Shown here in pieces: positions 1 to 64,000 of a DNA stretch of 64,000 nucleotides (its first letter is position 1; the number at the start of each line of letters is the position of its first letter). Made by a program: the position numbers and the translations under genes. The DNA lies in sequence record MH595538.1. One strand, written 5' to 3'. The notes under the pieces were generated by a model. It was not told where the DNA came from. It made no database searches and saw only the letters and a list, made by a program, of their open reading frames with translations.

Positions 1-37
1 ATATGCTGAAGAATTTAAACGACTCAGGTAGGTATCA

Positions 38-2983
38 ATGAAACCTTATGACTTAGGTCTATTCCAGGCTACGGGTTCAACCCGCTGGTTATCCCCAAGG
101 TATGTAAGAGATGCTATCACTGACAATGGAATCACTAAGGTTTATGAAGGCCCTAAGATAACTGGAGGATTAGAAACTGATGAGTTTCTGATGACTGCAG
201 CAAGAAGGGGTATTGAGAAATCATTAGATAGTATTCCGTATGATTCTCTTTTGCGAAAGTATGTAGATGAGATTGAGAACCCAGCTGACACTAAGGCATT
301 TATGTCTCCGGTGGCACTGGACTTACTCGTCTATGTATATCGATCAGTTGTCTATGAGAATGCAAGAGCGATGAGAGGACAGCCAGGACTAGCCCCTGGC
401 TATGCCAATCGTATTGCTGATCATGCCAGTGATTTGACTTTCAGTGCTCTATGCTTTGCCTATATGCAAGACCATAACCGTCTTTCATTCGGCCCTAACA
501 TAAAGACCGCAGAAGAGATTGCCAACAACATACCTAGCTTTCAGGAGCAGGTAGTCAGTCGTGCCGAAGTGACACGTCAACATTCCTTGTTTCTTAACAA
601 CAGGTTCAATAGCCAAGGACTTGTGGATGGACTAGATGCCGAAATGGCATTTGCCATGCAAGAGAAGCAAAGATTGACGGGTCCCGAAAACAGCCTCAGT
701 GGACTTATCGCCCAAGGTGAGTCCCGGATGGTACAGATACCGGAGGTAGTGGGAATGGAAGATGACTTTACTATGGATCTCGATAGACTAGAACGTCTTG
801 AGAAATGGTCCGATGAAACAGTTATCGAAGCCAGAGAAGCGTATTATCGAGAAAAGGAAACAGAGCTTGCCAAACAAGCACAAGGAAAACAGCTGAGTAA
901 ACGAATAGCGAGTTCTCTGAGTGCCGACGGTAAGACTATGGACCCTAATGCCATGATGCCTTCTTCTATGAATGCGTCGCCGCAACAGCAGCAAGTAGGC
1001 TTTGAAGAAAGCCAATCCGTTCAGAATCATGAAGACATAAAAGTCATTGATAACGAAGCTGAACGTTTCCCAGAATTTGAATTTAAATCAGGAGAAGTTA
1101 TGTACACGCAACCTAATCAGTACACCATGAATCAATATGCTCAGCAGCCTCAAGGCGACCCTTACAATCAAATGGGTCAGGTAAGATTGCCAAGCGGACA
1201 GGCAATCTCATTACAGCAAGGTACTAAGCTACTAGTGGATAAATACGCTAATCCTATCCTGCGTGCTGACGGCCAAATCATTGCAGTGGCAGCAAATTCA
1301 TGCGATTGTCGCACACTAGAAGTATCAATGGGTAACAATGGACAGCCTATCTTTTCTAATGACGGTAATCCATATGTTACGACAGATACTCCTTCTGGAA
1401 AAATGCCATTCCCTATTGGCCAGTCCCAGCAAGCTGAATACAATCAATGCATGCAGAATGGCGGTCAGACACAAGCTCAGTCAATGCCGCCGCAACAACA
1501 GCAGTATAATCATCAAGCGAGTGATCCATGGGCCCACTTGAAGCAGTCTGTACAGCAGCAAGAAAGCAATGCTCCGGCTACGTCCAGTACACCTCAGCAG
1601 TATGACGAAGACCTTACTCTTCCTGCATGGAAACGTAAACATAAGCCTGCTGTATCACCTGCTTCTGAGGCAGCAATGGGTAAAGAGGAGACTCCTTCAT
1701 GGAACGGCATCCCTATGCCCACTGAAAATACCACTGCGAAATCTGAAGTAGCATCACCTGCTGTATCGATTGGCGCAAATCCATTTAACATTGTTCTGGA
1801 CGATGTGGAAATTACTGCCTGTCTTGCTAAAGATGCAAACTTCCGTGCACTACCTGCTTATTCCTTTGAAGGAAAGGTATGCATTGATGAACGTAAACAC
1901 CTCATTGCTCTAGCCATGTTAAAGAACGGCAAAGCAGTTGAGATCGCTTTATCTAAGAGAGAATTTATGGACCGTAAAGATCACGACCCTTATTACTTGT
2001 CTCGCAATCTAGGCGAAATGACAGCTATCGATGCCGTTGAAACAGAAACTGATCCAGCAGGTTTGCCTGATGCGAAAGTAACTCTGTTAAAAGAACATAT
2101 GGAAACCGATAATGCTGAGTATATTGTCACTAGCTTACTTGACGAAGCATCCGGTCACGACACACCGATCATGTTGAACTTGACTCATCAGAATCTAATC
2201 CCTGGTGCTTCAGTACTGAAAGATAAGTTTATCAACCTGCGTGAAGAAATGACCCAGTTCGATGAGCTGCAAAAGTACTACATGACTGCAGTATCTTACC
2301 TGACTGAACTAGGGCAAGAAAGCAAGGCATTTGGCGAATGGCTAGAAAACCATCTATGTACATGGTGGAATGGTGCTCTACGTACTCGCTTCAAGAAGGT
2401 AGATCAAGACATTTCTATCAGCGGTTTCCATGATCCTCAAACTACGAAAGATCTGTTTAGTTACCTACGTGAAGAAAACATGCTGGAAGATTGTCTGCGT
2501 AAGTTCAACTCTGACTTCCTAAGTCTATTTAGCCTGATTCCTCTGTATGCAGGTAAAGATGATTCGTTTGCATTTATTGCGTACGATGACGCTTTTGTAC
2601 AGGTTGAGCATGTAGGCGTAGATGAAGCAGCAGCAGCAGCGATGGAAGAAGCCGGTGAAGATATCGAGCATCTGCCGATCCAATCTGCAGAAGAGAAAGA
2701 ACTTGTTGATTTCATGAATGAGCAAGTACGTATTGACATGTGTCAAGTTTATGATGCAAAAGTCGTTGTTACTCCGACTATGAAACATAAACTGGCTATT
2801 GGTAATATCTCTCCTGTACACCAAGCTTCTTACTATGGTGCTCTGCGCGGCGCATTTAAACACCTTGAACCAGCGGATACATTCATTCGCCTAGTGAATG
2901 GCGCAGGTCAAATGGTAACTGTTGTACGCGATGTTTTGGAAACGGGCGATCGATTCACAGTAATCGACATTGTTACAAAATAA
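38..2983 (+). CDS. Large hypothetical jumbo-phage protein with a Q/P-rich disordered central linker
   Basis: 981-aa ORF with RBS-like GGTAGG upstream. Ordered-looking N- and C-terminal regions flank a Q/P/S-rich stretch of about aa 305-585. Function not recognised. Confidence 0.6.
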   Translation: MKPYDLGLFQATGSTRWLSPRYVRDAITDNGITKVYEGPKITGGLETDEFLMTAARRGIEKSLDSIPYDSLLRKYVDEIENPADTKAFMSPVALDLLVYVYRSVVYENARAMRGQPGLAPGYANRIADHASDLTFSALCFAYMQDHNRLSFGPNIKTAEEIANNIPSFQEQVVSRAEVTRQHSLFLNNRFNSQGLVDGLDAEMAFAMQEKQRLTGPENSLSGLIAQGESRMVQIPEVVGMEDDFTMDLDRLERLEKWSDETVIEAREAYYREKETELAKQAQGKQLSKRIASSLSADGKTMDPNAMMPSSMNASPQQQQVGFEESQSVQNHEDIKVIDNEAERFPEFEFKSGEVMYTQPNQYTMNQYAQQPQGDPYNQMGQVRLPSGQAISLQQGTKLLVDKYANPILRADGQIIAVAANSCDCRTLEVSMGNNGQPIFSNDGNPYVTTDTPSGKMPFPIGQSQQAEYNQCMQNGGQTQAQSMPPQQQQYNHQASDPWAHLKQSVQQQESNAPATSSTPQQYDEDLTLPAWKRKHKPAVSPASEAAMGKEETPSWNGIPMPTENTTAKSEVASPAVSIGANPFNIVLDDVEITACLAKDANFRALPAYSFEGKVCIDERKHLIALAMLKNGKAVEIALSKREFMDRKDHDPYYLSRNLGEMTAIDAVETETDPAGLPDAKVTLLKEHMETDNAEYIVTSLLDEASGHDTPIMLNLTHQNLIPGASVLKDKFINLREEMTQFDELQKYYMTAVSYLTELGQESKAFGEWLENHLCTWWNGALRTRFKKVDQDISISGFHDPQTTKDLFSYLREENMLEDCLRKFNSDFLSLFSLIPLYAGKDDSFAFIAYDDAFVQVEHVGVDEAAAAAMEEAGEDIEHLPIQSAEEKELVDFMNEQVRIDMCQVYDAKVVVTPTMKHKLAIGNISPVHQASYYGALRGAFKHLEPADTFIRLVNGAGQMVTVVRDVLETGDRFTVIDIVTK

Positions 2984-3001
2984 GCGATTAACATAAGAAT
3001 A

Positions 3002-3029
3002 GCTATCAGGGGCACTTGCCCCTGATAGC
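3002..3029. terminator. Bidirectional intrinsic terminator
   Basis: GCTATCAGGGGC-ACTT-GCCCCTGATAGC, 12-bp stem between convergent genes, with a T-tract after and A-rich sequence before. Confidence 0.85.
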
Positions 3030-3047
3030 ATACTTTCTTTTTTCTTT

Positions 3048-3452
3048 TTACTCGAGACGCCGTAAGGTGTCTTCGGTTTCTCTTATTGCTTTGCGTTTAT
3101 ATAGTGCGACATAGAAGTCGACTACAATACGCTGCAATACAAGCATCAAGGATATTAGACCTAAAGTTATTGAGATCATATCACTAACAGCAAGCCCCAT
3201 AAAGAACATCTTTCCGTTTACCACAGTAACAGTCCCATCGGCAACCATCTGCGAGAAAAGGATGTCCACTAATGTAGGGGCATTCTCTGTCGTCAATTTT
3301 TCAACTGGCATAGCAGATAGTTCTTTTCCGTTTGCATGAATAGCAATACTGGCAGACATTCCACTGGTGCCGTAAAATATAGATCCCAAGGTTCTCTTAA
3401 GGTTAGTCCCTTCCTGAAAATAATAACTAACGTCGAGTAGCCATTGCTTCAT
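3048..3452 (-). CDS. Small membrane protein, holin-like
   Basis: 134 aa with a hydrophobic segment (MISITLGLISLMLVLQRIVV) followed by a charged, basic C-tail (YKRKAIRE). Holin identity is inference. Confidence 0.45.
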   Translation of the reverse strand: MKQWLLDVSYYFQEGTNLKRTLGSIFYGTSGMSASIAIHANGKELSAMPVEKLTTENAPTLVDILFSQMVADGTVTVVNGKMFFMGLAVSDMISITLGLISLMLVLQRIVVDFYVALYKRKAIRETEDTLRRLE

Positions 3453-4032
3453 AGAAAAGTCCCTTAAGATAGTCAGCTTCAGCTAGCGCCGCACAGGCAG
3501 AATCTACACTGTGCTCATCTAAGCTTTTAACCTCTATGCTGTCACTATAGGATACGTCCTTACGGGCGATCAGAGCCTTAAGCATATCGTTCTTATCAGA
3601 ACTTCTTCCTTTAACACCAACATGCTTTTTAATCTCTGAAGGTGACATCATTTTAACCATGAGCCTTGGGTTATGATCCCAGATGCAGACGCGATAGATC
3701 ATTAACTGTTCCTTCAATACTCCGAAGGTAGCAGCGAACTTACCCATGAAGGGATGTTCCATTACGATTGCATCAGGATCCCAACGTTGAAGAACGTCAT
3801 TCATCGCATCCCGGTACCCAGAGAGGCGAGCTTCTTTCTCCCCTCTCATGATTGCCAAGGTTCTTCTGCTTCTTAGAAGATCCTTGCTATGTACCGTGTA
3901 TGAATCAACCACAGTTTCCTTGAACGTTTCTAGGTCAATTGATACTAGGCTAAAACCACATGCATTGCTTCCTGGGTCAATACCCATCACATGGATTCTA
4001 TCCCTTACTACTGGCGTGAATGGCTTCATCAT
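3427..4032 (-). CDS. ruvC: RuvC-like Holliday junction resolvase
   Basis: RNase H-fold motifs VMGIDPG, IVMEHPF, SDKNDM and DEHSVDS (acidic catalytic residues). Confidence 0.9.
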   Translation of the reverse strand: MMKPFTPVVRDRIHVMGIDPGSNACGFSLVSIDLETFKETVVDSYTVHSKDLLRSRRTLAIMRGEKEARLSGYRDAMNDVLQRWDPDAIVMEHPFMGKFAATFGVLKEQLMIYRVCIWDHNPRLMVKMMSPSEIKKHVGVKGRSSDKNDMLKALIARKDVSYSDSIEVKSLDEHSVDSACAALAEADYLKGLFYEAMATRR

Positions 4033-4865
4033 GTTAGATATGGTACGGAGTTACCGATTGTAAAGTCTAGCGTAATTTCGCTATTCTGATATCTAAGTGA
4101 ATAGTCAGAGCCAATGAACGATGCACATTGCGCTGTCTGCACTTCGTCATAGTTTACTGTCTGACCGCCGTCTGTACTTTGTATGGCTTTTTCAAAACCA
4201 GAGCAGACCGCCATTTCCGTAATTTCGGCATACTGTCTGGAGCCATAAATAATTTCAGCAGCCTGCAGGATTTCAGAAATGTCCGTATTACTGATTGACT
4301 CGCTGACTTGGCTACTTACTGTTAGGTGCCGTCCGGTGGATTCATTAACTTCGCCGTTAGTCATTGAAACTGGTACGGGGCTAAGTTGTTGAGTAGATGG
4401 CGTGTAGTCTTGAGAAGTAGTGGTCCCATCAATAGTTGTTTCGATCTTGATGGTCGTTGCTGAACTAGACATATCTAGCTTCTTAAGATAGTAAGCGAAA
4501 TACTCGATACCACCATGAGTTTCTAAGCGACGCATTTTGTAAGTTTCACGTTCAGCCGCCGTGATGTCATTATCTGTTTCTCTTAGTCTCCAAGGGAGAT
4601 GTTCAAACAGACATGCATCGGTTACACGGTGTTGTAAGCTGTCGGTTAATGACGCGCCATTAGTTCCCACCACGTTTACGTGACCACCACGCCCTATTGC
4701 AAGATATTGTATATCAGGGAACTGACCTGCAGTCAATGGTTCGTTTGCGAGAATACCAAACTTCTCGTTCAATGTAGAATAAGGAGAAGGCTCATATACA
4801 CCGCCGCTTCGACGGGCTGCTTCCAATTCACTATGCCACGCCGTTTTTACAGTAGTGGATTCCAT
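4029..4865 (-). CDS. phiKZ-like conserved virion structural protein
   Basis: 278 aa with YLAIGRGGH and YFAYYLKKLD motifs, which I recall from phiKZ-like proteins next to RuvC. Not database-checked. Confidence 0.6.
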   Translation of the reverse strand: MESTTVKTAWHSELEAARRSGGVYEPSPYSTLNEKFGILANEPLTAGQFPDIQYLAIGRGGHVNVVGTNGASLTDSLQHRVTDACLFEHLPWRLRETDNDITAAERETYKMRRLETHGGIEYFAYYLKKLDMSSSATTIKIETTIDGTTTSQDYTPSTQQLSPVPVSMTNGEVNESTGRHLTVSSQVSESISNTDISEILQAAEIIYGSRQYAEITEMAVCSGFEKAIQSTDGGQTVNYDEVQTAQCASFIGSDYSLRYQNSEITLDFTIGNSVPYLT

Positions 4866-4877
4866 GGGTATACCTCT

Positions 4878-6947
4878 TTAATTATCATTCAGATAGAAAT
4901 GTTGATTCGAAGACTGTAAAGTTCTATGTAGAGTTTGACCGGCTTTAACTTTAATGTCCGATACAGGATCGATTTTTATTTGTAGAGAGTTATCCGGCGT
5001 AAACTTCATATCGGTACTGAGATCTAGTTCAACACCCATTTGCCATTTAGTGCCGAATAGATGCGTCAAGTACTGCATGCCAGTTTCAATATCATAAGTG
5101 GATTTAGCTCCGAAGATGGGATTGTAGATCATCGTGTTAGGAATCTCTAAACGTTTCGATCTTCTAGCTGCACCTTCTTTAATGATCATGATGTTATACG
5201 ACGTTAGTCGGTCTAAGATCTCTACGATGGCGGATTGCCTTGTACTCATTACGCCATTGATTTGTTCATTATCGATGGTCTGTACAAGAATCTCTTGTGC
5301 CAAAGAAAACCAGTCTTGTTCTGTATAACGTGAACCGTCTATACGATTTCCAACAAGCCAGCTATTAAAAGTACTGTACTGGTCATTTAAGACGCATTCT
5401 GATCGACTCCAGAAGGCCGATGAAAGATCTTGCAGCACAGATTGTGCTAGTGGAGTGCGTTTAGATTCCCATCTCAGTTCTTGTGCAAGCTTGACCTCAA
5501 TGACTCTTTCAGCCAATAGCTCAAACTTTTCATCTGTGTCGACACCGAAAATGTCGATGGTGTTATCATAAAGGAACTGGATGTCTTCCTCAGTAACATA
5601 ATCGGGGTGTGCCAGGCGATCTATTTGTGCTCTTATAGGGTAGACAAGTGGAACAACGCCCTTAACTTCTATATTAGGAATATCGTTCTTTTCAACACCT
5701 TGTGCTTTATTCAGTGCGTATATCATCAAGATGATCAGATCTTTTGCCGGCATGCTTCTCACTGAGCCATCAGGCAGGGTGATCGTTATGCTTGGATTAT
5801 AGATATTATTAGTTGCTAGATAGATCCAGTAATCTAATTTAACTGACAATACTTCAATAGTTTGAGATACTACAGTACCATCTTCCTTAGCTCGCAATAT
5901 CTTGGTTGGCAGATCATCATAACGAACACGGTCAGCTTTTTGCTGTACTCTTTCAACATCACTGTCAAAACTGGCGGCATTAGCAATCGCTTTATCTTCA
6001 GTTAGGTTGTGTACATTACGCACAGTATAAAGGTTAGCTGAGGTAAAGTCAATCTTAGGACTTTCGATATCGTTAAAACTAAACTGCGATACCGGTTTAC
6101 CTTCGTCATTCAAGTTTTGGTAGGTCTGTACAAATCGCATGTTATCGATGGATACGCCCACTGGAGTAGTCAGGTTTTCTATGAGCTTAGTTAACCGATC
6201 TCGTCTACCAGCACGACTGCGAATATCGACAATATTGCGATATAGCCATAGCGCCTGAGCTTGAGATAAATGATCTTGGTAATTATCCAATTCATAATGG
6301 CCGCCTAGATAACTCCAAATATGGAATTGGCTTGCAAACCTTGTCTTGGCATATTTAAGGCGAATATTCATAATCGCCGCTGGCATATGCGCATACATGA
6401 CAGAAAGAAAACAAGCAGGATATAAAGGATCGCTGATGATGAAATCTGGATTCCACCATCTTGCCACATATCGATCAATCCACTCCTGCAATTCTTTTAT
6501 AAGCAACGTTTCATTGGATGCAATCAAAGCGCTATTATAGTCTAAGATTTGAAAGTCTTTTGCTGTTACTACAGTGTCAATATCAATAGGCTTTGTAATG
6601 CCTCTGATTATGATACGGTTATTTGGATAACGTGTAACTAAACTATCGTAAAAATCTCCATCAGGAGAATAATCAATAATCGTACGCGGATGGTTGACTA
6701 AGGTCGTTTTATCGAAATTTATTTCTTGCTGAGTATCAGAAGACACCACTGTCATTCTTGTATCATTGTAGTGATATTCTCCTGATAGATTTAAATTGTA
6801 TTTCCATGTTTTTGGATCTTCTAATACTTCAGCGCCTGCAGATTTAAACGCTTCGTTTATTAGAGTATTTTGCACCTCGTATTTCAAAACAACGCTTCGA
6901 GCAAGAGCCATTGTTTCATCTCGATAGGTATCGAAAGCATAAGACAT
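4878..6947 (-). CDS. phiKZ-like conserved virion protein (gp128-like), divergent from the portal
   Basis: 689 aa with LARSVVLKY and HIWSYLGGH...QALWLYRNI motifs, head-to-head with the portal-like gene as in phiKZ-like genomes (recalled synteny). Confidence 0.6.
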   Translation of the reverse strand: MSYAFDTYRDETMALARSVVLKYEVQNTLINEAFKSAGAEVLEDPKTWKYNLNLSGEYHYNDTRMTVVSSDTQQEINFDKTTLVNHPRTIIDYSPDGDFYDSLVTRYPNNRIIIRGITKPIDIDTVVTAKDFQILDYNSALIASNETLLIKELQEWIDRYVARWWNPDFIISDPLYPACFLSVMYAHMPAAIMNIRLKYAKTRFASQFHIWSYLGGHYELDNYQDHLSQAQALWLYRNIVDIRSRAGRRDRLTKLIENLTTPVGVSIDNMRFVQTYQNLNDEGKPVSQFSFNDIESPKIDFTSANLYTVRNVHNLTEDKAIANAASFDSDVERVQQKADRVRYDDLPTKILRAKEDGTVVSQTIEVLSVKLDYWIYLATNNIYNPSITITLPDGSVRSMPAKDLIILMIYALNKAQGVEKNDIPNIEVKGVVPLVYPIRAQIDRLAHPDYVTEEDIQFLYDNTIDIFGVDTDEKFELLAERVIEVKLAQELRWESKRTPLAQSVLQDLSSAFWSRSECVLNDQYSTFNSWLVGNRIDGSRYTEQDWFSLAQEILVQTIDNEQINGVMSTRQSAIVEILDRLTSYNIMIIKEGAARRSKRLEIPNTMIYNPIFGAKSTYDIETGMQYLTHLFGTKWQMGVELDLSTDMKFTPDNSLQIKIDPVSDIKVKAGQTLHRTLQSSNQHFYLNDN

Positions 6948-6977
6948 GTTTAATTCCTTTTATACTAAGGATCTGGA

Positions 6978-6987
6978 CTATCTGATT
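6978..6987 (-). promoter_or_regulatory. Candidate late promoter motif AATCAGATAG
   Basis: Matches the AAT-N4-T(AG/GA) motif recurring upstream of structural genes. Confidence 0.45.
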
Positions 6988-7016
6988 ACGCCTCACAATA
7001 TCTAACGCTGTGTATA

Positions 7017-7026
7017 AATCTATTGA
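7017..7026 (+). promoter_or_regulatory. Candidate late promoter motif AATCTATTGA
   Basis: Motif match about 22 nt upstream of the portal-like start codon. Confidence 0.45.
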
Positions 7027-7048
7027 ATTAAAACATAAGGGGCCTCAC

Positions 7049-9649
7049 ATGGCGGTTAAAGAAACAGAACCGGTCACTGGCGAAATCATCATTCCTCTGC
7101 AATCACTCATCTTAACTGAAGATGACTTGCCTGAAAATAAAAGACCAGGCGGTCAGAAAGATAAGAAGGGAGTTGATGAAGAGTCACTTAAAAACATCTT
7201 AGTTGAAAGAACCAAGATGATGAGTGACGTGGAAAGTATTTATCAGACTAACCCGGACATTCGTTTAGCAAGAGAGATATTGGTTGCACAAACTCTGTCT
7301 CCTAAAGACTTATCGGCAATTAAGTTTAAATTATTCGTAGATAGATCTGTATATCCTGATAAAGTGCCCTTAGACTTCCTGGAAGAGCTTCAGACGCACT
7401 TTACGACTAAGTTTGACCTAGAGTCCAAGATGCCGCAAATATGCGGTGAAGCGCTCATGGATTATGGTAGCTGGTCTTATCTATTTATTCCTCCTTCGCA
7501 TATCGATGATATCATTCAAGGCAGTAAGCCAGATGAGATCAGTTTAGAGAACATTGCTGATACGTTAAAAGCAAACGTAGGTAATGTATCAACAAGCTTG
7601 TTCCATCGCATCGATGACGATAAAAAGAAAAAGCTAACCGATCTCGGCATTGCTGATTTAACAACTAACCTTTCTTTACTCAAAGAAGGTGTTTATCGCA
7701 ATCGTGCTTTTGTCAATAAGGTAGACAATCTCAGCCTAGAGAGTTACAGTGCTCCCGAAAATGACAAAACAAGGACTTGGCAGAAACAACCGCTCCTGAA
7801 CTTTAAGCGCCGTAATAAGGAAGAGGCACTTAAGAATAACCCGTTGGTTTATAAAGTACCTTCTGACTGTATTCTTCCTATTCATGAACCTTCTGATCCT
7901 TCAGAGCACCTCGCATATCTTATTCTTATTGACTCGAAAGGACGTATCGTTAGTCGTGCTTCAAACAGCGACTATGCTGGCGATCTTGAAAGGAAGCTTC
8001 AGCGCGCTATGAATGATATCAATGGCAATAAAGAAGGCTCTGATTCGGGCAATGGTGATTTTAGAATCATCAAGTCAGTAGATGGATGGGAGCAAGTTGA
8101 TAAGAATGATCCTGAAGAATTCATTCGCCTATATAGCAAATCAGTGATGGAACCTATCATTGAAATGCTAGAGCAGCACGGCATGGATGAAGAAGGTATC
8201 AATCTTGGTGATGATGACCGCATCTATCGTATCATGTTAGAGCGTGCACTGGAGAAGAAAGAAACACGAGTTCTTTTTGTACCTGCAGACTACGTTACTT
8301 ACATGGCTTTCAACTACAATGCATCAGGCCAGGGCGTTGGATTGATGGAGCAGAACAAGTTCTTTGCTTCGCTGCGCGCTATCTTGCAGATCGCAGACAT
8401 GATGAACGCAGTAACTAACTCTGTACCACGTACCGAATTCCAGGTTACCTTGGACGACACGGACAATGATGGCCTAGGTACGCTAGAAGCGTTGATGCAT
8501 GAACTAAGTCGCATGACGGTTCTTAACTTTCCAGTGGGGACGACGAACCCTTCTGACATCATTACGTCTATTCAAAAAGCAGCGTATTCAATCAAAGTAG
8601 ATGGCGGTGACAAATTCCCTAATACGTCAGTGGATCGATCAGATACACAGCGCAGTCGTGCGGTATCAGACTCTGATCTTAACGATGATGTTAAACGGAA
8701 GTTGTTTGCAGGCTTAACCGTCCCTGTTGAAGCGATTGATCGTACTTTAGAAGGCGAGACAGCAACTGCCCTTATCTTGAATGACTTAATGGCAGCTAAG
8801 CGAGCAATGGAGCGTCAGCTTATATTCCGTAAAGGAATTGAGGATATCGTTAGAACGTATTCTTATTTCTCTATGGATGTTCGTGATCTATGTAAGAAAC
8901 ACAAAATCTCGGATGAGAAGTTTGAAGATCTCTTATGGGCCCTGCGTCTTCTATTGCCAGTTGCGGATACGGCTAAGATTGAGCAGCAGGCAGAAACGTT
9001 TGAAACCATGGAACGATTCTTTGAATCTGCCGTGTCTCATTACATCACGGATGATATGCTTCGCGGTATTGTTGGTGATAACCAGATGTCTCGCGAAATC
9101 CTAGACGACATGAATAAGATCTTTGTATCTGAACTTATGCGTCAGTGGATGCGTCAAAATAACATCTTGCCTGAGCTGGAACAGATCGTTGCAGAAGACA
9201 GAGATGAAAACCTCATCACTCCTCTGCGCGAGCACTATAAAGCAGTCTTTAAGAACTTCGGCCCTGTCCTTAAACAGATCTTGGATCAAGCGAATAAGAT
9301 TGACATTCAGGCAGAAAAAGCAAGACAAGCCCATGAAGATGCACAGAACGAAGACGATCAGCCTCAGGGCGGTGATGGTCGACGTGCTGGTGTCGCTACT
9401 CCGTTTGGAGATGACGGCGCTAATGCTTTTGATGATGACTTTGATCGCGAAGGAGGGTTTGACGACTTCAATGAACCTGAAGTTCCAGAAGAAGTTCCTG
9501 ATGACACTTCTGGTGAAGGCGATCAAACAGAGGATTCTGAGGAGCCTGAAGAAGTTCCGGACGATTCTGATGAAGAGCCAGAAGAGCCCGAGAATGACGA
9601 CGATGAAAATACGGATCAGGATGATACCGAACAAATACCTGACGAGTAA
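7049..9649 (+). CDS. Portal protein (phiKZ gp129-like) with a highly acidic C-terminal tail
   Basis: NPDIRLAREILVAQTLSPKDL resembles jumbo-phage portal N-termini. About 866 aa from ATG 7049 (RBS AAGGGG; the track start at 7010 is upstream). The last 100 or so residues are D/E-rich. Confidence 0.7.
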   Translation: MAVKETEPVTGEIIIPLQSLILTEDDLPENKRPGGQKDKKGVDEESLKNILVERTKMMSDVESIYQTNPDIRLAREILVAQTLSPKDLSAIKFKLFVDRSVYPDKVPLDFLEELQTHFTTKFDLESKMPQICGEALMDYGSWSYLFIPPSHIDDIIQGSKPDEISLENIADTLKANVGNVSTSLFHRIDDDKKKKLTDLGIADLTTNLSLLKEGVYRNRAFVNKVDNLSLESYSAPENDKTRTWQKQPLLNFKRRNKEEALKNNPLVYKVPSDCILPIHEPSDPSEHLAYLILIDSKGRIVSRASNSDYAGDLERKLQRAMNDINGNKEGSDSGNGDFRIIKSVDGWEQVDKNDPEEFIRLYSKSVMEPIIEMLEQHGMDEEGINLGDDDRIYRIMLERALEKKETRVLFVPADYVTYMAFNYNASGQGVGLMEQNKFFASLRAILQIADMMNAVTNSVPRTEFQVTLDDTDNDGLGTLEALMHELSRMTVLNFPVGTTNPSDIITSIQKAAYSIKVDGGDKFPNTSVDRSDTQRSRAVSDSDLNDDVKRKLFAGLTVPVEAIDRTLEGETATALILNDLMAAKRAMERQLIFRKGIEDIVRTYSYFSMDVRDLCKKHKISDEKFEDLLWALRLLLPVADTAKIEQQAETFETMERFFESAVSHYITDDMLRGIVGDNQMSREILDDMNKIFVSELMRQWMRQNNILPELEQIVAEDRDENLITPLREHYKAVFKNFGPVLKQILDQANKIDIQAEKARQAHEDAQNEDDQPQGGDGRRAGVATPFGDDGANAFDDDFDREGGFDDFNEPEVPEEVPDDTSGEGDQTEDSEEPEEVPDDSDEEPEEPENDDDENTDQDDTEQIPDE

Positions 9650-9656
9650 AACTACA

Positions 9657-9676
9657 CTACTGCCTTCGGGCAGTAG
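9657..9676 (+). terminator. Intrinsic terminator
   Basis: CTACTGCC-TTCG-GGCAGTAG followed by a T-rich tract. Confidence 0.85.
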
Positions 9677-9687
9677 TTTCTTTCTAT

Positions 9688-9711
9688 TTTTAAATCTATA
9701 TAACCTAGGTG
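9688..9711 (+). promoter_or_regulatory. Candidate early promoter
   Basis: TTT-TAAAT-CTATATAACC-TAG-GTG, one of four copies of the motif. Resembles the phiKZ early TATATTAC element. Confidence 0.6.
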
Positions 9712-9763
9712 CTTAATCGCAATGGTGTTATTAATATAGCAATTTTAATTCAAGGAATCAAAA

Positions 9764-10633
9764 ATGAGTGAATACAAAATTAAAGAAGATTTTAAAATGT
9801 ACATCGGTGCAGTAGACGATCCAGAAAGAGCCACTCAGTTCGATGCACGCGCAGTCATTGCGATCATCGTATTGATTGTTGGCGTTATTGGCGGAATTCT
9901 TATGATGCATGTTAACAACATTAATAAGGAACATACTGCTGCCCTTGATGAATATCGCACTGCATTCATTAAGGACTTGGAATATATGCAGAACGCTTAT
10001 GATCTTAGATTAGCAGAAGAGCTTGCTGCTCAAAAACAAAGATTAACTTCTCCGGTTTTGTATAAGCCAAATATGTCTTTGTCTGATAATCAAAACTCGC
10101 TTTGCTTAGCCATAATGCTTTTTGGTGAAGAACGCATGGGCAGTGAAACGGATATGGTTAAGATCGCACAGTCTATTGTAATGCGAGCAGAAGACGAACG
10201 ATGGGGTAGTAATGCTTGCATGGTAATCTCTGAAGGACAAGGTACGCAATACTCTTCAATGGGTCCTTATCTAACAGATATCAAAGATATCGTCTGGGGA
10301 GAAATCAGTGACTTTACTCCGGCGCTAGCCAAAACAAATGCTCAAGAAATGCAGGCATGGAAACGAATCAAAAAGATTGCTTATGATGTAGTAGATGGCA
10401 ACTACCCTTTGCTTACTAAAGCAAACCATTTTATCTCGCTTAAAGAACTTAAAGAGATTAAGAAATGGATTCGTAACCTACGAGTTGTGGGTTACACGTC
10501 AGGCCATGTACTTCTGATTGATTACGAGTATGATACTGAAGGCCAACGCATTATCTATACTGCTGAGAGTCCTTATTCACAAAAACGCTTTAATGAAGAT
10601 AGCTGGGAGGATTTTGATCATGGACTGGAATAG
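9764..10633 (+). CDS. Membrane-anchored SleB/Hydrolase_2-like cell-wall hydrolase
   Basis: TM segment AVIAIIVLIVGVIGGILMM, then CLAIMLFGEER...IVMRAEDERWG...CMVI...QYS, matching the SleB-type fold with its catalytic Glu. Confidence 0.75.
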   Translation: MSEYKIKEDFKMYIGAVDDPERATQFDARAVIAIIVLIVGVIGGILMMHVNNINKEHTAALDEYRTAFIKDLEYMQNAYDLRLAEELAAQKQRLTSPVLYKPNMSLSDNQNSLCLAIMLFGEERMGSETDMVKIAQSIVMRAEDERWGSNACMVISEGQGTQYSSMGPYLTDIKDIVWGEISDFTPALAKTNAQEMQAWKRIKKIAYDVVDGNYPLLTKANHFISLKELKEIKKWIRNLRVVGYTSGHVLLIDYEYDTEGQRIIYTAESPYSQKRFNEDSWEDFDHGLE

Positions 10634-11036
10634 CATTCTTTCATTCTATTATGAACTATCGGTCGGCCCGGCGACCGGAGAGATGTCATTTACCTCACGC
10701 ACTATCATACTGCTGACGATAATATCGATTACGATGTTCGCATTTATCTTCACTGATGTGAGAGTGGATGGACTGAATCAAGTCGACGTCTTTCATAAAG
10801 AAGTGAAAATGCTTGTTATGGGCACTTATTGCGGAATAGCCATTATTCTTTTTATACTCTGTCATTTATTACTGCCTAGGGCAGGAATAGCAATATTGAT
10901 GTATTCCTCGTATTGTTGGTATGTCAACATCGTCTTTAGTAAGCAATCCAAGCATGATCGACTAGGAAAGGCAATGGCAGATTTCACTGCTTGTGCAATT
11001 TTATATTGCATTGCAACTTATCTTTTAAATTCATAG
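10620..11036 (+). CDS. Multi-pass membrane protein
   Basis: About four hydrophobic segments. Start moved to ATG 10620 (GGAGG RBS). Confidence 0.7.
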   Translation: MDWNSILSFYYELSVGPATGEMSFTSRTIILLTIISITMFAFIFTDVRVDGLNQVDVFHKEVKMLVMGTYCGIAIILFILCHLLLPRAGIAILMYSSYCWYVNIVFSKQSKHDRLGKAMADFTACAILYCIATYLLNS

Positions 11037-11055
11037 CATATCATCTGGAGGATGT

Positions 11056-11379
11056 ATGTTTACAACAGATCCGTTTACAACACTGATATTCTTCTTGTGG
11101 TCTTTAGGCATGATCTTTTATAGATTCTGGCTAGGTGAAGCAACGAAGGATTATCAAGCCTGTGATACATGGCTCATTACAGCATGTCTATTAGGTTTTG
11201 TAGCGTCATTAATTATCGGCGCTGAGCAGTACATCCAGATCCAGGCTATGTTCTTTGCAGGACTATTAGCGACCTTTGCATTAGTTGAATTGCCGAGATG
11301 TCATCCTTGGTATAAAACTAAAGTTCTTTTGGGGAGTTCAGGTCCGGTTGTCCTTTTCACAATTTTAATTATAATATGA
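11056..11379 (+). CDS. Multi-pass membrane protein
   Basis: 107 aa with about four hydrophobic segments and a GGAGG RBS. Confidence 0.7.
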   Translation: MFTTDPFTTLIFFLWSLGMIFYRFWLGEATKDYQACDTWLITACLLGFVASLIIGAEQYIQIQAMFFAGLLATFALVELPRCHPWYKTKVLLGSSGPVVLFTILIII

Positions 11380-11401
11380 GATTATTATCAAGGAATTCAA
11401 A

Positions 11402-11806
11402 ATGGAAAATCTTTTAATGTTCGAAAATATACTCCAGCTCAACACAGCAATCGGATGTATAGCTTTCATTATGTCAGGAGCAGCTGCGTGGTGGACCTTT
11501 CATGATCCTTTATTCAAACATCCTATTTGTAGAGCGCCTTTCTTAAGTGGGTTTATTGGCTTTGTCGCAATGTGGCATTTGGTGTTTAATGAGGAACTGA
11601 ATGGAATTCAATTCATTCTGGTGCTCTCTAGTATCATCTTCATGGTGGTAACTGGACTCAATCATCAGTCTGCTGCTACTAAGGTCATGGTCAATAGCCC
11701 TAGTAGTGTAAGTAGATATCATTTCTATATGACAGAAGCCATCCTCATCGGTTATCTGTTAACGAAGGCAGTATTGATTTATGCCTTGTTCACTAATGCA
11801 TTTTAA
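11402..11806 (+). CDS. Multi-pass membrane protein
   Basis: 134 aa with about four hydrophobic segments and an AAGGA RBS. Confidence 0.7.
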   Translation: MENLLMFENILQLNTAIGCIAFIMSGAAAWWTFHDPLFKHPICRAPFLSGFIGFVAMWHLVFNEELNGIQFILVLSSIIFMVVTGLNHQSAATKVMVNSPSSVSRYHFYMTEAILIGYLLTKAVLIYALFTNAF

Positions 11807-11816
11807 GGTATAGGTA

Positions 11817-12260
11817 ATGCAAAAGTTTAAGACAAACTTTATTCGAACACTGATGGCTCGAGACATTAATAAAATGGTCATTCTTTCAGGCAATGAAGGA
11901 ATGGTTATTGTTAATGATGAGTTAGTCGCACAGGAACAACCAGGCGACGTCAGAAAGGAAGTACTCGACATGGCAGTTGGTCACTTGACTCAGTATAATA
12001 AGGAATGGACAGTAAGTTTGTATGTGCATCACACGGGCGATGATCCAGTAGGATTTAGAAATGTCGTTAAACACATTAAAGATATTCCCTTGCCTGAAAT
12101 ACACCATCATCTTTCATTGATTGCCGACGAAACAGCTATTGCAATGGGAGGTCAGGTAACGGATATCAGATATGCATTATGGTACGGTAAACAGGATACG
12201 GATCGCATTCATGTGGATTCAATCGGTTTGCTTATGAAACATAATGTGATTAAAAGTTGA
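11817..12260 (+). CDS. Hypothetical protein
   Basis: 147-aa ORF in operon context. Confidence 0.6.
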   Translation: MQKFKTNFIRTLMARDINKMVILSGNEGMVIVNDELVAQEQPGDVRKEVLDMAVGHLTQYNKEWTVSLYVHHTGDDPVGFRNVVKHIKDIPLPEIHHHLSLIADETAIAMGGQVTDIRYALWYGKQDTDRIHVDSIGLLMKHNVIKS

Positions 12261-12272
12261 GGTTCAACGGAA

Positions 12273-12296
12273 TTTCAGATCTATATTATCTAGGTG
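12273..12296 (+). promoter_or_regulatory. Candidate early promoter
   Basis: TTT-CAGAT-CTATATTATC-TAG-GTG. Confidence 0.6.
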
Positions 12297-12385
12297 AGTG
12301 TACTTGAATAAAGTATCTTAATCGTTTTAGAGTGAGCCAATATACCCTGGCCATGCGGCCAGGGTATACTTTAACTATTTTTTAT
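12297..12385 (+). ncRNA. Candidate short non-coding RNA (promoter directly followed by a terminator)
   Basis: No ORF between the early motif and the strong hairpin at 12341-12368. Boundaries are approximate. Confidence 0.3.
12341..12368 (+). terminator. Intrinsic terminator
   Basis: TATACCCTGGCC-ATGC-GGCCAGGGTATA, 12-bp stem followed by T-rich sequence. Confidence 0.8.
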
Positions 12386-12461
12386 TTATGTCTTTGAAAT
12401 GCATATTTACTTTAAAAGTATTTATCTTAAAGACATGACCTATTCAAAAGGAATCATTATT

Positions 12462-12734
12462 ATGTTCGCATTCATCAAAAACACAGTAAAAGCTATCGGT
12501 CAATTCCTATCAGGCGCAGTAAGTGCTGCAAAGAACATCGTAGGCACAATCTTTAACTTTCTACCAGAACCTGTAAAACCAGTTGTTATGTGGGTTATTT
12601 CAACAGCGCTAATGTTTGTTGCATTGACTTTCATCGCAGCTTACGCATTTGCAATCGTCGCTTTTGTAATCGCCGTACTTGTATTTTCATTAATCGCAGC
12701 TGCAATCGCAAACGTTGTTAAAATGTTTATTTAA
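12462..12734 (+). CDS. Small membrane protein with an amphipathic N-helix (MFAF leader)
   Basis: Start at ATG 12462 after an AAAGGA RBS. Amphipathic helix followed by a long hydrophobic stretch. Confidence 0.7.
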   Translation: MFAFIKNTVKAIGQFLSGAVSAAKNIVGTIFNFLPEPVKPVVMWVISTALMFVALTFIAAYAFAIVAFVIAVLVFSLIAAAIANVVKMFI

Positions 12735-12764
12735 TCTCTAGATAAATCAAAAGGAAACAATATT

Positions 12765-13310
12765 ATGTTTAAATTTCTAGAATCTAAATTCAAGTCTTTT
12801 GTTAAAGCTTGCGGTAAAGCAATCCGTGATGCACGTGATTGGTTATTCGATGTCGCTGCTGTGAGAGTATTCGAAGTAGCTAGTAAAGTACTATTTAACA
12901 GCAATGCCATTTTCATCTTCTATATGGCATGCATTGTGTTACCCGTATCAGTTGCGACAGGTCTACTAATGGCGATTATTGAAGTTACGGCTCCTATTCT
13001 AGTATTGCCAGCTGCCTTACTGATGATGTTCGTTACTCAGAATATCTTCGCTTATGCAGTTCGTACTCTACTGCGTGATGTTCCAAATTTGATGGCTCGC
13101 GCTTACTTGAAAATGCTTAGTAAGCAGTTCGGTAAAGAAAACGTACGTGCTGCATTGAAAGAAGCAGGTCTTACAATGAAGTTTGTAATGGGTATTGCCA
13201 GCCTTAAAGAAATGCGTGCTGCTTACTACCAGCTAAAAGAAATGTTGTCAGCCCAAGAAGCACCGCATCCAGAATTCGATTGTTTCCTACAGCTGGAGCT
13301 AGCGGCATAA
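12765..13310 (+). CDS. Membrane protein with an amphipathic N-helix (MFKF leader)
   Basis: 181 aa with two hydrophobic segments after the amphipathic leader. AAAGGA RBS. Confidence 0.7.
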   Translation: MFKFLESKFKSFVKACGKAIRDARDWLFDVAAVRVFEVASKVLFNSNAIFIFYMACIVLPVSVATGLLMAIIEVTAPILVLPAALLMMFVTQNIFAYAVRTLLRDVPNLMARAYLKMLSKQFGKENVRAALKEAGLTMKFVMGIASLKEMRAAYYQLKEMLSAQEAPHPEFDCFLQLELAA

Positions 13311-13329
13311 GCACTCTAAAGGAGGACTT

Positions 13330-13479
13330 ATGTTCTTGTTTAAAAAAATAAAAGAGGAGCTTAAGCATTTATGGGACGATTATGTCGTCCCATTCTCTAA
13401 GCTATTCCTGCGTGCTTGGAAAGATAAGATTGAGCACGGAAAACAAAACTATTGTGCGGATACTCCGCAAGAACCCTAA
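13330..13479 (+). CDS. 49-aa amphipathic peptide, missing from the ORF track
   Basis: GGAGGA RBS, then MFLFKKIKEELKHLWDDYVVPFSKLFLRAWKDKIEHGKQNYCADTPQEP*. Fills the gap between its neighbours. Confidence 0.7.
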   Translation: MFLFKKIKEELKHLWDDYVVPFSKLFLRAWKDKIEHGKQNYCADTPQEP

Positions 13480-13491
13480 AAGGAAAATACC

Positions 13492-13956
13492 ATGTTTAAG
13501 TTTCTTAATGTAATTAAAGACAAAGCAATTCAATTTGGTGAGTTCATCAAAGAAAAAGCACAACAAGCCAAAGATTGGTTTATGCGATTGATTGACAAAG
13601 AAAAAGCAGAAGCGACGGTTGACGAAGGCGAGGATATCAAAGAAGACGATCCTGATGCTGAAGAAAAAGCGAAAGACATCGATTCTCAAATTGCTGACCT
13701 AGAAGAACTAGCGCTTAAAGAAAACAATGCTGAATTAGCAACTAACGTTCTTCGTATCATCGCCGATCTTAAGAAGCTAGAGACTTTAGATGATCAAGAT
13801 AAGCGTCTGCTTCAAGCCGCACTAAAGACATGTCTAAATCCTAGCGACCAGGACTATCGCGATGCAGCATTGCTTTCAGGCACTGTAGAAAATGTACAGA
13901 CTGCAGATGATGTTTGTGCAATGCTCATTGAAATGGACGGCAAGAAAGATAACTAG
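13492..13956 (+). CDS. Helical acidic protein with an amphipathic N-helix (MFKF leader)
   Basis: 154 aa, AAAGGA RBS. Confidence 0.7.
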   Translation: MFKFLNVIKDKAIQFGEFIKEKAQQAKDWFMRLIDKEKAEATVDEGEDIKEDDPDAEEKAKDIDSQIADLEELALKENNAELATNVLRIIADLKKLETLDDQDKRLLQAALKTCLNPSDQDYRDAALLSGTVENVQTADDVCAMLIEMDGKKDN

Positions 13957-14033
13957 AGTATATTATAGAGGCAACTGTATAGGAGCCTCGTTAATATATT
14001 TTGGTTATTTCTATAAAACAGGAAAATAATATT

Positions 14034-14573
14034 ATGTTATTCAAATTCAATAAAGATAAATTAATTTCCGATATCGAGGAAGTTCTAGTTCCCATGCGGG
14101 AACAAGAAAGACTCTTCTATGGCCGAGCTATTGGGATATTAGATTCTTTTAGCGCTAGGTTAATGTTTGAAGATGATGATGTTATTCACTGGACGGAAAG
14201 GGCCAGAGAACTCGCCTTTTGTAGAACGGACGCCACGGCTGTCGCGTATAAACTTTTACACGAAGAAATTATCCGCAAGATGCCTGAAGATGTAGCCGAT
14301 GCATTTTTTAAAGTAGAAAAGGGAGTTATCAAAATAGGTTTTATTCCTGAAGAATTGACGGATTTATCATGGTCAACTGAGCGGATGCTCCATGTCATGG
14401 AATGGGGACCGTATATTCTTATTGCCATTCCAGATTGTGAAAGTAAGAATCGTGAGACTATCCTTGAACTTAAAAGAATGTTAGATCAGATTTCAATAAG
14501 TGAAGAAGCAGAATCAGTTTACCTGACTTATGAAGAAGTACTTTCATTGAAAAACAAAACCGTAAGAGTTTAA
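14034..14573 (+). CDS. Hypothetical protein (MLFKF leader)
   Basis: Start moved to ATG 14034 (CAGGA RBS). Confidence 0.6.
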   Translation: MLFKFNKDKLISDIEEVLVPMREQERLFYGRAIGILDSFSARLMFEDDDVIHWTERARELAFCRTDATAVAYKLLHEEIIRKMPEDVADAFFKVEKGVIKIGFIPEELTDLSWSTERMLHVMEWGPYILIAIPDCESKNRETILELKRMLDQISISEEAESVYLTYEEVLSLKNKTVRV

Positions 14574-14592
14574 ACCAAAAGGAGTCATTATA

Positions 14593-14958
14593 ATGGCACA
14601 ATCAGCAAAGAAGAAAACTAACACAGCACCTGCAGTACGTCCTTTAAATGAGAAGTCTGTTCAAGTACATCTCATTAAACTATTGATGTTACTGCGTAAA
14701 GACAAGGTGACATTGTCTCGTTTCCTATACCTTACCATTCTGGATCGATTTCAAGACACAGGCGTTTATGTCTACGAACTGATGGCATGGTATCAATCTT
14801 ACACTGGTGAGAAGCTTGCTTATCAAACAGTGATCGCGATGCTAAACCGCATGGCAAAAGAAAACGAAGTGGTTAAATCTAAAGACGGGAAATACACTGT
14901 ATACCGTCTTAGTCTACCAGGTCGTCGCCGTCTAGATAAAATGAACAAAGCCTACTGA
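14593..14958 (+). CDS. Winged-helix DNA-binding protein (PadR/BlaI/MarR-like)
   Basis: ILDRF...YVYELMAWY...LAYQTVIAMLNRMAKENEVVKSKDGKYTVYRLS: helix-turn-helix followed by a beta-wing. Confidence 0.7.
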   Translation: MAQSAKKKTNTAPAVRPLNEKSVQVHLIKLLMLLRKDKVTLSRFLYLTILDRFQDTGVYVYELMAWYQSYTGEKLAYQTVIAMLNRMAKENEVVKSKDGKYTVYRLSLPGRRRLDKMNKAY

Positions 14959-14973
14959 TTGAATTCAAAATAA

Positions 14974-14997
14974 TTTGAGTTCTATATAACCATGATG
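14974..14997 (+). promoter_or_regulatory. Candidate early promoter
   Basis: TTT-GAGTT-CTATATAACC-ATG-ATG upstream of the YadA-like gene. Confidence 0.55.
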
Positions 14998-15059
14998 ATT
15001 CTACATAAGTAGATTCGGATTTTAAATTGAAAACAAAGTGAAAACCACAGGAGATTACC

Positions 15060-16100
15060 ATGAACTTCACTAAAAACGCAATCGTACTTTCAGTAACTCT
15101 AGCTCTATCTGCGCCTGCACTAGCTGCACTCGATCCTGAAGTACAGGCAGCGATAGATAACGTAAGCGACAATATTAACCAGGTGGTGTTACATTCGGCT
15201 ACCCAGGACACTAAGATCACAACCAACACGAACGACATCTCTGCAATAGAAGCAGACGTCACGGTTCTGAAAGATCAACAGCAAAATTTCTCGACCGCGA
15301 TCTCTGGTAACAATGCTCGTTCAATTACCAATGCTTCAAACATCACTGATCTTCAAACTGACATGGGCACCGTTGAAAATCGCCTAAGTTCAGTTGAAAA
15401 TGTGAATGGAATGCAGAGTAATTTGATCAGTAGTAACCGAGGCGATATTGATGCATTGAAGACTACGACTCACGGCCATAGTCAAGACATTGCGTCAACC
15501 AAGACCCAGGTTAATGATTTGGAAGACGAGTTCAATCAGACTAAAGTTCTGATTCAGTCTGATATCGACACTGTTAATTCTAACTCAATAGCGCGTGATA
15601 CTCAGTTAGCTAATACAATTGATGCCGTAGACCAGCATCATACTGATCAGTTGAACGATTACAAAGCTGTTCAGCAAGCAATCGACGCAGGTCAGTATGT
15701 TTCAATTGACGAACTATATGCTCTGAACGATGGCCAGCAAGCACAACTTGACGATCATAGCAATCGCCTTGGCGCTCTAGAGCAATGGAAAACTCAAGCG
15801 GATACTCGCATGAACCAACTAGATAGCCGTATGTCTGGAGTTCTAGCTCAAATGCAAGCATCTGCTAACTCTCGTCCTGATCTAGTAAAAGGCCAAAAAT
15901 TTGGTTTCGGTCTAGGTATGGGCTTTGCAGCCGATGACGCTCGTGCAGTAGCGGCTGGTGCAGCTTACCGTTTCAATGACAACTGGGCAGCAACAGGCAC
16001 CGTAGGCTGGAGTGAATACCAGTACGATGACCTTGTTTCTGGCGAGCGTGAAATGAAAGACGATCTATCTGCAGGCGTTGGTATTCAGTTCGCATACTAA
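15060..16100 (+). CDS. YadA-like trimeric autotransporter adhesin
   Basis: Signal peptide (MNFTKNAIVLSVTLALSAPALA), long polar-core coiled-coil stalk, and C-terminal anchor GVLAQMQASA...FGFGLGMG...AVAAGAAYRFNDNW...LSAGVGIQF. Confidence 0.85.
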   Translation: MNFTKNAIVLSVTLALSAPALAALDPEVQAAIDNVSDNINQVVLHSATQDTKITTNTNDISAIEADVTVLKDQQQNFSTAISGNNARSITNASNITDLQTDMGTVENRLSSVENVNGMQSNLISSNRGDIDALKTTTHGHSQDIASTKTQVNDLEDEFNQTKVLIQSDIDTVNSNSIARDTQLANTIDAVDQHHTDQLNDYKAVQQAIDAGQYVSIDELYALNDGQQAQLDDHSNRLGALEQWKTQADTRMNQLDSRMSGVLAQMQASANSRPDLVKGQKFGFGLGMGFAADDARAVAAGAAYRFNDNWAATGTVGWSEYQYDDLVSGEREMKDDLSAGVGIQFAY

Positions 16101-16122
16101 TTGTAATCTGATCAATCCAAAC

Positions 16123-16150
16123 AGAAAGAGGGGCAAGCGCCCCTCTTTCT
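16123..16150 (+). terminator. Intrinsic terminator
   Basis: AGAAAGAGGGGC-AAGC-GCCCCTCTTTCT. Confidence 0.75.
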
Positions 16151-16194
16151 AACTCTACTCTAAAACAACGTTTATTTTTTATAGGAACTTTATT

Positions 16195-16599
16195 ATGCAC
16201 AAATCAATCTATTCTATCGCATCTCCAGTCTCCAGACATGCAGCTGCTGGCATTACCCCTCATACCTATGCCCCACAGGGCGGCATTGATCCGCTGATGT
16301 CGATGCAGGCACATACGGAGCAACAGGGTCTTCACAGTGCATGGTATGGGATGATGAATCGCCTACGCTTAGAACAATACGCTCAGCATCCGGTAGTCTA
16401 TTTCCGTTTGTCAGGCACCGAAGCGGCAGTGCTTTCGACCATGCTAGGTGGTTTTTCTTTAATGCTGGCACAAGAGGCAAATGCTTCATGTATTATCGAA
16501 GCCGAACAAATCAATGCATTAGAGCAAGTTATCCACTCTGCAAAAATAATTCTAGCTGAGCGAGAAGCAGCTAAAGAACAACTTGAAGCTACAGCATAA
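16195..16599 (+). CDS. Hypothetical protein
   Basis: 134 aa, AGGA RBS. Confidence 0.55.
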   Translation: MHKSIYSIASPVSRHAAAGITPHTYAPQGGIDPLMSMQAHTEQQGLHSAWYGMMNRLRLEQYAQHPVVYFRLSGTEAAVLSTMLGGFSLMLAQEANASCIIEAEQINALEQVIHSAKIILAEREAAKEQLEATA

Positions 16600-16641
16600 T
16601 CTGCTGACTAATCTTAATCACTAAACTCAGGAGTCAATATT

Positions 16642-17058
16642 ATGACCTTTAAAGAAATTACCATAGTCATCACAACCATTCTTCTAACTGTAGCAACTAT
16701 TCTGCTTGTCGGAGAGACTATCCTTTCCCCTTCACTGGAATACTATGATTTGGCGTCGAGTGCCGTATTTACGTATGGCATTTATGTCATTGCTGCACTG
16801 GTATTCTACTTTGGATTTCGAGGACTCCTTCAGGAATCCAATTTTGTAGTCTATAGTTGCCGTGCAATCATCTTTACTTCATTTACAATTATGGGCTATT
16901 TGTCATGGCCGGCAATACTAGGCTGGTTCATGACTAGTGTGGGAATACTGTCTGTGCATATGGGTGTGATTGTCTCAATGTCAGTTGCCGTTGTCTATAT
17001 TGCCTTATTTGAAAAAGTGCGTCAGGTGAATATGCCTAAGCAAGGAGAGTCATCATGA
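16642..17058 (+). CDS. Four-TM membrane protein, paralog of 17055-17465
   Basis: Shares PS(L/F)EYY and WPA(I/L)LG with the next gene. Confidence 0.7.
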   Translation: MTFKEITIVITTILLTVATILLVGETILSPSLEYYDLASSAVFTYGIYVIAALVFYFGFRGLLQESNFVVYSCRAIIFTSFTIMGYLSWPAILGWFMTSVGILSVHMGVIVSMSVAVVYIALFEKVRQVNMPKQGESS

Positions 17059-17465
17059 AACCATCTATCTTTAATGTCGTATCGACGGCAATCGTAATTA
17101 CGTTATCAATCGCGTTCTTCTTTTCGGAATTCCTAATCAAACCATCGTTTGAATACTATGGGATCTATCAATCAGGATTGTTGAGTTATGGCACTTTCTT
17201 CTTGTGCTCAGCAACAACACTTTGCGGATATTTCATCATGGATAATGGCAGTCCAAATGCCAAGCGAATTGGATCAGTCATCATCATGATCATGACATCC
17301 TGCGGGTCATACATTCTCTGGCCTGCTTTGTTAGGTCTCGTAATGGAGAACGTGAGTCTGCTTGTTATTCATTTCATGTCAGTCATGACAATGGTCGCGG
17401 TAGTGATATTCATTCTTAAATGTTTTAATGAAAAAACGATGTGGGAGTTAGAACATGATCGATGA
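17055..17465 (+). CDS. Four-TM membrane protein, paralog of 16642-17058
   Basis: PSFEYY and LWPALLG motifs. ATGA overlap with the upstream gene. Confidence 0.7.
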   Translation: MKPSIFNVVSTAIVITLSIAFFFSEFLIKPSFEYYGIYQSGLLSYGTFFLCSATTLCGYFIMDNGSPNAKRIGSVIIMIMTSCGSYILWPALLGLVMENVSLLVIHFMSVMTMVAVVIFILKCFNEKTMWELEHDR

Positions 17466-17712
17466 GAATCGCTGTATTGGCGAGCAGCTAGCTGACGGCA
17501 TCATCTGTGAAATAAGAGAAGATGAAAAGATTGATCTTGGTAAATTGCGTGCTTTGAAACAAGCACGTAAACAAAAGCAATCAGTTCTATTTCCTCTTGC
17601 CATGTCGGGCACGATGACAATCACTTATGATATCGCGATGATCGCCATTCAAAAACTGCACGATGAAGAAGACATAAGAAAGATCACAGATGCGATATCT
17701 GAGATCCTTTGA
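17455..17712 (+). CDS. Hypothetical protein
   Basis: 85 aa, GGGAG RBS, overlaps the upstream stop codon. Confidence 0.55.
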   Translation: MIDENRCIGEQLADGIICEIREDEKIDLGKLRALKQARKQKQSVLFPLAMSGTMTITYDIAMIAIQKLHDEEDIRKITDAISEIL

Positions 17713-17720
17713 TTGATTAA

Positions 17721-17742
17721 GAGAGTTCCTAATGGGACTCTC
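17721..17742 (+). terminator. Intrinsic terminator
   Basis: GAGAGTTCC-TAAT-GGGACTCTC followed by a T-rich tail. Confidence 0.7.
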
Positions 17743-17804
17743 TCTTCTTCTCGCTTTATTCTTTTTTTACGTTCAGAGAATATCCTGTGAAGAGGAGAAT
17801 TGTT

Positions 17805-18716
17805 ATGAGAGCAAAAGACTATAGGGTAAGTAAAGAGGAGATGCTTAATGTAATTAGCATTATCTCCGAAGATACTTCCGAAGAATTTCTGAAGATTGTC
17901 GAATCGGTCTATCCTTCTGCTTATCGAATGGGTTTAAATAACGCAGCAAGAGTTGCGATGTTTGTGGCTAACTGCGCACATGAGTCTTCTGGTTTCATGA
18001 GACTAGAAGAAAACATGAATTATAGCGCAAAGCGCTTAAGGCAAGTATGGCCTTCTCGTTTTCGCTCATCAGCAACGGCACGTAAATATGCCTATAATCC
18101 TGAAGGCCTAGCTGCTTATGTCTATAATGGCAGAATGGGCAATCGTCCAGGCACTGATGACGGCTGGCGTTATCGAGGTTCTGGATTTATTCAATTAACT
18201 GGACGCAGTAACTTTGAGAAGTATGCAAAGATCACAGGGACTTACATCGATGTAGATCCGGATACATTAAGAAAAGATAAGCACCTGGCTTTGATAACAG
18301 CCATTGCTTATTTCTGTCATCGTCGATATAAAGGCAAGTCATTACTTGAGTGGGCAGATCTAGGCAGTCATATAAATGTCTGTCGTGGAATCAATGGCGG
18401 AACACACGGTCTAAATGAACGCACAGCGAACGCTAGATTGATTCTAGACGTACTTAAAGAAGACGAAGGTGGATTTACCCTGCCTATTGTTAAAAGAGGC
18501 TCTAAGGGCCTTAGAGTGCGTCCTGTGCAATACAAGCTAAAACTGCTTGGTTATAAAATCTACAATGTAGACGGTATTTTCGGTAAAGGAACCGAAGCCG
18601 CTGTTAAACACTTCCAAAGTCGTAATGATTTAAAACCAGACGGCATTGTTGGCGGTAAGACACTGACTGCAATTAATAAAGCTCTATTCTTAAAAGGATA
18701 CGGAGATAAAGTATGA
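17805..18716 (+). CDS. GH19 (chitinase-like) endolysin with a C-terminal peptidoglycan-binding domain
   Basis: FVANCAHESSGF..LEENMNYS, DGWRYRGSGFIQLTGRSNF and RGINGGTHGLNER motifs. C-terminal PG_binding_1 pattern KRGSKG..V..VQ..L...GY....VDGIFG..T..AV..FQ....L.PDGIVG..T. Confidence 0.9.
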   Translation: MRAKDYRVSKEEMLNVISIISEDTSEEFLKIVESVYPSAYRMGLNNAARVAMFVANCAHESSGFMRLEENMNYSAKRLRQVWPSRFRSSATARKYAYNPEGLAAYVYNGRMGNRPGTDDGWRYRGSGFIQLTGRSNFEKYAKITGTYIDVDPDTLRKDKHLALITAIAYFCHRRYKGKSLLEWADLGSHINVCRGINGGTHGLNERTANARLILDVLKEDEGGFTLPIVKRGSKGLRVRPVQYKLKLLGYKIYNVDGIFGKGTEAAVKHFQSRNDLKPDGIVGGKTLTAINKALFLKGYGDKV

Positions 18717-19579
18717 AAAAGATAGAAGACAAACTTGGCAATATGGAATTGGAATCATTGCAAATTGCTAATGTTTTCTTAAGCGGACGATACCATTGTC
18801 AAGATATTGCTAAGTATCGTTCTAGTGCGAATAAAGACCTTGCTTATGCACTGCATATTTCAGATGCAGCCGCTCACCACTATGCGACTTACTTTAAGAA
18901 CCAAACAAATAAAGGTAAGCAGCTAGCAAGAGATGACGCACCTCGTTCTCGCAAAGAGTTTAACAAACGTCGTAACATAATCAATCGCTATCATATGCAG
19001 GTTATGCGTACTTTGTTTGCGAATAAAGAATCACTAACGTTTATTACCAAGCGCCCATTTGTTTGCAGCGGAGTGAGTTCGACAACGGCTATCGCAGGCT
19101 GTATCCGTGAAGCACTACCTATCCTTGCTAAGCATGCCTATGGTGATAAAGGATCGGTTGAGTCGATTATGTTATTGCCAATAATTGACTGGTTAACAGA
19201 AATGGCATGGGGTATTACTCGCGTAACCCGTTATAAAGAAACACTGCCAGTAGATAAATTCTTGTTTGAAAAAGGCCGTCAGTTTATCAGCCATAACTAT
19301 CCTGCTAAAAAAGATATTGAGTTTGCACAAACTACTAAGCCTATTCCGGTGTCTGTTCCTCAGCCAGTGAAAGATATACTGAAGAACATGCTGCCTGAAT
19401 TGACAGATAAACTGCCAGATGACTTTGAGCTGAAATTAGCGAAAGGTGATTTTCTTTGCCTAGGTCAAACAATCTATCGCGCGAAGAAAGATCTACATCT
19501 TTATCGCAGCAGTAATAACGGTATTGTTAAAAGAGATGATAACCAATCTATGTCAATCGAAGATATCGAGTTAGCCTAA
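18713..19579 (+). CDS. Basic hypothetical protein coupled to the endolysin gene
   Basis: 288 aa, ATGA overlap with the endolysin stop. Confidence 0.6.
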   Translation: MKKIEDKLGNMELESLQIANVFLSGRYHCQDIAKYRSSANKDLAYALHISDAAAHHYATYFKNQTNKGKQLARDDAPRSRKEFNKRRNIINRYHMQVMRTLFANKESLTFITKRPFVCSGVSSTTAIAGCIREALPILAKHAYGDKGSVESIMLLPIIDWLTEMAWGITRVTRYKETLPVDKFLFEKGRQFISHNYPAKKDIEFAQTTKPIPVSVPQPVKDILKNMLPELTDKLPDDFELKLAKGDFLCLGQTIYRAKKDLHLYRSSNNGIVKRDDNQSMSIEDIELA

Positions 19580-19588
19580 AAAGTGATG

Positions 19589-19609
19589 CCTGGTCCTTTA
19601 TGGACCGGG
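19589..19609 (+). terminator. Hairpin, probable terminator
   Basis: CCTGGTCC-TTTAT-GGACCGGG. Confidence 0.55.
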
Positions 19610-19610
19610 T

Positions 19611-19620
19611 AATCTTTTGA
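19611..19620 (+). promoter_or_regulatory. Candidate late promoter motif AATCTTTTGA
   Basis: Directly after a hairpin. Identical 10-mer at 42575. Confidence 0.5.
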
Positions 19621-19641
19621 GTTTCATACGGAGAATATCTC

Positions 19642-20394
19642 ATGATCGATAAATTGTTCTATGAAGTAGATCAGACACAGACAATGCGAACAGCACTTCC
19701 GATTAAATGTTTGGAAGATGGTCGTTGGTCTTTGACTGCAAACTTCGATCTCGTCGATAGCAAGGACAATAAAATCTATCAGCGTCCCAGTGAAGTTGAT
19801 CTAGATAAAGTTGTTTTTGAAAACGTCACAGACATGGGTGCTAACCCTGTTCCTCTTATCTTGCTATTTACCCTAGCTGTTAAGCCTTTATATCATGTCA
19901 GTAAAGATAACATTCTGGATCCTGCAATAGGCATCAAAGTAACAGTTACTAACGGCAGCTTTACCGGCTATACTGCAACGCAGGTTTACTGGGATTTCCC
20001 TGAGACAGGCGTTCCTCATGCAGACAATGGAGGTGCTTACATGCATGTACCTGGCGCATCAGACTTTGTTGTAAACGCACAGGGTCAAGTACGTCAGCTA
20101 TCTACAGATTCTATTATCACTCCTGGGACTAACCGAGGCAATAAGATTCTGGTTAAAAGCGATGTAGGCATTGAGGAAGAAGTAGAAATTCCTAAATTGG
20201 TGCTTGCTGCTTTCGGTAAATATAAGTACGATACTGCAACTAAAGAACCGATCTTCCTAGACGGAGATTCTTCTAACATCGCATTAGCCAATCTATCTCT
20301 AGACATGACTGTCGATACCGCCGCTGCTCGTGCAGCTACGACCAATGAAGAGTTACGAGTAACCAACACAATCATTGAACCCGTAGTCGAGTAG
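19642..20394 (+). CDS. Probable virion protein, beta-rich
   Basis: 250 aa, GGAG RBS, late-motif upstream. Confidence 0.55.
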   Translation: MIDKLFYEVDQTQTMRTALPIKCLEDGRWSLTANFDLVDSKDNKIYQRPSEVDLDKVVFENVTDMGANPVPLILLFTLAVKPLYHVSKDNILDPAIGIKVTVTNGSFTGYTATQVYWDFPETGVPHADNGGAYMHVPGASDFVVNAQGQVRQLSTDSIITPGTNRGNKILVKSDVGIEEEVEIPKLVLAAFGKYKYDTATKEPIFLDGDSSNIALANLSLDMTVDTAAARAATTNEELRVTNTIIEPVVE

Positions 20395-20408
20395 TAAAGG
20401 AGGACAGA

Positions 20409-20762
20409 ATGTCTATTAGGCAGGCAGCAGGTATGATTCTCGCAACCCACGAGAATTTCGAATCCCCGATGGATATACGAGTAAGCGTCAGTACTGCTTA
20501 CTTAATTGAAACCTACATGGAGGTAAGTGACAAGTCCAATGTTAAGCTTAGACTTAAAAAGGCGCATTTTCCGATCAAGAAGTTCAGGTTGGGAATGAGC
20601 GCTATTTCGTATGGAGATAGAACATCCGCGATCGAACTCTTAAATAACGACGACAGTAAATTCACTGTGTATAGTTATGAGGACTTTGCTGTGTTCTTGA
20701 AAGAAATAGCAGGAGACCTGTATGAATTTGCCGTATGTTCAGAATGGAGACATTCTAACTGA
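20409..20762 (+). CDS. Hypothetical protein
   Basis: 117 aa, GGAGGA RBS. Confidence 0.6.
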   Translation: MSIRQAAGMILATHENFESPMDIRVSVSTAYLIETYMEVSDKSNVKLRLKKAHFPIKKFRLGMSAISYGDRTSAIELLNNDDSKFTVYSYEDFAVFLKEIAGDLYEFAVCSEWRHSN

Positions 20763-20916
20763 CTCTAAAGATAAACGTGTTTACGAAGTTAACCATGTAA
20801 GAAGCATGATCACATGTCTCATTATAGAAGCTTATGATGATGAACAAGAAAAGACAACGATAGTAATTAATGCTATCAATGCACATCGTTTCTCTATTAA
20901 CAAGCCTGTCCCCTAA
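20722..20916 (+). CDS. Small hypothetical protein
   Basis: 64 aa, GGAG RBS, overlaps the upstream gene. Confidence 0.5.
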   Translation: MNLPYVQNGDILTDSKDKRVYEVNHVRSMITCLIIEAYDDEQEKTTIVINAINAHRFSINKPVP

Positions 20917-20925
20917 GGGGACAGG
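20905..20925 (+). terminator. Intrinsic terminator
   Basis: CCTGTCCCC-TAA-GGGGACAGG followed by an AT/T-rich tail. Confidence 0.7.
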
Positions 20926-20953
20926 TATTATATCATCTTTTTATTTTTTGTCG

Positions 20954-20963
20954 AATAGATTGA
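20954..20963 (+). promoter_or_regulatory. Candidate late promoter motif AATAGATTGA
   Basis: Follows a terminator. Identical 10-mer at 56764. Confidence 0.5.
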
Positions 20964-21069
20964 GGCCATACGGCAGTAACGAAATTGAATTTTATTCTAA
21001 TAAGCAGTGAGCTAGGACACTTTAAAATTTTCAATTAAAACATCAATCCCTTCTACTGAGGACCGCTAT

Positions 21070-24000
21070 ATGTCTACAAGAGCACCTGCACCGTATAGTG
21101 TGCAATGGTACCAGCAGTTACTAAGAATGGCTGCAACAACCGCAGAAAAAGATAACGACGGCGATGGATTTCCTGACACAATAGGTGGCGGCGGTTCATC
21201 AATCGATCTTTACGATCAATCTAAATCATACGATGCCGGGGACTTGGTCATCCGTAACGATGACTTATTCCAGGCAAACCAAGATATTCCGGCAGGAACT
21301 AACTTCGTTATTGGCCTATCCGGCTATACCTGGCGTGAGATATCGTCATCTGTATTAGTTGCTGCTGACTTCACTGCTGGACGCAACTATCCTGAAAACG
21401 CACTTGTCATTCGCGATAACGTTTTATTGCGCGCTAAAGTAGAGATTGCAGGCGGACCATTCTCCATCAACCAATGGGAAAAGTTACAGGTAGAGAATGC
21501 CGTCAAATTGACTCTAGCTGGCTATGACGAAACCAAAACCTATGACTCTAACCAAATGATCCTGGACAACGGCATGCTTAAGTACGCCAATCAGGATGGC
21601 ATCACAGGAACATTCGATGCTTCAAAATGGGAAACCGTCACAGCCAACTTTACTTTGAAACTCAGAGATTATGTGAATAACGGAGAGTTTACAGAAGGCG
21701 AATTGGTCCTTTATGATAAGCGCATGTATAAGGCAAATTCTGATTTGTCTAATCCCGGTGATTTCGATCCAGCTGACTGGACCATTGTAGGAGGATCTGG
21801 CGGGATTCCTGCATATCTTTCATCTAATACTTACTTAGAAGGCGATGTTGTCACTCAAGGTGATTATATTTATCGCGCTAAAGAATCGGGCATCTCTGGT
21901 GCATGGAACGTAAGTAAATGGGAAGAGATTGCCGGTCGCTCTCGCATGCGTGGTGATTTTGTAACGGGCACTAGCGTTGTTTATAAAGCTTCAGATGTCG
22001 TCTTCCACGAAGGACAGTTATGGAAAGCAAATTCCACTATCACTGGACCAGAGGACTTTAATGTAGGTACGTCTGGCGCAACATGGAGCTCTCTGTCTCG
22101 TAAAGGATCAATCACTCCATATTTCACTGACCATTTCTATGTAAAAGGCGATCATGTAATTTATGATCGTCGCATCTGGTCTGCTAAAGACTCTAAACTT
22201 CACGGTGCGTGGAAAGAAGAAGAGTGGGATTTTGTTGCGGATGTTGATATCATTCTTAATGGATATTCGGCAGCACGCAAGTATTTCTCTGGCAACCTTA
22301 TTCGCGTTGGCAAGAAGATCTATTCTTGTCGAATAGACATCGAACCAAAAGCATTCGATCTCGATGATTGGGAAGATGTTTCAGGCGTGATGCAGGGCGA
22401 GCATGATAGTACTCGTGCTTATGAAAAAGATGTGATTGTCATTAAGAATAATCGCTTCTATCGCGCTAACGGCAATATCCCTAAAAACACTAACTTCTCT
22501 GAAGGTACGTCGGGAACTCAGTTCACTGAGATTTCTCCTCCGGCAAATCCTAGTGCTCCTGACTGGGCAGACGGGGTAACTTACGCTCGATTTGATCTAG
22601 TCATCAATGAGGGCACGCTATTCCGCTGTACAACAGAACATACGGCAGATGGTTCTTTTGATGCATCTAAGTTCACCTCGTTGAAAGCAGATGCTGCCGC
22701 AGTTGTTGCTGAATTTGAAACTGGGGTAAACTACGTCAAGGAGCAATTAATTGTTTCAGCCGGCACCTTATGGCGAGCACGCAAAGCGATTACGAACTCT
22801 ACGGCGGACGATGGTCCAGAAGGAGCTAACTCAGCGACTAACTGGCAAGCCGTATCCTTGACTTACATCAATATCTCTGATCATAGCGCCACAACTTATC
22901 GTCAGAATGAATTGACAGTTAAGAATGGTAAACTGTATCGTGCGAATAGAAACATAGATTCTGCAATCGCGTTTAGCCTCGATGACTGGGATCCTATTTC
23001 AGAAGAGACGCTGGTAGTTAAGGAGTTCTCTGATAGCGATACCTATAAGAAAGATCAGATTGTTCATCGTAACGAGCTTCTTTATATTGCCGTGTCAGAT
23101 CTGACCGCTGGCGCATGGGATGATTCCAATTGGATGAGCGTTAATCCGCGCAATCCATGGAGAGGAAACTTCTCTAGCTCGGGAGTCTATCAAGTCGATG
23201 ACATGGTCGTTCACGAACAGTCTCTCTGGCGTTCAACAGCCGCTACTGATGGCGAAGTATTCAGCACGAATAACTGGGAGCGTGTTAGTGGCAATATTGG
23301 CGCAAGAACATGGACTAGTGGAACTACTTTCCATAAAGGCGATTTCGTTACCAACGACAAAAAGCTTTACGTGGCAAATAGTCGATTCACAGCTACTTCG
23401 ACATTCAGTGATAGTAACCTGACTCTAGTCGGAGATTTTCAGACGACGATTGAAGACTACTCAAACTCTGAGACCTATAAGGTTAAAGATCTCGTGATTC
23501 ATGCCGGTGCAATCTGGAAATGTGAGCAAGACATCGATACTGCTGAAACCTTCGATGCGAATAAATGGAAGATGATTGCTAGAGTCAAAGCCATTGTTTC
23601 GGCGCATGATTCCACTCTAGCGTATGACGAAGGCGAGCAAGTTATTTACGATAACAAGCTTTATATTGCAACAAAAGATCTTGCAGTTAATACAGCCTTT
23701 GACGCTGATTCCGGAGACTGGCTATTGGTATCTAGTGACGCAGTGGTTACTGAAGCCTGGGAAGCAACAACCGCAGTGACTTCAGGCGAAGTAAGATTCG
23801 TTAACGGCGTCCGTATGAAGTCTCGCTCGGCGAGAACAACCGGCGGCACTTTAGATGATACTGAGTTATCTAACTGGGTTCTAGAGGCGGTTACGTCCAG
23901 TAACAAAGCAACGCTGACATGGGATGTTGCGAAGGTGATTACCCCTGGTATGCTTATCGACCTAGACGGAAAGATATATGAGGCGAATGGCACGCTAGTT

Positions 24001-24201
24001 AATGGCTCAGCATTGACTACTGAAACTGACCTTCCATCTAATGACATTGGGGTTGTTAAAGCGCTAGGTTATCGCTTTAAACTCAATGGCTTTGATGTCA
24101 CCAGTGATGTCTCTGCAGGCACCGATTCATCCAGAATGAAGTTTGCTACAGTCCATATCGATAAAGGCGATAAGATTGAGGTCTTACCTCCGGTCGTTTA
24201 A
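21070..24201 (+). CDS. Putative virion fibre/adhesin with about 19 CBM5/12-like repeats (N-module A)
   Basis: About 19 tandem 45-50-aa units of the pattern (W/Y/F)....Y..GD.V......Y.A......F....W, counted by eye. N-terminus APAPYSVQW...AEKDNDGDGFPD. Confidence 0.7.
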   Translation: MSTRAPAPYSVQWYQQLLRMAATTAEKDNDGDGFPDTIGGGGSSIDLYDQSKSYDAGDLVIRNDDLFQANQDIPAGTNFVIGLSGYTWREISSSVLVAADFTAGRNYPENALVIRDNVLLRAKVEIAGGPFSINQWEKLQVENAVKLTLAGYDETKTYDSNQMILDNGMLKYANQDGITGTFDASKWETVTANFTLKLRDYVNNGEFTEGELVLYDKRMYKANSDLSNPGDFDPADWTIVGGSGGIPAYLSSNTYLEGDVVTQGDYIYRAKESGISGAWNVSKWEEIAGRSRMRGDFVTGTSVVYKASDVVFHEGQLWKANSTITGPEDFNVGTSGATWSSLSRKGSITPYFTDHFYVKGDHVIYDRRIWSAKDSKLHGAWKEEEWDFVADVDIILNGYSAARKYFSGNLIRVGKKIYSCRIDIEPKAFDLDDWEDVSGVMQGEHDSTRAYEKDVIVIKNNRFYRANGNIPKNTNFSEGTSGTQFTEISPPANPSAPDWADGVTYARFDLVINEGTLFRCTTEHTADGSFDASKFTSLKADAAAVVAEFETGVNYVKEQLIVSAGTLWRARKAITNSTADDGPEGANSATNWQAVSLTYINISDHSATTYRQNELTVKNGKLYRANRNIDSAIAFSLDDWDPISEETLVVKEFSDSDTYKKDQIVHRNELLYIAVSDLTAGAWDDSNWMSVNPRNPWRGNFSSSGVYQVDDMVVHEQSLWRSTAATDGEVFSTNNWERVSGNIGARTWTSGTTFHKGDFVTNDKKLYVANSRFTATSTFSDSNLTLVGDFQTTIEDYSNSETYKVKDLVIHAGAIWKCEQDIDTAETFDANKWKMIARVKAIVSAHDSTLAYDEGEQVIYDNKLYIATKDLAVNTAFDADSGDWLLVSSDAVVTEAWEATTAVTSGEVRFVNGVRMKSRSARTTGGTLDDTELSNWVLEAVTSSNKATLTWDVAKVITPGMLIDLDGKIYEANGTLVNGSALTTETDLPSNDIGVVKALGYRFKLNGFDVTSDVSAGTDSSRMKFATVHIDKGDKIEVLPPVV

Positions 24202-24204
24202 TAT

Positions 24205-24220
24205 GAGGGCTTCGGCCCTC
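24205..24220 (+). terminator. UUCG hairpin (terminator or processing stem)
   Basis: GAGGGC-TTCG-GCCCTC with a weak T-tract. Confidence 0.5.
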
Positions 24221-24257
24221 TCTTAACCTATCAGATCAAAATTAAAGAGGTTTTCAA

Positions 24258-25865
24258 ATGGGACCAAATCAAAGTCAAATCCGTGACTTACTTAAGGCTG
24301 ATGTCGCAGCTGCTAATGCCGCTACTGCCCAAGGAAAAGTATGTTACATTGTCTCACTAAAGGGATGGTTCGTTGGTACAGCTGGCAGTAAGTCCGCTAA
24401 TAACATCGATGTCGTCGATTCAGCAGATGATGGCTTTTACTGGGCTTCTACAGGAGGCAGTGGCCTACTGAAAGGACAGTGGAATCAGTCTGGCGTATAT
24501 CGCGACAATGTCTATGTCACGCATAGAAACATTCTATGGCGGTCTACTAAAGATCTAACTGGTGCAAATACAGAGCCTTCGTTTACTAATGACGATTGGG
24601 CAGCAGAAGCTACTGATGATAATATCTATAGTTATGATAAGACTGAGACTTATATTGCCGGAACCACGTTCCGCATCGAAGATCGTCTATATCGTTTAAC
24701 GACAGATTATGACGGAACAGAAATAGGCGATCAGAAAGAACATGCTGAACAGGTTACATCTGGCGTACTTGCTAAACTGGGCAGTGCTGTTCCTATTCTT
24801 TCTGATTTCAATCCGGCATACACTTACTTCAAGGACGAGTTTGTTTTCTATAATCGCTCCCTATATCGCTGTAAGAAATCATCAACAAAAGCAGCTTTCA
24901 GCACCGAAAACTGGGAGTTGCTATGGGATCCCCAAGTAGCCCACTTAAGCTGGGATCACGTTCCTATTACTGAGGGTGAGCTTAGAATCTTTGGCAATGC
25001 GATCTTGAAAGCTAAGTTGAGTAAAACCGACGAGTACGAAGGCTCAGTGACTAAACCTCCGCTCAGTGACTATGAGTTCTATGATCAACTCAAAATTGAA
25101 TCATGGAGTTCAGGCAGCAAGGACCTGATTACAGGAATGGTTTATACTGACGGCATAGGGTCGACATGGCGCGGGAATGTCGATGGCAGTGAACTAGTTG
25201 AAACTGTCGCTTATGCTGATCGCGCGGATAAATCCATTCTTATGTCGGTTGGCTGTGAAATTACAGACTGGTCGCCGAGTACGAAAAAGTCCGTCGCTAA
25301 AGGACAGAAATTTAAATACAATAATGCTATCATGCGTTCTACCACTACTCACTTAGAAGCAGATACTGTATCTAAACCTAGTGAGCAAGGAGCCGGAGTT
25401 TATGTATTTGAAAGCCATCATCCCGAAGTAAGTCTTAATAAGCTCATCAAGGCCTCTGACCTTTCAGTGAGTAATGCAGTCGCATCAACAGTCTACTTGT
25501 CTCCGGATCAGCACGGTAATATTTACGGAACGGTTTATCGCGTTTACTTTGGTCAATTGACTGATGACCTGACCGAAATTGTAACTGGCATGGGTACAGT
25601 CAAGCTCATTAATTCCAGTTTTGAGACCTCAGTATGGGTGTCCGAAGATAGAGGCAGCACAACCGCCAACTATCGAGAGGTACATTCAGGAGTGAACTGG
25701 CCATCAGATCCAGTGTTCCGTGTCCGAGCTATTGTTGATCTCACATCCGGAGAAACAGCAAAGATTAAGGTACAGCAAGGTAAGTCAGTCCGCGTAGAAT
25801 CTGGATGGATTGATTTCACTAGTACGAATTCGGCACTTAAAGATACTGGCGATATCATTAACTAA
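24258..25865 (+). CDS. Putative fibre protein with a tailspike-like N-domain and about 6 CBM5/12-like repeats
   Basis: N-terminal LLKA...GKVCYI...ANNIDVV...GFYW resembles tailspike N-domains. Repeats such as DFNPAYTYFKDEFVFYNRSLYRC...W. Confidence 0.6.
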   Translation: MGPNQSQIRDLLKADVAAANAATAQGKVCYIVSLKGWFVGTAGSKSANNIDVVDSADDGFYWASTGGSGLLKGQWNQSGVYRDNVYVTHRNILWRSTKDLTGANTEPSFTNDDWAAEATDDNIYSYDKTETYIAGTTFRIEDRLYRLTTDYDGTEIGDQKEHAEQVTSGVLAKLGSAVPILSDFNPAYTYFKDEFVFYNRSLYRCKKSSTKAAFSTENWELLWDPQVAHLSWDHVPITEGELRIFGNAILKAKLSKTDEYEGSVTKPPLSDYEFYDQLKIESWSSGSKDLITGMVYTDGIGSTWRGNVDGSELVETVAYADRADKSILMSVGCEITDWSPSTKKSVAKGQKFKYNNAIMRSTTTHLEADTVSKPSEQGAGVYVFESHHPEVSLNKLIKASDLSVSNAVASTVYLSPDQHGNIYGTVYRVYFGQLTDDLTEIVTGMGTVKLINSSFETSVWVSEDRGSTTANYREVHSGVNWPSDPVFRVRAIVDLTSGETAKIKVQQGKSVRVESGWIDFTSTNSALKDTGDIIN

Positions 25866-26012
25866 CCTATCTCTCTGCTGGCTACTGCCAGCAGAGAATA
25901 GCAAATCTTTTAGTGCTTGTGCCACGGAAGGTGCAGCAAACGTATTAACACGGATGTACTGGTCCCCGGAGGGACCAGTATGCGCTTTTATATTTTTCAA
26001 AAGGAAAGGACT
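25866..26012 (+). ncRNA. Candidate structured leader or small RNA with three hairpins
   Basis: 11-bp stem at 25872-25897, late motif at 25904-25913, GU-rich stem at about 25914-25938, 10-bp stem at 25957-25980 followed by a T-rich run. Confidence 0.3.
25904..25913 (+). promoter_or_regulatory. Candidate late promoter motif AATCTTTTAG
   Basis: Identical 10-mer at 39226. Confidence 0.5.
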
Positions 26013-27644
26013 ATGACTGGACCAGCTCCATATAGCCTTCAATGGCATAAACAAATTGCAAAAAGAGCAGCCTCTACTGCCGAACGAGATCATGACGATG
26101 ATGGTTTTCCAGATGATTTAGGATCGGAAGGACAGACGCTCCCGCCTGGCGTCGAGTTTAGACCAGGTGCGGAAGAAGGCATTCTGGAGATTTGGGATAC
26201 TTCGGATTCTGACAATGCCGTATTGATAGGTTCTATTTCCAGAGATGTTTCTTATTTTAGAAACACAGTAGAAACAGGGTCGGCCTCCTATAAGTTCGGC
26301 GGCAAACATACTTTAGGCTCTGCTGGCGAACAGGCAGGTTTCCTTAACTTGATTTCTTTGATCTTCTATGCGCCTTCTATTTGGGAAGGAACAAGTCAAG
26401 ACGGCACTTCATTGTTTTTGTCAAGACGAAGAATTCATGGTAAACGAGGCACTTACATATCAGAGCCAAATGGATATAAGAACTTCTTTGTTGACTATGA
26501 TATGATCCGCACTCCTCCGGTTAACATGGTTGCCTATAGTGCAAGCTCTGTGATTGAAAGCTATGCCGGGGAAGTGGAGCTGCATGTATTTCAGGGCGGT
26601 GAAGAAATCAGTGCCATGACGGGTAATGTCATCAGTGATGGTAATTCACTAACGAAGCTAGATTTTAAATATCCGCTTTATTTAGAAGCCGATGTGCCAA
26701 TACGTTATGTGCTTACTAAACCCGACGGTACAATAATCCGAGCTAAAGCAGACAATAGCGTCGACGAAAAGGCTTATTACGAAGCGGAGTATCGCACCTG
26801 GAAGGAAATACAGCCCGTCATTGGCGAAGAGATCGTTAAAGAGAGTATTGATTATATTAATAATGTTCATTACATCACTGATACCACCGCAGGTCCAATC
26901 ACGCTGTCTGCAGAATCAACAACCGATCTGCTTAACTTCAGGGTCACTACTCTAGCCATGGTAGATGCGACTAATAAGGTTATTGTTAATCTCGGTACAG
27001 CAGGCAACTTTGAGATTGTACATCCTAATGCATCTTATTCGTTTCTTAAGGACGATGATAAGTGGTGTGTCCTGAATGAGATCACTGGGGAGTCAGTGGA
27101 GATGTCGGGTACCGATAAGACTTCAACTGATAATAAGGATTTCTTTTCAGGCGGTGCGCAAGCATCAGGAGATACGGTTGTATCGGGAGAATTGGCCGAG
27201 TCGGATGCCAGTCCTGTTGTCGCCAGTCTAACTGCTGATGCATGGACTGATCTTAAGTTCACGACAGTAGCTGAAACTATTACCGACAAACCCGCTGATC
27301 TAAGTCAAGTTTTATGGACAAGCGATAAATTTAATTTATCTCAATTAGCAAAAGGCGACAGTGTCGAAATAGAAGTATCATTTACTGTAACGCCTAACGT
27401 GAATAATGCCAGTATCGATTTAAGATTTGTACATACAGAAGACTCCTCGGTAAATGAAGAATTCAATATTGGGCGTTTAACAGAAGGTGCCGGAGAGGAT
27501 TACAATCTAAAAGCATCCTTTGTTAAATCCATCAATCATGATGATGCATTGACTGATGGCATTCAGATTCAAGTTAAGTCTACGCAGGCAGCTTCCGCTT
27601 CGCTAGAACAGATCGTATTCACACTGAACAGAAGGAGTGAATAA
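26013..27644 (+). CDS. Putative virion protein (N-module A, internal DTTAGPITL gp9-like motif, C-terminal beta-sandwich)
   Basis: Start moved to ATG 26013 (AGGA RBS). MTGPAPYSLQW...AERDHDDDGFPD. Confidence 0.65.
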   Translation: MTGPAPYSLQWHKQIAKRAASTAERDHDDDGFPDDLGSEGQTLPPGVEFRPGAEEGILEIWDTSDSDNAVLIGSISRDVSYFRNTVETGSASYKFGGKHTLGSAGEQAGFLNLISLIFYAPSIWEGTSQDGTSLFLSRRRIHGKRGTYISEPNGYKNFFVDYDMIRTPPVNMVAYSASSVIESYAGEVELHVFQGGEEISAMTGNVISDGNSLTKLDFKYPLYLEADVPIRYVLTKPDGTIIRAKADNSVDEKAYYEAEYRTWKEIQPVIGEEIVKESIDYINNVHYITDTTAGPITLSAESTTDLLNFRVTTLAMVDATNKVIVNLGTAGNFEIVHPNASYSFLKDDDKWCVLNEITGESVEMSGTDKTSTDNKDFFSGGAQASGDTVVSGELAESDASPVVASLTADAWTDLKFTTVAETITDKPADLSQVLWTSDKFNLSQLAKGDSVEIEVSFTVTPNVNNASIDLRFVHTEDSSVNEEFNIGRLTEGAGEDYNLKASFVKSINHDDALTDGIQIQVKSTQAASASLEQIVFTLNRRSE

Positions 27645-28789
27645 TGACTTTTAAAGTTACCTATGGTGATTTAAAAACCATTGTTAAATCAGGAGATGCT
27701 TCTTTTGAATTGACAGAATCCACGCACGTTATTGAAGATGCTGGCAGCAGTAAGATATCCATCCAGAATAAAATTTCTGGTAAGTACGAGATGAAAGAAG
27801 TTGCCATCATCGATTTTGTTGATGTCAATGATGCGACCTTCGCCAGCAGTTACAGTGATTTCTTAACCAAGATATGGAAGAATGGCATCAGTAAAGATAA
27901 GATTGAAAACTTCGATGATGCCGTTAGAGATGTAGCTGGGAGCGGCAGCGTGGTCATGCCCGCAGCAGAGACGGACGGAGCGCCTAGTGCGGCAGCTGTA
28001 TCTCCTTTGTCTGGATTAGCCTATTCTGAATTAGCAGAACAAACAATTCAGGATGTTATCATCAAGACATTCTATCCTGCGACAGTCCCTCCCCAGCCAG
28101 CGCCTACGATATGGTTTACAGATCCTGGCGTGGACGTTGTTTCTGTTGAAGCAGGCACTAACTTCACTGATCAAAAGAGATTCGATTTTGACTTAGGTGC
28201 CAGTCAAGGCTGGACTAATGGACGGTTAAGTCTTGACAGTAGTTTTATCATCACGACTATTGATCTTGATTTAAAAGGAAATCTCGGCGGCAGCGTCAAT
28301 GACGTCGTGACTGATCATGTCTTTACAATACACGGTTACTATGAGGAAGGTCTAGTGCCTAATGATAGTTATGGAAACCCAGCGCCAGGTTCTCAGTTAC
28401 CGACAGGTGAAGTAACCGATTCATTTACTGTACGTCCTTATTGGATGCAATACACGATTGCCGAATCGGACAATGACATTTCTCTTAGCGGGGCAGATAG
28501 TGCTGCTAACAGAATGACAATTGATGGTTTAACAACTACTGATAATCAAGGCCCTTTGTTGTCTTTCGCTAATCTGACGGTTAAAGCGGGTAAGAAACAC
28601 ATCATTCTTACCCCGCAACCAGTCTCAACAATCAATGCGATAAGTGCAGGATTCCCTGTAAACGTAGGTTCTATCAGCGGGCCATTCCCTGTAGATAACG
28701 TGGCAGGTACAGGCAATAAGGACTATTATAAAATTGTCTTTGATGGCCAAGCTCTTGATTATACGTTAGATAGCGTAACAATTAGCTAA
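27644..28789 (+). CDS. Putative virion protein
   Basis: 381 aa, T/S/D-rich beta content, IKTFYPAT motif of a type I recall in phage structural gene pairs. Start overlaps the upstream stop. Confidence 0.55.
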   Translation: MTFKVTYGDLKTIVKSGDASFELTESTHVIEDAGSSKISIQNKISGKYEMKEVAIIDFVDVNDATFASSYSDFLTKIWKNGISKDKIENFDDAVRDVAGSGSVVMPAAETDGAPSAAAVSPLSGLAYSELAEQTIQDVIIKTFYPATVPPQPAPTIWFTDPGVDVVSVEAGTNFTDQKRFDFDLGASQGWTNGRLSLDSSFIITTIDLDLKGNLGGSVNDVVTDHVFTIHGYYEEGLVPNDSYGNPAPGSQLPTGEVTDSFTVRPYWMQYTIAESDNDISLSGADSAANRMTIDGLTTTDNQGPLLSFANLTVKAGKKHIILTPQPVSTINAISAGFPVNVGSISGPFPVDNVAGTGNKDYYKIVFDGQALDYTLDSVTIS

Positions 28790-28798
28790 GGATGAACT

Positions 28799-29587
28799 AT
28801 GAGTTATATAGAAGGTTTTCCTAATGGGTTTAGTCTAGCAAGTGACGTGCCCATCGATAAAAGAATGAAAGTGGCGGATATTACAGCAGCGCCTGCTGAC
28901 TTTCTTGCCACTGCTTACGTAGGGCTGATTGTCTATGACGAGGCTACATCTAGTCATGTCAAAGTAACTGCTGTCGATGGAAGCCAGGCCGGATTGTCTT
29001 ATGAGCCAGTTGCGGCAGAGGCAGCTGTATCATCACCTAAGTTTGTTCAAGAAATTGTTTTTGAAGCAGCCCAAATCGCGACATACAGTGTCACCAACGA
29101 CAACTATAGTATCGACTTTGATCTTGAAGGGAATAGAGCAGTATCGACAGAATCCAATTCTTCTGTCTTCGATAATATCGTGATTGACGTGACCGGAGGG
29201 CAGGTAAAGCTAGAGGAATTCCCAGTTACCCTTAAGAATGTCAGAGTTAATATAAAAGGCGTTTTTACTGCTAAGGTAAAACAGGTATCCGGTGAAAACG
29301 TGGGACTCAATCATGCAAAGGTATTCCCTTTTATCACCCTTCTGGATTTTGAAACTGACGGGTCTTGGACTGTCAAGCAGGCTGAGGTTGCTCCTAGTCA
29401 AGCTCAATATATCTATGACGTGGCGATTGCCAATAAAGAAATTTATTTTGAGTATAATTATCTTTATGAAGGACAATGGGATAAGAAGGATATTGGAATA
29501 AGGCCGGTACTTCGATGGCTCGGATCAGAACCTGAGATTCCTCAGAATGGAGTAAAATTAATCGTTACTGTAGAGGGGGATTTATGA
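28799..29587 (+). CDS. Putative virion protein with an F.L...VPID.R N-terminal motif
   Basis: MSYIEGFPNGFSLASDVPIDKR resembles N-termini of phage fibre proteins (recalled, unverified). Confidence 0.55.
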   Translation: MSYIEGFPNGFSLASDVPIDKRMKVADITAAPADFLATAYVGLIVYDEATSSHVKVTAVDGSQAGLSYEPVAAEAAVSSPKFVQEIVFEAAQIATYSVTNDNYSIDFDLEGNRAVSTESNSSVFDNIVIDVTGGQVKLEEFPVTLKNVRVNIKGVFTAKVKQVSGENVGLNHAKVFPFITLLDFETDGSWTVKQAEVAPSQAQYIYDVAIANKEIYFEYNYLYEGQWDKKDIGIRPVLRWLGSEPEIPQNGVKLIVTVEGDL

Positions 29588-30342
29588 CTGTGAGACTTTT
29601 TAATAGAAATGGTTTTGTTGTTGTGTCCGATAAGGGAGGCTTGGAAATCATGCGTCCTAAGGAAGTACTTTCTGTCACCATTGGCGATGACTTAATATAT
29701 CTAAGAGAAAAAGACTTCTTTAGTCCTGATGCCATTGCAGTCTGGAAAACAGGGACTTTGAAACAGGAAGATGGAACAACAGACTTCTTTGATACCGCGC
29801 CTGCGAGTGCAGCTGCAGAAGTGACTGCCATAGAAAATTGGCTTGCTGATGTTAAGATTGACGCCAGAGAGTTAGGGTTCTTGAAAGAAGCAGTAAATGA
29901 TCTTCCTCCTCCAGTCATTCCTGTCTTCACGGAAGATGAAATAACCTACAATGCCCCAGCATCTCCTGTAGCTAACACGGAATATGATCTTATAACCATA
30001 GATGCGGCATCAGTAACCGAGGATCGTCAATATTTACTCACCATAACGTTTGAGGCTGGGAATCTATCGGCATTGTTAATCTACTTTGACAATCTAGAAT
30101 ACGGCTTCGTTTTGAATCCAGAGCATGTCCCTATCGACTCGGATATTGTTTTAAGATTAGATTATAGCAAGTCCGATGATAAGTTTGACATAAAAATGAT
30201 GGAAAGTGCAGTGCCTCATTCCGTACTGGAAAGTAAATTTATAGATAAGTTAATTGGCAAGCCAGGGCAAAATGTTATACATGGGATGAATAATGCAGCT
30301 CTTCAATCAATTAAAACCATTGTCGTGGAGCGAATATCTTAA
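29584..30342 (+). CDS. Putative virion protein, paralog of 43251-43985
   Basis: TDFFD...AIENWL aligns with TDWWE...RIRAWL; DRQYLL with DRDYLF; IGKPG with ISQPG. Confidence 0.6.
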   Translation: MTVRLFNRNGFVVVSDKGGLEIMRPKEVLSVTIGDDLIYLREKDFFSPDAIAVWKTGTLKQEDGTTDFFDTAPASAAAEVTAIENWLADVKIDARELGFLKEAVNDLPPPVIPVFTEDEITYNAPASPVANTEYDLITIDAASVTEDRQYLLTITFEAGNLSALLIYFDNLEYGFVLNPEHVPIDSDIVLRLDYSKSDDKFDIKMMESAVPHSVLESKFIDKLIGKPGQNVIHGMNNAALQSIKTIVVERIS

Positions 30343-30380
30343 AAAACAGATCAATATGAATCATATGACAAGGATGTCTT

Positions 30381-30402
30381 TTGCCTCTCTTCGGAGAGGC
30401 AA
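30381..30402 (+). terminator. Intrinsic terminator
   Basis: TTGCCTCTC-TTCG-GAGAGGCAA with a T-tract shortly after. Confidence 0.7.
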
Positions 30403-30448
30403 GGGATATTTTTTGTCTAACTGTTGATGACTAAATAAGGAACGATAT

Positions 30449-31921
30449 ATGTCCTATGTTAAAACTAGTCCTCAGGTATTTCAGTACAATTATCCTGGAT
30501 CGCTAAAAAGTGGCTTTAGTGGCGTGGAAATTGATGAATTATCGACAGCTAATTTCAAGATCCTCAGCGGCAGGATAAATTGGAGTTATAGAATTGGACT
30601 TGATGAAAACTTACCCTCTGATAACGAGGCCGTAGATATCACCTGGGCCCTAGATGATCCGGAAGAAGATCTAGTACTTAGTCTATCAGCCGAAGGCACG
30701 GTACTGAAAGCAGGCATGGATTTCTTCACTGAAGATTATTCTTATGAAGAGGCTGATGCCGGTGACGCAGCTTTCGGCTATGGTATATTGACTGCCGTAC
30801 AGAAAAATAATGGAAACACTAACCAGTTCGGTAAGATCATTGACGATCGTATTAAATATATGATCAAAAAGGATTCAGCATCCAGTCCCTTTAAGGACTT
30901 AAAAACAGCCGTTCGTCAGAACGCATTGGATGCAATCCAGATCTCATATACGTCCCCTATTAAAGGAGAAGAAATCACACTTGCTGACCTACAAACAAAA
31001 ATCGATGCCAGTCCTTCTTCCTATAATCAAGGTGATCGATATCTCATCAAGGAGTACGTCAAAGATGATGAGAAAATTCGCGGTATAGTAGAGATTAGCG
31101 CTTCTAAGCAAGCGGTTTTCATTTATGAAGATGATGCAGCCGCGGATCTTAGTTCTATTGCTGCAAAGCAATATGTTTCTGCTTTAAGAGCAGAATATGA
31201 TACTAAGATACAGAACCTTAAGAAAAATATTGACGGAGACGGAACCGAAAAAGGAATAGTAGAAAAAGCAAGAGAAGCGCTTGGACTTATTGATCCTGTT
31301 TTAGATAGGAGGGCAGAAGTAGCAGAAAAAGTAAAATTCCGTGCTTCTGGAGCGACAATGGTTGCATTCCCTTCTAATAAGTCTGAGTTCAGTCAAGACG
31401 CTGGTGTCTATAACGGTACTTATCCTAACTTCCGTAGTGTTGAAAACCCTGTTTATGGCAACAAGGTAACGATAGGATATCGCTGGCCAGAATCAAGAAG
31501 CTGGTACGGTACCGGTCACTGGACTATGCTCGATGTAAGAGGTGAAAGGGTTTCTGACGGACCATTAATCGGCAATCCTACACACATCATGGGCATGTAT
31601 CATCTCAAAGACCAAGCCATTGGAGAGCAAAACGAAAGACGCGGAGAATACGCAGCTTATCCTCATGGCTATACCAATAACCATGTAATTGCAGATGGTT
31701 TGTTTGCAGGGTTCTTAGGTAATCAAGACCCGGGAAGGACATGGAGATTTGTTATTGACATGATTCCTGGCACCTGGTCTTCCGATGATAGGGCTCGTAA
31801 TAAATCCTATCATTTTGATCTAATGTTCGTAGACTATGTCAAGGGCACGACAGACAAGTATTCATATACTTATATTGCTAAAGTAAACCGCATGGAATTT
31901 ATTTCAGATAACTGGAGATAG
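30449..31921 (+). CDS. Putative fibre protein, family D (KSGFSG N-module, coiled coil, variable tip)
   Basis: Y.Y....KSGFSGVE.D and FG..ID.RI.Y...K shared with 31927. Confidence 0.6.
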   Translation: MSYVKTSPQVFQYNYPGSLKSGFSGVEIDELSTANFKILSGRINWSYRIGLDENLPSDNEAVDITWALDDPEEDLVLSLSAEGTVLKAGMDFFTEDYSYEEADAGDAAFGYGILTAVQKNNGNTNQFGKIIDDRIKYMIKKDSASSPFKDLKTAVRQNALDAIQISYTSPIKGEEITLADLQTKIDASPSSYNQGDRYLIKEYVKDDEKIRGIVEISASKQAVFIYEDDAAADLSSIAAKQYVSALRAEYDTKIQNLKKNIDGDGTEKGIVEKAREALGLIDPVLDRRAEVAEKVKFRASGATMVAFPSNKSEFSQDAGVYNGTYPNFRSVENPVYGNKVTIGYRWPESRSWYGTGHWTMLDVRGERVSDGPLIGNPTHIMGMYHLKDQAIGEQNERRGEYAAYPHGYTNNHVIADGLFAGFLGNQDPGRTWRFVIDMIPGTWSSDDRARNKSYHFDLMFVDYVKGTTDKYSYTYIAKVNRMEFISDNWR

Positions 31922-31926
31922 ATAAG

Positions 31927-33393
31927 ATGACTATCGAAAAACTTGATTTTACCGACCAGGCATATACATACAGCTACCATACTAAATGGAAAAGTGGATT
32001 TAGCGGCATTGAACCTGATGGCGACCCAACGGTCTTTAATGCGACCAAAGCCGAGGGAGATAACTTGGTTTTAGCTAAAGCGGCAACTAAGACCGATTTC
32101 GATAATTATAACGAAGGTACAAAAGGTAATACGACCTTGTTAGTTGTCGATGACACCGCACAGGGATATTTTGGAATCAAGGTTTCAAGAAAGCCACTTG
32201 ACGGCGATACGAATACGGACGATGGTGACGAAAGTGAAGCAGGCGGCTATTACTTAGATAATCGCTTCTCATTCCAGCAAAGTACTGACTACTCATCGGC
32301 AACGCCTTATGATACCGGAAAACTCTTCTTCGTAAATGAACACGAACAAGTCGATAACGGAGGCCGTCCGACATGGGAGCATTTTGGACAGCGTGTCATT
32401 GATTCTCGAATAAGCTATCTCCTTAATAAGGAGAATGATGATGAGAATGTCAATCCATTATATCCTTTCATCAAAGACCTTGTAACCCAAGCAGATTTAA
32501 CTGAATTTGCCAACAAGGTTAATACCGGAATAAGTAAAGAGTATCCGACTAAACAAGACCTGCTCGATGACATCACTGCTAACCCTGGTAATTTTGCAGA
32601 AAATCAATCTTTCTTAATTGATGCCTGGGATGTTTCATCTGATCCTCAAAACCCAGAATACGTGCGAGCAGTGGTATCTCTTAACGCTAGCAAGCAACCA
32701 GAATACGTATATCAATACGGTGGTTTCGATTCTTCGGTACTAGACCTGTATCAATCCGTGACCGATGCTGTAGCTGATAATGCTTCTCATCTCAATGACG
32801 TTGCCGATTTAGAAGCTAAGCTTACAGAGACTCAGGAATTACTACAGGCAGCTCTTGATAAACTAAGTGAAGTTGAGCCTGATGTGACCAATAGTGAAGC
32901 TGAATTAGGTAAGGCTAATCGCAAGTTAGTTCGTGAGCAAGCAGGAACGCCAATCGATCTTGATCCTGCAGGTAACTTGGTTCTGTATCTAGAAAATGGA
33001 TTACAGCATGCTAGAATTCAGACTAGAGATTCTCAGGAACTTAGTATCACAATGAACGTAACTGAGTATTACGATGGCGACGGATGGAAGTCGTTTAATG
33101 TGAAAGGCGAAGGTCAGTACAGGGCTAAGCGTGATATCAGTAATAACAAGAGTAATAAGATTGTTCTTGCGCATAATAAGAAAGGCAACAAAGGCCTTCC
33201 TGCTGGTGCTCGCGTTGACATGTTCATTGCATTCCGACCTGAGACTGATGGCGGCACGTTACGTCATAATGCCGTATATAAAGTATCGATCCTCGGAGAA
33301 GGTACAAGCCATGCACTTGTGGATATTTCTCATTATCCAAGTCCTGATTCTAATCAGAACAACTTTGCATCACATACGTTCTTCGACTTCTAA
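31927..33393 (+). CDS. Putative fibre protein, family D
   Basis: KSGFSGIEPD, FGQRVIDSRISYLLNK and a coiled coil. C-domain resembles that of 36192. Confidence 0.6.
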   Translation: MTIEKLDFTDQAYTYSYHTKWKSGFSGIEPDGDPTVFNATKAEGDNLVLAKAATKTDFDNYNEGTKGNTTLLVVDDTAQGYFGIKVSRKPLDGDTNTDDGDESEAGGYYLDNRFSFQQSTDYSSATPYDTGKLFFVNEHEQVDNGGRPTWEHFGQRVIDSRISYLLNKENDDENVNPLYPFIKDLVTQADLTEFANKVNTGISKEYPTKQDLLDDITANPGNFAENQSFLIDAWDVSSDPQNPEYVRAVVSLNASKQPEYVYQYGGFDSSVLDLYQSVTDAVADNASHLNDVADLEAKLTETQELLQAALDKLSEVEPDVTNSEAELGKANRKLVREQAGTPIDLDPAGNLVLYLENGLQHARIQTRDSQELSITMNVTEYYDGDGWKSFNVKGEGQYRAKRDISNNKSNKIVLAHNKKGNKGLPAGARVDMFIAFRPETDGGTLRHNAVYKVSILGEGTSHALVDISHYPSPDSNQNNFASHTFFDF

Positions 33394-33402
33394 GGAGTTA
33401 GC

Positions 33403-34521
33403 ATGACTGTTACAACAAGATCCATTCCCTCTCACCAGGGATTTGCCCATGGTGAGATAGAAGCATCTCTTCCATTGGAGAGTAACGCGGTTCTGTATTT
33501 GACAGAAAATGAATACGAGCCGTTTATTCTACAAAATCGCTATGTATATAAATTGTTTCTTTGTACTTATACATTGGCATTTACATACAGCACTGATGGC
33601 TTGCAGGATTCAATCACGATCAATGTAACTGCGCCGATTGCCGCTACGTTAACCATCCATTACGATGACTTAGTCGCACATTGGCCCTCTGTTGTTGCGA
33701 ACATGGTTGAAGGTAATGTAAGGCTTCCTGATTCCGATGTCGATCTCTATGACCCTAAAGATGACATTAGTCGTGATTTTAATGCAGTGCAGGCGGTCGG
33801 GGTTATTTTATCGGGAAAAAGTTTCCGTGGCTCTAGAGAACGCAGTAACTTTGCTGACTTTGAGAATTTCTGTCGATCTATTCAGGGACTTTTAGAGTTT
33901 AAGACTTGGCTTGAATTACCAGGCAATCAGACAACAGCACATGACTTTGAAGAATGGCGCGGCATTGTTCCTGGTACTCCTCATGTTTCTCCTGATCGCA
34001 TTGAATCAATTGAATCTAGGCTACTGGCCTTGGAGTCTACCCCTGTTTCTTCAGAAAAGGCATTCCATGCTGCTGGGGCTAGAAGCTCATCTCCTTTGCA
34101 AGGGAATCCTTGGTATTTCGTATCTCTTGGGACAGGCTTGTCTAGCGGAATCAACGATGCGATTGAAATAGGCATTGGCTCATCCGTGACTAATGATGAC
34201 ACGTTGTGTTACGGAAGGTTGAAGCTGAAGCAGGGTCGCCGGTTTGTCATAGAAGTAAATCCAGGCACTCGTCCTCAGTCAAATTCCTCAGCGAGCATAC
34301 AGACTTTCCATATTAGTAAAAGACTCTACGGTAGCAGCACTGGTTATGCTAGAGACGGCAGCGATGCTTTCTTAACAATAGATGGAAATCATTCCATCGG
34401 CTATGCAGTAGTTGACACTGCCGAAGGAGATATGATGATGCAGATAGAAATATCTCAATTAGGTGGCGGCAACACCTTTGCAGTGCCCCAGGACTTCCAG
34501 CTTGTGGTTCGTGAACTTTAA
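33403..34521 (+). CDS. Putative fibre protein, family E, with a C-terminal jelly-roll tip
   Basis: N-terminal EPFILQNRYVYKLF aligns with EPGLVLNNKFYWLF in 34533. Confidence 0.6.
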   Translation: MTVTTRSIPSHQGFAHGEIEASLPLESNAVLYLTENEYEPFILQNRYVYKLFLCTYTLAFTYSTDGLQDSITINVTAPIAATLTIHYDDLVAHWPSVVANMVEGNVRLPDSDVDLYDPKDDISRDFNAVQAVGVILSGKSFRGSRERSNFADFENFCRSIQGLLEFKTWLELPGNQTTAHDFEEWRGIVPGTPHVSPDRIESIESRLLALESTPVSSEKAFHAAGARSSSPLQGNPWYFVSLGTGLSSGINDAIEIGIGSSVTNDDTLCYGRLKLKQGRRFVIEVNPGTRPQSNSSASIQTFHISKRLYGSSTGYARDGSDAFLTIDGNHSIGYAVVDTAEGDMMMQIEISQLGGGNTFAVPQDFQLVVREL

Positions 34522-34532
34522 GGAGTTTTGAT

Positions 34533-36110
34533 ATGACATTAGCAACTACAGTTGCCGGGATCAGATCAGATCTCGGCGAACTAACACATAATGGACCTAT
34601 CGGTAATCTGCCCAATAGCACCACAGGCCAGTTATGGTTTTCGGATAAGCATCTAGAGCCAGGACTAGTTTTAAACAACAAGTTCTATTGGCTGTTTGAT
34701 TGTGATTTCACAATAGAAATGTTATTTGGCACTACGGAAGATGATGATTCATTGCAGATAACCATTACTTCCCCTGTATCAGCAACACAAGTGGTCAAGA
34801 AGGCAGACTTGGTTTCTTATTGGCCTGATTTTGCGACATATGTCAATGGCGACAATATACGTGCATCTGACCAGGACGGCGTCTATAGTCCAGGCGAAGA
34901 TGGCGTCGTTCAGCGTGACATATGGGGTCCTCTTGAGGGTTATGCATATATGGTCACTAAAGGCGAATTTAAAGGCCTTATTAAAAGAAGATCTCAGGAT
35001 TCTTTCTTTGGCTATGCTAGCAGTCTCGGAGGCGAAGCCGATTATGTTATGTGGCTTCTTCTTCCTGGTGTTTCCGATACAACCGGCCATCAAGAGTGGA
35101 TGGATTCGCATCCTTCTTGCCCTTATATCAGGCCAGGAGCAGCGGTTGGTCTTTCGGAGAATGAGGTGAATCAACTTATTGACAATAAGGAATTGCTTGC
35201 CGTTGCAAATTCTCTTGTTAAGCAAGGTCGATTATCTTGGGATTCTCAGAATGGTTTGGTTAAATATTCAACCGAGCCTTCTGATGCTAATCAGGCAAAA
35301 TCCGATCTGACAATTCCTTCGTTAGGATATGTCAAAAGCCTGATAGGTGCCGTTACGTCCGGGGAATTTATTGTAAATAAGGAAATACAGAATGTAGATC
35401 TCAATACCTTAAAATCCCCAGGTCAATATGCCGTCAGCCAGTCAGTGGCTAACTCGCCTACAGTCAGCAATGATAGGCATTTTAATATAGTTTTAGTTTT
35501 TGGCTATGGCGGTAGTAACGGCACACAGTTCTTTATCGATGCCGATTTTGATAGCGCCAGTGATGCCCCTCATGTTTTTGTTCGCGCATGGGAAAATAAT
35601 AACTGGACTCCGTGGGCCGATATGTCTCCAACGGCCAATAAAATTAAACACCATCAACTGAGGATCCCTTGTAATACTACTTATTGGACGGGCTCCTTCA
35701 CTACCACCAATGATCATCGTCTAGAGAAACTGAAGCAACTCCCTAGTAATATGACATTACTCACAGCCTATGATGAGCCTTTCTTAAAGCCTCTTTCACA
35801 GGGCGCATTTGAATTTAAAGCAGGTCATTTAGTAACAGTGACCTTTCATGTTGACGATGTCGATTTTGATGATGCTAACGTCAGTACTTATTACGGAGTT
35901 GAAATCAATAATGGCGGAATATGGGAAAGAGATACGATCAGGCATCACCCGCAGCTGGATGGACACATGCGCCGCCAACTTACATTTGTTACTAATGGCG
36001 GGACTACTGAATTCTACATAAAAGGAGAATGGTACAACCTGACTAATAACTTCGTTATTATGACGGTAACTGATCATGGCATTGTTGACCGAGACGTCCA
36101 TTCTGGATAA
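34533..36110 (+). CDS. Putative fibre protein, family E, with a knob domain
   Basis: DLNTLKSPGQY...NSP...TQFF...FVRAWENNNWTPW, a pyocin-knob-like pattern. Confidence 0.65.
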   Translation: MTLATTVAGIRSDLGELTHNGPIGNLPNSTTGQLWFSDKHLEPGLVLNNKFYWLFDCDFTIEMLFGTTEDDDSLQITITSPVSATQVVKKADLVSYWPDFATYVNGDNIRASDQDGVYSPGEDGVVQRDIWGPLEGYAYMVTKGEFKGLIKRRSQDSFFGYASSLGGEADYVMWLLLPGVSDTTGHQEWMDSHPSCPYIRPGAAVGLSENEVNQLIDNKELLAVANSLVKQGRLSWDSQNGLVKYSTEPSDANQAKSDLTIPSLGYVKSLIGAVTSGEFIVNKEIQNVDLNTLKSPGQYAVSQSVANSPTVSNDRHFNIVLVFGYGGSNGTQFFIDADFDSASDAPHVFVRAWENNNWTPWADMSPTANKIKHHQLRIPCNTTYWTGSFTTTNDHRLEKLKQLPSNMTLLTAYDEPFLKPLSQGAFEFKAGHLVTVTFHVDDVDFDDANVSTYYGVEINNGGIWERDTIRHHPQLDGHMRRQLTFVTNGGTTEFYIKGEWYNLTNNFVIMTVTDHGIVDRDVHSG

Positions 36111-36133
36111 GTCCATCGGTACAAATAACATCG

Positions 36134-36155
36134 AAAGAGTCCTTCGGGGCTCTTT
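36134..36155 (+). terminator. Intrinsic terminator
   Basis: AAAGAGTCC-TTCG-GGGCTCTTT followed by a T-tract. Confidence 0.75.
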
Positions 36156-36191
36156 TCGTTTTAGAAAGCGAGATAAAATACAGGAGCAATC

Positions 36192-37433
36192 ATGGCTACT
36201 TATAATATGAAAAATGCTGGAGATTTTCCGTCCGGTTCTGATGTTAAGCTTGAACTTATAGAAGCCGGTGCAGGATGGACACTTAAGCTCACGCAGGGCT
36301 CGAACTCCTCGACGGTGAACTTCGGATATAATGACGAGTTTAACAAAGTCACAGTTACCGAAGCAACAGGTGTGCTCACTTTTGAATCTAGAGATGGTAC
36401 GTCAGAGACTGTAAATCTGGGTACGGTTAACTGGGACAGCATTATTGATAACCTGCGCTCTGAACAAGACGTTAAGGACCTGGCTAAAGCAGAAGCTGAT
36501 CTGGTACTCGCTGCTTTCCGGGCCGGAAGCGATGGTTATGATACTACAATTGCTGATATCATAGCGTCAATCGCAGGATTGGGTTCGGGCTCTGGAGCTA
36601 TTGAAGGACAGTATGCTGACGAAGCAGATATCCGTGCGGACGCTAATCTGACGCTAGAAGATGGCATGCGTTTTGTCATTCCTCAGACTATCACGGATCC
36701 GAATGACCCAACTAAGACCATGGATATTCGCAAGGTCTATAAGTACGTCCAGGCTACTGATAGCTTTAGCTATGTCTTTGATCTTGATGCGGCGCATACT
36801 CATTCTCAGTATGTTGGTCAGTCAGCCATCGATCTTTCGATTGCTGCCGTCAAAGAACAGATAGATTCTGAAATACAAGATCTAGAAACTACACAAGAAA
36901 CATTAAAAACTAGACAAGACGAAATGGATGCCTTCCAGAAGAAGCAATATCAGAGCGTTGAACAGAGAACCATCGTCATTCAGTTTAATGCGGGACACAG
37001 TGCAAAGATAGATGATAATGCTAATTTTGGTGTTACCGGTGACCGCGAAAAATACGTCATTTACTATAACGACGGATATGGACATAAAGGCAAAGTAACA
37101 TTAATTGACAATATCGATATTCGTCACCACGGTAAGACTTACAGTCCTTATACGACTCGTCTGCTTGGCAACGGTGAGCATTATGCGAAGATCTTCGACA
37201 CACATAAAGATATGGGCATATTCCCTAACAACCGCGAGTTCGATGGCAATGATCGCTTTAGCGGCCACTTTATCTTTAAGAGTCAGTTAGAGGATCGTCG
37301 CAAGCTTTACGAACTTGACGGGCGTCGATACAAGTCTAAGAAAGACCGTGCTAAATACAACGACGGGAAAGAGTTCAGAATAGAGATCAAGATCGCGGGA
37401 CAGTCTCTTTCTAAAGAAGGCGAGAACCTTTAA
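36192..37433 (+). CDS. Putative fibre protein related to family D
   Basis: Middle QYADEADI...RFVI, coiled coil, and tip motifs (YYNDGYGH, GNGEHYAK) align with 31927 (YLENGLQH, GEGQYRAK). Confidence 0.55.
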   Translation: MATYNMKNAGDFPSGSDVKLELIEAGAGWTLKLTQGSNSSTVNFGYNDEFNKVTVTEATGVLTFESRDGTSETVNLGTVNWDSIIDNLRSEQDVKDLAKAEADLVLAAFRAGSDGYDTTIADIIASIAGLGSGSGAIEGQYADEADIRADANLTLEDGMRFVIPQTITDPNDPTKTMDIRKVYKYVQATDSFSYVFDLDAAHTHSQYVGQSAIDLSIAAVKEQIDSEIQDLETTQETLKTRQDEMDAFQKKQYQSVEQRTIVIQFNAGHSAKIDDNANFGVTGDREKYVIYYNDGYGHKGKVTLIDNIDIRHHGKTYSPYTTRLLGNGEHYAKIFDTHKDMGIFPNNREFDGNDRFSGHFIFKSQLEDRRKLYELDGRRYKSKKDRAKYNDGKEFRIEIKIAGQSLSKEGENL

Positions 37434-37472
37434 TCTTTTTTAAGTTCACTTAAATGCTACAGGAGAAACTCC

Positions 37473-39146
37473 ATGCCGATTAATATTGTTAACCGCAATG
37501 CAGAGATTATTATTGTACAGAATTTTACTTTAGCTGCATCGGATATTGCGAATAGACTTTTAATTAAGAAACCAGAATATCGCGATGATGTACAGCGTTT
37601 CTTTTTCGTGGTAGATACTAAACGACTTCGTTTTGCTCTCATGGAAATTACATCTGAAAGAGGCGCGCCGTGGGGAGATCTTATCTTCGCATCGGATGAT
37701 GTAACGAATACCCTGGAGCCTGGATTCATCATCGAATCGGATGAAAGTTTCCTTGTCGTAGATATCCATGAAGAGACGGATCCGTTAGACTCTGATAACA
37801 CCACCGAGTATCGATATCGTTGTAATGCAGTACTGGAAAATGACTTCATTGACGTCGACGATCTAATGCAAAATACCGATTTCTCTAGCAACTGGAAGCT
37901 AGAGCAAATCATGAAGTTAAAGAATCCTCCTTTGATCGCAGGTGACTTAGAAAATATTTGGGCAGAATTACTGAATGAGTGTCATACTACGTCTACCCCG
38001 GAGTCTTTCGTCAACAAGCATCATGATGGCCATTTTGTTGACTATGTGCTGTCCGATGAATTCAAAGCGATGTCTGAGATCTTACCTTATTTAGGTAATG
38101 GCCGCGGGTACGGTGCGAGACAGATCGTAGAAGAAATGGCGCTAGCTAAGCTTAGCGGAATCGAGTACGATAAAGGATTTGATTTTGTTAAATACATGAA
38201 AGCACTTCCTTCTAGCGAGAATCTGCTAGCTCATCCAAATTCTATTCCGCATACCAGCTTTATGCGCAATCACGTCAGCGAGAAGATAACCGAGTCTTTA
38301 GACAATGCGATTAACGGACCTATTAAGGACATGATAGATGCAGCGATTCCTGACGTCAGCGGTTTCCTAAAGGTGAATAAAATGTCTTTTACTGGCGATC
38401 TCAACACAGTAAAAACAGCAGGTACTTATACGGTAGGAGATGCAGCATCCAGCCTTCCAAGCTGGAAGAGATCTGGATGTGATTTCATGACAATGATTGT
38501 ATCTCCTCATGCTTCTAATAATGGCGTGCAAATATTATTAGACTCCGACTATGACAGTTTGGGTGATGACGATATTCCATTCCTTGCTTGGCGAGCATGG
38601 GAAGGAAGTAACTGGACCGATTGGGTAAGAGCCGCTACTTCTAAAGAAGTAGCGCATTTTCAAGCGAGTATCGACGCGGTCCAATCGGAATTAAGTGGCC
38701 TCTCTGATAATCTGACTAAGTCACAATGGATGGATTTGGGAACGTTCGATAACGATTCATCATTAGGCACGACGTCAATAGAAATACCAAATTTTCCTTA
38801 CGGAAACATAGTTGTAGAGCAGTTAACATCTGGGCTTAAAATAAAGTACAAGGCCATGTTCGATAAGAACAGGCACTTCATCACAATTATCGGCGACTAT
38901 GATAATTTTTCTTCAAGTAATTCTGGGAGTAATGCCGGAACCTGGGCGGCCAGTACTGAAGATACAGGAGTTACTGAAGTCTCTATTGGAACGGACGTCA
39001 ATCAACATGACGTAAGGTCTTATCGAATCACTCATACGATGGCAGACCTTATTACTGGAAATGTCTTCAAAACCAATATCCTTGAGTTTCAAGCAATTCC
39101 GGTCACTGGTGCTAACCACAGGCTGATGATCAAGGTAGAACTTTAG
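37473..39146 (+). CDS. Putative fibre protein with a knob domain (weak family E similarity)
   Basis: DLNTVKTAGTY...GVQILL...AWRAWEGSNWTDW. LEPGFII motif near the N-terminus. Confidence 0.6.
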   Translation: MPINIVNRNAEIIIVQNFTLAASDIANRLLIKKPEYRDDVQRFFFVVDTKRLRFALMEITSERGAPWGDLIFASDDVTNTLEPGFIIESDESFLVVDIHEETDPLDSDNTTEYRYRCNAVLENDFIDVDDLMQNTDFSSNWKLEQIMKLKNPPLIAGDLENIWAELLNECHTTSTPESFVNKHHDGHFVDYVLSDEFKAMSEILPYLGNGRGYGARQIVEEMALAKLSGIEYDKGFDFVKYMKALPSSENLLAHPNSIPHTSFMRNHVSEKITESLDNAINGPIKDMIDAAIPDVSGFLKVNKMSFTGDLNTVKTAGTYTVGDAASSLPSWKRSGCDFMTMIVSPHASNNGVQILLDSDYDSLGDDDIPFLAWRAWEGSNWTDWVRAATSKEVAHFQASIDAVQSELSGLSDNLTKSQWMDLGTFDNDSSLGTTSIEIPNFPYGNIVVEQLTSGLKIKYKAMFDKNRHFITIIGDYDNFSSSNSGSNAGTWAASTEDTGVTEVSIGTDVNQHDVRSYRITHTMADLITGNVFKTNILEFQAIPVTGANHRLMIKVEL

Positions 39147-39155
39147 AATATATCC

Positions 39156-39177
39156 AGAGGCCCCCTAGGGGGCCTCT
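39156..39177. terminator. Perfect 22-bp palindrome, probable terminator hairpin
   Basis: AGAGGCCCC-CTAG-GGGGCCTCT. Confidence 0.7.
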
Positions 39178-39225
39178 TGTTTAATACGTCCATGAATTAA
39201 AATATCCTCAAAGTCAACTGCGCGA

Positions 39226-39235
39226 AATCTTTTAG
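39226..39235 (+). promoter_or_regulatory. Candidate late promoter motif AATCTTTTAG
   Basis: Between a hairpin and the family B triplet. Confidence 0.5.
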
Positions 39236-39265
39236 ACTAGATTGAAAATCAATACCGGAGCGACA

Positions 39266-40330
39266 ATGTTAGTTTTTGATACTTTAGTCCAGGCTGCCAG
39301 TGTTGGTACCTCGGAAACTAATTACATTTATGTCAAGGAAACTCAAAAGTTTTACAAGGTTACTTTCAAAGAAAATGCAATAAGAAAATCCGTTCCTCAT
39401 AATCAAGATACTCACTTGCTTGAAGAAGCACTGCCCAATCTGGATGAGTTCTTTAAAACCGATGCCAGTAAGTTAATTTTTAATGATGTCTCAGGTCGCC
39501 ATCGAGTAACAAATAGCATTTCAAGTGATCCTGAAGAACCAGGCACGCTACTTTTAAAACAAGATATGACTAAGGACAATCTGAGTATTAATGCGGTAGA
39601 GATCAATTATATCACTCAGAATCTGGATGAGTTATTAGAAACAAGACATTACTCGGCCGGCAATGCCAGTTCTGGACGCCATGCAAACAGTCCTCTAATT
39701 ACGGGAGGCACTGAAAGAGTATTAGTAAAAGTAATGCGGTTGCCTCAGATAAACGGAAAGACGTTTGTGCGCCAAGAAATACACCAGGGCCATGCGGTTA
39801 ACGCAAGCACCAAGGTAACCTTCTGGCATCGCATTATAGAACTCAATAGCAATGGAACGATCGCCAATAAGTCAGATTGGCTAGAAGCAACGATTGGCAA
39901 ATCTGCAATGGATCTAGATGGATCCACCAATTATGCTGATGTAGCAACAGGCACGGGCAATGTGAGTGCTGGTACCAACACGGTATTGTCCATAAGCGGC
40001 GTGCGCAAAGGCAAGTATTTGATGTGCGCTGAGTTCAATTGTCGAGCACAAGGCAGTACGGCAGGTACAATGGTTTTAAGGCCTCGTATAAATTCTGCAG
40101 ATATCCCTATCGATGACGACGCCACTATTGCAATCACTGGTGAGCTGGTAGGAAATACGGACAGTAGCTTTGCTGAATATTCGTCAGTTAGTTATCACGG
40201 ATTAATCAACGTACCTAGTAATTCTTCTCAGGTTCAAGTGGCTGTAGATATTAGCATCGACTACCGTGTGAATAGTGACCAGAATGCCAGGCCAAACCTG
40301 TTCCTTTATCATCTTCCTGATTTCTCATAG
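39266..40330 (+). CDS. Putative fibre protein: N-module B, knob domain, jelly-roll tip
   Basis: Start moved to ATG 39266 (GGAG RBS). VFDTL..A...YIYVKE...YKV. Confidence 0.6.
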   Translation: MLVFDTLVQAASVGTSETNYIYVKETQKFYKVTFKENAIRKSVPHNQDTHLLEEALPNLDEFFKTDASKLIFNDVSGRHRVTNSISSDPEEPGTLLLKQDMTKDNLSINAVEINYITQNLDELLETRHYSAGNASSGRHANSPLITGGTERVLVKVMRLPQINGKTFVRQEIHQGHAVNASTKVTFWHRIIELNSNGTIANKSDWLEATIGKSAMDLDGSTNYADVATGTGNVSAGTNTVLSISGVRKGKYLMCAEFNCRAQGSTAGTMVLRPRINSADIPIDDDATIAITGELVGNTDSSFAEYSSVSYHGLINVPSNSSQVQVAVDISIDYRVNSDQNARPNLFLYHLPDFS

Positions 40331-40338
40331 GAGTTTTT

Positions 40339-41427
40339 ATGGTTACTGTAGATAGCCTCTCCGACGCTAAGTTTCTAGATCCGTTTACAGCAGATCTTAT
40401 TCTAGTTAAAAACGACAACAAATATTATCGAATACGCCCTATCATAGATGCAACCAAGGCATCGATCCCTATGAATTTCGGAGGGTATGTATTAGAAGAA
40501 ACCGCCGAGCCTGCTGACGCCCTTTCTGTATTTAAACCGATTTATGTAAGCTATGACGAGCAAACAAAAAGATATCGTCAGTTAAGAGGCACTATCTTTT
40601 TTAGCGATGACCGCGATGTAGCTTTGATTAAAGATATTGATGATGTAGATATTGATCATTCTCCAGAAGTGGCAAGTGCAAACTTAAATATGAATTTGTT
40701 GTTAAGTAATACTCGATACGTTTTCAAGTCAGTGCCGATGACCAATCTTCTTAATGGACCTTCCATTGACGCAAACTCAGGAATGATCTTAGTAGAGACA
40801 ACCAAATACGAGGTGGCGAGTAGCGCTTATTTTGAAGTCATTCAAGATGTTTACCTGGCCGACCCGGATGACAATGAGGACTTTGCTGATCATTATCGAC
40901 GAGTACTGCATGTGAGAGAATCCGACTCTGTAATAACGGCACAGACCGGATGGTTTAAGTTCGATATCTCGGTACAGTCATGGTATTTTTATGACCATGC
41001 ATGTTATCATGAATATGTTACTTCTACCACAACCGACATCGATAGCGGCGCGACTGACATTGTATCTCAAACCGGCGTTAAGAAAGGATGGTACATAGTT
41101 ATTGCCGAAGCCAACGCTCGCCTACATAGAGACGAGACAAGAAATTATGGCATTGCCTCGCTTTTTATAAATGAAGCAGAATATGTCATGCCAGGTACGA
41201 CTCGTACTCATCGCGGATGGGAAACGGCTGTTGGTAACGCAGGGAGTAGTTTTCATGACTATAAAGGCAATCGTCTAATAAAAACTATCTTTGTGCCTTC
41301 TGATGACGCGACGGTAACGCTGCGCCATAATTCACCCGGCGGAAGACGTTATAACGGAGGGGAGTCAGTGAGGCCGAAGTTACTGCTGTTTCCACTGCCG
41401 TATCCTAAGGAAAACTATCATGAATAG
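40339..41427 (+). CDS. Putative fibre protein: N-module B, knob domain, jelly-roll tip
   Basis: VDSL.DAK...DLILVK...YYRI and GWYIVIAEAN. Collinear with its neighbours. Confidence 0.6.
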   Translation: MVTVDSLSDAKFLDPFTADLILVKNDNKYYRIRPIIDATKASIPMNFGGYVLEETAEPADALSVFKPIYVSYDEQTKRYRQLRGTIFFSDDRDVALIKDIDDVDIDHSPEVASANLNMNLLLSNTRYVFKSVPMTNLLNGPSIDANSGMILVETTKYEVASSAYFEVIQDVYLADPDDNEDFADHYRRVLHVRESDSVITAQTGWFKFDISVQSWYFYDHACYHEYVTSTTTDIDSGATDIVSQTGVKKGWYIVIAEANARLHRDETRNYGIASLFINEAEYVMPGTTRTHRGWETAVGNAGSSFHDYKGNRLIKTIFVPSDDATVTLRHNSPGGRRYNGGESVRPKLLLFPLPYPKENYHE

Positions 41428-41442
41428 CGAGGATTCCAGCGT

Positions 41443-42528
41443 ATGATCACTGCTCCAACTTTGGCAGCGGCTAAGCTGCTTTCTATTTTGACAACGGATC
41501 TTATTTACGTTGAAGAAAATGCAACTTATTATAAAGTCACTGAGGCATTAAAAGCTGTTAGATCTTCGGTCCCTATGAGTGCAGCAGGATATGTCTTAGA
41601 GTCAACCTTGCCTGACATGGGATCGACTAGCGCCATACTCTCAGGTAACTTAACTTACGATGAAACTTCTCGTCGCTATAATGTAAATGACCTACCTGAC
41701 ATCGAGACTCTTCATGATGATGATATCGCGTTACTCCAGGATTATCATGTCGATAATAGAAATAAAGAATATACAGTGCTGACCGGACAAGTTGACTTCA
41801 ATACGTTACTGGCAGAAGGTGACTATATCATCAATACGACCCTGCGTACCGATAGTTGTCCGCCGCTAGATACTGGTGTGGAACAAGTTCATTTGGTGAA
41901 TAAACTTGCCGATTTTGAAGATGGCGAGTGGAGGACAGTGATTCAAACGGTTTATCCATTGATTGCTGACGGTAAACCCGTAGATCAAATACCGTTCATC
42001 AGAACCTGGCAAACTGCGGGGGATACTGATAACTTTGACATGGGTACTCGATGGAAACATTATGGCGCGGAAGAACTATTAGGAGTTCCGGAAGAACAAA
42101 CTCGCTATTCAGTCAAGACGACTAACCAAGCAACATGGCTCTCTGAAGACAACTGGGTAGATGCTCTGATTATACCCGGGGTTAAAAGAGGATGGTACAT
42201 GGCCAATTGTTACATTCATGGCTACTCCGATTCTAATTCCAGAGCATACCTTATGAGCATACTTACAATCAATAACTCTACTTATATCCCGGATGACGAT
42301 AATACATCATTTAGATTCTGGGATAACTGCGATTCCACGCTGGCGGATTCCAATAGTCGTTACTGGTGTAATCATCAGTTCTGTATGCCTATTTATATTC
42401 CATCAGATAACGCCTCAGTTAGAGTAAGAACCTATTCCAGTAAGACGTTCTCATCTTTAGCAGAACAAGGACACTATGGGTTCATGATCTTAGAGCCATT
42501 AGGCTGGCCTCCCGTTAAGTATATTTAA
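41443..42528 (+). CDS. Putative fibre protein: N-module B, knob domain, jelly-roll tip
   Basis: APTL.AAK...DLIYVE...YYKV, DFNTLLAEGDY and GWYMANCY. Confidence 0.6.
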   Translation: MITAPTLAAAKLLSILTTDLIYVEENATYYKVTEALKAVRSSVPMSAAGYVLESTLPDMGSTSAILSGNLTYDETSRRYNVNDLPDIETLHDDDIALLQDYHVDNRNKEYTVLTGQVDFNTLLAEGDYIINTTLRTDSCPPLDTGVEQVHLVNKLADFEDGEWRTVIQTVYPLIADGKPVDQIPFIRTWQTAGDTDNFDMGTRWKHYGAEELLGVPEEQTRYSVKTTNQATWLSEDNWVDALIIPGVKRGWYMANCYIHGYSDSNSRAYLMSILTINNSTYIPDDDNTSFRFWDNCDSTLADSNSRYWCNHQFCMPIYIPSDNASVRVRTYSSKTFSSLAEQGHYGFMILEPLGWPPVKYI

Positions 42529-42531
42529 GTA

Positions 42532-42557
42532 ATAGAGAGGCCCTAGGGCCTCTCTAT
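42532..42557. terminator. Perfect 26-bp palindrome, probable terminator hairpin
   Basis: ATAGAGAGGCC-CTAG-GGCCTCTCTAT followed by a T-tract. Confidence 0.75.
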
Positions 42558-42574
42558 ATTTTTTCACCTAAACG

Positions 42575-42584
42575 AATCTTTTGA
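42575..42584 (+). promoter_or_regulatory. Candidate late promoter motif AATCTTTTGA
   Basis: After a terminator. Identical to the 10-mer at 19611. Confidence 0.5.
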
Positions 42585-42609
42585 ATAACCCCTTGGAAAG
42601 GATTTAATC

Positions 42610-43251
42610 ATGAGTAATAATAACGCACCTGCTATGTATAGCCCAGCATGGTTTGATCAGCAGCGCAGACTTAACCAAGCCATTGCTGAAAAAGGCGATG
42701 TCGATAAAGACGGATTGCCCGATTCAGAAGGTAAAAGGACAGGATCTGGCTTAGGTTTCTCTTTCACAGGCATCGTAATGGGCGGTGACGACGTACTCAC
42801 GCTAGCAGATCAAACGACGCATTATGCAGGCACTGTTCCGCATTTTGACTTTGTTGAAAATTTGCAAACTCTATTTTGTTCAGAGGCAAAGGTAGTTGAC
42901 TTTGACGGCACCGGTAATCAGATCCAATTATCATCAATAGGCCTCTCTATGGGCCTGAAGCAAATTACGGCTAGTCTAACCTTAAACTATGAGTTATCTG
43001 CGGCTACAGACCTTGAAGTAATTCCTACGTTTAAGCTAGAGAACTCTTCGGCATCAGAAGAAACTAAAAACACAACAGTGTACCATAAGCACCTCCCGCT
43101 TACTGATTCAGGCTCCAATGATATCACTATCGATATGCCTATCACTTATAATGATGATTTAGAGAAGATTACCTTCAGCGCTCTATTAAAATCTCCGGTT
43201 GATCTTAAGGTCAAAGTATTAAACATCAAAATTAAGATAGAGGCAGTATAA
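42610..43251 (+). CDS. Putative virion protein (N-module A, beta-sandwich)
   Basis: APAMYSPAW...AEKGDVDKDGLPD. C-domain resembles the end of 26013. Confidence 0.6.
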   Translation: MSNNNAPAMYSPAWFDQQRRLNQAIAEKGDVDKDGLPDSEGKRTGSGLGFSFTGIVMGGDDVLTLADQTTHYAGTVPHFDFVENLQTLFCSEAKVVDFDGTGNQIQLSSIGLSMGLKQITASLTLNYELSAATDLEVIPTFKLENSSASEETKNTTVYHKHLPLTDSGSNDITIDMPITYNDDLEKITFSALLKSPVDLKVKVLNIKIKIEAV

Positions 43252-43985
43252 TGACTAAGCTATATAGAAATGGCAGCCGTATTGTATTTGAAAAAGGCTT
43301 GCAAGTGAATGAGTATTCTTCAGTCACACTTACTAGGTCGAATGATAAGTTTCGTTTCTTCTCAGGCGGGAAATTAGTTTATCTCATCCACGAGAATGAT
43401 ATTGCCAGTCTTAAGAGCCAAATCGACACGGATTGGTGGGAAGGAACGATACCTGGCAATGTAGTCGATCGAGAAAATCGTATCAGAGCATGGTTGAATG
43501 AATCTGTGGATTTAGTAACTTCAGATAAGGCCGGATTAGTAGCAGTAAAGAAAGATCCTGCTGACCTTACAACAACTACAGCTGATGATGTTACGTTCAC
43601 CGAGTTTAGTGCATTAGCGCCGGCTTATAATATCGCAGTATTAGACTTAGCCTCCGCCAGTGGTGATCGTGATTACTTATTTGAAATGGAAGCAGATTCT
43701 AAGTCTGGCGCTATCTTAGGATTTGGTTTCCAAGATACGGCACTGGCAATGGTCAGATGTGAGCATGCCGCAGAAAAGATCTATGTCAAAGCGATTCTTT
43801 CTTATCGACATTCTGATACTAGACTTAAGTTTAGAATAATCGAAACTAATGCACCGAGGACGACTGGTCTTGGTGACGATATAATCGAAGAAGTTATCAG
43901 TCAGCCTGGAGATGCTATTCTTCTAGGAATTATTTCCAATAGTCCTGACAATGTTAGTTCTAGCATTAAAAAGATTGTATGGTAA
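43251..43985 (+). CDS. Putative virion protein, paralog of 29584-30342
   Basis: See 29584. Start overlaps the upstream stop. Confidence 0.6.
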   Translation: MTKLYRNGSRIVFEKGLQVNEYSSVTLTRSNDKFRFFSGGKLVYLIHENDIASLKSQIDTDWWEGTIPGNVVDRENRIRAWLNESVDLVTSDKAGLVAVKKDPADLTTTTADDVTFTEFSALAPAYNIAVLDLASASGDRDYLFEMEADSKSGAILGFGFQDTALAMVRCEHAAEKIYVKAILSYRHSDTRLKFRIIETNAPRTTGLGDDIIEEVISQPGDAILLGIISNSPDNVSSSIKKIVW

Positions 43986-43987
43986 TC

Positions 43988-44009
43988 AGAGAGGCTTTAA
44001 GGCCTTTCT
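43988..44009 (+). terminator. Intrinsic terminator
   Basis: AGAGAGGC...GCCTTTCT followed by a T-tract. Confidence 0.6.
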
Positions 44010-44018
44010 ATTTTATCG

Positions 44019-44028
44019 AATCCCATGG
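44019..44028 (+). promoter_or_regulatory. Candidate late promoter motif AATCCCATGG
   Basis: Variant match after a terminator. Confidence 0.35.
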
Positions 44029-44061
44029 AGTGAAATGTTTCGTAAAAAGGATTGAAACAAA

Positions 44062-44532
44062 ATGAACAAGAACGACATTATTCGTTTACATAAGCAAACA
44101 AAAGACGGTTTAGTTGGCACTAACTGGGTTATCGTAAATAACGCACTGTATGCGCGTCTAAAGGCTATTTCCGATCGCACTGGACTCTCTGTCATTTCTT
44201 CTTATAAACAGGGCGTATCGTATCCTCACAGCCACTGTGTAATGGCTAATAATACCATTTTTCATGTAACCGCTGATTTCCATGGCAAAGGTCGATTAAT
44301 CGATCTTAAGAAGCGATCTGTGAAAGAAGGGTTTATGCCAGTTTATGATTTAACTGAAGATAAGGCATTTATTAAAGACCAGCTTGTATTCAAAGATGGT
44401 CAATTATGTCGCTGTGTCAATGACTCGGTAACGGCTAAAGATTTAGAACTGGTTGACGTTAAAGCAGGGATGTTTATACGCAGTTTTAATAACGGTCAAA
44501 ATATCGACGGTGTTCTTGTTGAAATTATTTAA
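44062..44532 (+). CDS. Small protein with N-module C and two degenerate CBM-like repeats
   Basis: N..I..L.....DG.....WVIV aligns without gaps to the 54849-56666 N-terminus. Confidence 0.6.
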   Translation: MNKNDIIRLHKQTKDGLVGTNWVIVNNALYARLKAISDRTGLSVISSYKQGVSYPHSHCVMANNTIFHVTADFHGKGRLIDLKKRSVKEGFMPVYDLTEDKAFIKDQLVFKDGQLCRCVNDSVTAKDLELVDVKAGMFIRSFNNGQNIDGVLVEII

Positions 44533-44559
44533 ATAGAGAGGGCTCATGCCCTCTCTATT
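44532..44559 (+). terminator. Intrinsic terminator
   Basis: AATAGAGAGGGC-TCAT-GCCCTCTCTATT. Confidence 0.7.
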
Positions 44560-44570
44560 ATACTTAAATG

Positions 44571-44580
44571 AATCAAATAG
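44571..44580 (+). promoter_or_regulatory. Candidate late promoter motif AATCAAATAG
   Basis: AATCAAATAGAT versus AATCGAATAGAT at 47186. Confidence 0.45.
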
Positions 44581-44581
44581 A

Positions 44582-44617
44582 TTTATATTTATATATATTT
44601 ATATATATATATATATA
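44582..44617. repeat. Imperfect (AT)n microsatellite
   Basis: TTT-ATA-TTT-ATATATA-TTT-(AT)8A. The only such tract noticed in the window. Confidence 0.9.
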
Positions 44618-44634
44618 AATACGGAGATAAGCAA

Positions 44635-44782
44635 ATGGCGATTACTGAATATCCCAACCTCCGACATAGAAGACACTCCGCCAGGAGCAATTCTTTATTT
44701 CGACGGAGTACTGCCCAAGCATCCCGCCGTGGCATCCTGGTCCGATGATCGATTTGTTTATGATGTCCCTCCTCCTTTGTGA
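44635..44782 (+). pseudogene. Internally deleted paralog of the 45856/47217 fibre genes
   Basis: RBS plus MAITEYPNL (compare MAINDYANL at 47217; 21/26 nt identical), joined out of frame to ...AILYFDGVLPKHP...PPPL*, which matches the C-termini of 47217 and 45856. Confidence 0.75.
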
Positions 44783-44786
44783 TGAT

Positions 44787-44810
44787 TACAGGGGTCATTT
44801 GGCCCCTGTA
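44787..44810 (+). terminator. Intrinsic terminator
   Basis: TACAGGGGTC-ATTT-GGCCCCTGTA followed by TATTTT. Confidence 0.7.
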
Positions 44811-44856
44811 TATTTTAATACCTTTTTGAAATTAAATGACAATAAAGGAGTTACTT

Positions 44857-45801
44857 ATGGCTACTGCTAAAATGTCCCCTATGGCTCGTAATGAAGAGAA
44901 AGCTAAAAAAGGATGGATCAGATACGGAAGAAAATATGGGTTCCCTGATTGTTGCATAGAAGCTTTCTGTGACAATAAACAAATAAGAAAAGATTCTTTC
45001 TTTTCCGGCAGTGGGTTCTTAAGGGGACCGTGCTGTATTGATAAGGACCCTCATTTAATACTGAAAGAGATTAGAGAAAGAAGACAGCATCACATACCCT
45101 TTCCTATTTCTTCAGACTCGTTGCATCTATGTGACTTAGGTCAATTATTGCCTAACTGGTATGATGAAGGAAAAGAAGGATATAAAAAGGTCTGTTACGA
45201 TGAATGGGTTAAGAATAAATACTTTCGTAAGTTTAAGACTGATACCACGGTTACTGTCGTTGGTTCAAGAGAAATAACCAATGAGGAGACTAGTGATCTT
45301 TATGCGATCACATCTAAATTGATCAATGGAGATATCGGCATATCAACAAGCTGTGCTCCGGGCTCAGATGCCGCAGCAGTTAGGGCATGTCGTGATCATT
45401 CTGTTGTTACTGGCGTCCCTTTATCAGACGTCCCATTGCAAGTATGGATGCCCAAGGAAAGTAATCGCGGACTTACCGTCGATAATAAGAATTTCTTTTG
45501 TTTGGATGAACACATGCGAATGTTTGCCTATGCACAATTAAAACACGCAGGCATAAGCTGGATCGATAACATGCAAGGAATCGGACGAGAGTATTATTTG
45601 CGTAACGTCTATCAGATCCATCTAAAGGACTACATGCGCACCGACCTAGTTATCTTTTGTGCTGATGAAAATAAACATGGAGACCCCAAAGGAGGAACTG
45701 CAATTGCCGTTAAGGTAGCTCGCAGTCTAGATATTCAAGCACTTAATATAAGAAATGAAAATGACCGAAAGACGATCAAGAAACTATTGCCGATGATTTA
45801 A
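44857..45801 (+). CDS. Cys-rich N-domain fused to a SLOG/DprA(Smf)-like domain
   Basis: Start at ATG 44857 (AAGGAG RBS). GFPDCCIEAF N-domain, then VTVVGSRE, STSCAPGSD and GGTAIAVKVA...I..LNI. Confidence 0.65.
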   Translation: MATAKMSPMARNEEKAKKGWIRYGRKYGFPDCCIEAFCDNKQIRKDSFFSGSGFLRGPCCIDKDPHLILKEIRERRQHHIPFPISSDSLHLCDLGQLLPNWYDEGKEGYKKVCYDEWVKNKYFRKFKTDTTVTVVGSREITNEETSDLYAITSKLINGDIGISTSCAPGSDAAAVRACRDHSVVTGVPLSDVPLQVWMPKESNRGLTVDNKNFFCLDEHMRMFAYAQLKHAGISWIDNMQGIGREYYLRNVYQIHLKDYMRTDLVIFCADENKHGDPKGGTAIAVKVARSLDIQALNIRNENDRKTIKKLLPMI

Positions 45802-45825
45802 TGTGCCTAGGTCCTTTTAAGTTTT

Positions 45826-45835
45826 AATCATTTAG
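45826..45835 (+). promoter_or_regulatory. Candidate late promoter motif AATCATTTAG
   Basis: 20 nt upstream of the 45856 start. Confidence 0.45.
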
Positions 45836-45855
45836 AGACCAAAGAGGACCTACCT

Positions 45856-46803
45856 ATGCAAGAATTTAATACCCTCGCCTTGATGAAAGCAGGAAGTTTT
45901 AATGACGGCGAAGAGTTACTAGATAAAGAAAACGGAATTGTTTACAAGGCAATTACACTTTTATCCGTAAGTTCTGCGTCTGTAAAAGCAAATAATGGAC
46001 TTTATCTAGAGCCTTATCGTCTAGGTACTGACGAGCATCAGTCAGAAAAGATTCAGGCAATCCCGGAGCCTACCGAGACCGATGTTCTCATTCCAGATCA
46101 CGATCAGTCTAAAGGATATAAGAAAGACGCCCCTGTGATAAAAGACGGCGATATCTTCAGGGCCAATAGCGATATAACGGCCAATACTGCTTTTGTTGAA
46201 GGCATTAACTCTAACGAATGGACGAAAATAGGAACGCCGTTGTTAACTGAAAAAGAACGATATCATCAAGTAAAATCGATTGTTTTCGATTTCTTCACTA
46301 ACTACGGCGATGGTACATATGCATCTCTTAATCAAATCATGTTGTTTAAGAAAGACGGGACAAGACTGGTTATCGAAAGAAGTAAACTAAACATTGTCGC
46401 CAGTAGTGGAATGTATGCCAATCCTAACAGTAATGTTGCATGGTCCGGTTATAATATCATGGAGACAAGCCCTGATTTGAATGTGGCTAATAGTTCTACC
46501 TATGCAATGCTCTTTAAGGTAGAGGGAATGCCGAGCAGAGTACAGTTTAAATTTACAAACCCTCTTGATTTTTCAGTAGTCAAGGTTGTCAACTATCACT
46601 GGCATGAAGGGTCGAATGCACCAGATCGAGCAATCAGAGAAATGGCCTGTTATGTTGACTATGAGAATGCTAATTTAAATAGTCCCGGAGATGCACCTTC
46701 GAGTAATTCCGCTAATATATTTACAGGCGTTATACCTCGTCACGGCACTATCACTAACTATCCGGAAGACAAAGAACTTATAACCATATCTCCTCCATTA
46801 TAA
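45856..46803 (+). CDS. Putative decoration/fibre protein: N-module B, one CBM-like repeat, discoidin-like domain
   Basis: FNTL..MKA; YKKDAPVIKDGDIFRAN; VKSIVFDF..NYG...LNQIMLF. Confidence 0.6.
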   Translation: MQEFNTLALMKAGSFNDGEELLDKENGIVYKAITLLSVSSASVKANNGLYLEPYRLGTDEHQSEKIQAIPEPTETDVLIPDHDQSKGYKKDAPVIKDGDIFRANSDITANTAFVEGINSNEWTKIGTPLLTEKERYHQVKSIVFDFFTNYGDGTYASLNQIMLFKKDGTRLVIERSKLNIVASSGMYANPNSNVAWSGYNIMETSPDLNVANSSTYAMLFKVEGMPSRVQFKFTNPLDFSVVKVVNYHWHEGSNAPDRAIREMACYVDYENANLNSPGDAPSSNSANIFTGVIPRHGTITNYPEDKELITISPPL

Positions 46804-46835
46804 TCTTGTGAGTGCGAACTCATAGGAGACTATCA

Positions 46836-47153
46836 ATGAATGGACTAGATCTAGATCTTAACTCTGTATCCGATACAGACAGTGCACATAGTGCGTCTAC
46901 ATGGGTAATTCAAAATACCCAAACCAGACGCCAGATTAAAAACTTAAAGATGCGCTTTGATGCATCGAAGGTGTACAGCAAGGAGTTCCTAAAGGCCATA
47001 CTAAACTATAAGTTAGTATTCCTTAAAAAGATTTACATTCTAGCTGTTGAAGGATGTAATCAATTCACATTGGAAAACCTAATAATGGTTCTTCATGATC
47101 TAGATATAGACCCTCGCAGGTTGTTTCTAAACGGTAGTGAATTAAATGCTTAA
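46836..47153 (+). CDS. Hypothetical protein
   Basis: Start moved to ATG 46836 (GGAG RBS). Confidence 0.55.
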   Translation: MNGLDLDLNSVSDTDSAHSASTWVIQNTQTRRQIKNLKMRFDASKVYSKEFLKAILNYKLVFLKKIYILAVEGCNQFTLENLIMVLHDLDIDPRRLFLNGSELNA

Positions 47154-47154
47154 T

Positions 47155-47178
47155 GAGAGAGGGCCTAGGCCCTCTCTC
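47155..47178. terminator. Perfect 24-bp palindrome, probable terminator hairpin
   Basis: GAGAGAGGGC-CTAG-GCCCTCTCTC. Confidence 0.7.
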
Positions 47179-47185
47179 TAAGTTT

Positions 47186-47195
47186 AATCGAATAG
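47186..47195 (+). promoter_or_regulatory. Candidate late promoter motif AATCGAATAG
   Basis: Directly after a hairpin. Confidence 0.45.
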
Positions 47196-47216
47196 ATGAT
47201 ACCAGGAGATAGTTAA

Positions 47217-48146
47217 ATGGCAATTAATGATTATGCGAACCTGACCGCCTTGAAAGCAGCAAACTTACAGCCGGATGACAAGGCCTATGATGAAGAAACG
47301 GGCTTGTCTTATATAATAACGACAATGCTATCTGTGCAAGGAAAAGCAGAAAAATTAGACAATGGTAACTATGCGGTACTTTCACCTAAGGTAAGCGACG
47401 AAAAACAAAAAGAGCTTTTCGCGGACACTGGGGATAGTCTCGTGGTTGAGGAATGGAACGCAGCTAATGCTTATAAGAAAGACGAAGCTGTCACTAGAAA
47501 CAATTACATGTACTTAGCCAACAGCAATATTGCAGCCAATACTGCCTTTGTGCAAGGTACTGGCAATAACCAGTGGCGAAGGGTAGATGGAGTAGTTCCA
47601 AATAACGAAGAGTATCAGAATATAAAATATATCGCATTTGATATGATAAGCTGTTATGGCATTAATTATTCTGCTATTAATCAAATAATGTTTTATACTA
47701 GAAATGGGGATCGTGTAATAATACCGAGTAAAGCTTATTCGAGAAACTCATCAAATGCATTTGTAACCGATCCTACAAGTAGCGATACGTGGGCAGGAGA
47801 TGAATGCTTGGATGAGAATCCTCATGAAACCCAGTCAACGCCAATGGAGTATTGTTTCATGTCTCGAGCCAATCAGGTTCCTGCAAGATGGGTTTTCGCA
47901 CTAGACACCCCTATCAGTTTCACGACTATGAAGCTAGTTAATTTCGCATACCATAATGGAACCGGCTTGGATCGCGGAGTAAAAGACTGCGAGGTGAGAG
48001 TATCTGCAGTCCCGTTCGACGTGGATAATGTACAAGGCAATGATGCAGGGTCGGTACTTTTATTTCAGGGAACTCTACCTATGCACCCTTCTTTTTCTTC
48101 AGGCTGGCCTGATGTTAGAGCAGTAATAAACCTGGACGTATTATAA
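47217..48146 (+). CDS. Paralog of 45856 (N-module B, CBM-like repeat, discoidin-like domain)
   Basis: ANSNIAANTAFVQG versus ANSDITANTAFVEG; INQIMFY; VN(F/Y)..H.G..DR. Confidence 0.65.
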   Translation: MAINDYANLTALKAANLQPDDKAYDEETGLSYIITTMLSVQGKAEKLDNGNYAVLSPKVSDEKQKELFADTGDSLVVEEWNAANAYKKDEAVTRNNYMYLANSNIAANTAFVQGTGNNQWRRVDGVVPNNEEYQNIKYIAFDMISCYGINYSAINQIMFYTRNGDRVIIPSKAYSRNSSNAFVTDPTSSDTWAGDECLDENPHETQSTPMEYCFMSRANQVPARWVFALDTPISFTTMKLVNFAYHNGTGLDRGVKDCEVRVSAVPFDVDNVQGNDAGSVLLFQGTLPMHPSFSSGWPDVRAVINLDVL

Positions 48147-48163
48147 ATTAACAGGAGTTGATC

Positions 48164-48847
48164 ATGTCTAAATTATTATGGCCTGATGAATTCGGGCCTT
48201 TTTACACACCAGAGCAAATGGCCTCCATGGGAACGTTCGAAGGGCGGTATTGGGAGTCTGTTGCCAAGTCTGGTAAAAAGCCTATCGGCAATTTAAAGTC
48301 ATGGGGTAAATACGACAATGTTGTTTCCTTTAGTAAAGAAGAACGTGATCCTAAAAAATATAATAAATACGGAATCAAGTCTAGATCTTCTTTAGGGGAA
48401 TGGCGTAAGAATGGATGGCTAACACCAAATAGTCCTTTTGGATGGTATCAGTGGTATATTCATTTCTTTTATGGTCGTCGTGAAATTGAATTTAAAAATA
48501 AATCTGAAGATGCGTGGCAGATTGGACGCTTTAGATCTTTTGTGGCACGCCATGTAGGCGGGGCTAAAGCAAGAGGCGGGGCATCAGATAAGCAAAAACA
48601 AGGTTTATTGCAATGGGGCTGGAATCACGATCATTCATTTACTGATGAACGCATCTTAACGAATGCCAAGAAAATGGCGCGTATTGTTAAAGCTGAGGTC
48701 GTCACGATGGATGAATTCTTAATTGAATATGGATTCAAAGAAGCGCCTAAAGAAAAGAAAGAGGACAAAGACAAAGGTCCTAAGAACGAATATAGTCCGG
48801 GCGGGATTTATATCGGACGTAATATAGTAAAACCTTCTGACTGGTAG
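48164..48847 (+). CDS. Trp/Arg-rich conserved protein of unknown function
   Basis: FGPFYTPEQM..MGTFEGRYW, PFGWYQWY..FFYGRR, WQIGRF...RH and KQGLLQWGW: a motif set I recall from large phages and giant viruses (unverified). Confidence 0.55.
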   Translation: MSKLLWPDEFGPFYTPEQMASMGTFEGRYWESVAKSGKKPIGNLKSWGKYDNVVSFSKEERDPKKYNKYGIKSRSSLGEWRKNGWLTPNSPFGWYQWYIHFFYGRREIEFKNKSEDAWQIGRFRSFVARHVGGAKARGGASDKQKQGLLQWGWNHDHSFTDERILTNAKKMARIVKAEVVTMDEFLIEYGFKEAPKEKKEDKDKGPKNEYSPGGIYIGRNIVKPSDW

Positions 48848-48856
48848 GGATTTAAA

Positions 48857-50347
48857 ATGGCAGAATATACAGTAGTAGATTTAGCAGCAGCTAAATCACA
48901 GAATGCTAATGATGGAGACCTCATAAAGGTTGAGTCTAATAACAACGTTTATGTTGTTAGGAGTCCCTTAGATGCACCATCAAAAGGCATCGTCAATGAC
49001 GCAGGCAAAGTACTAGTTTGGAATTCCAATCATACGATAGAAGACTCGTTTGAAGAAATTGATGCCGTTAAGAACTCAAGCTCTGGACTTGCGCCTTGGA
49101 GTGATAGCGAGACTTACGATACTGGTGATGTTGTCTATCATCAAAACAGGGTGCTTGAATGTAATGCCGATGGAATTACAGGTAACTTTAATTCTGATAA
49201 TTGGAATGTTCTAGTAGGACCTGTATATGGAGCAAATGGAAATAGGTTCACTGGGGTTAAATCAATCATTGTCGAATTTGAACAATTTCCTTCGGGTGAT
49301 TCAGGGAGTTATTTCGGAATTAAGTATTTAGAATTAAGGGATTACAACGGCACTTTGGTTAATCCATCTGCGGTATCAAGTTCGAGCACAAGCCATGACA
49401 TGCATAATAATACGAACTATTATCCTGAAGCTATCATGCTTAGCAGCATGCATCAGGATGGCAGTACAGAAAGAGCATTATGGGTGTCCGGTGTTGCGGG
49501 AGAAAATAGAAAAACCACGAGAATATGTTTTGTACTCAGTTCACCCATTGACATCCATACGATGAAAATACGCACCAGTACCAGTGCAGGCCAATGTCCG
49601 GCTAAAGTTAGGGTATATGGCAGTGCTATCAATCCTCGATCAGCAGGATTAGTGGATTTCATAAGAGAACCATGGCTCAAGTTAATGGGCGGCTATGACT
49701 TTATTGATAATGATACTCCGGCAAGTAATACTGAAATAGATTTAGTGATGGAGAGTGGAGTTAATTCCTTGCCTCGATATAGAAGCAGGGAGGTAGATGT
49801 ATGGTCAATGCATAAAACGGATAGTCCTAACCGAGGAGGAGGTGACCACATCATGGCTTCTTCTGTCGGATATCTAGAAAGAGGTAAAAAAATAGCTGCC
49901 GCATTTTGGTTAACAAGCCACGGAAGAAATGGAGATCTTTCCTCTTTCAGCATGATGAATGATACTAATGCAGATGGTACTTACGAAACTGTCTATGGTG
50001 CTTTGCAGTCTGGCCTAGAACCAACCGCTGATTACCGATTCTTAACCAGTGGAATAACTCCCGGAAGCGTAAACGTTAATTCTAACATGGGTAGGGTTCT
50101 AGATCTCAGGGACAAAAATATTATTGTTCCTAATTTCGACGTATATGGACTTATCAGCCACCAGGACCATAATGGAACATTCAGCAATAACAGTGCATAT
50201 GGTCCAGATGCGACCCATAATACAATACCTGGGCATCAAGATGCGAGTTACTATAGTAATCAGGACGATTGGGTGCAAGGAGTTTCTCGAGCTACAACAA
50301 ACAGCTTCGGAACTAGTGCATTCATATCATTCCTATATGAGGATTAA
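48857..50347 (+). CDS. Putative fibre protein: N-module B, CBM-like repeat, discoidin-like domain, variable tip
   Basis: Collinear with 50351 up to DF(I/L)REPW(L/I)KLMG and ...LPRY, then diverges. Confidence 0.65.
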   Translation: MAEYTVVDLAAAKSQNANDGDLIKVESNNNVYVVRSPLDAPSKGIVNDAGKVLVWNSNHTIEDSFEEIDAVKNSSSGLAPWSDSETYDTGDVVYHQNRVLECNADGITGNFNSDNWNVLVGPVYGANGNRFTGVKSIIVEFEQFPSGDSGSYFGIKYLELRDYNGTLVNPSAVSSSSTSHDMHNNTNYYPEAIMLSSMHQDGSTERALWVSGVAGENRKTTRICFVLSSPIDIHTMKIRTSTSAGQCPAKVRVYGSAINPRSAGLVDFIREPWLKLMGGYDFIDNDTPASNTEIDLVMESGVNSLPRYRSREVDVWSMHKTDSPNRGGGDHIMASSVGYLERGKKIAAAFWLTSHGRNGDLSSFSMMNDTNADGTYETVYGALQSGLEPTADYRFLTSGITPGSVNVNSNMGRVLDLRDKNIIVPNFDVYGLISHQDHNGTFSNNSAYGPDATHNTIPGHQDASYYSNQDDWVQGVSRATTNSFGTSAFISFLYED

Positions 50348-50350
50348 ACA

Positions 50351-51835
50351 ATGGCGAGTTATGAAGTGAATACACTCAATGATGCTAAAGCACAAAGTGC
50401 CTCAGAAGGAGACCAGATTACAGTAAAAGACACAGGTAGTGTTTACATTGTAAAAGATCCTTTAGATGCCTCTACAGCGTCAGTAAAAAGAAACGATGGT
50501 AATGTGTTAGTGTTCTCTAGTGCAATTACTGTCACTAATAATTCAACCTCAATTAAAGACCTTAAGGAAAACCCTGTAGGGTCTGACATCGATGATTACG
50601 ATACCTCTAAGGCTTATAAGACTGGAGACATTGTTTATCATGATAATCGTTTATTAGAAGCGAATAAAGATACCTCAGGCACCTTTACAGAAGATGACTG
50701 GGATATTAAGGTAGGGCCTCCGTTTACCGTCGTGAACAATCGATTCACAGGTGTGAAGACTCTAATTGCAGAGTTTAAGTCTTTCACTCCAGAATCCGGA
50801 TATTATGGCATGCGTTATCTTGAAATAAAGAATGCTGCTGGAGAAATAGTTAATCCGGATGCAATCGAATACTTCATATCTTCTCCTGTTATTACAACAA
50901 ATACAGGCGGAGGTGATGTTCCAGACACTATTCTCAAATTTAAAAATCCCGATGTGGATAACAGCAGTTCTAGAGCTCTCTGGCCAGGATCGTCCAGTTT
51001 AGCGAAGAGATCGGTAACAAGGATGGTTATTGTGTTTAACAGCCCGATTGACGTTCATTCTATGCGCGTCATGCTTGCTAAAAACACTAATCAGACTGCT
51101 GAATACATTCGTGTCTTCGGAAGCGCGGTTGATACAGGGGCCTTAGGGGCTGTTGATTTCTTGAGAGAACCATGGATTAAATTAATGGGGAGTTTTTACA
51201 GCACTGACATTAATAATCCTGGGAATAGCGAATGGGCTGATTTGGAGATGGAAGATGGCGGGACGTTACCGAGATATTATAATCATGTCAAAATAGCGGA
51301 TCCGGTAGGTTATCTTACACCCACAGAATATGCAGGAGGTAGAAGCTTCTTAAGTGCCCACCGCGGATATATTGACCCTGGTAAGAAACTTGCTGGAGTA
51401 ATATGGACCGCCGAAGGGACAGTACTGGCTGACTTTAGAAAGGCCGCAGCAAGTTTCACTAACGCACTCACTGTAGGATCCGCCTTTGTTCAGCCTCTTA
51501 AGGAACCTATATGCTATGTCTTCGATGGAAACAGATATGATGATCCATCCCCGTTAGGCTCGGCCGAGCCGTCTGCGTTTCTATTAGACTTTAGGTCTAA
51601 TAATTTCATTACTCCGGCTACAAGCTATGTTCTCGTTTCTACGGTAGATGCAAATGGTGACCCTATGCAGGCTGTACAGTATTCAAGTGTATCAACAGTG
51701 GGTTTTGATGAAAACCGCGGCGGTTACGAAAATAAAACCTATTATACTAATGATGCAATTGCTGATAATTCCTCGTTTACATTATCCAGCAGTTATGGCA
51801 ATTCCGCAAACGTCATGGTTATTTATGAAGATTGA
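50351..51835 (+). CDS. Paralog of 48857
   Basis: NRFTGVK, Y(F/Y)G..YLE, PID(I/V)H.M and DFLREPWIKLMG shared. Confidence 0.65.
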   Translation: MASYEVNTLNDAKAQSASEGDQITVKDTGSVYIVKDPLDASTASVKRNDGNVLVFSSAITVTNNSTSIKDLKENPVGSDIDDYDTSKAYKTGDIVYHDNRLLEANKDTSGTFTEDDWDIKVGPPFTVVNNRFTGVKTLIAEFKSFTPESGYYGMRYLEIKNAAGEIVNPDAIEYFISSPVITTNTGGGDVPDTILKFKNPDVDNSSSRALWPGSSSLAKRSVTRMVIVFNSPIDVHSMRVMLAKNTNQTAEYIRVFGSAVDTGALGAVDFLREPWIKLMGSFYSTDINNPGNSEWADLEMEDGGTLPRYYNHVKIADPVGYLTPTEYAGGRSFLSAHRGYIDPGKKLAGVIWTAEGTVLADFRKAAASFTNALTVGSAFVQPLKEPICYVFDGNRYDDPSPLGSAEPSAFLLDFRSNNFITPATSYVLVSTVDANGDPMQAVQYSSVSTVGFDENRGGYENKTYYTNDAIADNSSFTLSSSYGNSANVMVIYED

Positions 51836-51837
51836 TT

Positions 51838-51861
51838 CTAAAGGGGCTAGAGTCCCTTTAG
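51838..51861 (+). terminator. Intrinsic terminator
   Basis: CTAAAGGGGC-TAGA-GTCCCTTTAG followed by TTTTTT. Confidence 0.7.
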
Positions 51862-51879
51862 TTTTTTAATTTATTGTCG

Positions 51880-51889
51880 AATTTAATAG
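51880..51889 (+). promoter_or_regulatory. Candidate late promoter motif AATTTAATAG
   Basis: After a terminator, 20 nt before the 51910 start. Confidence 0.4.
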
Positions 51890-51909
51890 ACGTTCAAGAG
51901 GACAATACG

Positions 51910-52689
51910 ATGGCACTAACCGAAGTTAACACACTCGCCGACGCAAAGGCATTGTCCTTTCCGCTCGAAGATGCAATTCTAGTGAAAGATACAAATAAAA
52001 GATACAGAGCAGTTCCAATTTTGGATGTTAATGGAACCGCTGTGAAAACAGACAATGCTTCTTATATGCTGCAAGAAATAGTTAAGGATTCCGACGTTTT
52101 AGTTGAAGGCATCGGCGGTACTTCCTTAGCAGGAATTGAATATGACGAAACTAAGAAAAGGCTTAAGCAAACAGAAACACCTTCTGGCGATGCTGACGAA
52201 GATCTCCAGCTCATGATTCATAGCGATATTGAAAAGCTAGGTATTGAAAGATATGAATTAGAGATCAGCATTGCTGACATACCCACAGGTAGTGCAACCT
52301 ATGGGTATAAGACCGCTCAGGCAGCCCCTGGGGAGAAATGGGGTATTATTCTCCATAGTCCTAACGCAGCGAGCACTGAAGTATATTTAGCCTTTTATGG
52401 GAATAACAATGACGCTTCATCAGGAGAGTCAATAGATGCAATAGGGGCATCTAACTATTATGATTCCGCATGGACCTATGGAAATGAAATTAAAGCCCTT
52501 TTCTATACTCGTGTTCCAATTGGCCGTGCTGATAGAACAACCAATGACCAAAAAACTAGGCTCAATATCAGGGGCTTCATGACTGTAACTGCTCAATCAG
52601 GTTATCTTTATTTTGTAAGATTTCAAAATTCCAGCATTAACTCCCTCAAGTTAATCGTTACAAAATTCACTCCAATAAATACTCTTTAA
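51910..52689 (+). CDS. Putative fibre protein with N-module B
   Basis: Start moved to ATG 51910 (GAGG RBS). EVNTLADAK...ILVKDTNKRY; YDE..KR..Q as in 40339/41443. Confidence 0.6.
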   Translation: MALTEVNTLADAKALSFPLEDAILVKDTNKRYRAVPILDVNGTAVKTDNASYMLQEIVKDSDVLVEGIGGTSLAGIEYDETKKRLKQTETPSGDADEDLQLMIHSDIEKLGIERYELEISIADIPTGSATYGYKTAQAAPGEKWGIILHSPNAASTEVYLAFYGNNNDASSGESIDAIGASNYYDSAWTYGNEIKALFYTRVPIGRADRTTNDQKTRLNIRGFMTVTAQSGYLYFVRFQNSSINSLKLIVTKFTPINTL

Positions 52690-52706
52690 TATAATAAGGC
52701 GTTAAC

Positions 52707-54806
52707 ATGCTATCACCAAATGCTTGGGGTCTTACTAGACCTGAACCACCTGTATTTAAATTAACTGCGCCAGTGCTCGATGGTGTCGAATACAATCCTC
52801 TTGTTAGAATGTTTGAATATGAAGAGGAGCCAGCAACAGAAAGTTTACTGGACTTTCTTCCTGTTGTTCGAGTAGAAACAAGGGACGGTGTTGTTAGAGC
52901 ATCTGGTTTTAGTGCGCCTTATCTGGTTGAAGACATTAAACGCTTATGGAAGACGTCTAAGATAACTAACAATATCTTTATTGACTTATCTAGACGTTCA
53001 TTCACCTGTCATGAGTTCTTTGTTATTGAGATTATGTACATGCTCAATAAGCTATTGAACAGCCCAAAGACAAAAACCTCTAATAGTACAATTGAAAGTA
53101 TATTAGCAGGCCTTTCTGAAAATACCTGGATTTCAGAAGCTCTAGAGGCAGAGCCTTTAGAGATTGATATACATCGCCCTGAAAAGATGCTAATCGATCC
53201 TAATACAGGCAAACAGTTTACATACCTAGATGGACAAAGAGATTTCATTGTTCACTTAGCTGAGAATATGCCCAAGGCAGAAGTCAATGGCGCTATCCTA
53301 CATGCCGATCCCGGTACCGGTAAAACACTATCCGGTTATGCTACTCATCTTGCTTTTAACATGGATCTCACTATTTACAGTGTTCCATTGCCAGTAAGAA
53401 CGGATGTATGGGAAAAGACATTAAAGGAAAACTTTAAGCGCATTCCTAAATATTGGTCTTCTTCTATGCCAGGAGATCCTACAGGCAAAGAAGAAATCAT
53501 TATATGTCACTACGAGGCTCTCCCTCGCGTTCTAGCGGTGCTTAACAAGATAAAAGGTAAAAAGATAGGAGTTTGGCTAGATGAGTCTCACAACTTCGTA
53601 GAGGCGGTTTCTACACGCACACAGCGCTTCATTAAACTGGCTATTGAATCTGGAGCTATGTTTGTAGTGTGGGCATCTGGTACACCACTGAAAGCCTTGG
53701 GTAAAGAAGTTATTCCTATCCTTCAGTCTTTGGATCCTAAGCGCTTTACTCCGGCAGTGCAAGAAGCCTTCAAGAAAGTCTATGGTATGTCTACTCAGCA
53801 TGCACTGGATATTCTTAATAACCGATTAAAGCAGATCACGTTCCGTGTAGAAAAGAAAGACGTTGTTCAGATTGATAAGACCAAAAAGGATCTTTGGGTT
53901 AAACTGAGCGACGGCGATAAGTATACGCTAGAACATGTTAAGAACGAGATTACGGATTTCGTTACTGAGCAAACAAAATATTATGCAAGGCGCAAAGACG
54001 ACATTGAATATCAATGGGAAAAGTTTATGCGTGAAATTGAGCCTAAACTAACAGCCAATAAACAGGATGACTTTAAGCGATATAAGAAGTTCTGTAAAAT
54101 GATGCATACGATGTTTGATCAGGCAACCATGATCGATATCATGAAATGGTGTCGTGACTTTGAGCGCAATGAAATCTATCTAGTTCTAGATAATAAACGA
54201 CGTAAGGAGTTTAAGGAATTAGCGCCTAAGTATAAGTATATTGTTCTAGTGATTCGAGGACAAGCCTTGGGCCGAATCCTTACTCGTCGCCGTATTGATT
54301 GCTTTAAGCAATTAGCATTAAATGCCGACTACCGTCCAATCATTGATTCTGCTCGCGCTAAAACAATCTTCTTTACTTCTTATGTAGATGTCGCAAAGAC
54401 GCTTCATAAGCGCATGGAAGAAGAGGGCTATAATCCTATCTTGGTCATTGGTGAGACAAACAAAGACTTAGAACGGTTATTAGAGAGATCTCGCAGAGAC
54501 CCTGGCGTTAACCCTGTGATTGCGACATTGAAATCATTAGGTACCGGCGTACCCATGGTACACTGTAATGCAATGGTCTTTATTGATCTACCATTTAGAG
54601 ACTATCTCTATGAACAAGCCGTAGCGCGTATTGAGCGACTAGGACAGAAGTATCCAATCCTAGTTGTGCATACTATGTTAGACACTGGAGGTCTAAAGAA
54701 CTTAACTCAGCGGACTGAAGAGATCTTAAAGTGGTCTAAAGAACAAGTAGATGCGATGCTAGGCATAAATGGCGACGCTATCGATATAGAGCAGATTGCT
54801 TACTAA
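52707..54806 (+). CDS. SF2 (SNF2-like) helicase
   Basis: Walker A ADPGTGKT, Walker B WLDESH, motif III ASGTP, and C-terminal SLGTG...EQAVARIERLGQ. Confidence 0.9.
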   Translation: MLSPNAWGLTRPEPPVFKLTAPVLDGVEYNPLVRMFEYEEEPATESLLDFLPVVRVETRDGVVRASGFSAPYLVEDIKRLWKTSKITNNIFIDLSRRSFTCHEFFVIEIMYMLNKLLNSPKTKTSNSTIESILAGLSENTWISEALEAEPLEIDIHRPEKMLIDPNTGKQFTYLDGQRDFIVHLAENMPKAEVNGAILHADPGTGKTLSGYATHLAFNMDLTIYSVPLPVRTDVWEKTLKENFKRIPKYWSSSMPGDPTGKEEIIICHYEALPRVLAVLNKIKGKKIGVWLDESHNFVEAVSTRTQRFIKLAIESGAMFVVWASGTPLKALGKEVIPILQSLDPKRFTPAVQEAFKKVYGMSTQHALDILNNRLKQITFRVEKKDVVQIDKTKKDLWVKLSDGDKYTLEHVKNEITDFVTEQTKYYARRKDDIEYQWEKFMREIEPKLTANKQDDFKRYKKFCKMMHTMFDQATMIDIMKWCRDFERNEIYLVLDNKRRKEFKELAPKYKYIVLVIRGQALGRILTRRRIDCFKQLALNADYRPIIDSARAKTIFFTSYVDVAKTLHKRMEEEGYNPILVIGETNKDLERLLERSRRDPGVNPVIATLKSLGTGVPMVHCNAMVFIDLPFRDYLYEQAVARIERLGQKYPILVVHTMLDTGGLKNLTQRTEEILKWSKEQVDAMLGINGDAIDIEQIAY

Positions 54807-54814
54807 TAAATAAA

Positions 54815-54842
54815 ATATACTGGGGCAATTGCCCCAGTATAT
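54815..54842. terminator. Bidirectional terminator (perfect 28-bp palindrome)
   Basis: ATATACTGGGGC-AATT-GCCCCAGTATAT between convergent genes. Confidence 0.85.
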
Positions 54843-54848
54843 AAGTTT

Positions 54849-56666
54849 TTATTCCATATCTAACATAATGCCAGAAATACCAGAGTAGCTTTCAGTACCT
54901 ACAGCGTCAAACGTAATAACAAGATCTGCGCCATTAGAACAGTCATAGTCTAAAGTACCAATGTGCTCACTGAAGTCACCGGTGAATGCACTGCCGTCAA
55001 TAGCACTCTTATAGGTCACTGTACGACTACCGTTGTCATCCGTAATCGTTGCTTGGGTAACGTAGTCATCTGCAGCTGAAGTCGTATACAGGCCTGCTAG
55101 AGAGATTGTGCCTTTGCCTGCCTTCTCAATAGTCGCTGTCATTTGACGAGTATTGACGATAAAACATCCGCCAGACAATAGGTTTGGATCCATTAGATCT
55201 TCACCATAGTCTACCCAGTCAGTATTGTTATTCAAGCGAGCTTGGTAATTACCGCCAACAGTTGCTAGTTTAAAGCGCATGCCAGGATCTAGTAATTCAG
55301 ACTTAAATGCCTTAGTGATTTGAGCATCAAAGTCAGAGCCCGCCGTAATGCCAAAGTTGTTACCTAGCTGGCGATACATAGGGCGGTTATTGATTGCTGT
55401 TTCGTTGCCGATGTTAATTAGAACACGATTAGTGTACTTAGTCGCATCAAAAGGTTCAGGCTTGATGTTTCCGTTAAGCTCTAGTTGATCAATGATGTAT
55501 TCACGTACACGATGAGAACCATTGCCATCTGGATAACCGCCATCGACTGCTTTGTAATCATCGTCATTATAGAAGTGCAAGTTATCATCATCCAATAGAT
55601 CTGGATTGTCTTTAACAAACGTGTAAAGGTCGAACACTGGACGTTGAGTATCTTCATCAAAGAACATTGGGGTTAGTTCTTTACAAAGAGGGATCAAGAA
55701 CTCATCGTTCCATGAGCCGGTATGTAGCGTCACACCTTTGTCAGGCAGAGCAGATAACTGACCTTTCGCATCTACCCAGTGCAATGAAGTGATTGCAACA
55801 TCGCCGTGTTGTTTAAGTTCAGCAATAATTTCACGAGTCAACGTATCGGCGGTGGTGCGCTGCTCTTCTGTCATGTCAGACCAAGCAGTCACTGTACCGG
55901 CTGCTCCGTCACCTACTCCGCCTGCAGAGAGATATGTGTTACAGTCGTTAAGGCCGCCAAAGAACAAGAATAGAGTCTCGCCATTTGCTAATGCGGTAGA
56001 ATCAGCAATCTGATCTTTGATGTAAGAAAGTGTTGTGCCTGGAGAAGCTTGGCTATCAAAGTTGGTGCCACGGAACGGTACTAGGTTACCGTCTTTATCG
56101 TTCCAGATGTTGTTAAGTTTGAATGTACCGTTTGTTGTACTCGCGCCAACGCCAATGATAGTGTCATAGCGTTTATGTACGGGAATTGCCGATAGTGCTT
56201 TCTTGATGGCTTGTGCTAGGATAGTGCGAGTACCGGTAGCAGAATCATCGTCATAGACAAACAGGTCTTGGATAACCGAAGCGTCATTCACAATATCCCA
56301 GTTTGCATCAACCCAAGCACCAGTATGCACTTTGTTACTTAGGTAAAGGTCACCGTCGCGATAGACAAGGTCGTCAGACAAGTAGTCCGCATTTTCATCA
56401 AACTCTTGCACGTATCCTTTGTGAGTATCCACAAGAGTCCAGTCGCCATCCGCCCATGCGGTATTAGCAGCTTGACCCGCAGGCGTGTAATATACTTCGT
56501 TATCACCACTACTGATAACCAGTTCGTTAGCAGCGTAAGTATTTGTTTGATCCCACAGTAGAATATTTTCCTGTGCGATACTACCCGGGTCGACCACTAC
56601 CCATGGCGCTACAGTAACTCCATCTACATTCTTAACGATGAGCAGAGTAATTAGATTATCGTACAT
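54849..56666 (-). CDS. SGNH/GDSL esterase with N-module C, two CBM-like repeats and a C-terminal beta-domain
   Basis: Block I IIGVGAST, block III FGGLND and block V DDDNLH. Two W/F...Y..D(E)LV repeats near the N-terminus. Confidence 0.75.
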   Translation of the reverse strand: MYDNLITLLIVKNVDGVTVAPWVVVDPGSIAQENILLWDQTNTYAANELVISSGDNEVYYTPAGQAANTAWADGDWTLVDTHKGYVQEFDENADYLSDDLVYRDGDLYLSNKVHTGAWVDANWDIVNDASVIQDLFVYDDDSATGTRTILAQAIKKALSAIPVHKRYDTIIGVGASTTNGTFKLNNIWNDKDGNLVPFRGTNFDSQASPGTTLSYIKDQIADSTALANGETLFLFFGGLNDCNTYLSAGGVGDGAAGTVTAWSDMTEEQRTTADTLTREIIAELKQHGDVAITSLHWVDAKGQLSALPDKGVTLHTGSWNDEFLIPLCKELTPMFFDEDTQRPVFDLYTFVKDNPDLLDDDNLHFYNDDDYKAVDGGYPDGNGSHRVREYIIDQLELNGNIKPEPFDATKYTNRVLINIGNETAINNRPMYRQLGNNFGITAGSDFDAQITKAFKSELLDPGMRFKLATVGGNYQARLNNNTDWVDYGEDLMDPNLLSGGCFIVNTRQMTATIEKAGKGTISLAGLYTTSAADDYVTQATITDDNGSRTVTYKSAIDGSAFTGDFSEHIGTLDYDCSNGADLVITFDAVGTESYSGISGIMLDME

Positions 56667-56724
56667 AATCAGTCCTTTCTTTAAATGACATTTACAAGAC
56701 CCGTAGACATAATGAATACTAAGG

Positions 56725-56734
56725 CTATAAGATT
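56725..56734 (-). promoter_or_regulatory. Candidate late promoter motif AATCTTATAG
   Basis: Minus-strand match upstream of the SGNH gene. Confidence 0.45.
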
Positions 56735-56763
56735 TGATTCTATAAATTATTATCTATGGACCA

Positions 56764-56773
56764 AATAGATTGA
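56764..56773 (+). promoter_or_regulatory. Candidate late promoter motif AATAGATTGA
   Basis: Identical to the 10-mer at 20954. Divergent partner of 56725. Confidence 0.45.
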
Positions 56774-56838
56774 GTAACCTTGCTGTCAAAAGGACTCGGC
56801 ATGCACAACTAAACGGATTAATCAACGAGGACGCTATT

Positions 56839-57306
56839 ATGCTAATCGAAGAACTATTCGTCAGGCTAGTGACGAGCGACAGAGAATCACAAACATTGCC
56901 GTATGTAATCGTGAGAAACCCTGTTGACTCAATTAGCATTAGACACTTTGAACCTAACAGCAATTACAAAAAGGACACGGTCTGTCTAAGGCTAGATCAA
57001 TTATACCTTTGTCTAGAGGAAGTATACGAAGACGAGTACTGGAATCCTAAAAAATGGAAAATGCTGGATCCTTTCTTATATCATGTTTACGAACATGTAG
57101 TAAACAGGGATTATCATCCAGGCAGTATCGTCTCCAAGAACGGAGATTTGTTTGTATCACAGGAATTAAATAAAGGCACCATGGACATGTCCAAATGGAA
57201 ACGTGCTCATCATCTAATGGAACTAGAGGTATGTAGCGGGCACATGAACTATGGCAATGGTGACTTTAAACAGTTTGACTTCAGCGGGATGCTGGTAAAA
57301 TTATAA
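56839..57306 (+). CDS. Small protein with an N-module C-like start and two CBM-like repeats
   Basis: Start moved to ATG 56839 (GAGG RBS). PYVIV falls at the same position as PWVVV in the SGNH gene. FEPNSNYKKD...W and YHPGSIV.KNGDLF...W repeats. Confidence 0.6.
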   Translation: MLIEELFVRLVTSDRESQTLPYVIVRNPVDSISIRHFEPNSNYKKDTVCLRLDQLYLCLEEVYEDEYWNPKKWKMLDPFLYHVYEHVVNRDYHPGSIVSKNGDLFVSQELNKGTMDMSKWKRAHHLMELEVCSGHMNYGNGDFKQFDFSGMLVKL

Positions 57307-57315
57307 AGTTTATTG

Positions 57316-57335
57316 GGGGCTCCTTCGGGAGCCTC
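57316..57335 (+). terminator. Intrinsic terminator
   Basis: GGGGCTCC-TTCG-GGAGCCTC followed by AATTTTATTTT. Confidence 0.75.
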
Positions 57336-57342
57336 AATTTTA

Positions 57343-57366
57343 TTTTGTGTCTATATTACCGGGGTG
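57343..57366 (+). promoter_or_regulatory. Candidate early promoter
   Basis: TTT-TGTGT-CTATATTACC-GGG-GTG, containing an exact TATATTAC. Confidence 0.65.
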
Positions 57367-57393
57367 TAATTGTAAACACTAAAGGGCAATATT

Positions 57394-58398
57394 ATGCAAG
57401 TTATACATCTAGACAAACTCGATTACTTTGACTACCTTCAGTACAGAGAGCTTTTTGATTATTACCGATTGTTTCAAAAGAAAGAAGACGGCGTCTATGT
57501 GCCAGTGTTAGCAGGTAATCTTCAAAGCATCATTGGAATGAAAATGCCAAAGGTTACTCTTAAAATACCGGTAATAGAAGAAGCAGCTATGTCTAGCGGG
57601 GAGTGTCGATTGGTTCATGGCTATGACGAAGAGAAAGATATATGGTGGGTCGTGATGTCCTATGTTACGACGGAAGACAGTCAAGTAGTAAGAAAAATAC
57701 CTTTCTTTAAAGTAGCGACAATGACCGAGGATGAAGAAGTACTTTTCACCGATCAAGAACTACAAGAATTTAAAGATCGTATTTTAGGCCCTGCGGAAGA
57801 ACTAAGATTAATCATGCCAAGACAGTCTGGCAAGTCTACCATGATTAATCGTCGCATAATGGGAGACGCGTTTAATGATGCACTAGCATCCTACTTTCAC
57901 CCAGGAGATGGATCTGCTACAATCACGTTCGATCCCCTGCAGGCATTTTTAAAAGATGATGACGATGACTGTAGACTAAGGTCATGGATAGATCATGGCA
58001 TGCCGATTGAAGGATGCGTACAAGGTGATTTACTCGAAGACGGGGATTATGCCGAAGTAACATGTAACGACGTCTGGAATAAAGACCATCAAAAACTAGG
58101 CATGATGATGACTATGTCTCAGGGCTCTTACATGCGTCGCTTAGACGTTAAACATGTTTACTTTATCTTTAAAAATGCAGCAGTGCTTGATTCTCGATGG
58201 AAGTCTCTATTTAACTTACTTAACTTAGATGTCGGTTCTTTAAAACAAGATGAATATGAAATCCATAAGGAGAATATCGAAGATCTTTTTAAGCGATTGA
58301 TTGATGAAGGCGATATTGTCGCATGGGGCGGAGGACATGAACCGGATGATGCGATTACGATCGCAATGGCGGCTTTTGGAATAATAACAGGAAAATAA
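57394..58398 (+). CDS. Hypothetical protein with an isolated PRQSGKST P-loop-like motif
   Basis: 334 aa. LIMPRQSGKST at about 57808-57840, no Walker B seen. Confidence 0.55.
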   Translation: MQVIHLDKLDYFDYLQYRELFDYYRLFQKKEDGVYVPVLAGNLQSIIGMKMPKVTLKIPVIEEAAMSSGECRLVHGYDEEKDIWWVVMSYVTTEDSQVVRKIPFFKVATMTEDEEVLFTDQELQEFKDRILGPAEELRLIMPRQSGKSTMINRRIMGDAFNDALASYFHPGDGSATITFDPLQAFLKDDDDDCRLRSWIDHGMPIEGCVQGDLLEDGDYAEVTCNDVWNKDHQKLGMMMTMSQGSYMRRLDVKHVYFIFKNAAVLDSRWKSLFNLLNLDVGSLKQDEYEIHKENIEDLFKRLIDEGDIVAWGGGHEPDDAITIAMAAFGIITGK

Positions 58399-58399
58399 G

Positions 58400-58813
58400 A
58401 TGAAATGGTATTTTGTAAGAATAGATAAACCCGATATTGATCGTATTCACAGTACAATCGCAGTGCCTGGTTTTGCATGCAAGGCACATGCGGACATATT
58501 GGCAGAGGCAATGCTTAGCGATCCTCGCCATTCTCAGGAGCAGATGGCTTCTATCATGGTCTCTGATCCCGAAGAATTAGAGACATTGTTTAAACCTCCT
58601 TATTCTGTCAGTAAGTTTAACTGGCAGACAAAGTATCACTTCTTATTTGGTAACCCCGTTAGTGATGTCTTCATTGCTCCACATGACGAGCATCATGACA
58701 AACCAGGTATTGATGTCGAACTTACCTTAGAGACTATGGAGACTGATAATGTCTTCGACTCTATCACATGGTCGTTATGCGAAGCCCTAGACAAGCCCAT
58801 ATTCAGTAATTAA
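58400..58813 (+). CDS. Hypothetical protein
   Basis: 137 aa, starts 1 nt after the upstream stop. Confidence 0.6.
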   Translation: MKWYFVRIDKPDIDRIHSTIAVPGFACKAHADILAEAMLSDPRHSQEQMASIMVSDPEELETLFKPPYSVSKFNWQTKYHFLFGNPVSDVFIAPHDEHHDKPGIDVELTLETMETDNVFDSITWSLCEALDKPIFSN

Positions 58814-58826
58814 AAAGGACACTATA

Positions 58827-60476
58827 ATGAGTGAACACGTATTTAAAGCAGGAGACCTGCCAAAGACAGGCGTATTAACGGGTAAGTTTGCCCCATTGAC
58901 TTCAGGTCACATTAACTTCATCAACTTGGCAGCTACTCAGGTACAGAAGCTATTTGTGGTTTTGTCCTTTGATCAAAAATGGATAGATGGACTAGAAAAC
59001 TATGTCTACTGGGCTCCCCGTTTAACCATAGAGAAACGCATCAATTGGTTAAAGCGCACATTCATGGATGTTCCACATATCGAAATCGTCTATGTAGATG
59101 AGACTGAAATTGCAGCTTATCCAGATGGCGCTCGTGATTGGTCTGTGTTAGTACGCAAGACCCTGAATGAGGCAGGCTGTATCTCTATTGATAAATGGTT
59201 CAGCTCAGAACCTGAATATGGGAATTGGATCAATAAATACTTTCCAGAAGCAGAACATGAAGTCATTGATCAGGATCGTGTAGGCGTACCTATCTCTGCA
59301 ACGATGATTCGTAAAAACCCTTATGATCACTGGGGATACCTACCAACAGTAGTGCGTAAAGAGCTTGTACTCAAGGTATTGATTCAAGGCACAGAGTCCA
59401 GCGGTAAGAGTTCTTTAACTAACCAACTGGCTAAGATCTATAATACTGCATGGGTAGAAGAATACGGCCGTACGTTCTGCGAGCAAGATTTAGCAGGCGA
59501 CGAAGTATCTTTGCAGTTTGATCACTATGCAGATATTGCCATTAAGCGCCATCAGATGGAAAAGGAGGAATTGCTTAAAGCAAACCGGGTATTGTTCTCC
59601 GATACTTCTGCTTTAGTAACTCAGATGTTCTGTATGGCTTATGAAGGCGAGCCTAATGACATGGTTGATGCAATCATACGTCAAGAACATTACGACATCG
59701 TGCTGGACTTACAGGCGGATATAGAGTGGATCAATGATGGTCTGCGCGGCCAGTCTGGAGGTCCTGAGAAATTAAGTCGTAATCGAGATATCTTAGATAA
59801 CCTTATCATGCAGCATGAGGTAAAGAACTCATCGAGCTACTTTGAAATTACAGGCAGCTTCTATGATCGCCTGCAGCGTTCACTATCGATAATCAATGAG
59901 CGTCTAGCGCATCCTTTTGGAAAAGTCACCGAGATGTCGTTTAAGCCTGAAGCGCATCAACATGTTCCTTCGGAAACTGGATTGGAAATTGATCTGACTG
60001 GGTGTGCCGACGTGCTGTTATCTGAAGCTAGGGCGTCCGGCCAAGTAACGTCAATGTTCGATACATTAACCATAGAAAGTAATGGAGAGATATTTGATTA
60101 TGCTGTATCTAAGAATCCTGAATTAGGAGACAGATGTTATACAGAGACCGGCCTATACTTATTCAATGGCGTCGAATGGAAGAAAGGCATTAAGATAAAA
60201 GAAAGTACATTAACCGGATGGATGAGGAATAACGTCGATGATCTTGTCGCTGACGAAAGCGTCGTTATAGTAAATGCCAATGAGGTCAGTGAATACCTGA
60301 ATAGAGTTATCGTCATTGACGATATCAGTGCAAAAACCTTAGTCGTGCCCGGTTCGAAGTTAATCGACTTCTTCTATCTGCCCATGGACCCAGAAGTATA
60401 TCGAATACTACCGTTAAGGGACCTACATATATCTTCTTCGAAAATAAAGGAAATAAAATATGATTCCAAAAGATAA
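58827..60476 (+). CDS. nadR: NadR-like NMN adenylyltransferase / ribosylnicotinamide kinase (no HTH) with an extra C-terminal region
   Basis: GKFAPLTSGH ((H/T)xGH signature), PISATMIR, kinase P-loop GTESSGKS, EEYGR, FSDT and WINDGLR. Confidence 0.88.
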   Translation: MSEHVFKAGDLPKTGVLTGKFAPLTSGHINFINLAATQVQKLFVVLSFDQKWIDGLENYVYWAPRLTIEKRINWLKRTFMDVPHIEIVYVDETEIAAYPDGARDWSVLVRKTLNEAGCISIDKWFSSEPEYGNWINKYFPEAEHEVIDQDRVGVPISATMIRKNPYDHWGYLPTVVRKELVLKVLIQGTESSGKSSLTNQLAKIYNTAWVEEYGRTFCEQDLAGDEVSLQFDHYADIAIKRHQMEKEELLKANRVLFSDTSALVTQMFCMAYEGEPNDMVDAIIRQEHYDIVLDLQADIEWINDGLRGQSGGPEKLSRNRDILDNLIMQHEVKNSSSYFEITGSFYDRLQRSLSIINERLAHPFGKVTEMSFKPEAHQHVPSETGLEIDLTGCADVLLSEARASGQVTSMFDTLTIESNGEIFDYAVSKNPELGDRCYTETGLYLFNGVEWKKGIKIKESTLTGWMRNNVDDLVADESVVIVNANEVSEYLNRVIVIDDISAKTLVVPGSKLIDFFYLPMDPEVYRILPLRDLHISSSKIKEIKYDSKR

Positions 60477-60825
60477 AGAAGAACCCAGCTTTCTCAAGCT
60501 GGTTTTCTCACAATGGTCATGGCGTAACGATAAGAAAAGTCTTGCGGTAATGACTGTCTTTATATTGTTTTCAATGGCCCTGTGGATAGGGAGCGATTTT
60601 TACTTGCATAGTGAATTACTTCCTCTTCATGTCTACGGCAGTATCGCAGGCACGTTCTTAATGTGCATGCTTGCAGGGTATCATTTTCTGAAACTACTGA
60701 TAATGATGCTCGGCTTTGCAGCTATCAAACTAGTCTTGTTCTTCTCTCGTTTTGAAGGAGAAAGAGATGCCTATCGAGCGATGGTCCGTGATTCGGTAAT
60801 TCCTATGTTAACAATAAGGAAATGA
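60460..60825 (+). CDS. Small membrane protein
   Basis: 121 aa with 2-3 hydrophobic segments. Confidence 0.6.
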   Translation: MIPKDKEEPSFLKLVFSQWSWRNDKKSLAVMTVFILFSMALWIGSDFYLHSELLPLHVYGSIAGTFLMCMLAGYHFLKLLIMMLGFAAIKLVLFFSRFEGERDAYRAMVRDSVIPMLTIRK

Positions 60826-61427
60826 TAATGAAGACAATTTCTGCATATCGTGAAGACTTTGTTGGTTTTGTAAAAGACGGACAGATTGATAAGGCTATGT
60901 TAGAGAAGTCGGTTTGGCCATATTCTAGTCCTTCACTCAATCCCGTTGGAAAGGCCGGCATTCCCGCCCCTCGAGTAGGGGTTGGCCGCTTTAAACCAGC
61001 TCGTGGGAAAAGTATTCCGTCGATAGAATGGACTGACTGGCTATTCATGCCTGAGTTAAACGTGAATTGGATTAGCGCATCTACTCGTTATCCCAAAAGT
61101 ACGTTCAGTAGTCTTGAGGATAAAGCACTATTAGATCATCGTTATCGTTTCTGTCCGCCTAAAGATACTTTCATGACATTACAGATCAATGGACGTATCT
61201 TTGATTTCATTGACCATGGTTATACAGGAGTCTTCAATGAAGATCTGATGTTCATGAATGAGTGGAAGGTCGTTGAGCGAGGTACAGATCTTGTCCTTAT
61301 GGAGTCTGATATCTTGATGTATTACCATGACGCAAAAACTACGGAGCATCTAATTGCAGGTGCTTTATTGAAACGGGGATGGCGATTACGTCATCGTGAA
61401 TTCGAAAAGCATTATAATAGGAATTAG
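60822..61427 (+). CDS. Hypothetical protein
   Basis: 201 aa, ATGA overlap with the upstream gene. Confidence 0.6.
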   Translation: MIMKTISAYREDFVGFVKDGQIDKAMLEKSVWPYSSPSLNPVGKAGIPAPRVGVGRFKPARGKSIPSIEWTDWLFMPELNVNWISASTRYPKSTFSSLEDKALLDHRYRFCPPKDTFMTLQINGRIFDFIDHGYTGVFNEDLMFMNEWKVVERGTDLVLMESDILMYYHDAKTTEHLIAGALLKRGWRLRHREFEKHYNRN

Positions 61428-61429
61428 TC

Positions 61430-61927
61430 ATGAGCTTAAAGTTCGACATTAACCTGAAGACCGATGAACTTGAAAAATCAGAGGCTGAAGACCACGGTAT
61501 ATATCCTGTCCTCACTCGATCTGAAGTTGAAAGAAGATATTCTAATTTACTCAGACCAGGTCGTATTTTCGTGCTAGAAGGAGAAGTTTTTAATTGCAAA
61601 TACGAATTCCCTGGTCTCAAATACAATCAGGATATTGATCCAGATGAGAACGTGACTGTCTATACGGCCGAGGTCCTAAAGTGGCTAATGCAGACAGTCC
61701 AATATGAACTTATTTCTGATGACCGGCAGCGGTTAATGCCTGCTCTCGCAAGGAGAACGGCCAGCGTCGCAGTCGCATATCACCTCAGAAATCAGCAGAC
61801 GAAACGTGTCAAGTTCACCATTGATTTCGACGCCTGTAGAACACAGCGTTTTCTAAGTACGGCAAAGATGATTCCGCCGGGTAGACTTGTCGATATCAGT
61901 AAATGCACTTACCGTCCAAACAAATAA
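61430..61927 (+). CDS. Hypothetical protein
   Basis: 165 aa, AGGA RBS. Confidence 0.6.
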   Translation: MSLKFDINLKTDELEKSEAEDHGIYPVLTRSEVERRYSNLLRPGRIFVLEGEVFNCKYEFPGLKYNQDIDPDENVTVYTAEVLKWLMQTVQYELISDDRQRLMPALARRTASVAVAYHLRNQQTKRVKFTIDFDACRTQRFLSTAKMIPPGRLVDISKCTYRPNK

Positions 61928-61976
61928 AACGGACGGTAGTAATAACCTGAGTGAAAGCTCAATTCTATCCAACGTA

Positions 61977-62000
61977 AAAGAACCAGGAGGTTCACATGAA
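61977..62000 (+). repeat. 24-nt leader repeat, copy 1 (Shine-Dalgarno hairpin)
   Basis: AAAGAACCAGGAGGTTCACATGAA, identical at 63150-63173. Confidence 0.9.
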
Positions 62001-63114
62001 AACTAAACTAGCCGTTGTAATTATGCGTGCACAACAACCAACTGATGCACACTTCTATCTTATCCGTAAAGCTTTATCAGTAGCTGAAGATGTACTCGTT
62101 GTACTCGGCTCTACAAACCGAAGCTTATCGACAGTCAATCCTTTCTACTACCATCAGCGAGTTTCGCTTATTAAAGCGGGTCTAAAAGGCTTAGAGCATG
62201 CTAGGGTTCAGTTTAAAGGATCTAAAGACTATGTCTGGTTGGATGATGAATGGGAAGGTGCAGTTGAAAGAACGGTGATGAATCATCTTTATCATATCAT
62301 GCCAGTTGCTAAGTCAATGTCCGATGCACATAAGCATGTTGTCTTAGTGGCACATAAGAAAGACAAGTCTACTGCGGACTACGTTGAAATGTTTCCAAAG
62401 TTCAAAAAGAACTACGTAGCTCCCTATCTTGTTTCAGCAGGCAATGGTACTGATGACCGTATTCTGTTAAACGCAACTGACGAACGACGTAAGTTCTTTG
62501 TCGATGGCGACGTTGATTCACTGTACACTCCAGAAAGTGTCAAGCAGGCGCTTCGAGACTTCATGGACAGCAATCGTGAACAATACGAATACGTACAGCG
62601 TCGATACGCGCAAATTGCAACAGCAAAGAAACCCTATGCGGGCTTGCAATGGGGAATTAAGTTCATTACAGCCGATCCATTGGTTGTCTGTAAAGGGCAT
62701 GTTCTCTTAGGTAAGCGCGCAGCAGGTTACGGGGAAGGTCAATGGTGCATCCCCGGTGGTTACGTCGAACAGGATGAACTGATCGATGATGCCATGACTC
62801 GTGAACTCTATGAAGAAACTTCAATCGACATTCCAGATCCGGCAATGAAGAATGCCCATAAAGGCACTCGCAAGTTCGAATATGTGGGTCGAGATGAACG
62901 AGGTGACTTCACTACTTTCTGTGGTTTATTCGTACTGCATCCGTCTGCTGACGGTAGGCTACCTAAAGTAAAACCGCAAAGAGAAGAGATCACAGAAGTT
63001 CGATGGGTTCCGTTTGCCGACCTTGAAGGACTTGCGAAGCATATGTTCCTTGATCATTACTTTATCATTGAAATTATGCGTCGTGCTCAAGCCATTAACG
63101 GCAACACTCTGTAA
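61996..63114 (+). CDS. nadM: Bifunctional NMN adenylyltransferase / Nudix (ADP-ribose) hydrolase (NadM-Nudix, NatV-like)
   Basis: N-domain MRAQQPTDAH...VVLGS...NPF. Nudix box GGYVEQDELIDDAMTRELYEETSI. FLDHYFII near the C-terminus. Confidence 0.88.
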   Translation: MKTKLAVVIMRAQQPTDAHFYLIRKALSVAEDVLVVLGSTNRSLSTVNPFYYHQRVSLIKAGLKGLEHARVQFKGSKDYVWLDDEWEGAVERTVMNHLYHIMPVAKSMSDAHKHVVLVAHKKDKSTADYVEMFPKFKKNYVAPYLVSAGNGTDDRILLNATDERRKFFVDGDVDSLYTPESVKQALRDFMDSNREQYEYVQRRYAQIATAKKPYAGLQWGIKFITADPLVVCKGHVLLGKRAAGYGEGQWCIPGGYVEQDELIDDAMTRELYEETSIDIPDPAMKNAHKGTRKFEYVGRDERGDFTTFCGLFVLHPSADGRLPKVKPQREEITEVRWVPFADLEGLAKHMFLDHYFIIEIMRRAQAINGNTL

Positions 63115-63149
63115 GCAAGGGCTTACATTTAAACTACATTATCCCAATT

Positions 63150-63173
63150 AAAGAACCAGGAGGTTCACATGAA
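63150..63173 (+). repeat. 24-nt leader repeat, copy 2
   Basis: Identical to 61977-62000. Confidence 0.9.
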
Positions 63174-64000
63174 CACATTACCTAAAAACCAAATCGCAGC
63201 GAATATGCCAGTCGGCGTTGATTTCCAAATGGATCTAACCGCACCTTATAGTTTAACTCCTCCGGTCCTCCTCTCCGTGGATAGTTACAAAGGTGAGCAC
63301 TATAAATACCTTAACTCTGACGTTGACTTCACTCAAGGGTACATCGAAGCACGTAAAGGAGATAAGGTACAGCAGGTCGCGGGCATTACTCGCCTTGCTA
63401 AACAGTTAGCCGTTGGGATCACGACTGATGACATTCTTTACTTTAGTATGTTTGCAGCCAAACACAGCTTTGGCCATGCGGCAATGCATAGCGAAGGATG
63501 GTCACGTATTGTTGATGAAATGGATGGTAATCTGCCATTAGAAATTCACGCTCTGCCAGAAGGCACAGTAGTGAAACCAGGACTACCAATCTTAGTTGTT
63601 CGCAATACCGTCGCCGGTTTCGGTTGGCTTGTGAACTATTTCATTGATATGATCTTAAAAGTTTGGAAAGACATGTCAGTGGCAGGTAAGGCGTTCCGCA
63701 TGAAACGCATTCTAAAGCGCATGGGCTCAAATACGATTAGTGATGCAGATCGGTTCGATTTCTGGCTAACCGTGTGCTTGCATGACTTTGGAGTGCGCTC
63801 TATCGGTACGTCTGAAGAAGCAGCAATCTCTGGCGTCGCAGCTAACCAGAATATTAGCGGTAGTGACAACTGGCCCGCTACTTGGCTCAACATGAAACTC
63901 TATGACTTAACCATGGATCAAATGCCCACTGGTTCTGTCGTAGCACTAGAGCACAATGTGATCCTAAGCGTCGGTGAAGAAGGAGAACATGAACTCCTGC
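63169..64000 (+). CDS. nadV: Nicotinamide phosphoribosyltransferase (NAMPT/NadV), truncated by the window end and absent from the ORF track
   Basis: Hand translation is open to the window end: LLSVDSYKGEHY, LPLEIHALPEGT, LHDFGVRS, GSDN and GSVVALEHN. Confidence 0.9.
   Translation, partial: MNTLPKNQIAANMPVGVDFQMDLTAPYSLTPPVLLSVDSYKGEHYKYLNSDVDFTQGYIEARKGDKVQQVAGITRLAKQLAVGITTDDILYFSMFAAKHSFGHAAMHSEGWSRIVDEMDGNLPLEIHALPEGTVVKPGLPILVVRNTVAGFGWLVNYFIDMILKVWKDMSVAGKAFRMKRILKRMGSNTISDADRFDFWLTVCLHDFGVRSIGTSEEAAISGVAANQNISGSDNWPATWLNMKLYDLTMDQMPTGSVVALEHNVILSVGEEGEHELL

Follow-up and report, generated by a model that had tools for sequence, protein, structure and literature searches.

A modular array of candidate accessory fibre genes in the phiKZ-like jumbo Vibrio phage BONAISHI

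Results

The window analysed here is a stretch of 64,000 nucleotides from record MH595538, whose interval 21070-57306 corresponds at 100% identity to ORF141-ORF169 of Vibrio phage BONAISHI, which is a jumbo phage of the phiKZ-like (chimalli) type. A preliminary description had read these 36 kb as one system of about 28 genes, built from N-terminal docking modules with swappable cargo domains. The modular array is largely real, with N-modules and exchangeable binding domains, but its unity is not: four of the 29 genes (ORF159, ORF161, ORF163 and ORF167) are unrelated conserved backbone, some family assignments fail, and one family, C, extends beyond the interval. About 25 genes remain as array members. 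Their products are acidic and rich in G, S, T and N, whereas the products of the four backbone genes lying among them are basic, and none of the array candidates has a signal peptide or membrane segment. The genes are as follows (window positions, strand, description).

21070..24201, +, ORF141: 1043 aa; family A N-module (E 1e-15), at least 15 CBM5/12-like repeats, phrog_972 repeat motif
24258..25865, +, ORF142: own N-terminus, two CBM-like repeats
26013..27644, +, ORF143: family A N-module (leave-one-out E 3e-13), cargo conserved in Vibrio chimalliviruses
27644..28789, +, ORF144: conserved partner gene at the locus
28799..29587, +, ORF145: 68-aa N-module, short body
29584..30342, +, ORF146: family F, whole-length paralog of ORF157 (BLASTP E 9e-9, leave-one-out E 6e-10)
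30449..31921, +, ORF147: family D, paired with ORF148
31927..33393, +, ORF148: family D, paired with ORF147
33403..34521, +, ORF149: family E; BLASTP E 5e-23 to ORF150 over the first 200 aa
34533..36110, +, ORF150: family E; also a mid domain found in ORF152
36192..37433, +, ORF151: singleton; C-terminal domain of tail-module type
37473..39146, +, ORF152: singleton; mid domain in common with ORF150
39266..40330, +, ORF153: family B1 triplet
40339..41427, +, ORF154: family B1 triplet; predicted knob domain
41443..42528, +, ORF155: family B1 triplet
42610..43251, +, ORF156: family A N-module, small body (leave-one-out E 4e-8)
43251..43985, +, ORF157: family F
44062..44532, +, ORF158: family C-type short N-motif (leave-one-out E 8e-5, rank 1), one CBM-like repeat
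44857..45801, +, ORF159: non-member; DprA-like backbone (phrog_768, E 2e-30), kept in pir03, sm033 and the sister phage
45856..46803, +, ORF160: family B2; N-module, CBM-like repeat, DUF4457-like domain
46836..47153, +, ORF161: non-member; small conserved backbone gene
47217..48146, +, ORF162: family B2; BLASTP E 2e-42 to ORF160
48164..48847, +, ORF163: non-member; basic protein (pI 9.6), function unassigned, highly conserved (68-77% identity in pir03, the sister phage and Yong XC31)
48857..50347, +, ORF164: family B3; BLASTP E 2e-79 to ORF165
50351..51835, +, ORF165: family B3
51910..52689, +, ORF166: family B4; B1-like N-module and linker, different body (leave-one-out E 3e-16)
52707..54806, +, ORF167: non-member; SNF2-type helicase (Pfam SNF2-rel_dom and Helicase_C, phrog_62), anchoring the locus in all relatives at 38-51% identity
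54849..56666, -, ORF168c: family C; N-motif, two CBM-like repeats, body
56839..57306, +, ORF169: family C, short form

We judged families by leave-one-out tests on the N-termini, in which a profile of the remaining members must retrieve the held-out one. Families A (ORF141, 143 and 156; ~40 aa) and B (ORF153, 154, 155, 160, 162, 164, 165 and 166; ~55 aa) passed. Held-out members were retrieved at E 4e-8 to 1e-15 in A and, in all eight cases, at 8e-7 to 8e-19 in B (8e-7 to 1e-16 for ORF153-155). Family C failed its first such test, and what supports it lies outside the interval, in ORF238, ORF229 and proteins of pir03. ORF229, beyond the window, is a paralog of ORF168c (45% identical), and both it and ORF238 have nucleotide-metabolism genes as neighbours; ORF168c and ORF169 align at 93% hhalign probability over ~125 aa.

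The three remaining families of the preliminary description are pairs. ORF147 and ORF148 (D) are real paralogs with a short common N-motif (phmmer E 8e-4) and a mid-region BLASTP match (E 3e-7), but ORF151 does not join them by its N-terminus; residues 219-412 of ORF151 align with the C-terminus of a protein of 613 aa encoded in the tail module of Colwellia phage 9A. ORF149 and ORF150 (E) have ~200 aa in common, but ORF152 shares no N-terminus with them, only the mid domain of ORF150 (BLASTP E 2e-13). ORF146 and ORF157 (F) are near full-length paralogs instead of sharing an N-module. ORF146 and ORF157 also each end a cassette whose first gene belongs to family A. Clustering on N-termini alone across five phages likewise yields the families. 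On sequence comparison, the module families are A, B and C together with ORF142-type and ORF145-type modules.

We considered whether such families are simply leftovers of tandem duplication, ordinary diverging paralogs with no separable module. Family D and E are just pairs, members of F, B1 (ORF153-155), B2 (ORF160/162) and B3 (ORF164/165) resemble one another over most of their length, and the B2-B3 similarity is ~250 aa long. Yet B1 and B3 have the N-module alone in common (about 50 columns, hhalign 94%), B1 and ORF166 have only the N-module and linker (113 columns, 97.9%), and the bodies of family A proteins are unrelated to one another. Recombinants between phages, in which N-modules are joined to different bodies in sm033, pir03 and Yong XC31, largely refute this reading, which we regard as improbable.

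These recombinants emerged from comparison with pir03, sm033, Yong XC31 and a sister phage, where the pattern of N-modules with swappable binding domains extends between genomes. An sm033 protein of 2282 aa begins with a region 48% identical to the ORF145 N-module (E 2e-20), and identity drops to ~20% beyond the module. The N-terminal 70 aa of ORF142 match the N-terminus of another sm033 product (L004 34061-35134; E 2e-5) whose body is ORF144-like. ORF144 itself aligns over its full length with a Yong XC31 protein (32% identity) and with the C-part of an sm033 protein (28%), and the Yong XC31 homolog of ORF143 is split into two genes of 348 and 173 aa. In pir03, the family C N-region tops a 6417-aa DUF285 protein; it also occurs on GH18-like cargo. 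The sister phage retains a one-to-one orthologous ORF153-155 triplet in the same order, followed by the ORF169 ortholog. Array orthologs are 28-39% identical, as against 51-68% for adjacent backbone genes. Relatives carry only extracellular adhesion-type cargo at this locus: CBM_5_12, GH18-like, Big_13 (Ig-like), DUF285 and EPTP-like propeller. The families, the domain folds, module shuffling between phages, and gene gain and loss are shown by these analyses.

As first described, CBM5/12-like repeats cross family lines, occurring in A, B, C and ORF142. ORF141 carries at least 15 (Pfam CBM_5_12, 94.5 bits, above cut-off), ORF142 and ORF168c two each, and ORF158, 160, 162, 164 and 165 one each; the CBM-like part of ORF164/165 gives local fold matches to solved chitin-binding domains. 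Unlike in known CBM5/12 modules, the beads here come in strings of up to about 15-18 copies, which may act as a shaft and not in binding. The ORF141 repeat, also related to the T4-type proximal tail-fibre repeat (phrog_972), recurs in annotated tail fibres of Vibrio phages K354, K406 and K408.

Structure models of ORF154 and ORF165, one of medium (pLDDT 68) and one of low (49) confidence, agree on the N-module. In the ORF154 model, an N-domain of 55 aa predicted with confidence is joined by a disordered linker (residues 58-107) to a beta-sandwich; the independent AF2 model of ORF165 has the same N-domain topology, and the B3 model is confident for N-module and CBM-like domain, not for the remainder. 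The ORF154 sandwich has a TNF/C1q-like fold that matches C1q/TNF-family trimers and the TNF-like bacterial lectin BC2L-C (target-normalised TM-score 0.56-0.60) at 7-15% identity, a likeness of fold only. It also resembles the receptor-binding ends of phage lambda gpJ and TM4 gp23, and among 398 BFVD matches at E<=0.001 those with names are mostly tail fibre, host-specificity and C1q-domain phage proteins. The models thus predict that tips of array proteins include TNF/C1q-like knobs of fibre-tip type. That the knob occurs in both B and E, as proposed earlier, draws support from one Foldseek match of the ORF154 knob to a 525-aa BONAISHI-series entry, the length of ORF150, but the sequence link is faint (hhalign 9.9%).

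The following putative regulatory elements and gene remnant lie in or beside the array.

21034..21043, +: late-like promoter motif ATTAAAACAT, 35 nt upstream of ORF141
39156..39177, +: GC-rich cassette-bounding hairpin
25955-25982, 42532-42557, 43988-44009, 44787-44810, 51838-51861, 54815-54842 and 57316-57335: further GC-rich hairpins
44533..44856, +: family B2 gene remnant, one broken gene with a single large internal deletion and its ends kept in two frames

The late motif of the preliminary description, TAGATTGA, lies upstream of only three array genes. The core of the ORF141 motif also precedes the sheath, major capsid, portal (ORF121) and ORF104 genes. Six of 30 genome-wide copies of TTAAAACA fall in upstream gaps, which make up 2.7% of the sequence; with one mismatch allowed, the enrichment of the late-like motif is gone. 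None of 23 early-type promoter sites lies within the array. The bounding hairpins held up, with 28 terminator-like sites against 13.7+-4.4 and 12.2+-3.9 in shuffles, and the strong ones are all intergenic. So did the decaying cassette: the 324 bp that separate ORF158 from ORF159 contain the remnant of an ORF160/162-type gene, matching by tblastn the final ~36 aa of ORF162 (E 5e-6) and ORF160 (E 3e-5), with a 9-aa match to the start region in a different frame.

Discussion

We propose, at a probability of roughly 0.55, that the roughly 25 genes of the array encode accessory virion fibres or adhesins, a lineage-specific set with rapid gene turnover. On this view the products are most likely additional fibres of the particle that bind the host or a surface. 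Exposed virion fibres agree with four observations: the types of cargo, the knob fold of fibre-tip kind, the missing early promoters, and the motif that ORF141 has in common with capsid, sheath and portal genes. We infer late timing, virion location, docking and ligand.

Could the proteins instead be soluble lectins or glycan-active proteins, acting in the cell or set free at lysis, with N-termini that serve only oligomerisation or folding? We consider this a possible but clearly weaker account. Sequence and profile searches detected no relation of array proteins to solved or annotated virion proteins beyond the level of domains, and the genes interleave with DprA-like, helicase and nucleotide-metabolism genes, while scattered family C members bear a GH18-like domain. 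A canonical fibre set already exists elsewhere in the genome. Moreover, the term docking in the preliminary description sits poorly with family B, whose N-modules change as fast as their cargo, unlike classical anchors. Yet the knob fold occurs mainly at phage fibre tips, the ORF145 N-module is kept while its body varies from 262 to 2282 aa in the classical anchor pattern, the late-like motif of ORF141 is that of capsid, sheath and portal genes, and analogous CBM-, GH- and LRR-bearing paralogs of phage Goslar are found in virions by mass spectrometry. We also counted against accessory fibres the interleaving of array genes with DNA metabolism, the shortness of the motif behind the promoter evidence, the medium to low confidence of the structure models, and the published micrograph description of BONAISHI, which mentions head and tail alone.

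CBM or Ig-like domains are displayed on the heads of other phages, which lends some plausibility to decoration or collar filaments of Hoc or whisker type at head or neck. Goslar carries separate collar filaments, and the sequence gives no attachment site. The fold matches, however, go to tail-fibre tips and none to head decoration proteins, and the closest analogues in the virus family (gp131 paralogs and DUF7941) sit at the peripheral baseplate, so we think a head or neck location unlikely.

In the same virus family, phiKZ gp131-gp135 are neighbouring paralogs with a common N-terminal domain and differing C-termini that form mixed oligomers at the fibre base and carry a distal binding domain (PMC13250141). 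They have one module type as against at least five in the array, and the two show no relation by sequence or profile (hhalign 2% or less, no BLAST match). BONAISHI has gp131-like genes of its own (ORF295c, 299c and 300c) together with ORF301, homologous to gp130, at a distance of 100 kb from the array, and also gp139 and gp128 homologs outside it; the array would therefore be additional to gp131-like fibres. With this canonical peripheral-baseplate set in place, extra fibres are not required, and the narrow reported host range argues against many independent host receptors.

The DUF7941 "fibre cloud" of Goslar and phiKZ likewise has many paralogs per genome, encoded near the endolysin and portal region, and a proposed first-contact role resembling that considered here; its virion presence and filament formation are demonstrated in Goslar (doi 10.64898/2026.04.21.720040). 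The Pfam DUF7941 model matched the phiKZ and Goslar controls and no BONAISHI protein, with profile-profile probabilities of 0.4% or less. By sequence, then, the array modules are distinct from both known chimallivirus families.

CBA120-type tailspikes also combine many receptor-binding proteins with conserved N-terminal attachment and exchangeable distal parts. The same holds for the branched fibres of Klebsiella phage phiKp24 (PMC9700779) and of RaK2/K64-1. Their cargo is mostly beta-helical depolymerases and their adaptor folds are known, whereas the array's predicted tips are knobs with CBM-like beads, and Pfam, PHROGs and NCBIfam returned no depolymerase or adaptor domain.

As accessory fibres, the proteins would be made late, together with structural proteins. 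Each would begin with a short N-terminal module and end in a carbohydrate- or surface-binding tip, with a spacer in between that is flexible or built of repeats, CBM5/12-like beads among them. Through their N-modules the proteins would assemble into homo- or hetero-oligomers and be anchored on the particle, probably at its peripheral baseplate. The three adjacent, co-conserved paralogs ORF153-155 recall the three chains of C1q and may form a mixed trimeric knob. Tips would bind host envelope glycans, chitin-like surfaces or both, raising the chance of first contact.

The scale claimed at the outset, larger than in known branched systems, is true for the number of families. The principle itself, a shared N-module with a variable tip, is already described in this virus family, for phiKZ gp131-gp135 (PMC13250141) and Goslar DUF7941 (doi 10.64898/2026.04.21.720040).

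Accessory genes interspersed among a conserved backbone

BONAISHI is a phiKZ-like jumbo myovirus infecting Vibrio coralliilyticus (Jacquemot et al. 2018, PMC6207643). The reported hosts are V. coralliilyticus strains only, and the published description of the particle covers only the head (120 nm) and the contractile tail (190 nm) (PMC6207643). The window corresponds to bases 124001-188000 of the 288,967-bp genome (MH595538.1). Within it, ORF141-ORF169 comprise 29 genes, all called "hypothetical" in the record except ORF167. The preliminary description had read about 28 genes here as a single system of virion appendages. That count was too inclusive, because four of the 29 are conserved backbone genes, kept in the related Vibrio phages pir03, sm033, Yong XC31 and a sister phage, and encoding basic proteins.

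Backbone genes of the ORF141-ORF169 interval (window coordinates)
ORF159, 44857-45801, DprA-like gene
ORF161, small conserved gene
ORF163, 48164-48847, 68-77% identical in pir03, the sister phage and Yong XC31; pI 9.6
ORF167, SNF2-type helicase

Family genes sit between these: ORF160 occupies the 159/161 gap, ORF162 the 161/163 gap, and ORF164-166 the 163/167 gap. Excluding the backbone therefore leaves a candidate set of 25 genes, hereafter the array, which covers 30.6 kb or 10.6% of the BONAISHI genome.

The backbone and the left flank have features of their own. No gene of the locus is better conserved than ORF163, which has zero matches in Pfam, PHROG, NCBIfam or PDB. In ORF159 the DprA-like part is confined to residues ~130-311; the extra first ~130 amino acids are missing from the homologs in pir03 and sm033, each about 200 aa long. 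ORF159 as a whole has 11 Cys. Between ORF140 and ORF141 (window 20409-20762) lies a 117-aa open reading frame that GenBank does not annotate. At this place pir03 and sm033 have genes of like size, with no similarity detected.

Shared N-terminal modules define several families

The array genes had been grouped into families A-F by short conserved N-termini, and we examined this grouping by all-against-all BLASTP and leave-one-out profiles. The two central families held. Family A (ORF141, 143, 156) recovered its held-out members at E 4e-8 to 1e-15, and family B (ORF153, 154, 155, 160, 162, 164, 165, 166) at E 8e-7 to 8e-19. The A module spans ~40 aa, in which a helix-like stretch leads into a DxDxDG-type loop rich in Asp; the B module spans ~55 aa. 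Three smaller families survived only in part. ORF149 and ORF150 form family E, but the N-terminus of ORF152 does not join, its mid domain being common to ORF150 (BLASTP, E 2e-13). ORF147 and ORF148 form family D through a short N-motif and a mid-region match, but the ORF151 N-terminus stays outside. ORF146 and ORF157 (family F) are related, but as near full-length paralogs. A kinship of the B N-module with the ORF142/sm033-type N-terminus was rejected (hhalign, 0.6%).

Family C fared differently. A test on the first 80 aa failed because those residues match the ORF141 repeats. A short N-motif, in turn, finds ORF158, ORF229, one pir03 protein and the sister-phage ORF169, all at rank 1; ORF168c aligns with ORF169 over about 125 aa at 93% probability; and ORF238 is a BLAST bridge to ORF229, the pir03 giant protein, ORF169 and ORF168c. 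We therefore regard family C as real, with members both inside and outside the interval.

Family C genes outside the window (MH595538 coordinates)
ORF229, 226086-227921, paralog of ORF168c (45% identical)
ORF238, 235508-237232, family C N-region with a GH18-like body

The GH18-like (chitinase family) match of the ORF238 body is sub-threshold, and the body has an ortholog in the sm033 fibre locus. The neighbours of ORF229 and ORF238 are nucleotide-metabolism genes.

This distribution bears on an alternative in which the array proteins are soluble and lectin- or enzyme-like, not particle-bound. The scatter of family C members favours such proteins, as do the interleaving of array genes with DNA-metabolism genes and the observation that B N-modules are conserved no better than the cargo, that is, the bodies behind them.

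Cargo crosses family lines

Carbohydrate-binding-type repeats are found behind unrelated N-modules, as had been claimed. The repeats of ORF141 match Pfam CBM_5_12 at 94.5 bits (gathering cut-off 26.2). A profile built from them identifies CBM5/12-like units in ORF141 (at least 15), ORF142, 158, 160, 162, 164, 165 and 168c; outside ORF141 the units were detected only with this profile. The large phiKZ genes after the endolysin, gp145 and gp146, are without a CBM-like repeat.

Other searches returned little. In PHROG, ORF141 matched phrog_972 (E 4e-18) through the repeat motif only and ORF142 matched phrog_5073 (E 5e-4), with no matches for the other array proteins. NCBIfam gave nothing for array proteins, and no meaningful match came from searching PDB sequences with the B N-module profile or with ORF145, ORF150, ORF165 and ORF163. 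ORF145 showed a sub-threshold beta-helical trimerisation match (18 bits, cut-off 27).

The claim of a decaying cassette was borne out. The 324-bp ORF158-ORF159 gap holds one broken gene of ORF160/162 type; a single large deletion has removed internal sequence, and the two ends that remain are in different frames. The gap (window 44533-44856) also contains a TA-dinucleotide run and AT-rich short repeats.

The locus is a hot spot in related phages

All relatives examined have a hot spot at the locus containing the endolysin, the DprA-like gene, ORF163 and the helicase. sm033 recombines recognizable parts: a 315-aa protein joins an A-like N-module to CBM repeats, a 357-aa protein has an ORF142-type N-terminus fused with a body of ORF144 type, and a 2282-aa protein is 48% identical to ORF145 over its first 68 aa. 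It also has a 2351-aa CBM_5_12 protein annotated as a tail fibre, and the last of its listed locus proteins is GH18-like and orthologous to the ORF238 body. pir03 is almost empty between endolysin and helicase, and downstream of the helicase it encodes proteins of 548 and 6417 aa, both with family C-type N-termini. The latter is a single gene (L003 25604-44857) with about 50 DUF285 repeats, placed after the helicase in the position of ORF168c and ORF169. In Yong XC31 (L012 19923-25850) the ORF143 homolog is two genes (348 and 173 aa), separated by three paralogs of 307-316 aa with a common N-terminus of their own; an ORF144 homolog comes next.

When 1.84 billion representative proteins were searched exhaustively by profile, the family B module turned up only in BONAISHI and one sister phage (run SRR17165166). 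Its restriction to two phages therefore makes it a clear case of very recent gene birth and death. The sister phage keeps the ORF153-155 triplet one-to-one and in order, but after the helicase; it has one ORF164-type gene behind ORF163, and it encodes a protein exceeding 1084 aa in which a C-type N-terminus is combined with Big_13 and DUF285. Array orthologs are 28-39% identical, whereas backbone orthologs are 51-68% identical. Word-indexed homolog searches with ORF143 and ORF144 matched only the query, and no relatives of the ORF144 family were found in IMG/VR or JGI metagenomes.

Predicted structures suggest tethers, beads and knobs

An AlphaFold2 model of the family B protein ORF154 (13 aligned sequences, mean pLDDT 68, medium confidence) comprises an N-domain of a strand, a helix and four strands (residues 1-55, pLDDT 80-91), a disordered linker (58-107, pLDDT <50) and a beta-sandwich knob (120-352). 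For ORF165 the model as a whole is poor (pLDDT 49) and is unreliable past residue ~125; it repeats the ORF154 N-domain topology and adds a CBM-like domain at residues ~80-125 (pLDDT 75-84). Locally, this domain matches solved chitin-binding structures: 2d49 with a TM of 0.65, and CBMs from Vibrio deacetylases with 44 aa superposed at an rmsd of about 2 A. The E-values are weak owing to its small size. As modelled, it has a CBM5/12 fold and putative glycan binding.

Foldseek against the PDB matched the ORF154 knob to EDA-A1, C1QL2, Caprin-2 C1q, C1ql1 and the BC2L-C N-domain, a TNF-like lectin (target-normalised TM 0.56-0.60, E 2e-4 to 5e-4, probability 1.0), consistent with a predicted jelly roll of C1q/TNF type. 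The knob also resembles the receptor-binding ends of lambda gpJ and TM4 gp23. Among 398 BFVD matches to ORF154 at E<=0.001, the named ones after BONAISHI paralogs are mostly phage tail fibre, host-specificity and C1q-domain proteins. One BONAISHI-series entry of 525 aa has the same length as ORF150, lending some support to the earlier claim of a knob common to families B and E, a link that is faint in sequence.

Promoter signals and timing

The hairpins described between cassettes are real: they are GC-rich, terminator-like sites occur at ~2x the frequency in shuffles, and the strong ones are all intergenic. The proposed late motif, TAGATTGA, is not a general signal. WTTAAAACAW with one mismatch allowed shows no enrichment within the window, nor do sigma-70-like promoters. 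We also rejected AATCTTTT as an array signal; it lies upstream of ORF140, 143, 153 and 156, yet also of unrelated genes.

A different motif, TCTATAT[ATC]A[CT]C, has 23 copies upstream of genes genome-wide, mostly 35-85 nt before start codons and with extended conservation. It resembles the phiKZ early promoter core, and the sites are likely BONAISHI early promoters. None of the 23 lies inside the array, the nearest being upstream of ORF133 and ORF170.

TCTATAT[ATC]A[CT]C sites in the window (approximate positions)
9696, upstream of ORF122
12282, upstream of ORF127
14982, upstream of ORF133
57351, upstream of ORF170

A TTAAAACA core precedes the sheath, major capsid, portal, ORF104 and ORF141 genes, and 6 of its 30 genome copies fall in upstream gaps, which account for 2.7% of the sequence. 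This core is short, and its significance is lost once a mismatch is permitted; late expression of the array is therefore no more than suggested.

ORF133 itself (window 15060-16100) encodes a long coiled coil with weak XhlA- and crescentin-like matches and a YadA-like membrane-anchor domain (27 bits, cut-off 22.7). It is an autotransporter-adhesin-type anchor in a phage, with an early-type promoter ahead of the gene. Its relative in sm033 (L004 20380-22410) has a signal-peptide-like N-terminus.

The array is distinct from known modular fibres

The principle of shared N-modules is already described in this virus family by two recent papers. In phiKZ, gp131, 133, 134 and 135 have a common N-terminal domain, form a mixed hexameric fibre base and differ in their C-termini (PMC13250141). 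In Goslar, mass spectrometry found ten DUF7941 proteins in virions, in some of which carbohydrate-binding, glycoside-hydrolase or LRR domains come after an N-terminal module, and a DUF7941 "fibre cloud" is proposed at the peripheral baseplate (doi 10.64898/2026.04.21.720040).

The array matched neither. Pfam DUF7941 (PF25613) recognized all eight controls (phiKZ gp126/127/143 and Goslar gp22/23/31/33/34, E 2e-3 to 2e-63) and gave no match at E<=0.01 among array proteins and ORF116-140. A local DUF7941 HMM stayed at E>1 throughout the BONAISHI proteome, and hhalign of DUF7941 with the array gave 0.4% or less. The N-domains of phiKZ gp131/133/134/135 match ORF300c and ORF295c (E 8e-21 to 1e-8) and ORF299c (E 0.002); no array protein matched, with hhalign at 2% or less for all array families. 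Thus the array belongs to neither known family. Nor does it show the domains of branched tailspike systems of the CBA120/phiKp24 type, which carry known N-terminal adaptors and beta-helix depolymerase bodies; neither was found in the array (Pfam, PHROG, NCBIfam), the sub-threshold ORF145 match being the sole trace.

Canonical baseplate and fibre genes of BONAISHI
Peripheral baseplate: portal ORF121; gp128, ORF120c; gp139, ORF119c; gp130, ORF301
gp131-like: ORF295c, ORF299c, ORF300c

The gp128 homolog has as its neighbour the gp139 homolog (ORF119c, DUF7208), in place of gp126/127. BONAISHI is without a detected DUF7941 protein, a family reported as general to chimalliviruses. The array comes on top of the standard fibres, in a genome seemingly devoid of DUF7941. 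DUF7941 proteins have a globular domain at the N-terminus, then a disordered linker, then another globular domain at the C-terminus, the same layout as the ORF154 model; this likeness may concern the way of working, not membership.

A candidate kit of accessory fibres

Overall, the observations of the preliminary description are partly confirmed and its interpretation partly supported. We favour, at a probability of roughly 0.55, the reading that the array is a lineage-specific set of accessory fibres or adhesins on the virion. The indirect bases for this are the domain types, fold matches, between-phage module recombination, composition, promoter class, rapid turnover and precedent. N-modules would oligomerise and tether the array proteins; behind them would come flexible or bead-like spacers, then binding tips. 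The main rival, that the proteins are instead soluble, gains from the complete canonical fibre set already present and from their want of any structural homolog; we judge it unlikely.

The accessory-fibre reading can be carried further, to a doubtful proposal: in BONAISHI and the sister lineage, the DUF7941 "fibre cloud" of other chimalliviruses may have given way to an unrelated kit of their own making, with at least five kinds of tether module bearing chitin-binding-like beads and C1q-like knobs, one of these a putative heterotrimeric lectin knob encoded by three genes. Such a particle would adhere to chitinous or mucus surfaces in vibrio habitats as well as to the host, and modular virion display would have been invented independently within one virus family.

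The number of module families, their apparent independence from DUF7941 and gp131, and their extreme rarity set this locus apart. Should its proteins sit on the particle, BONAISHI would be devoting about a tenth of its coding capacity to exchangeable binding appendages whose modules are unrelated to the two families recently reported from phiKZ-like phages. Modular fibre kits would then have arisen more than once in this virus family, and the array would offer new small tether and knob domains for structural study. Such appendages might shed light on how large marine vibriophages locate hosts on chitin or coral mucus.
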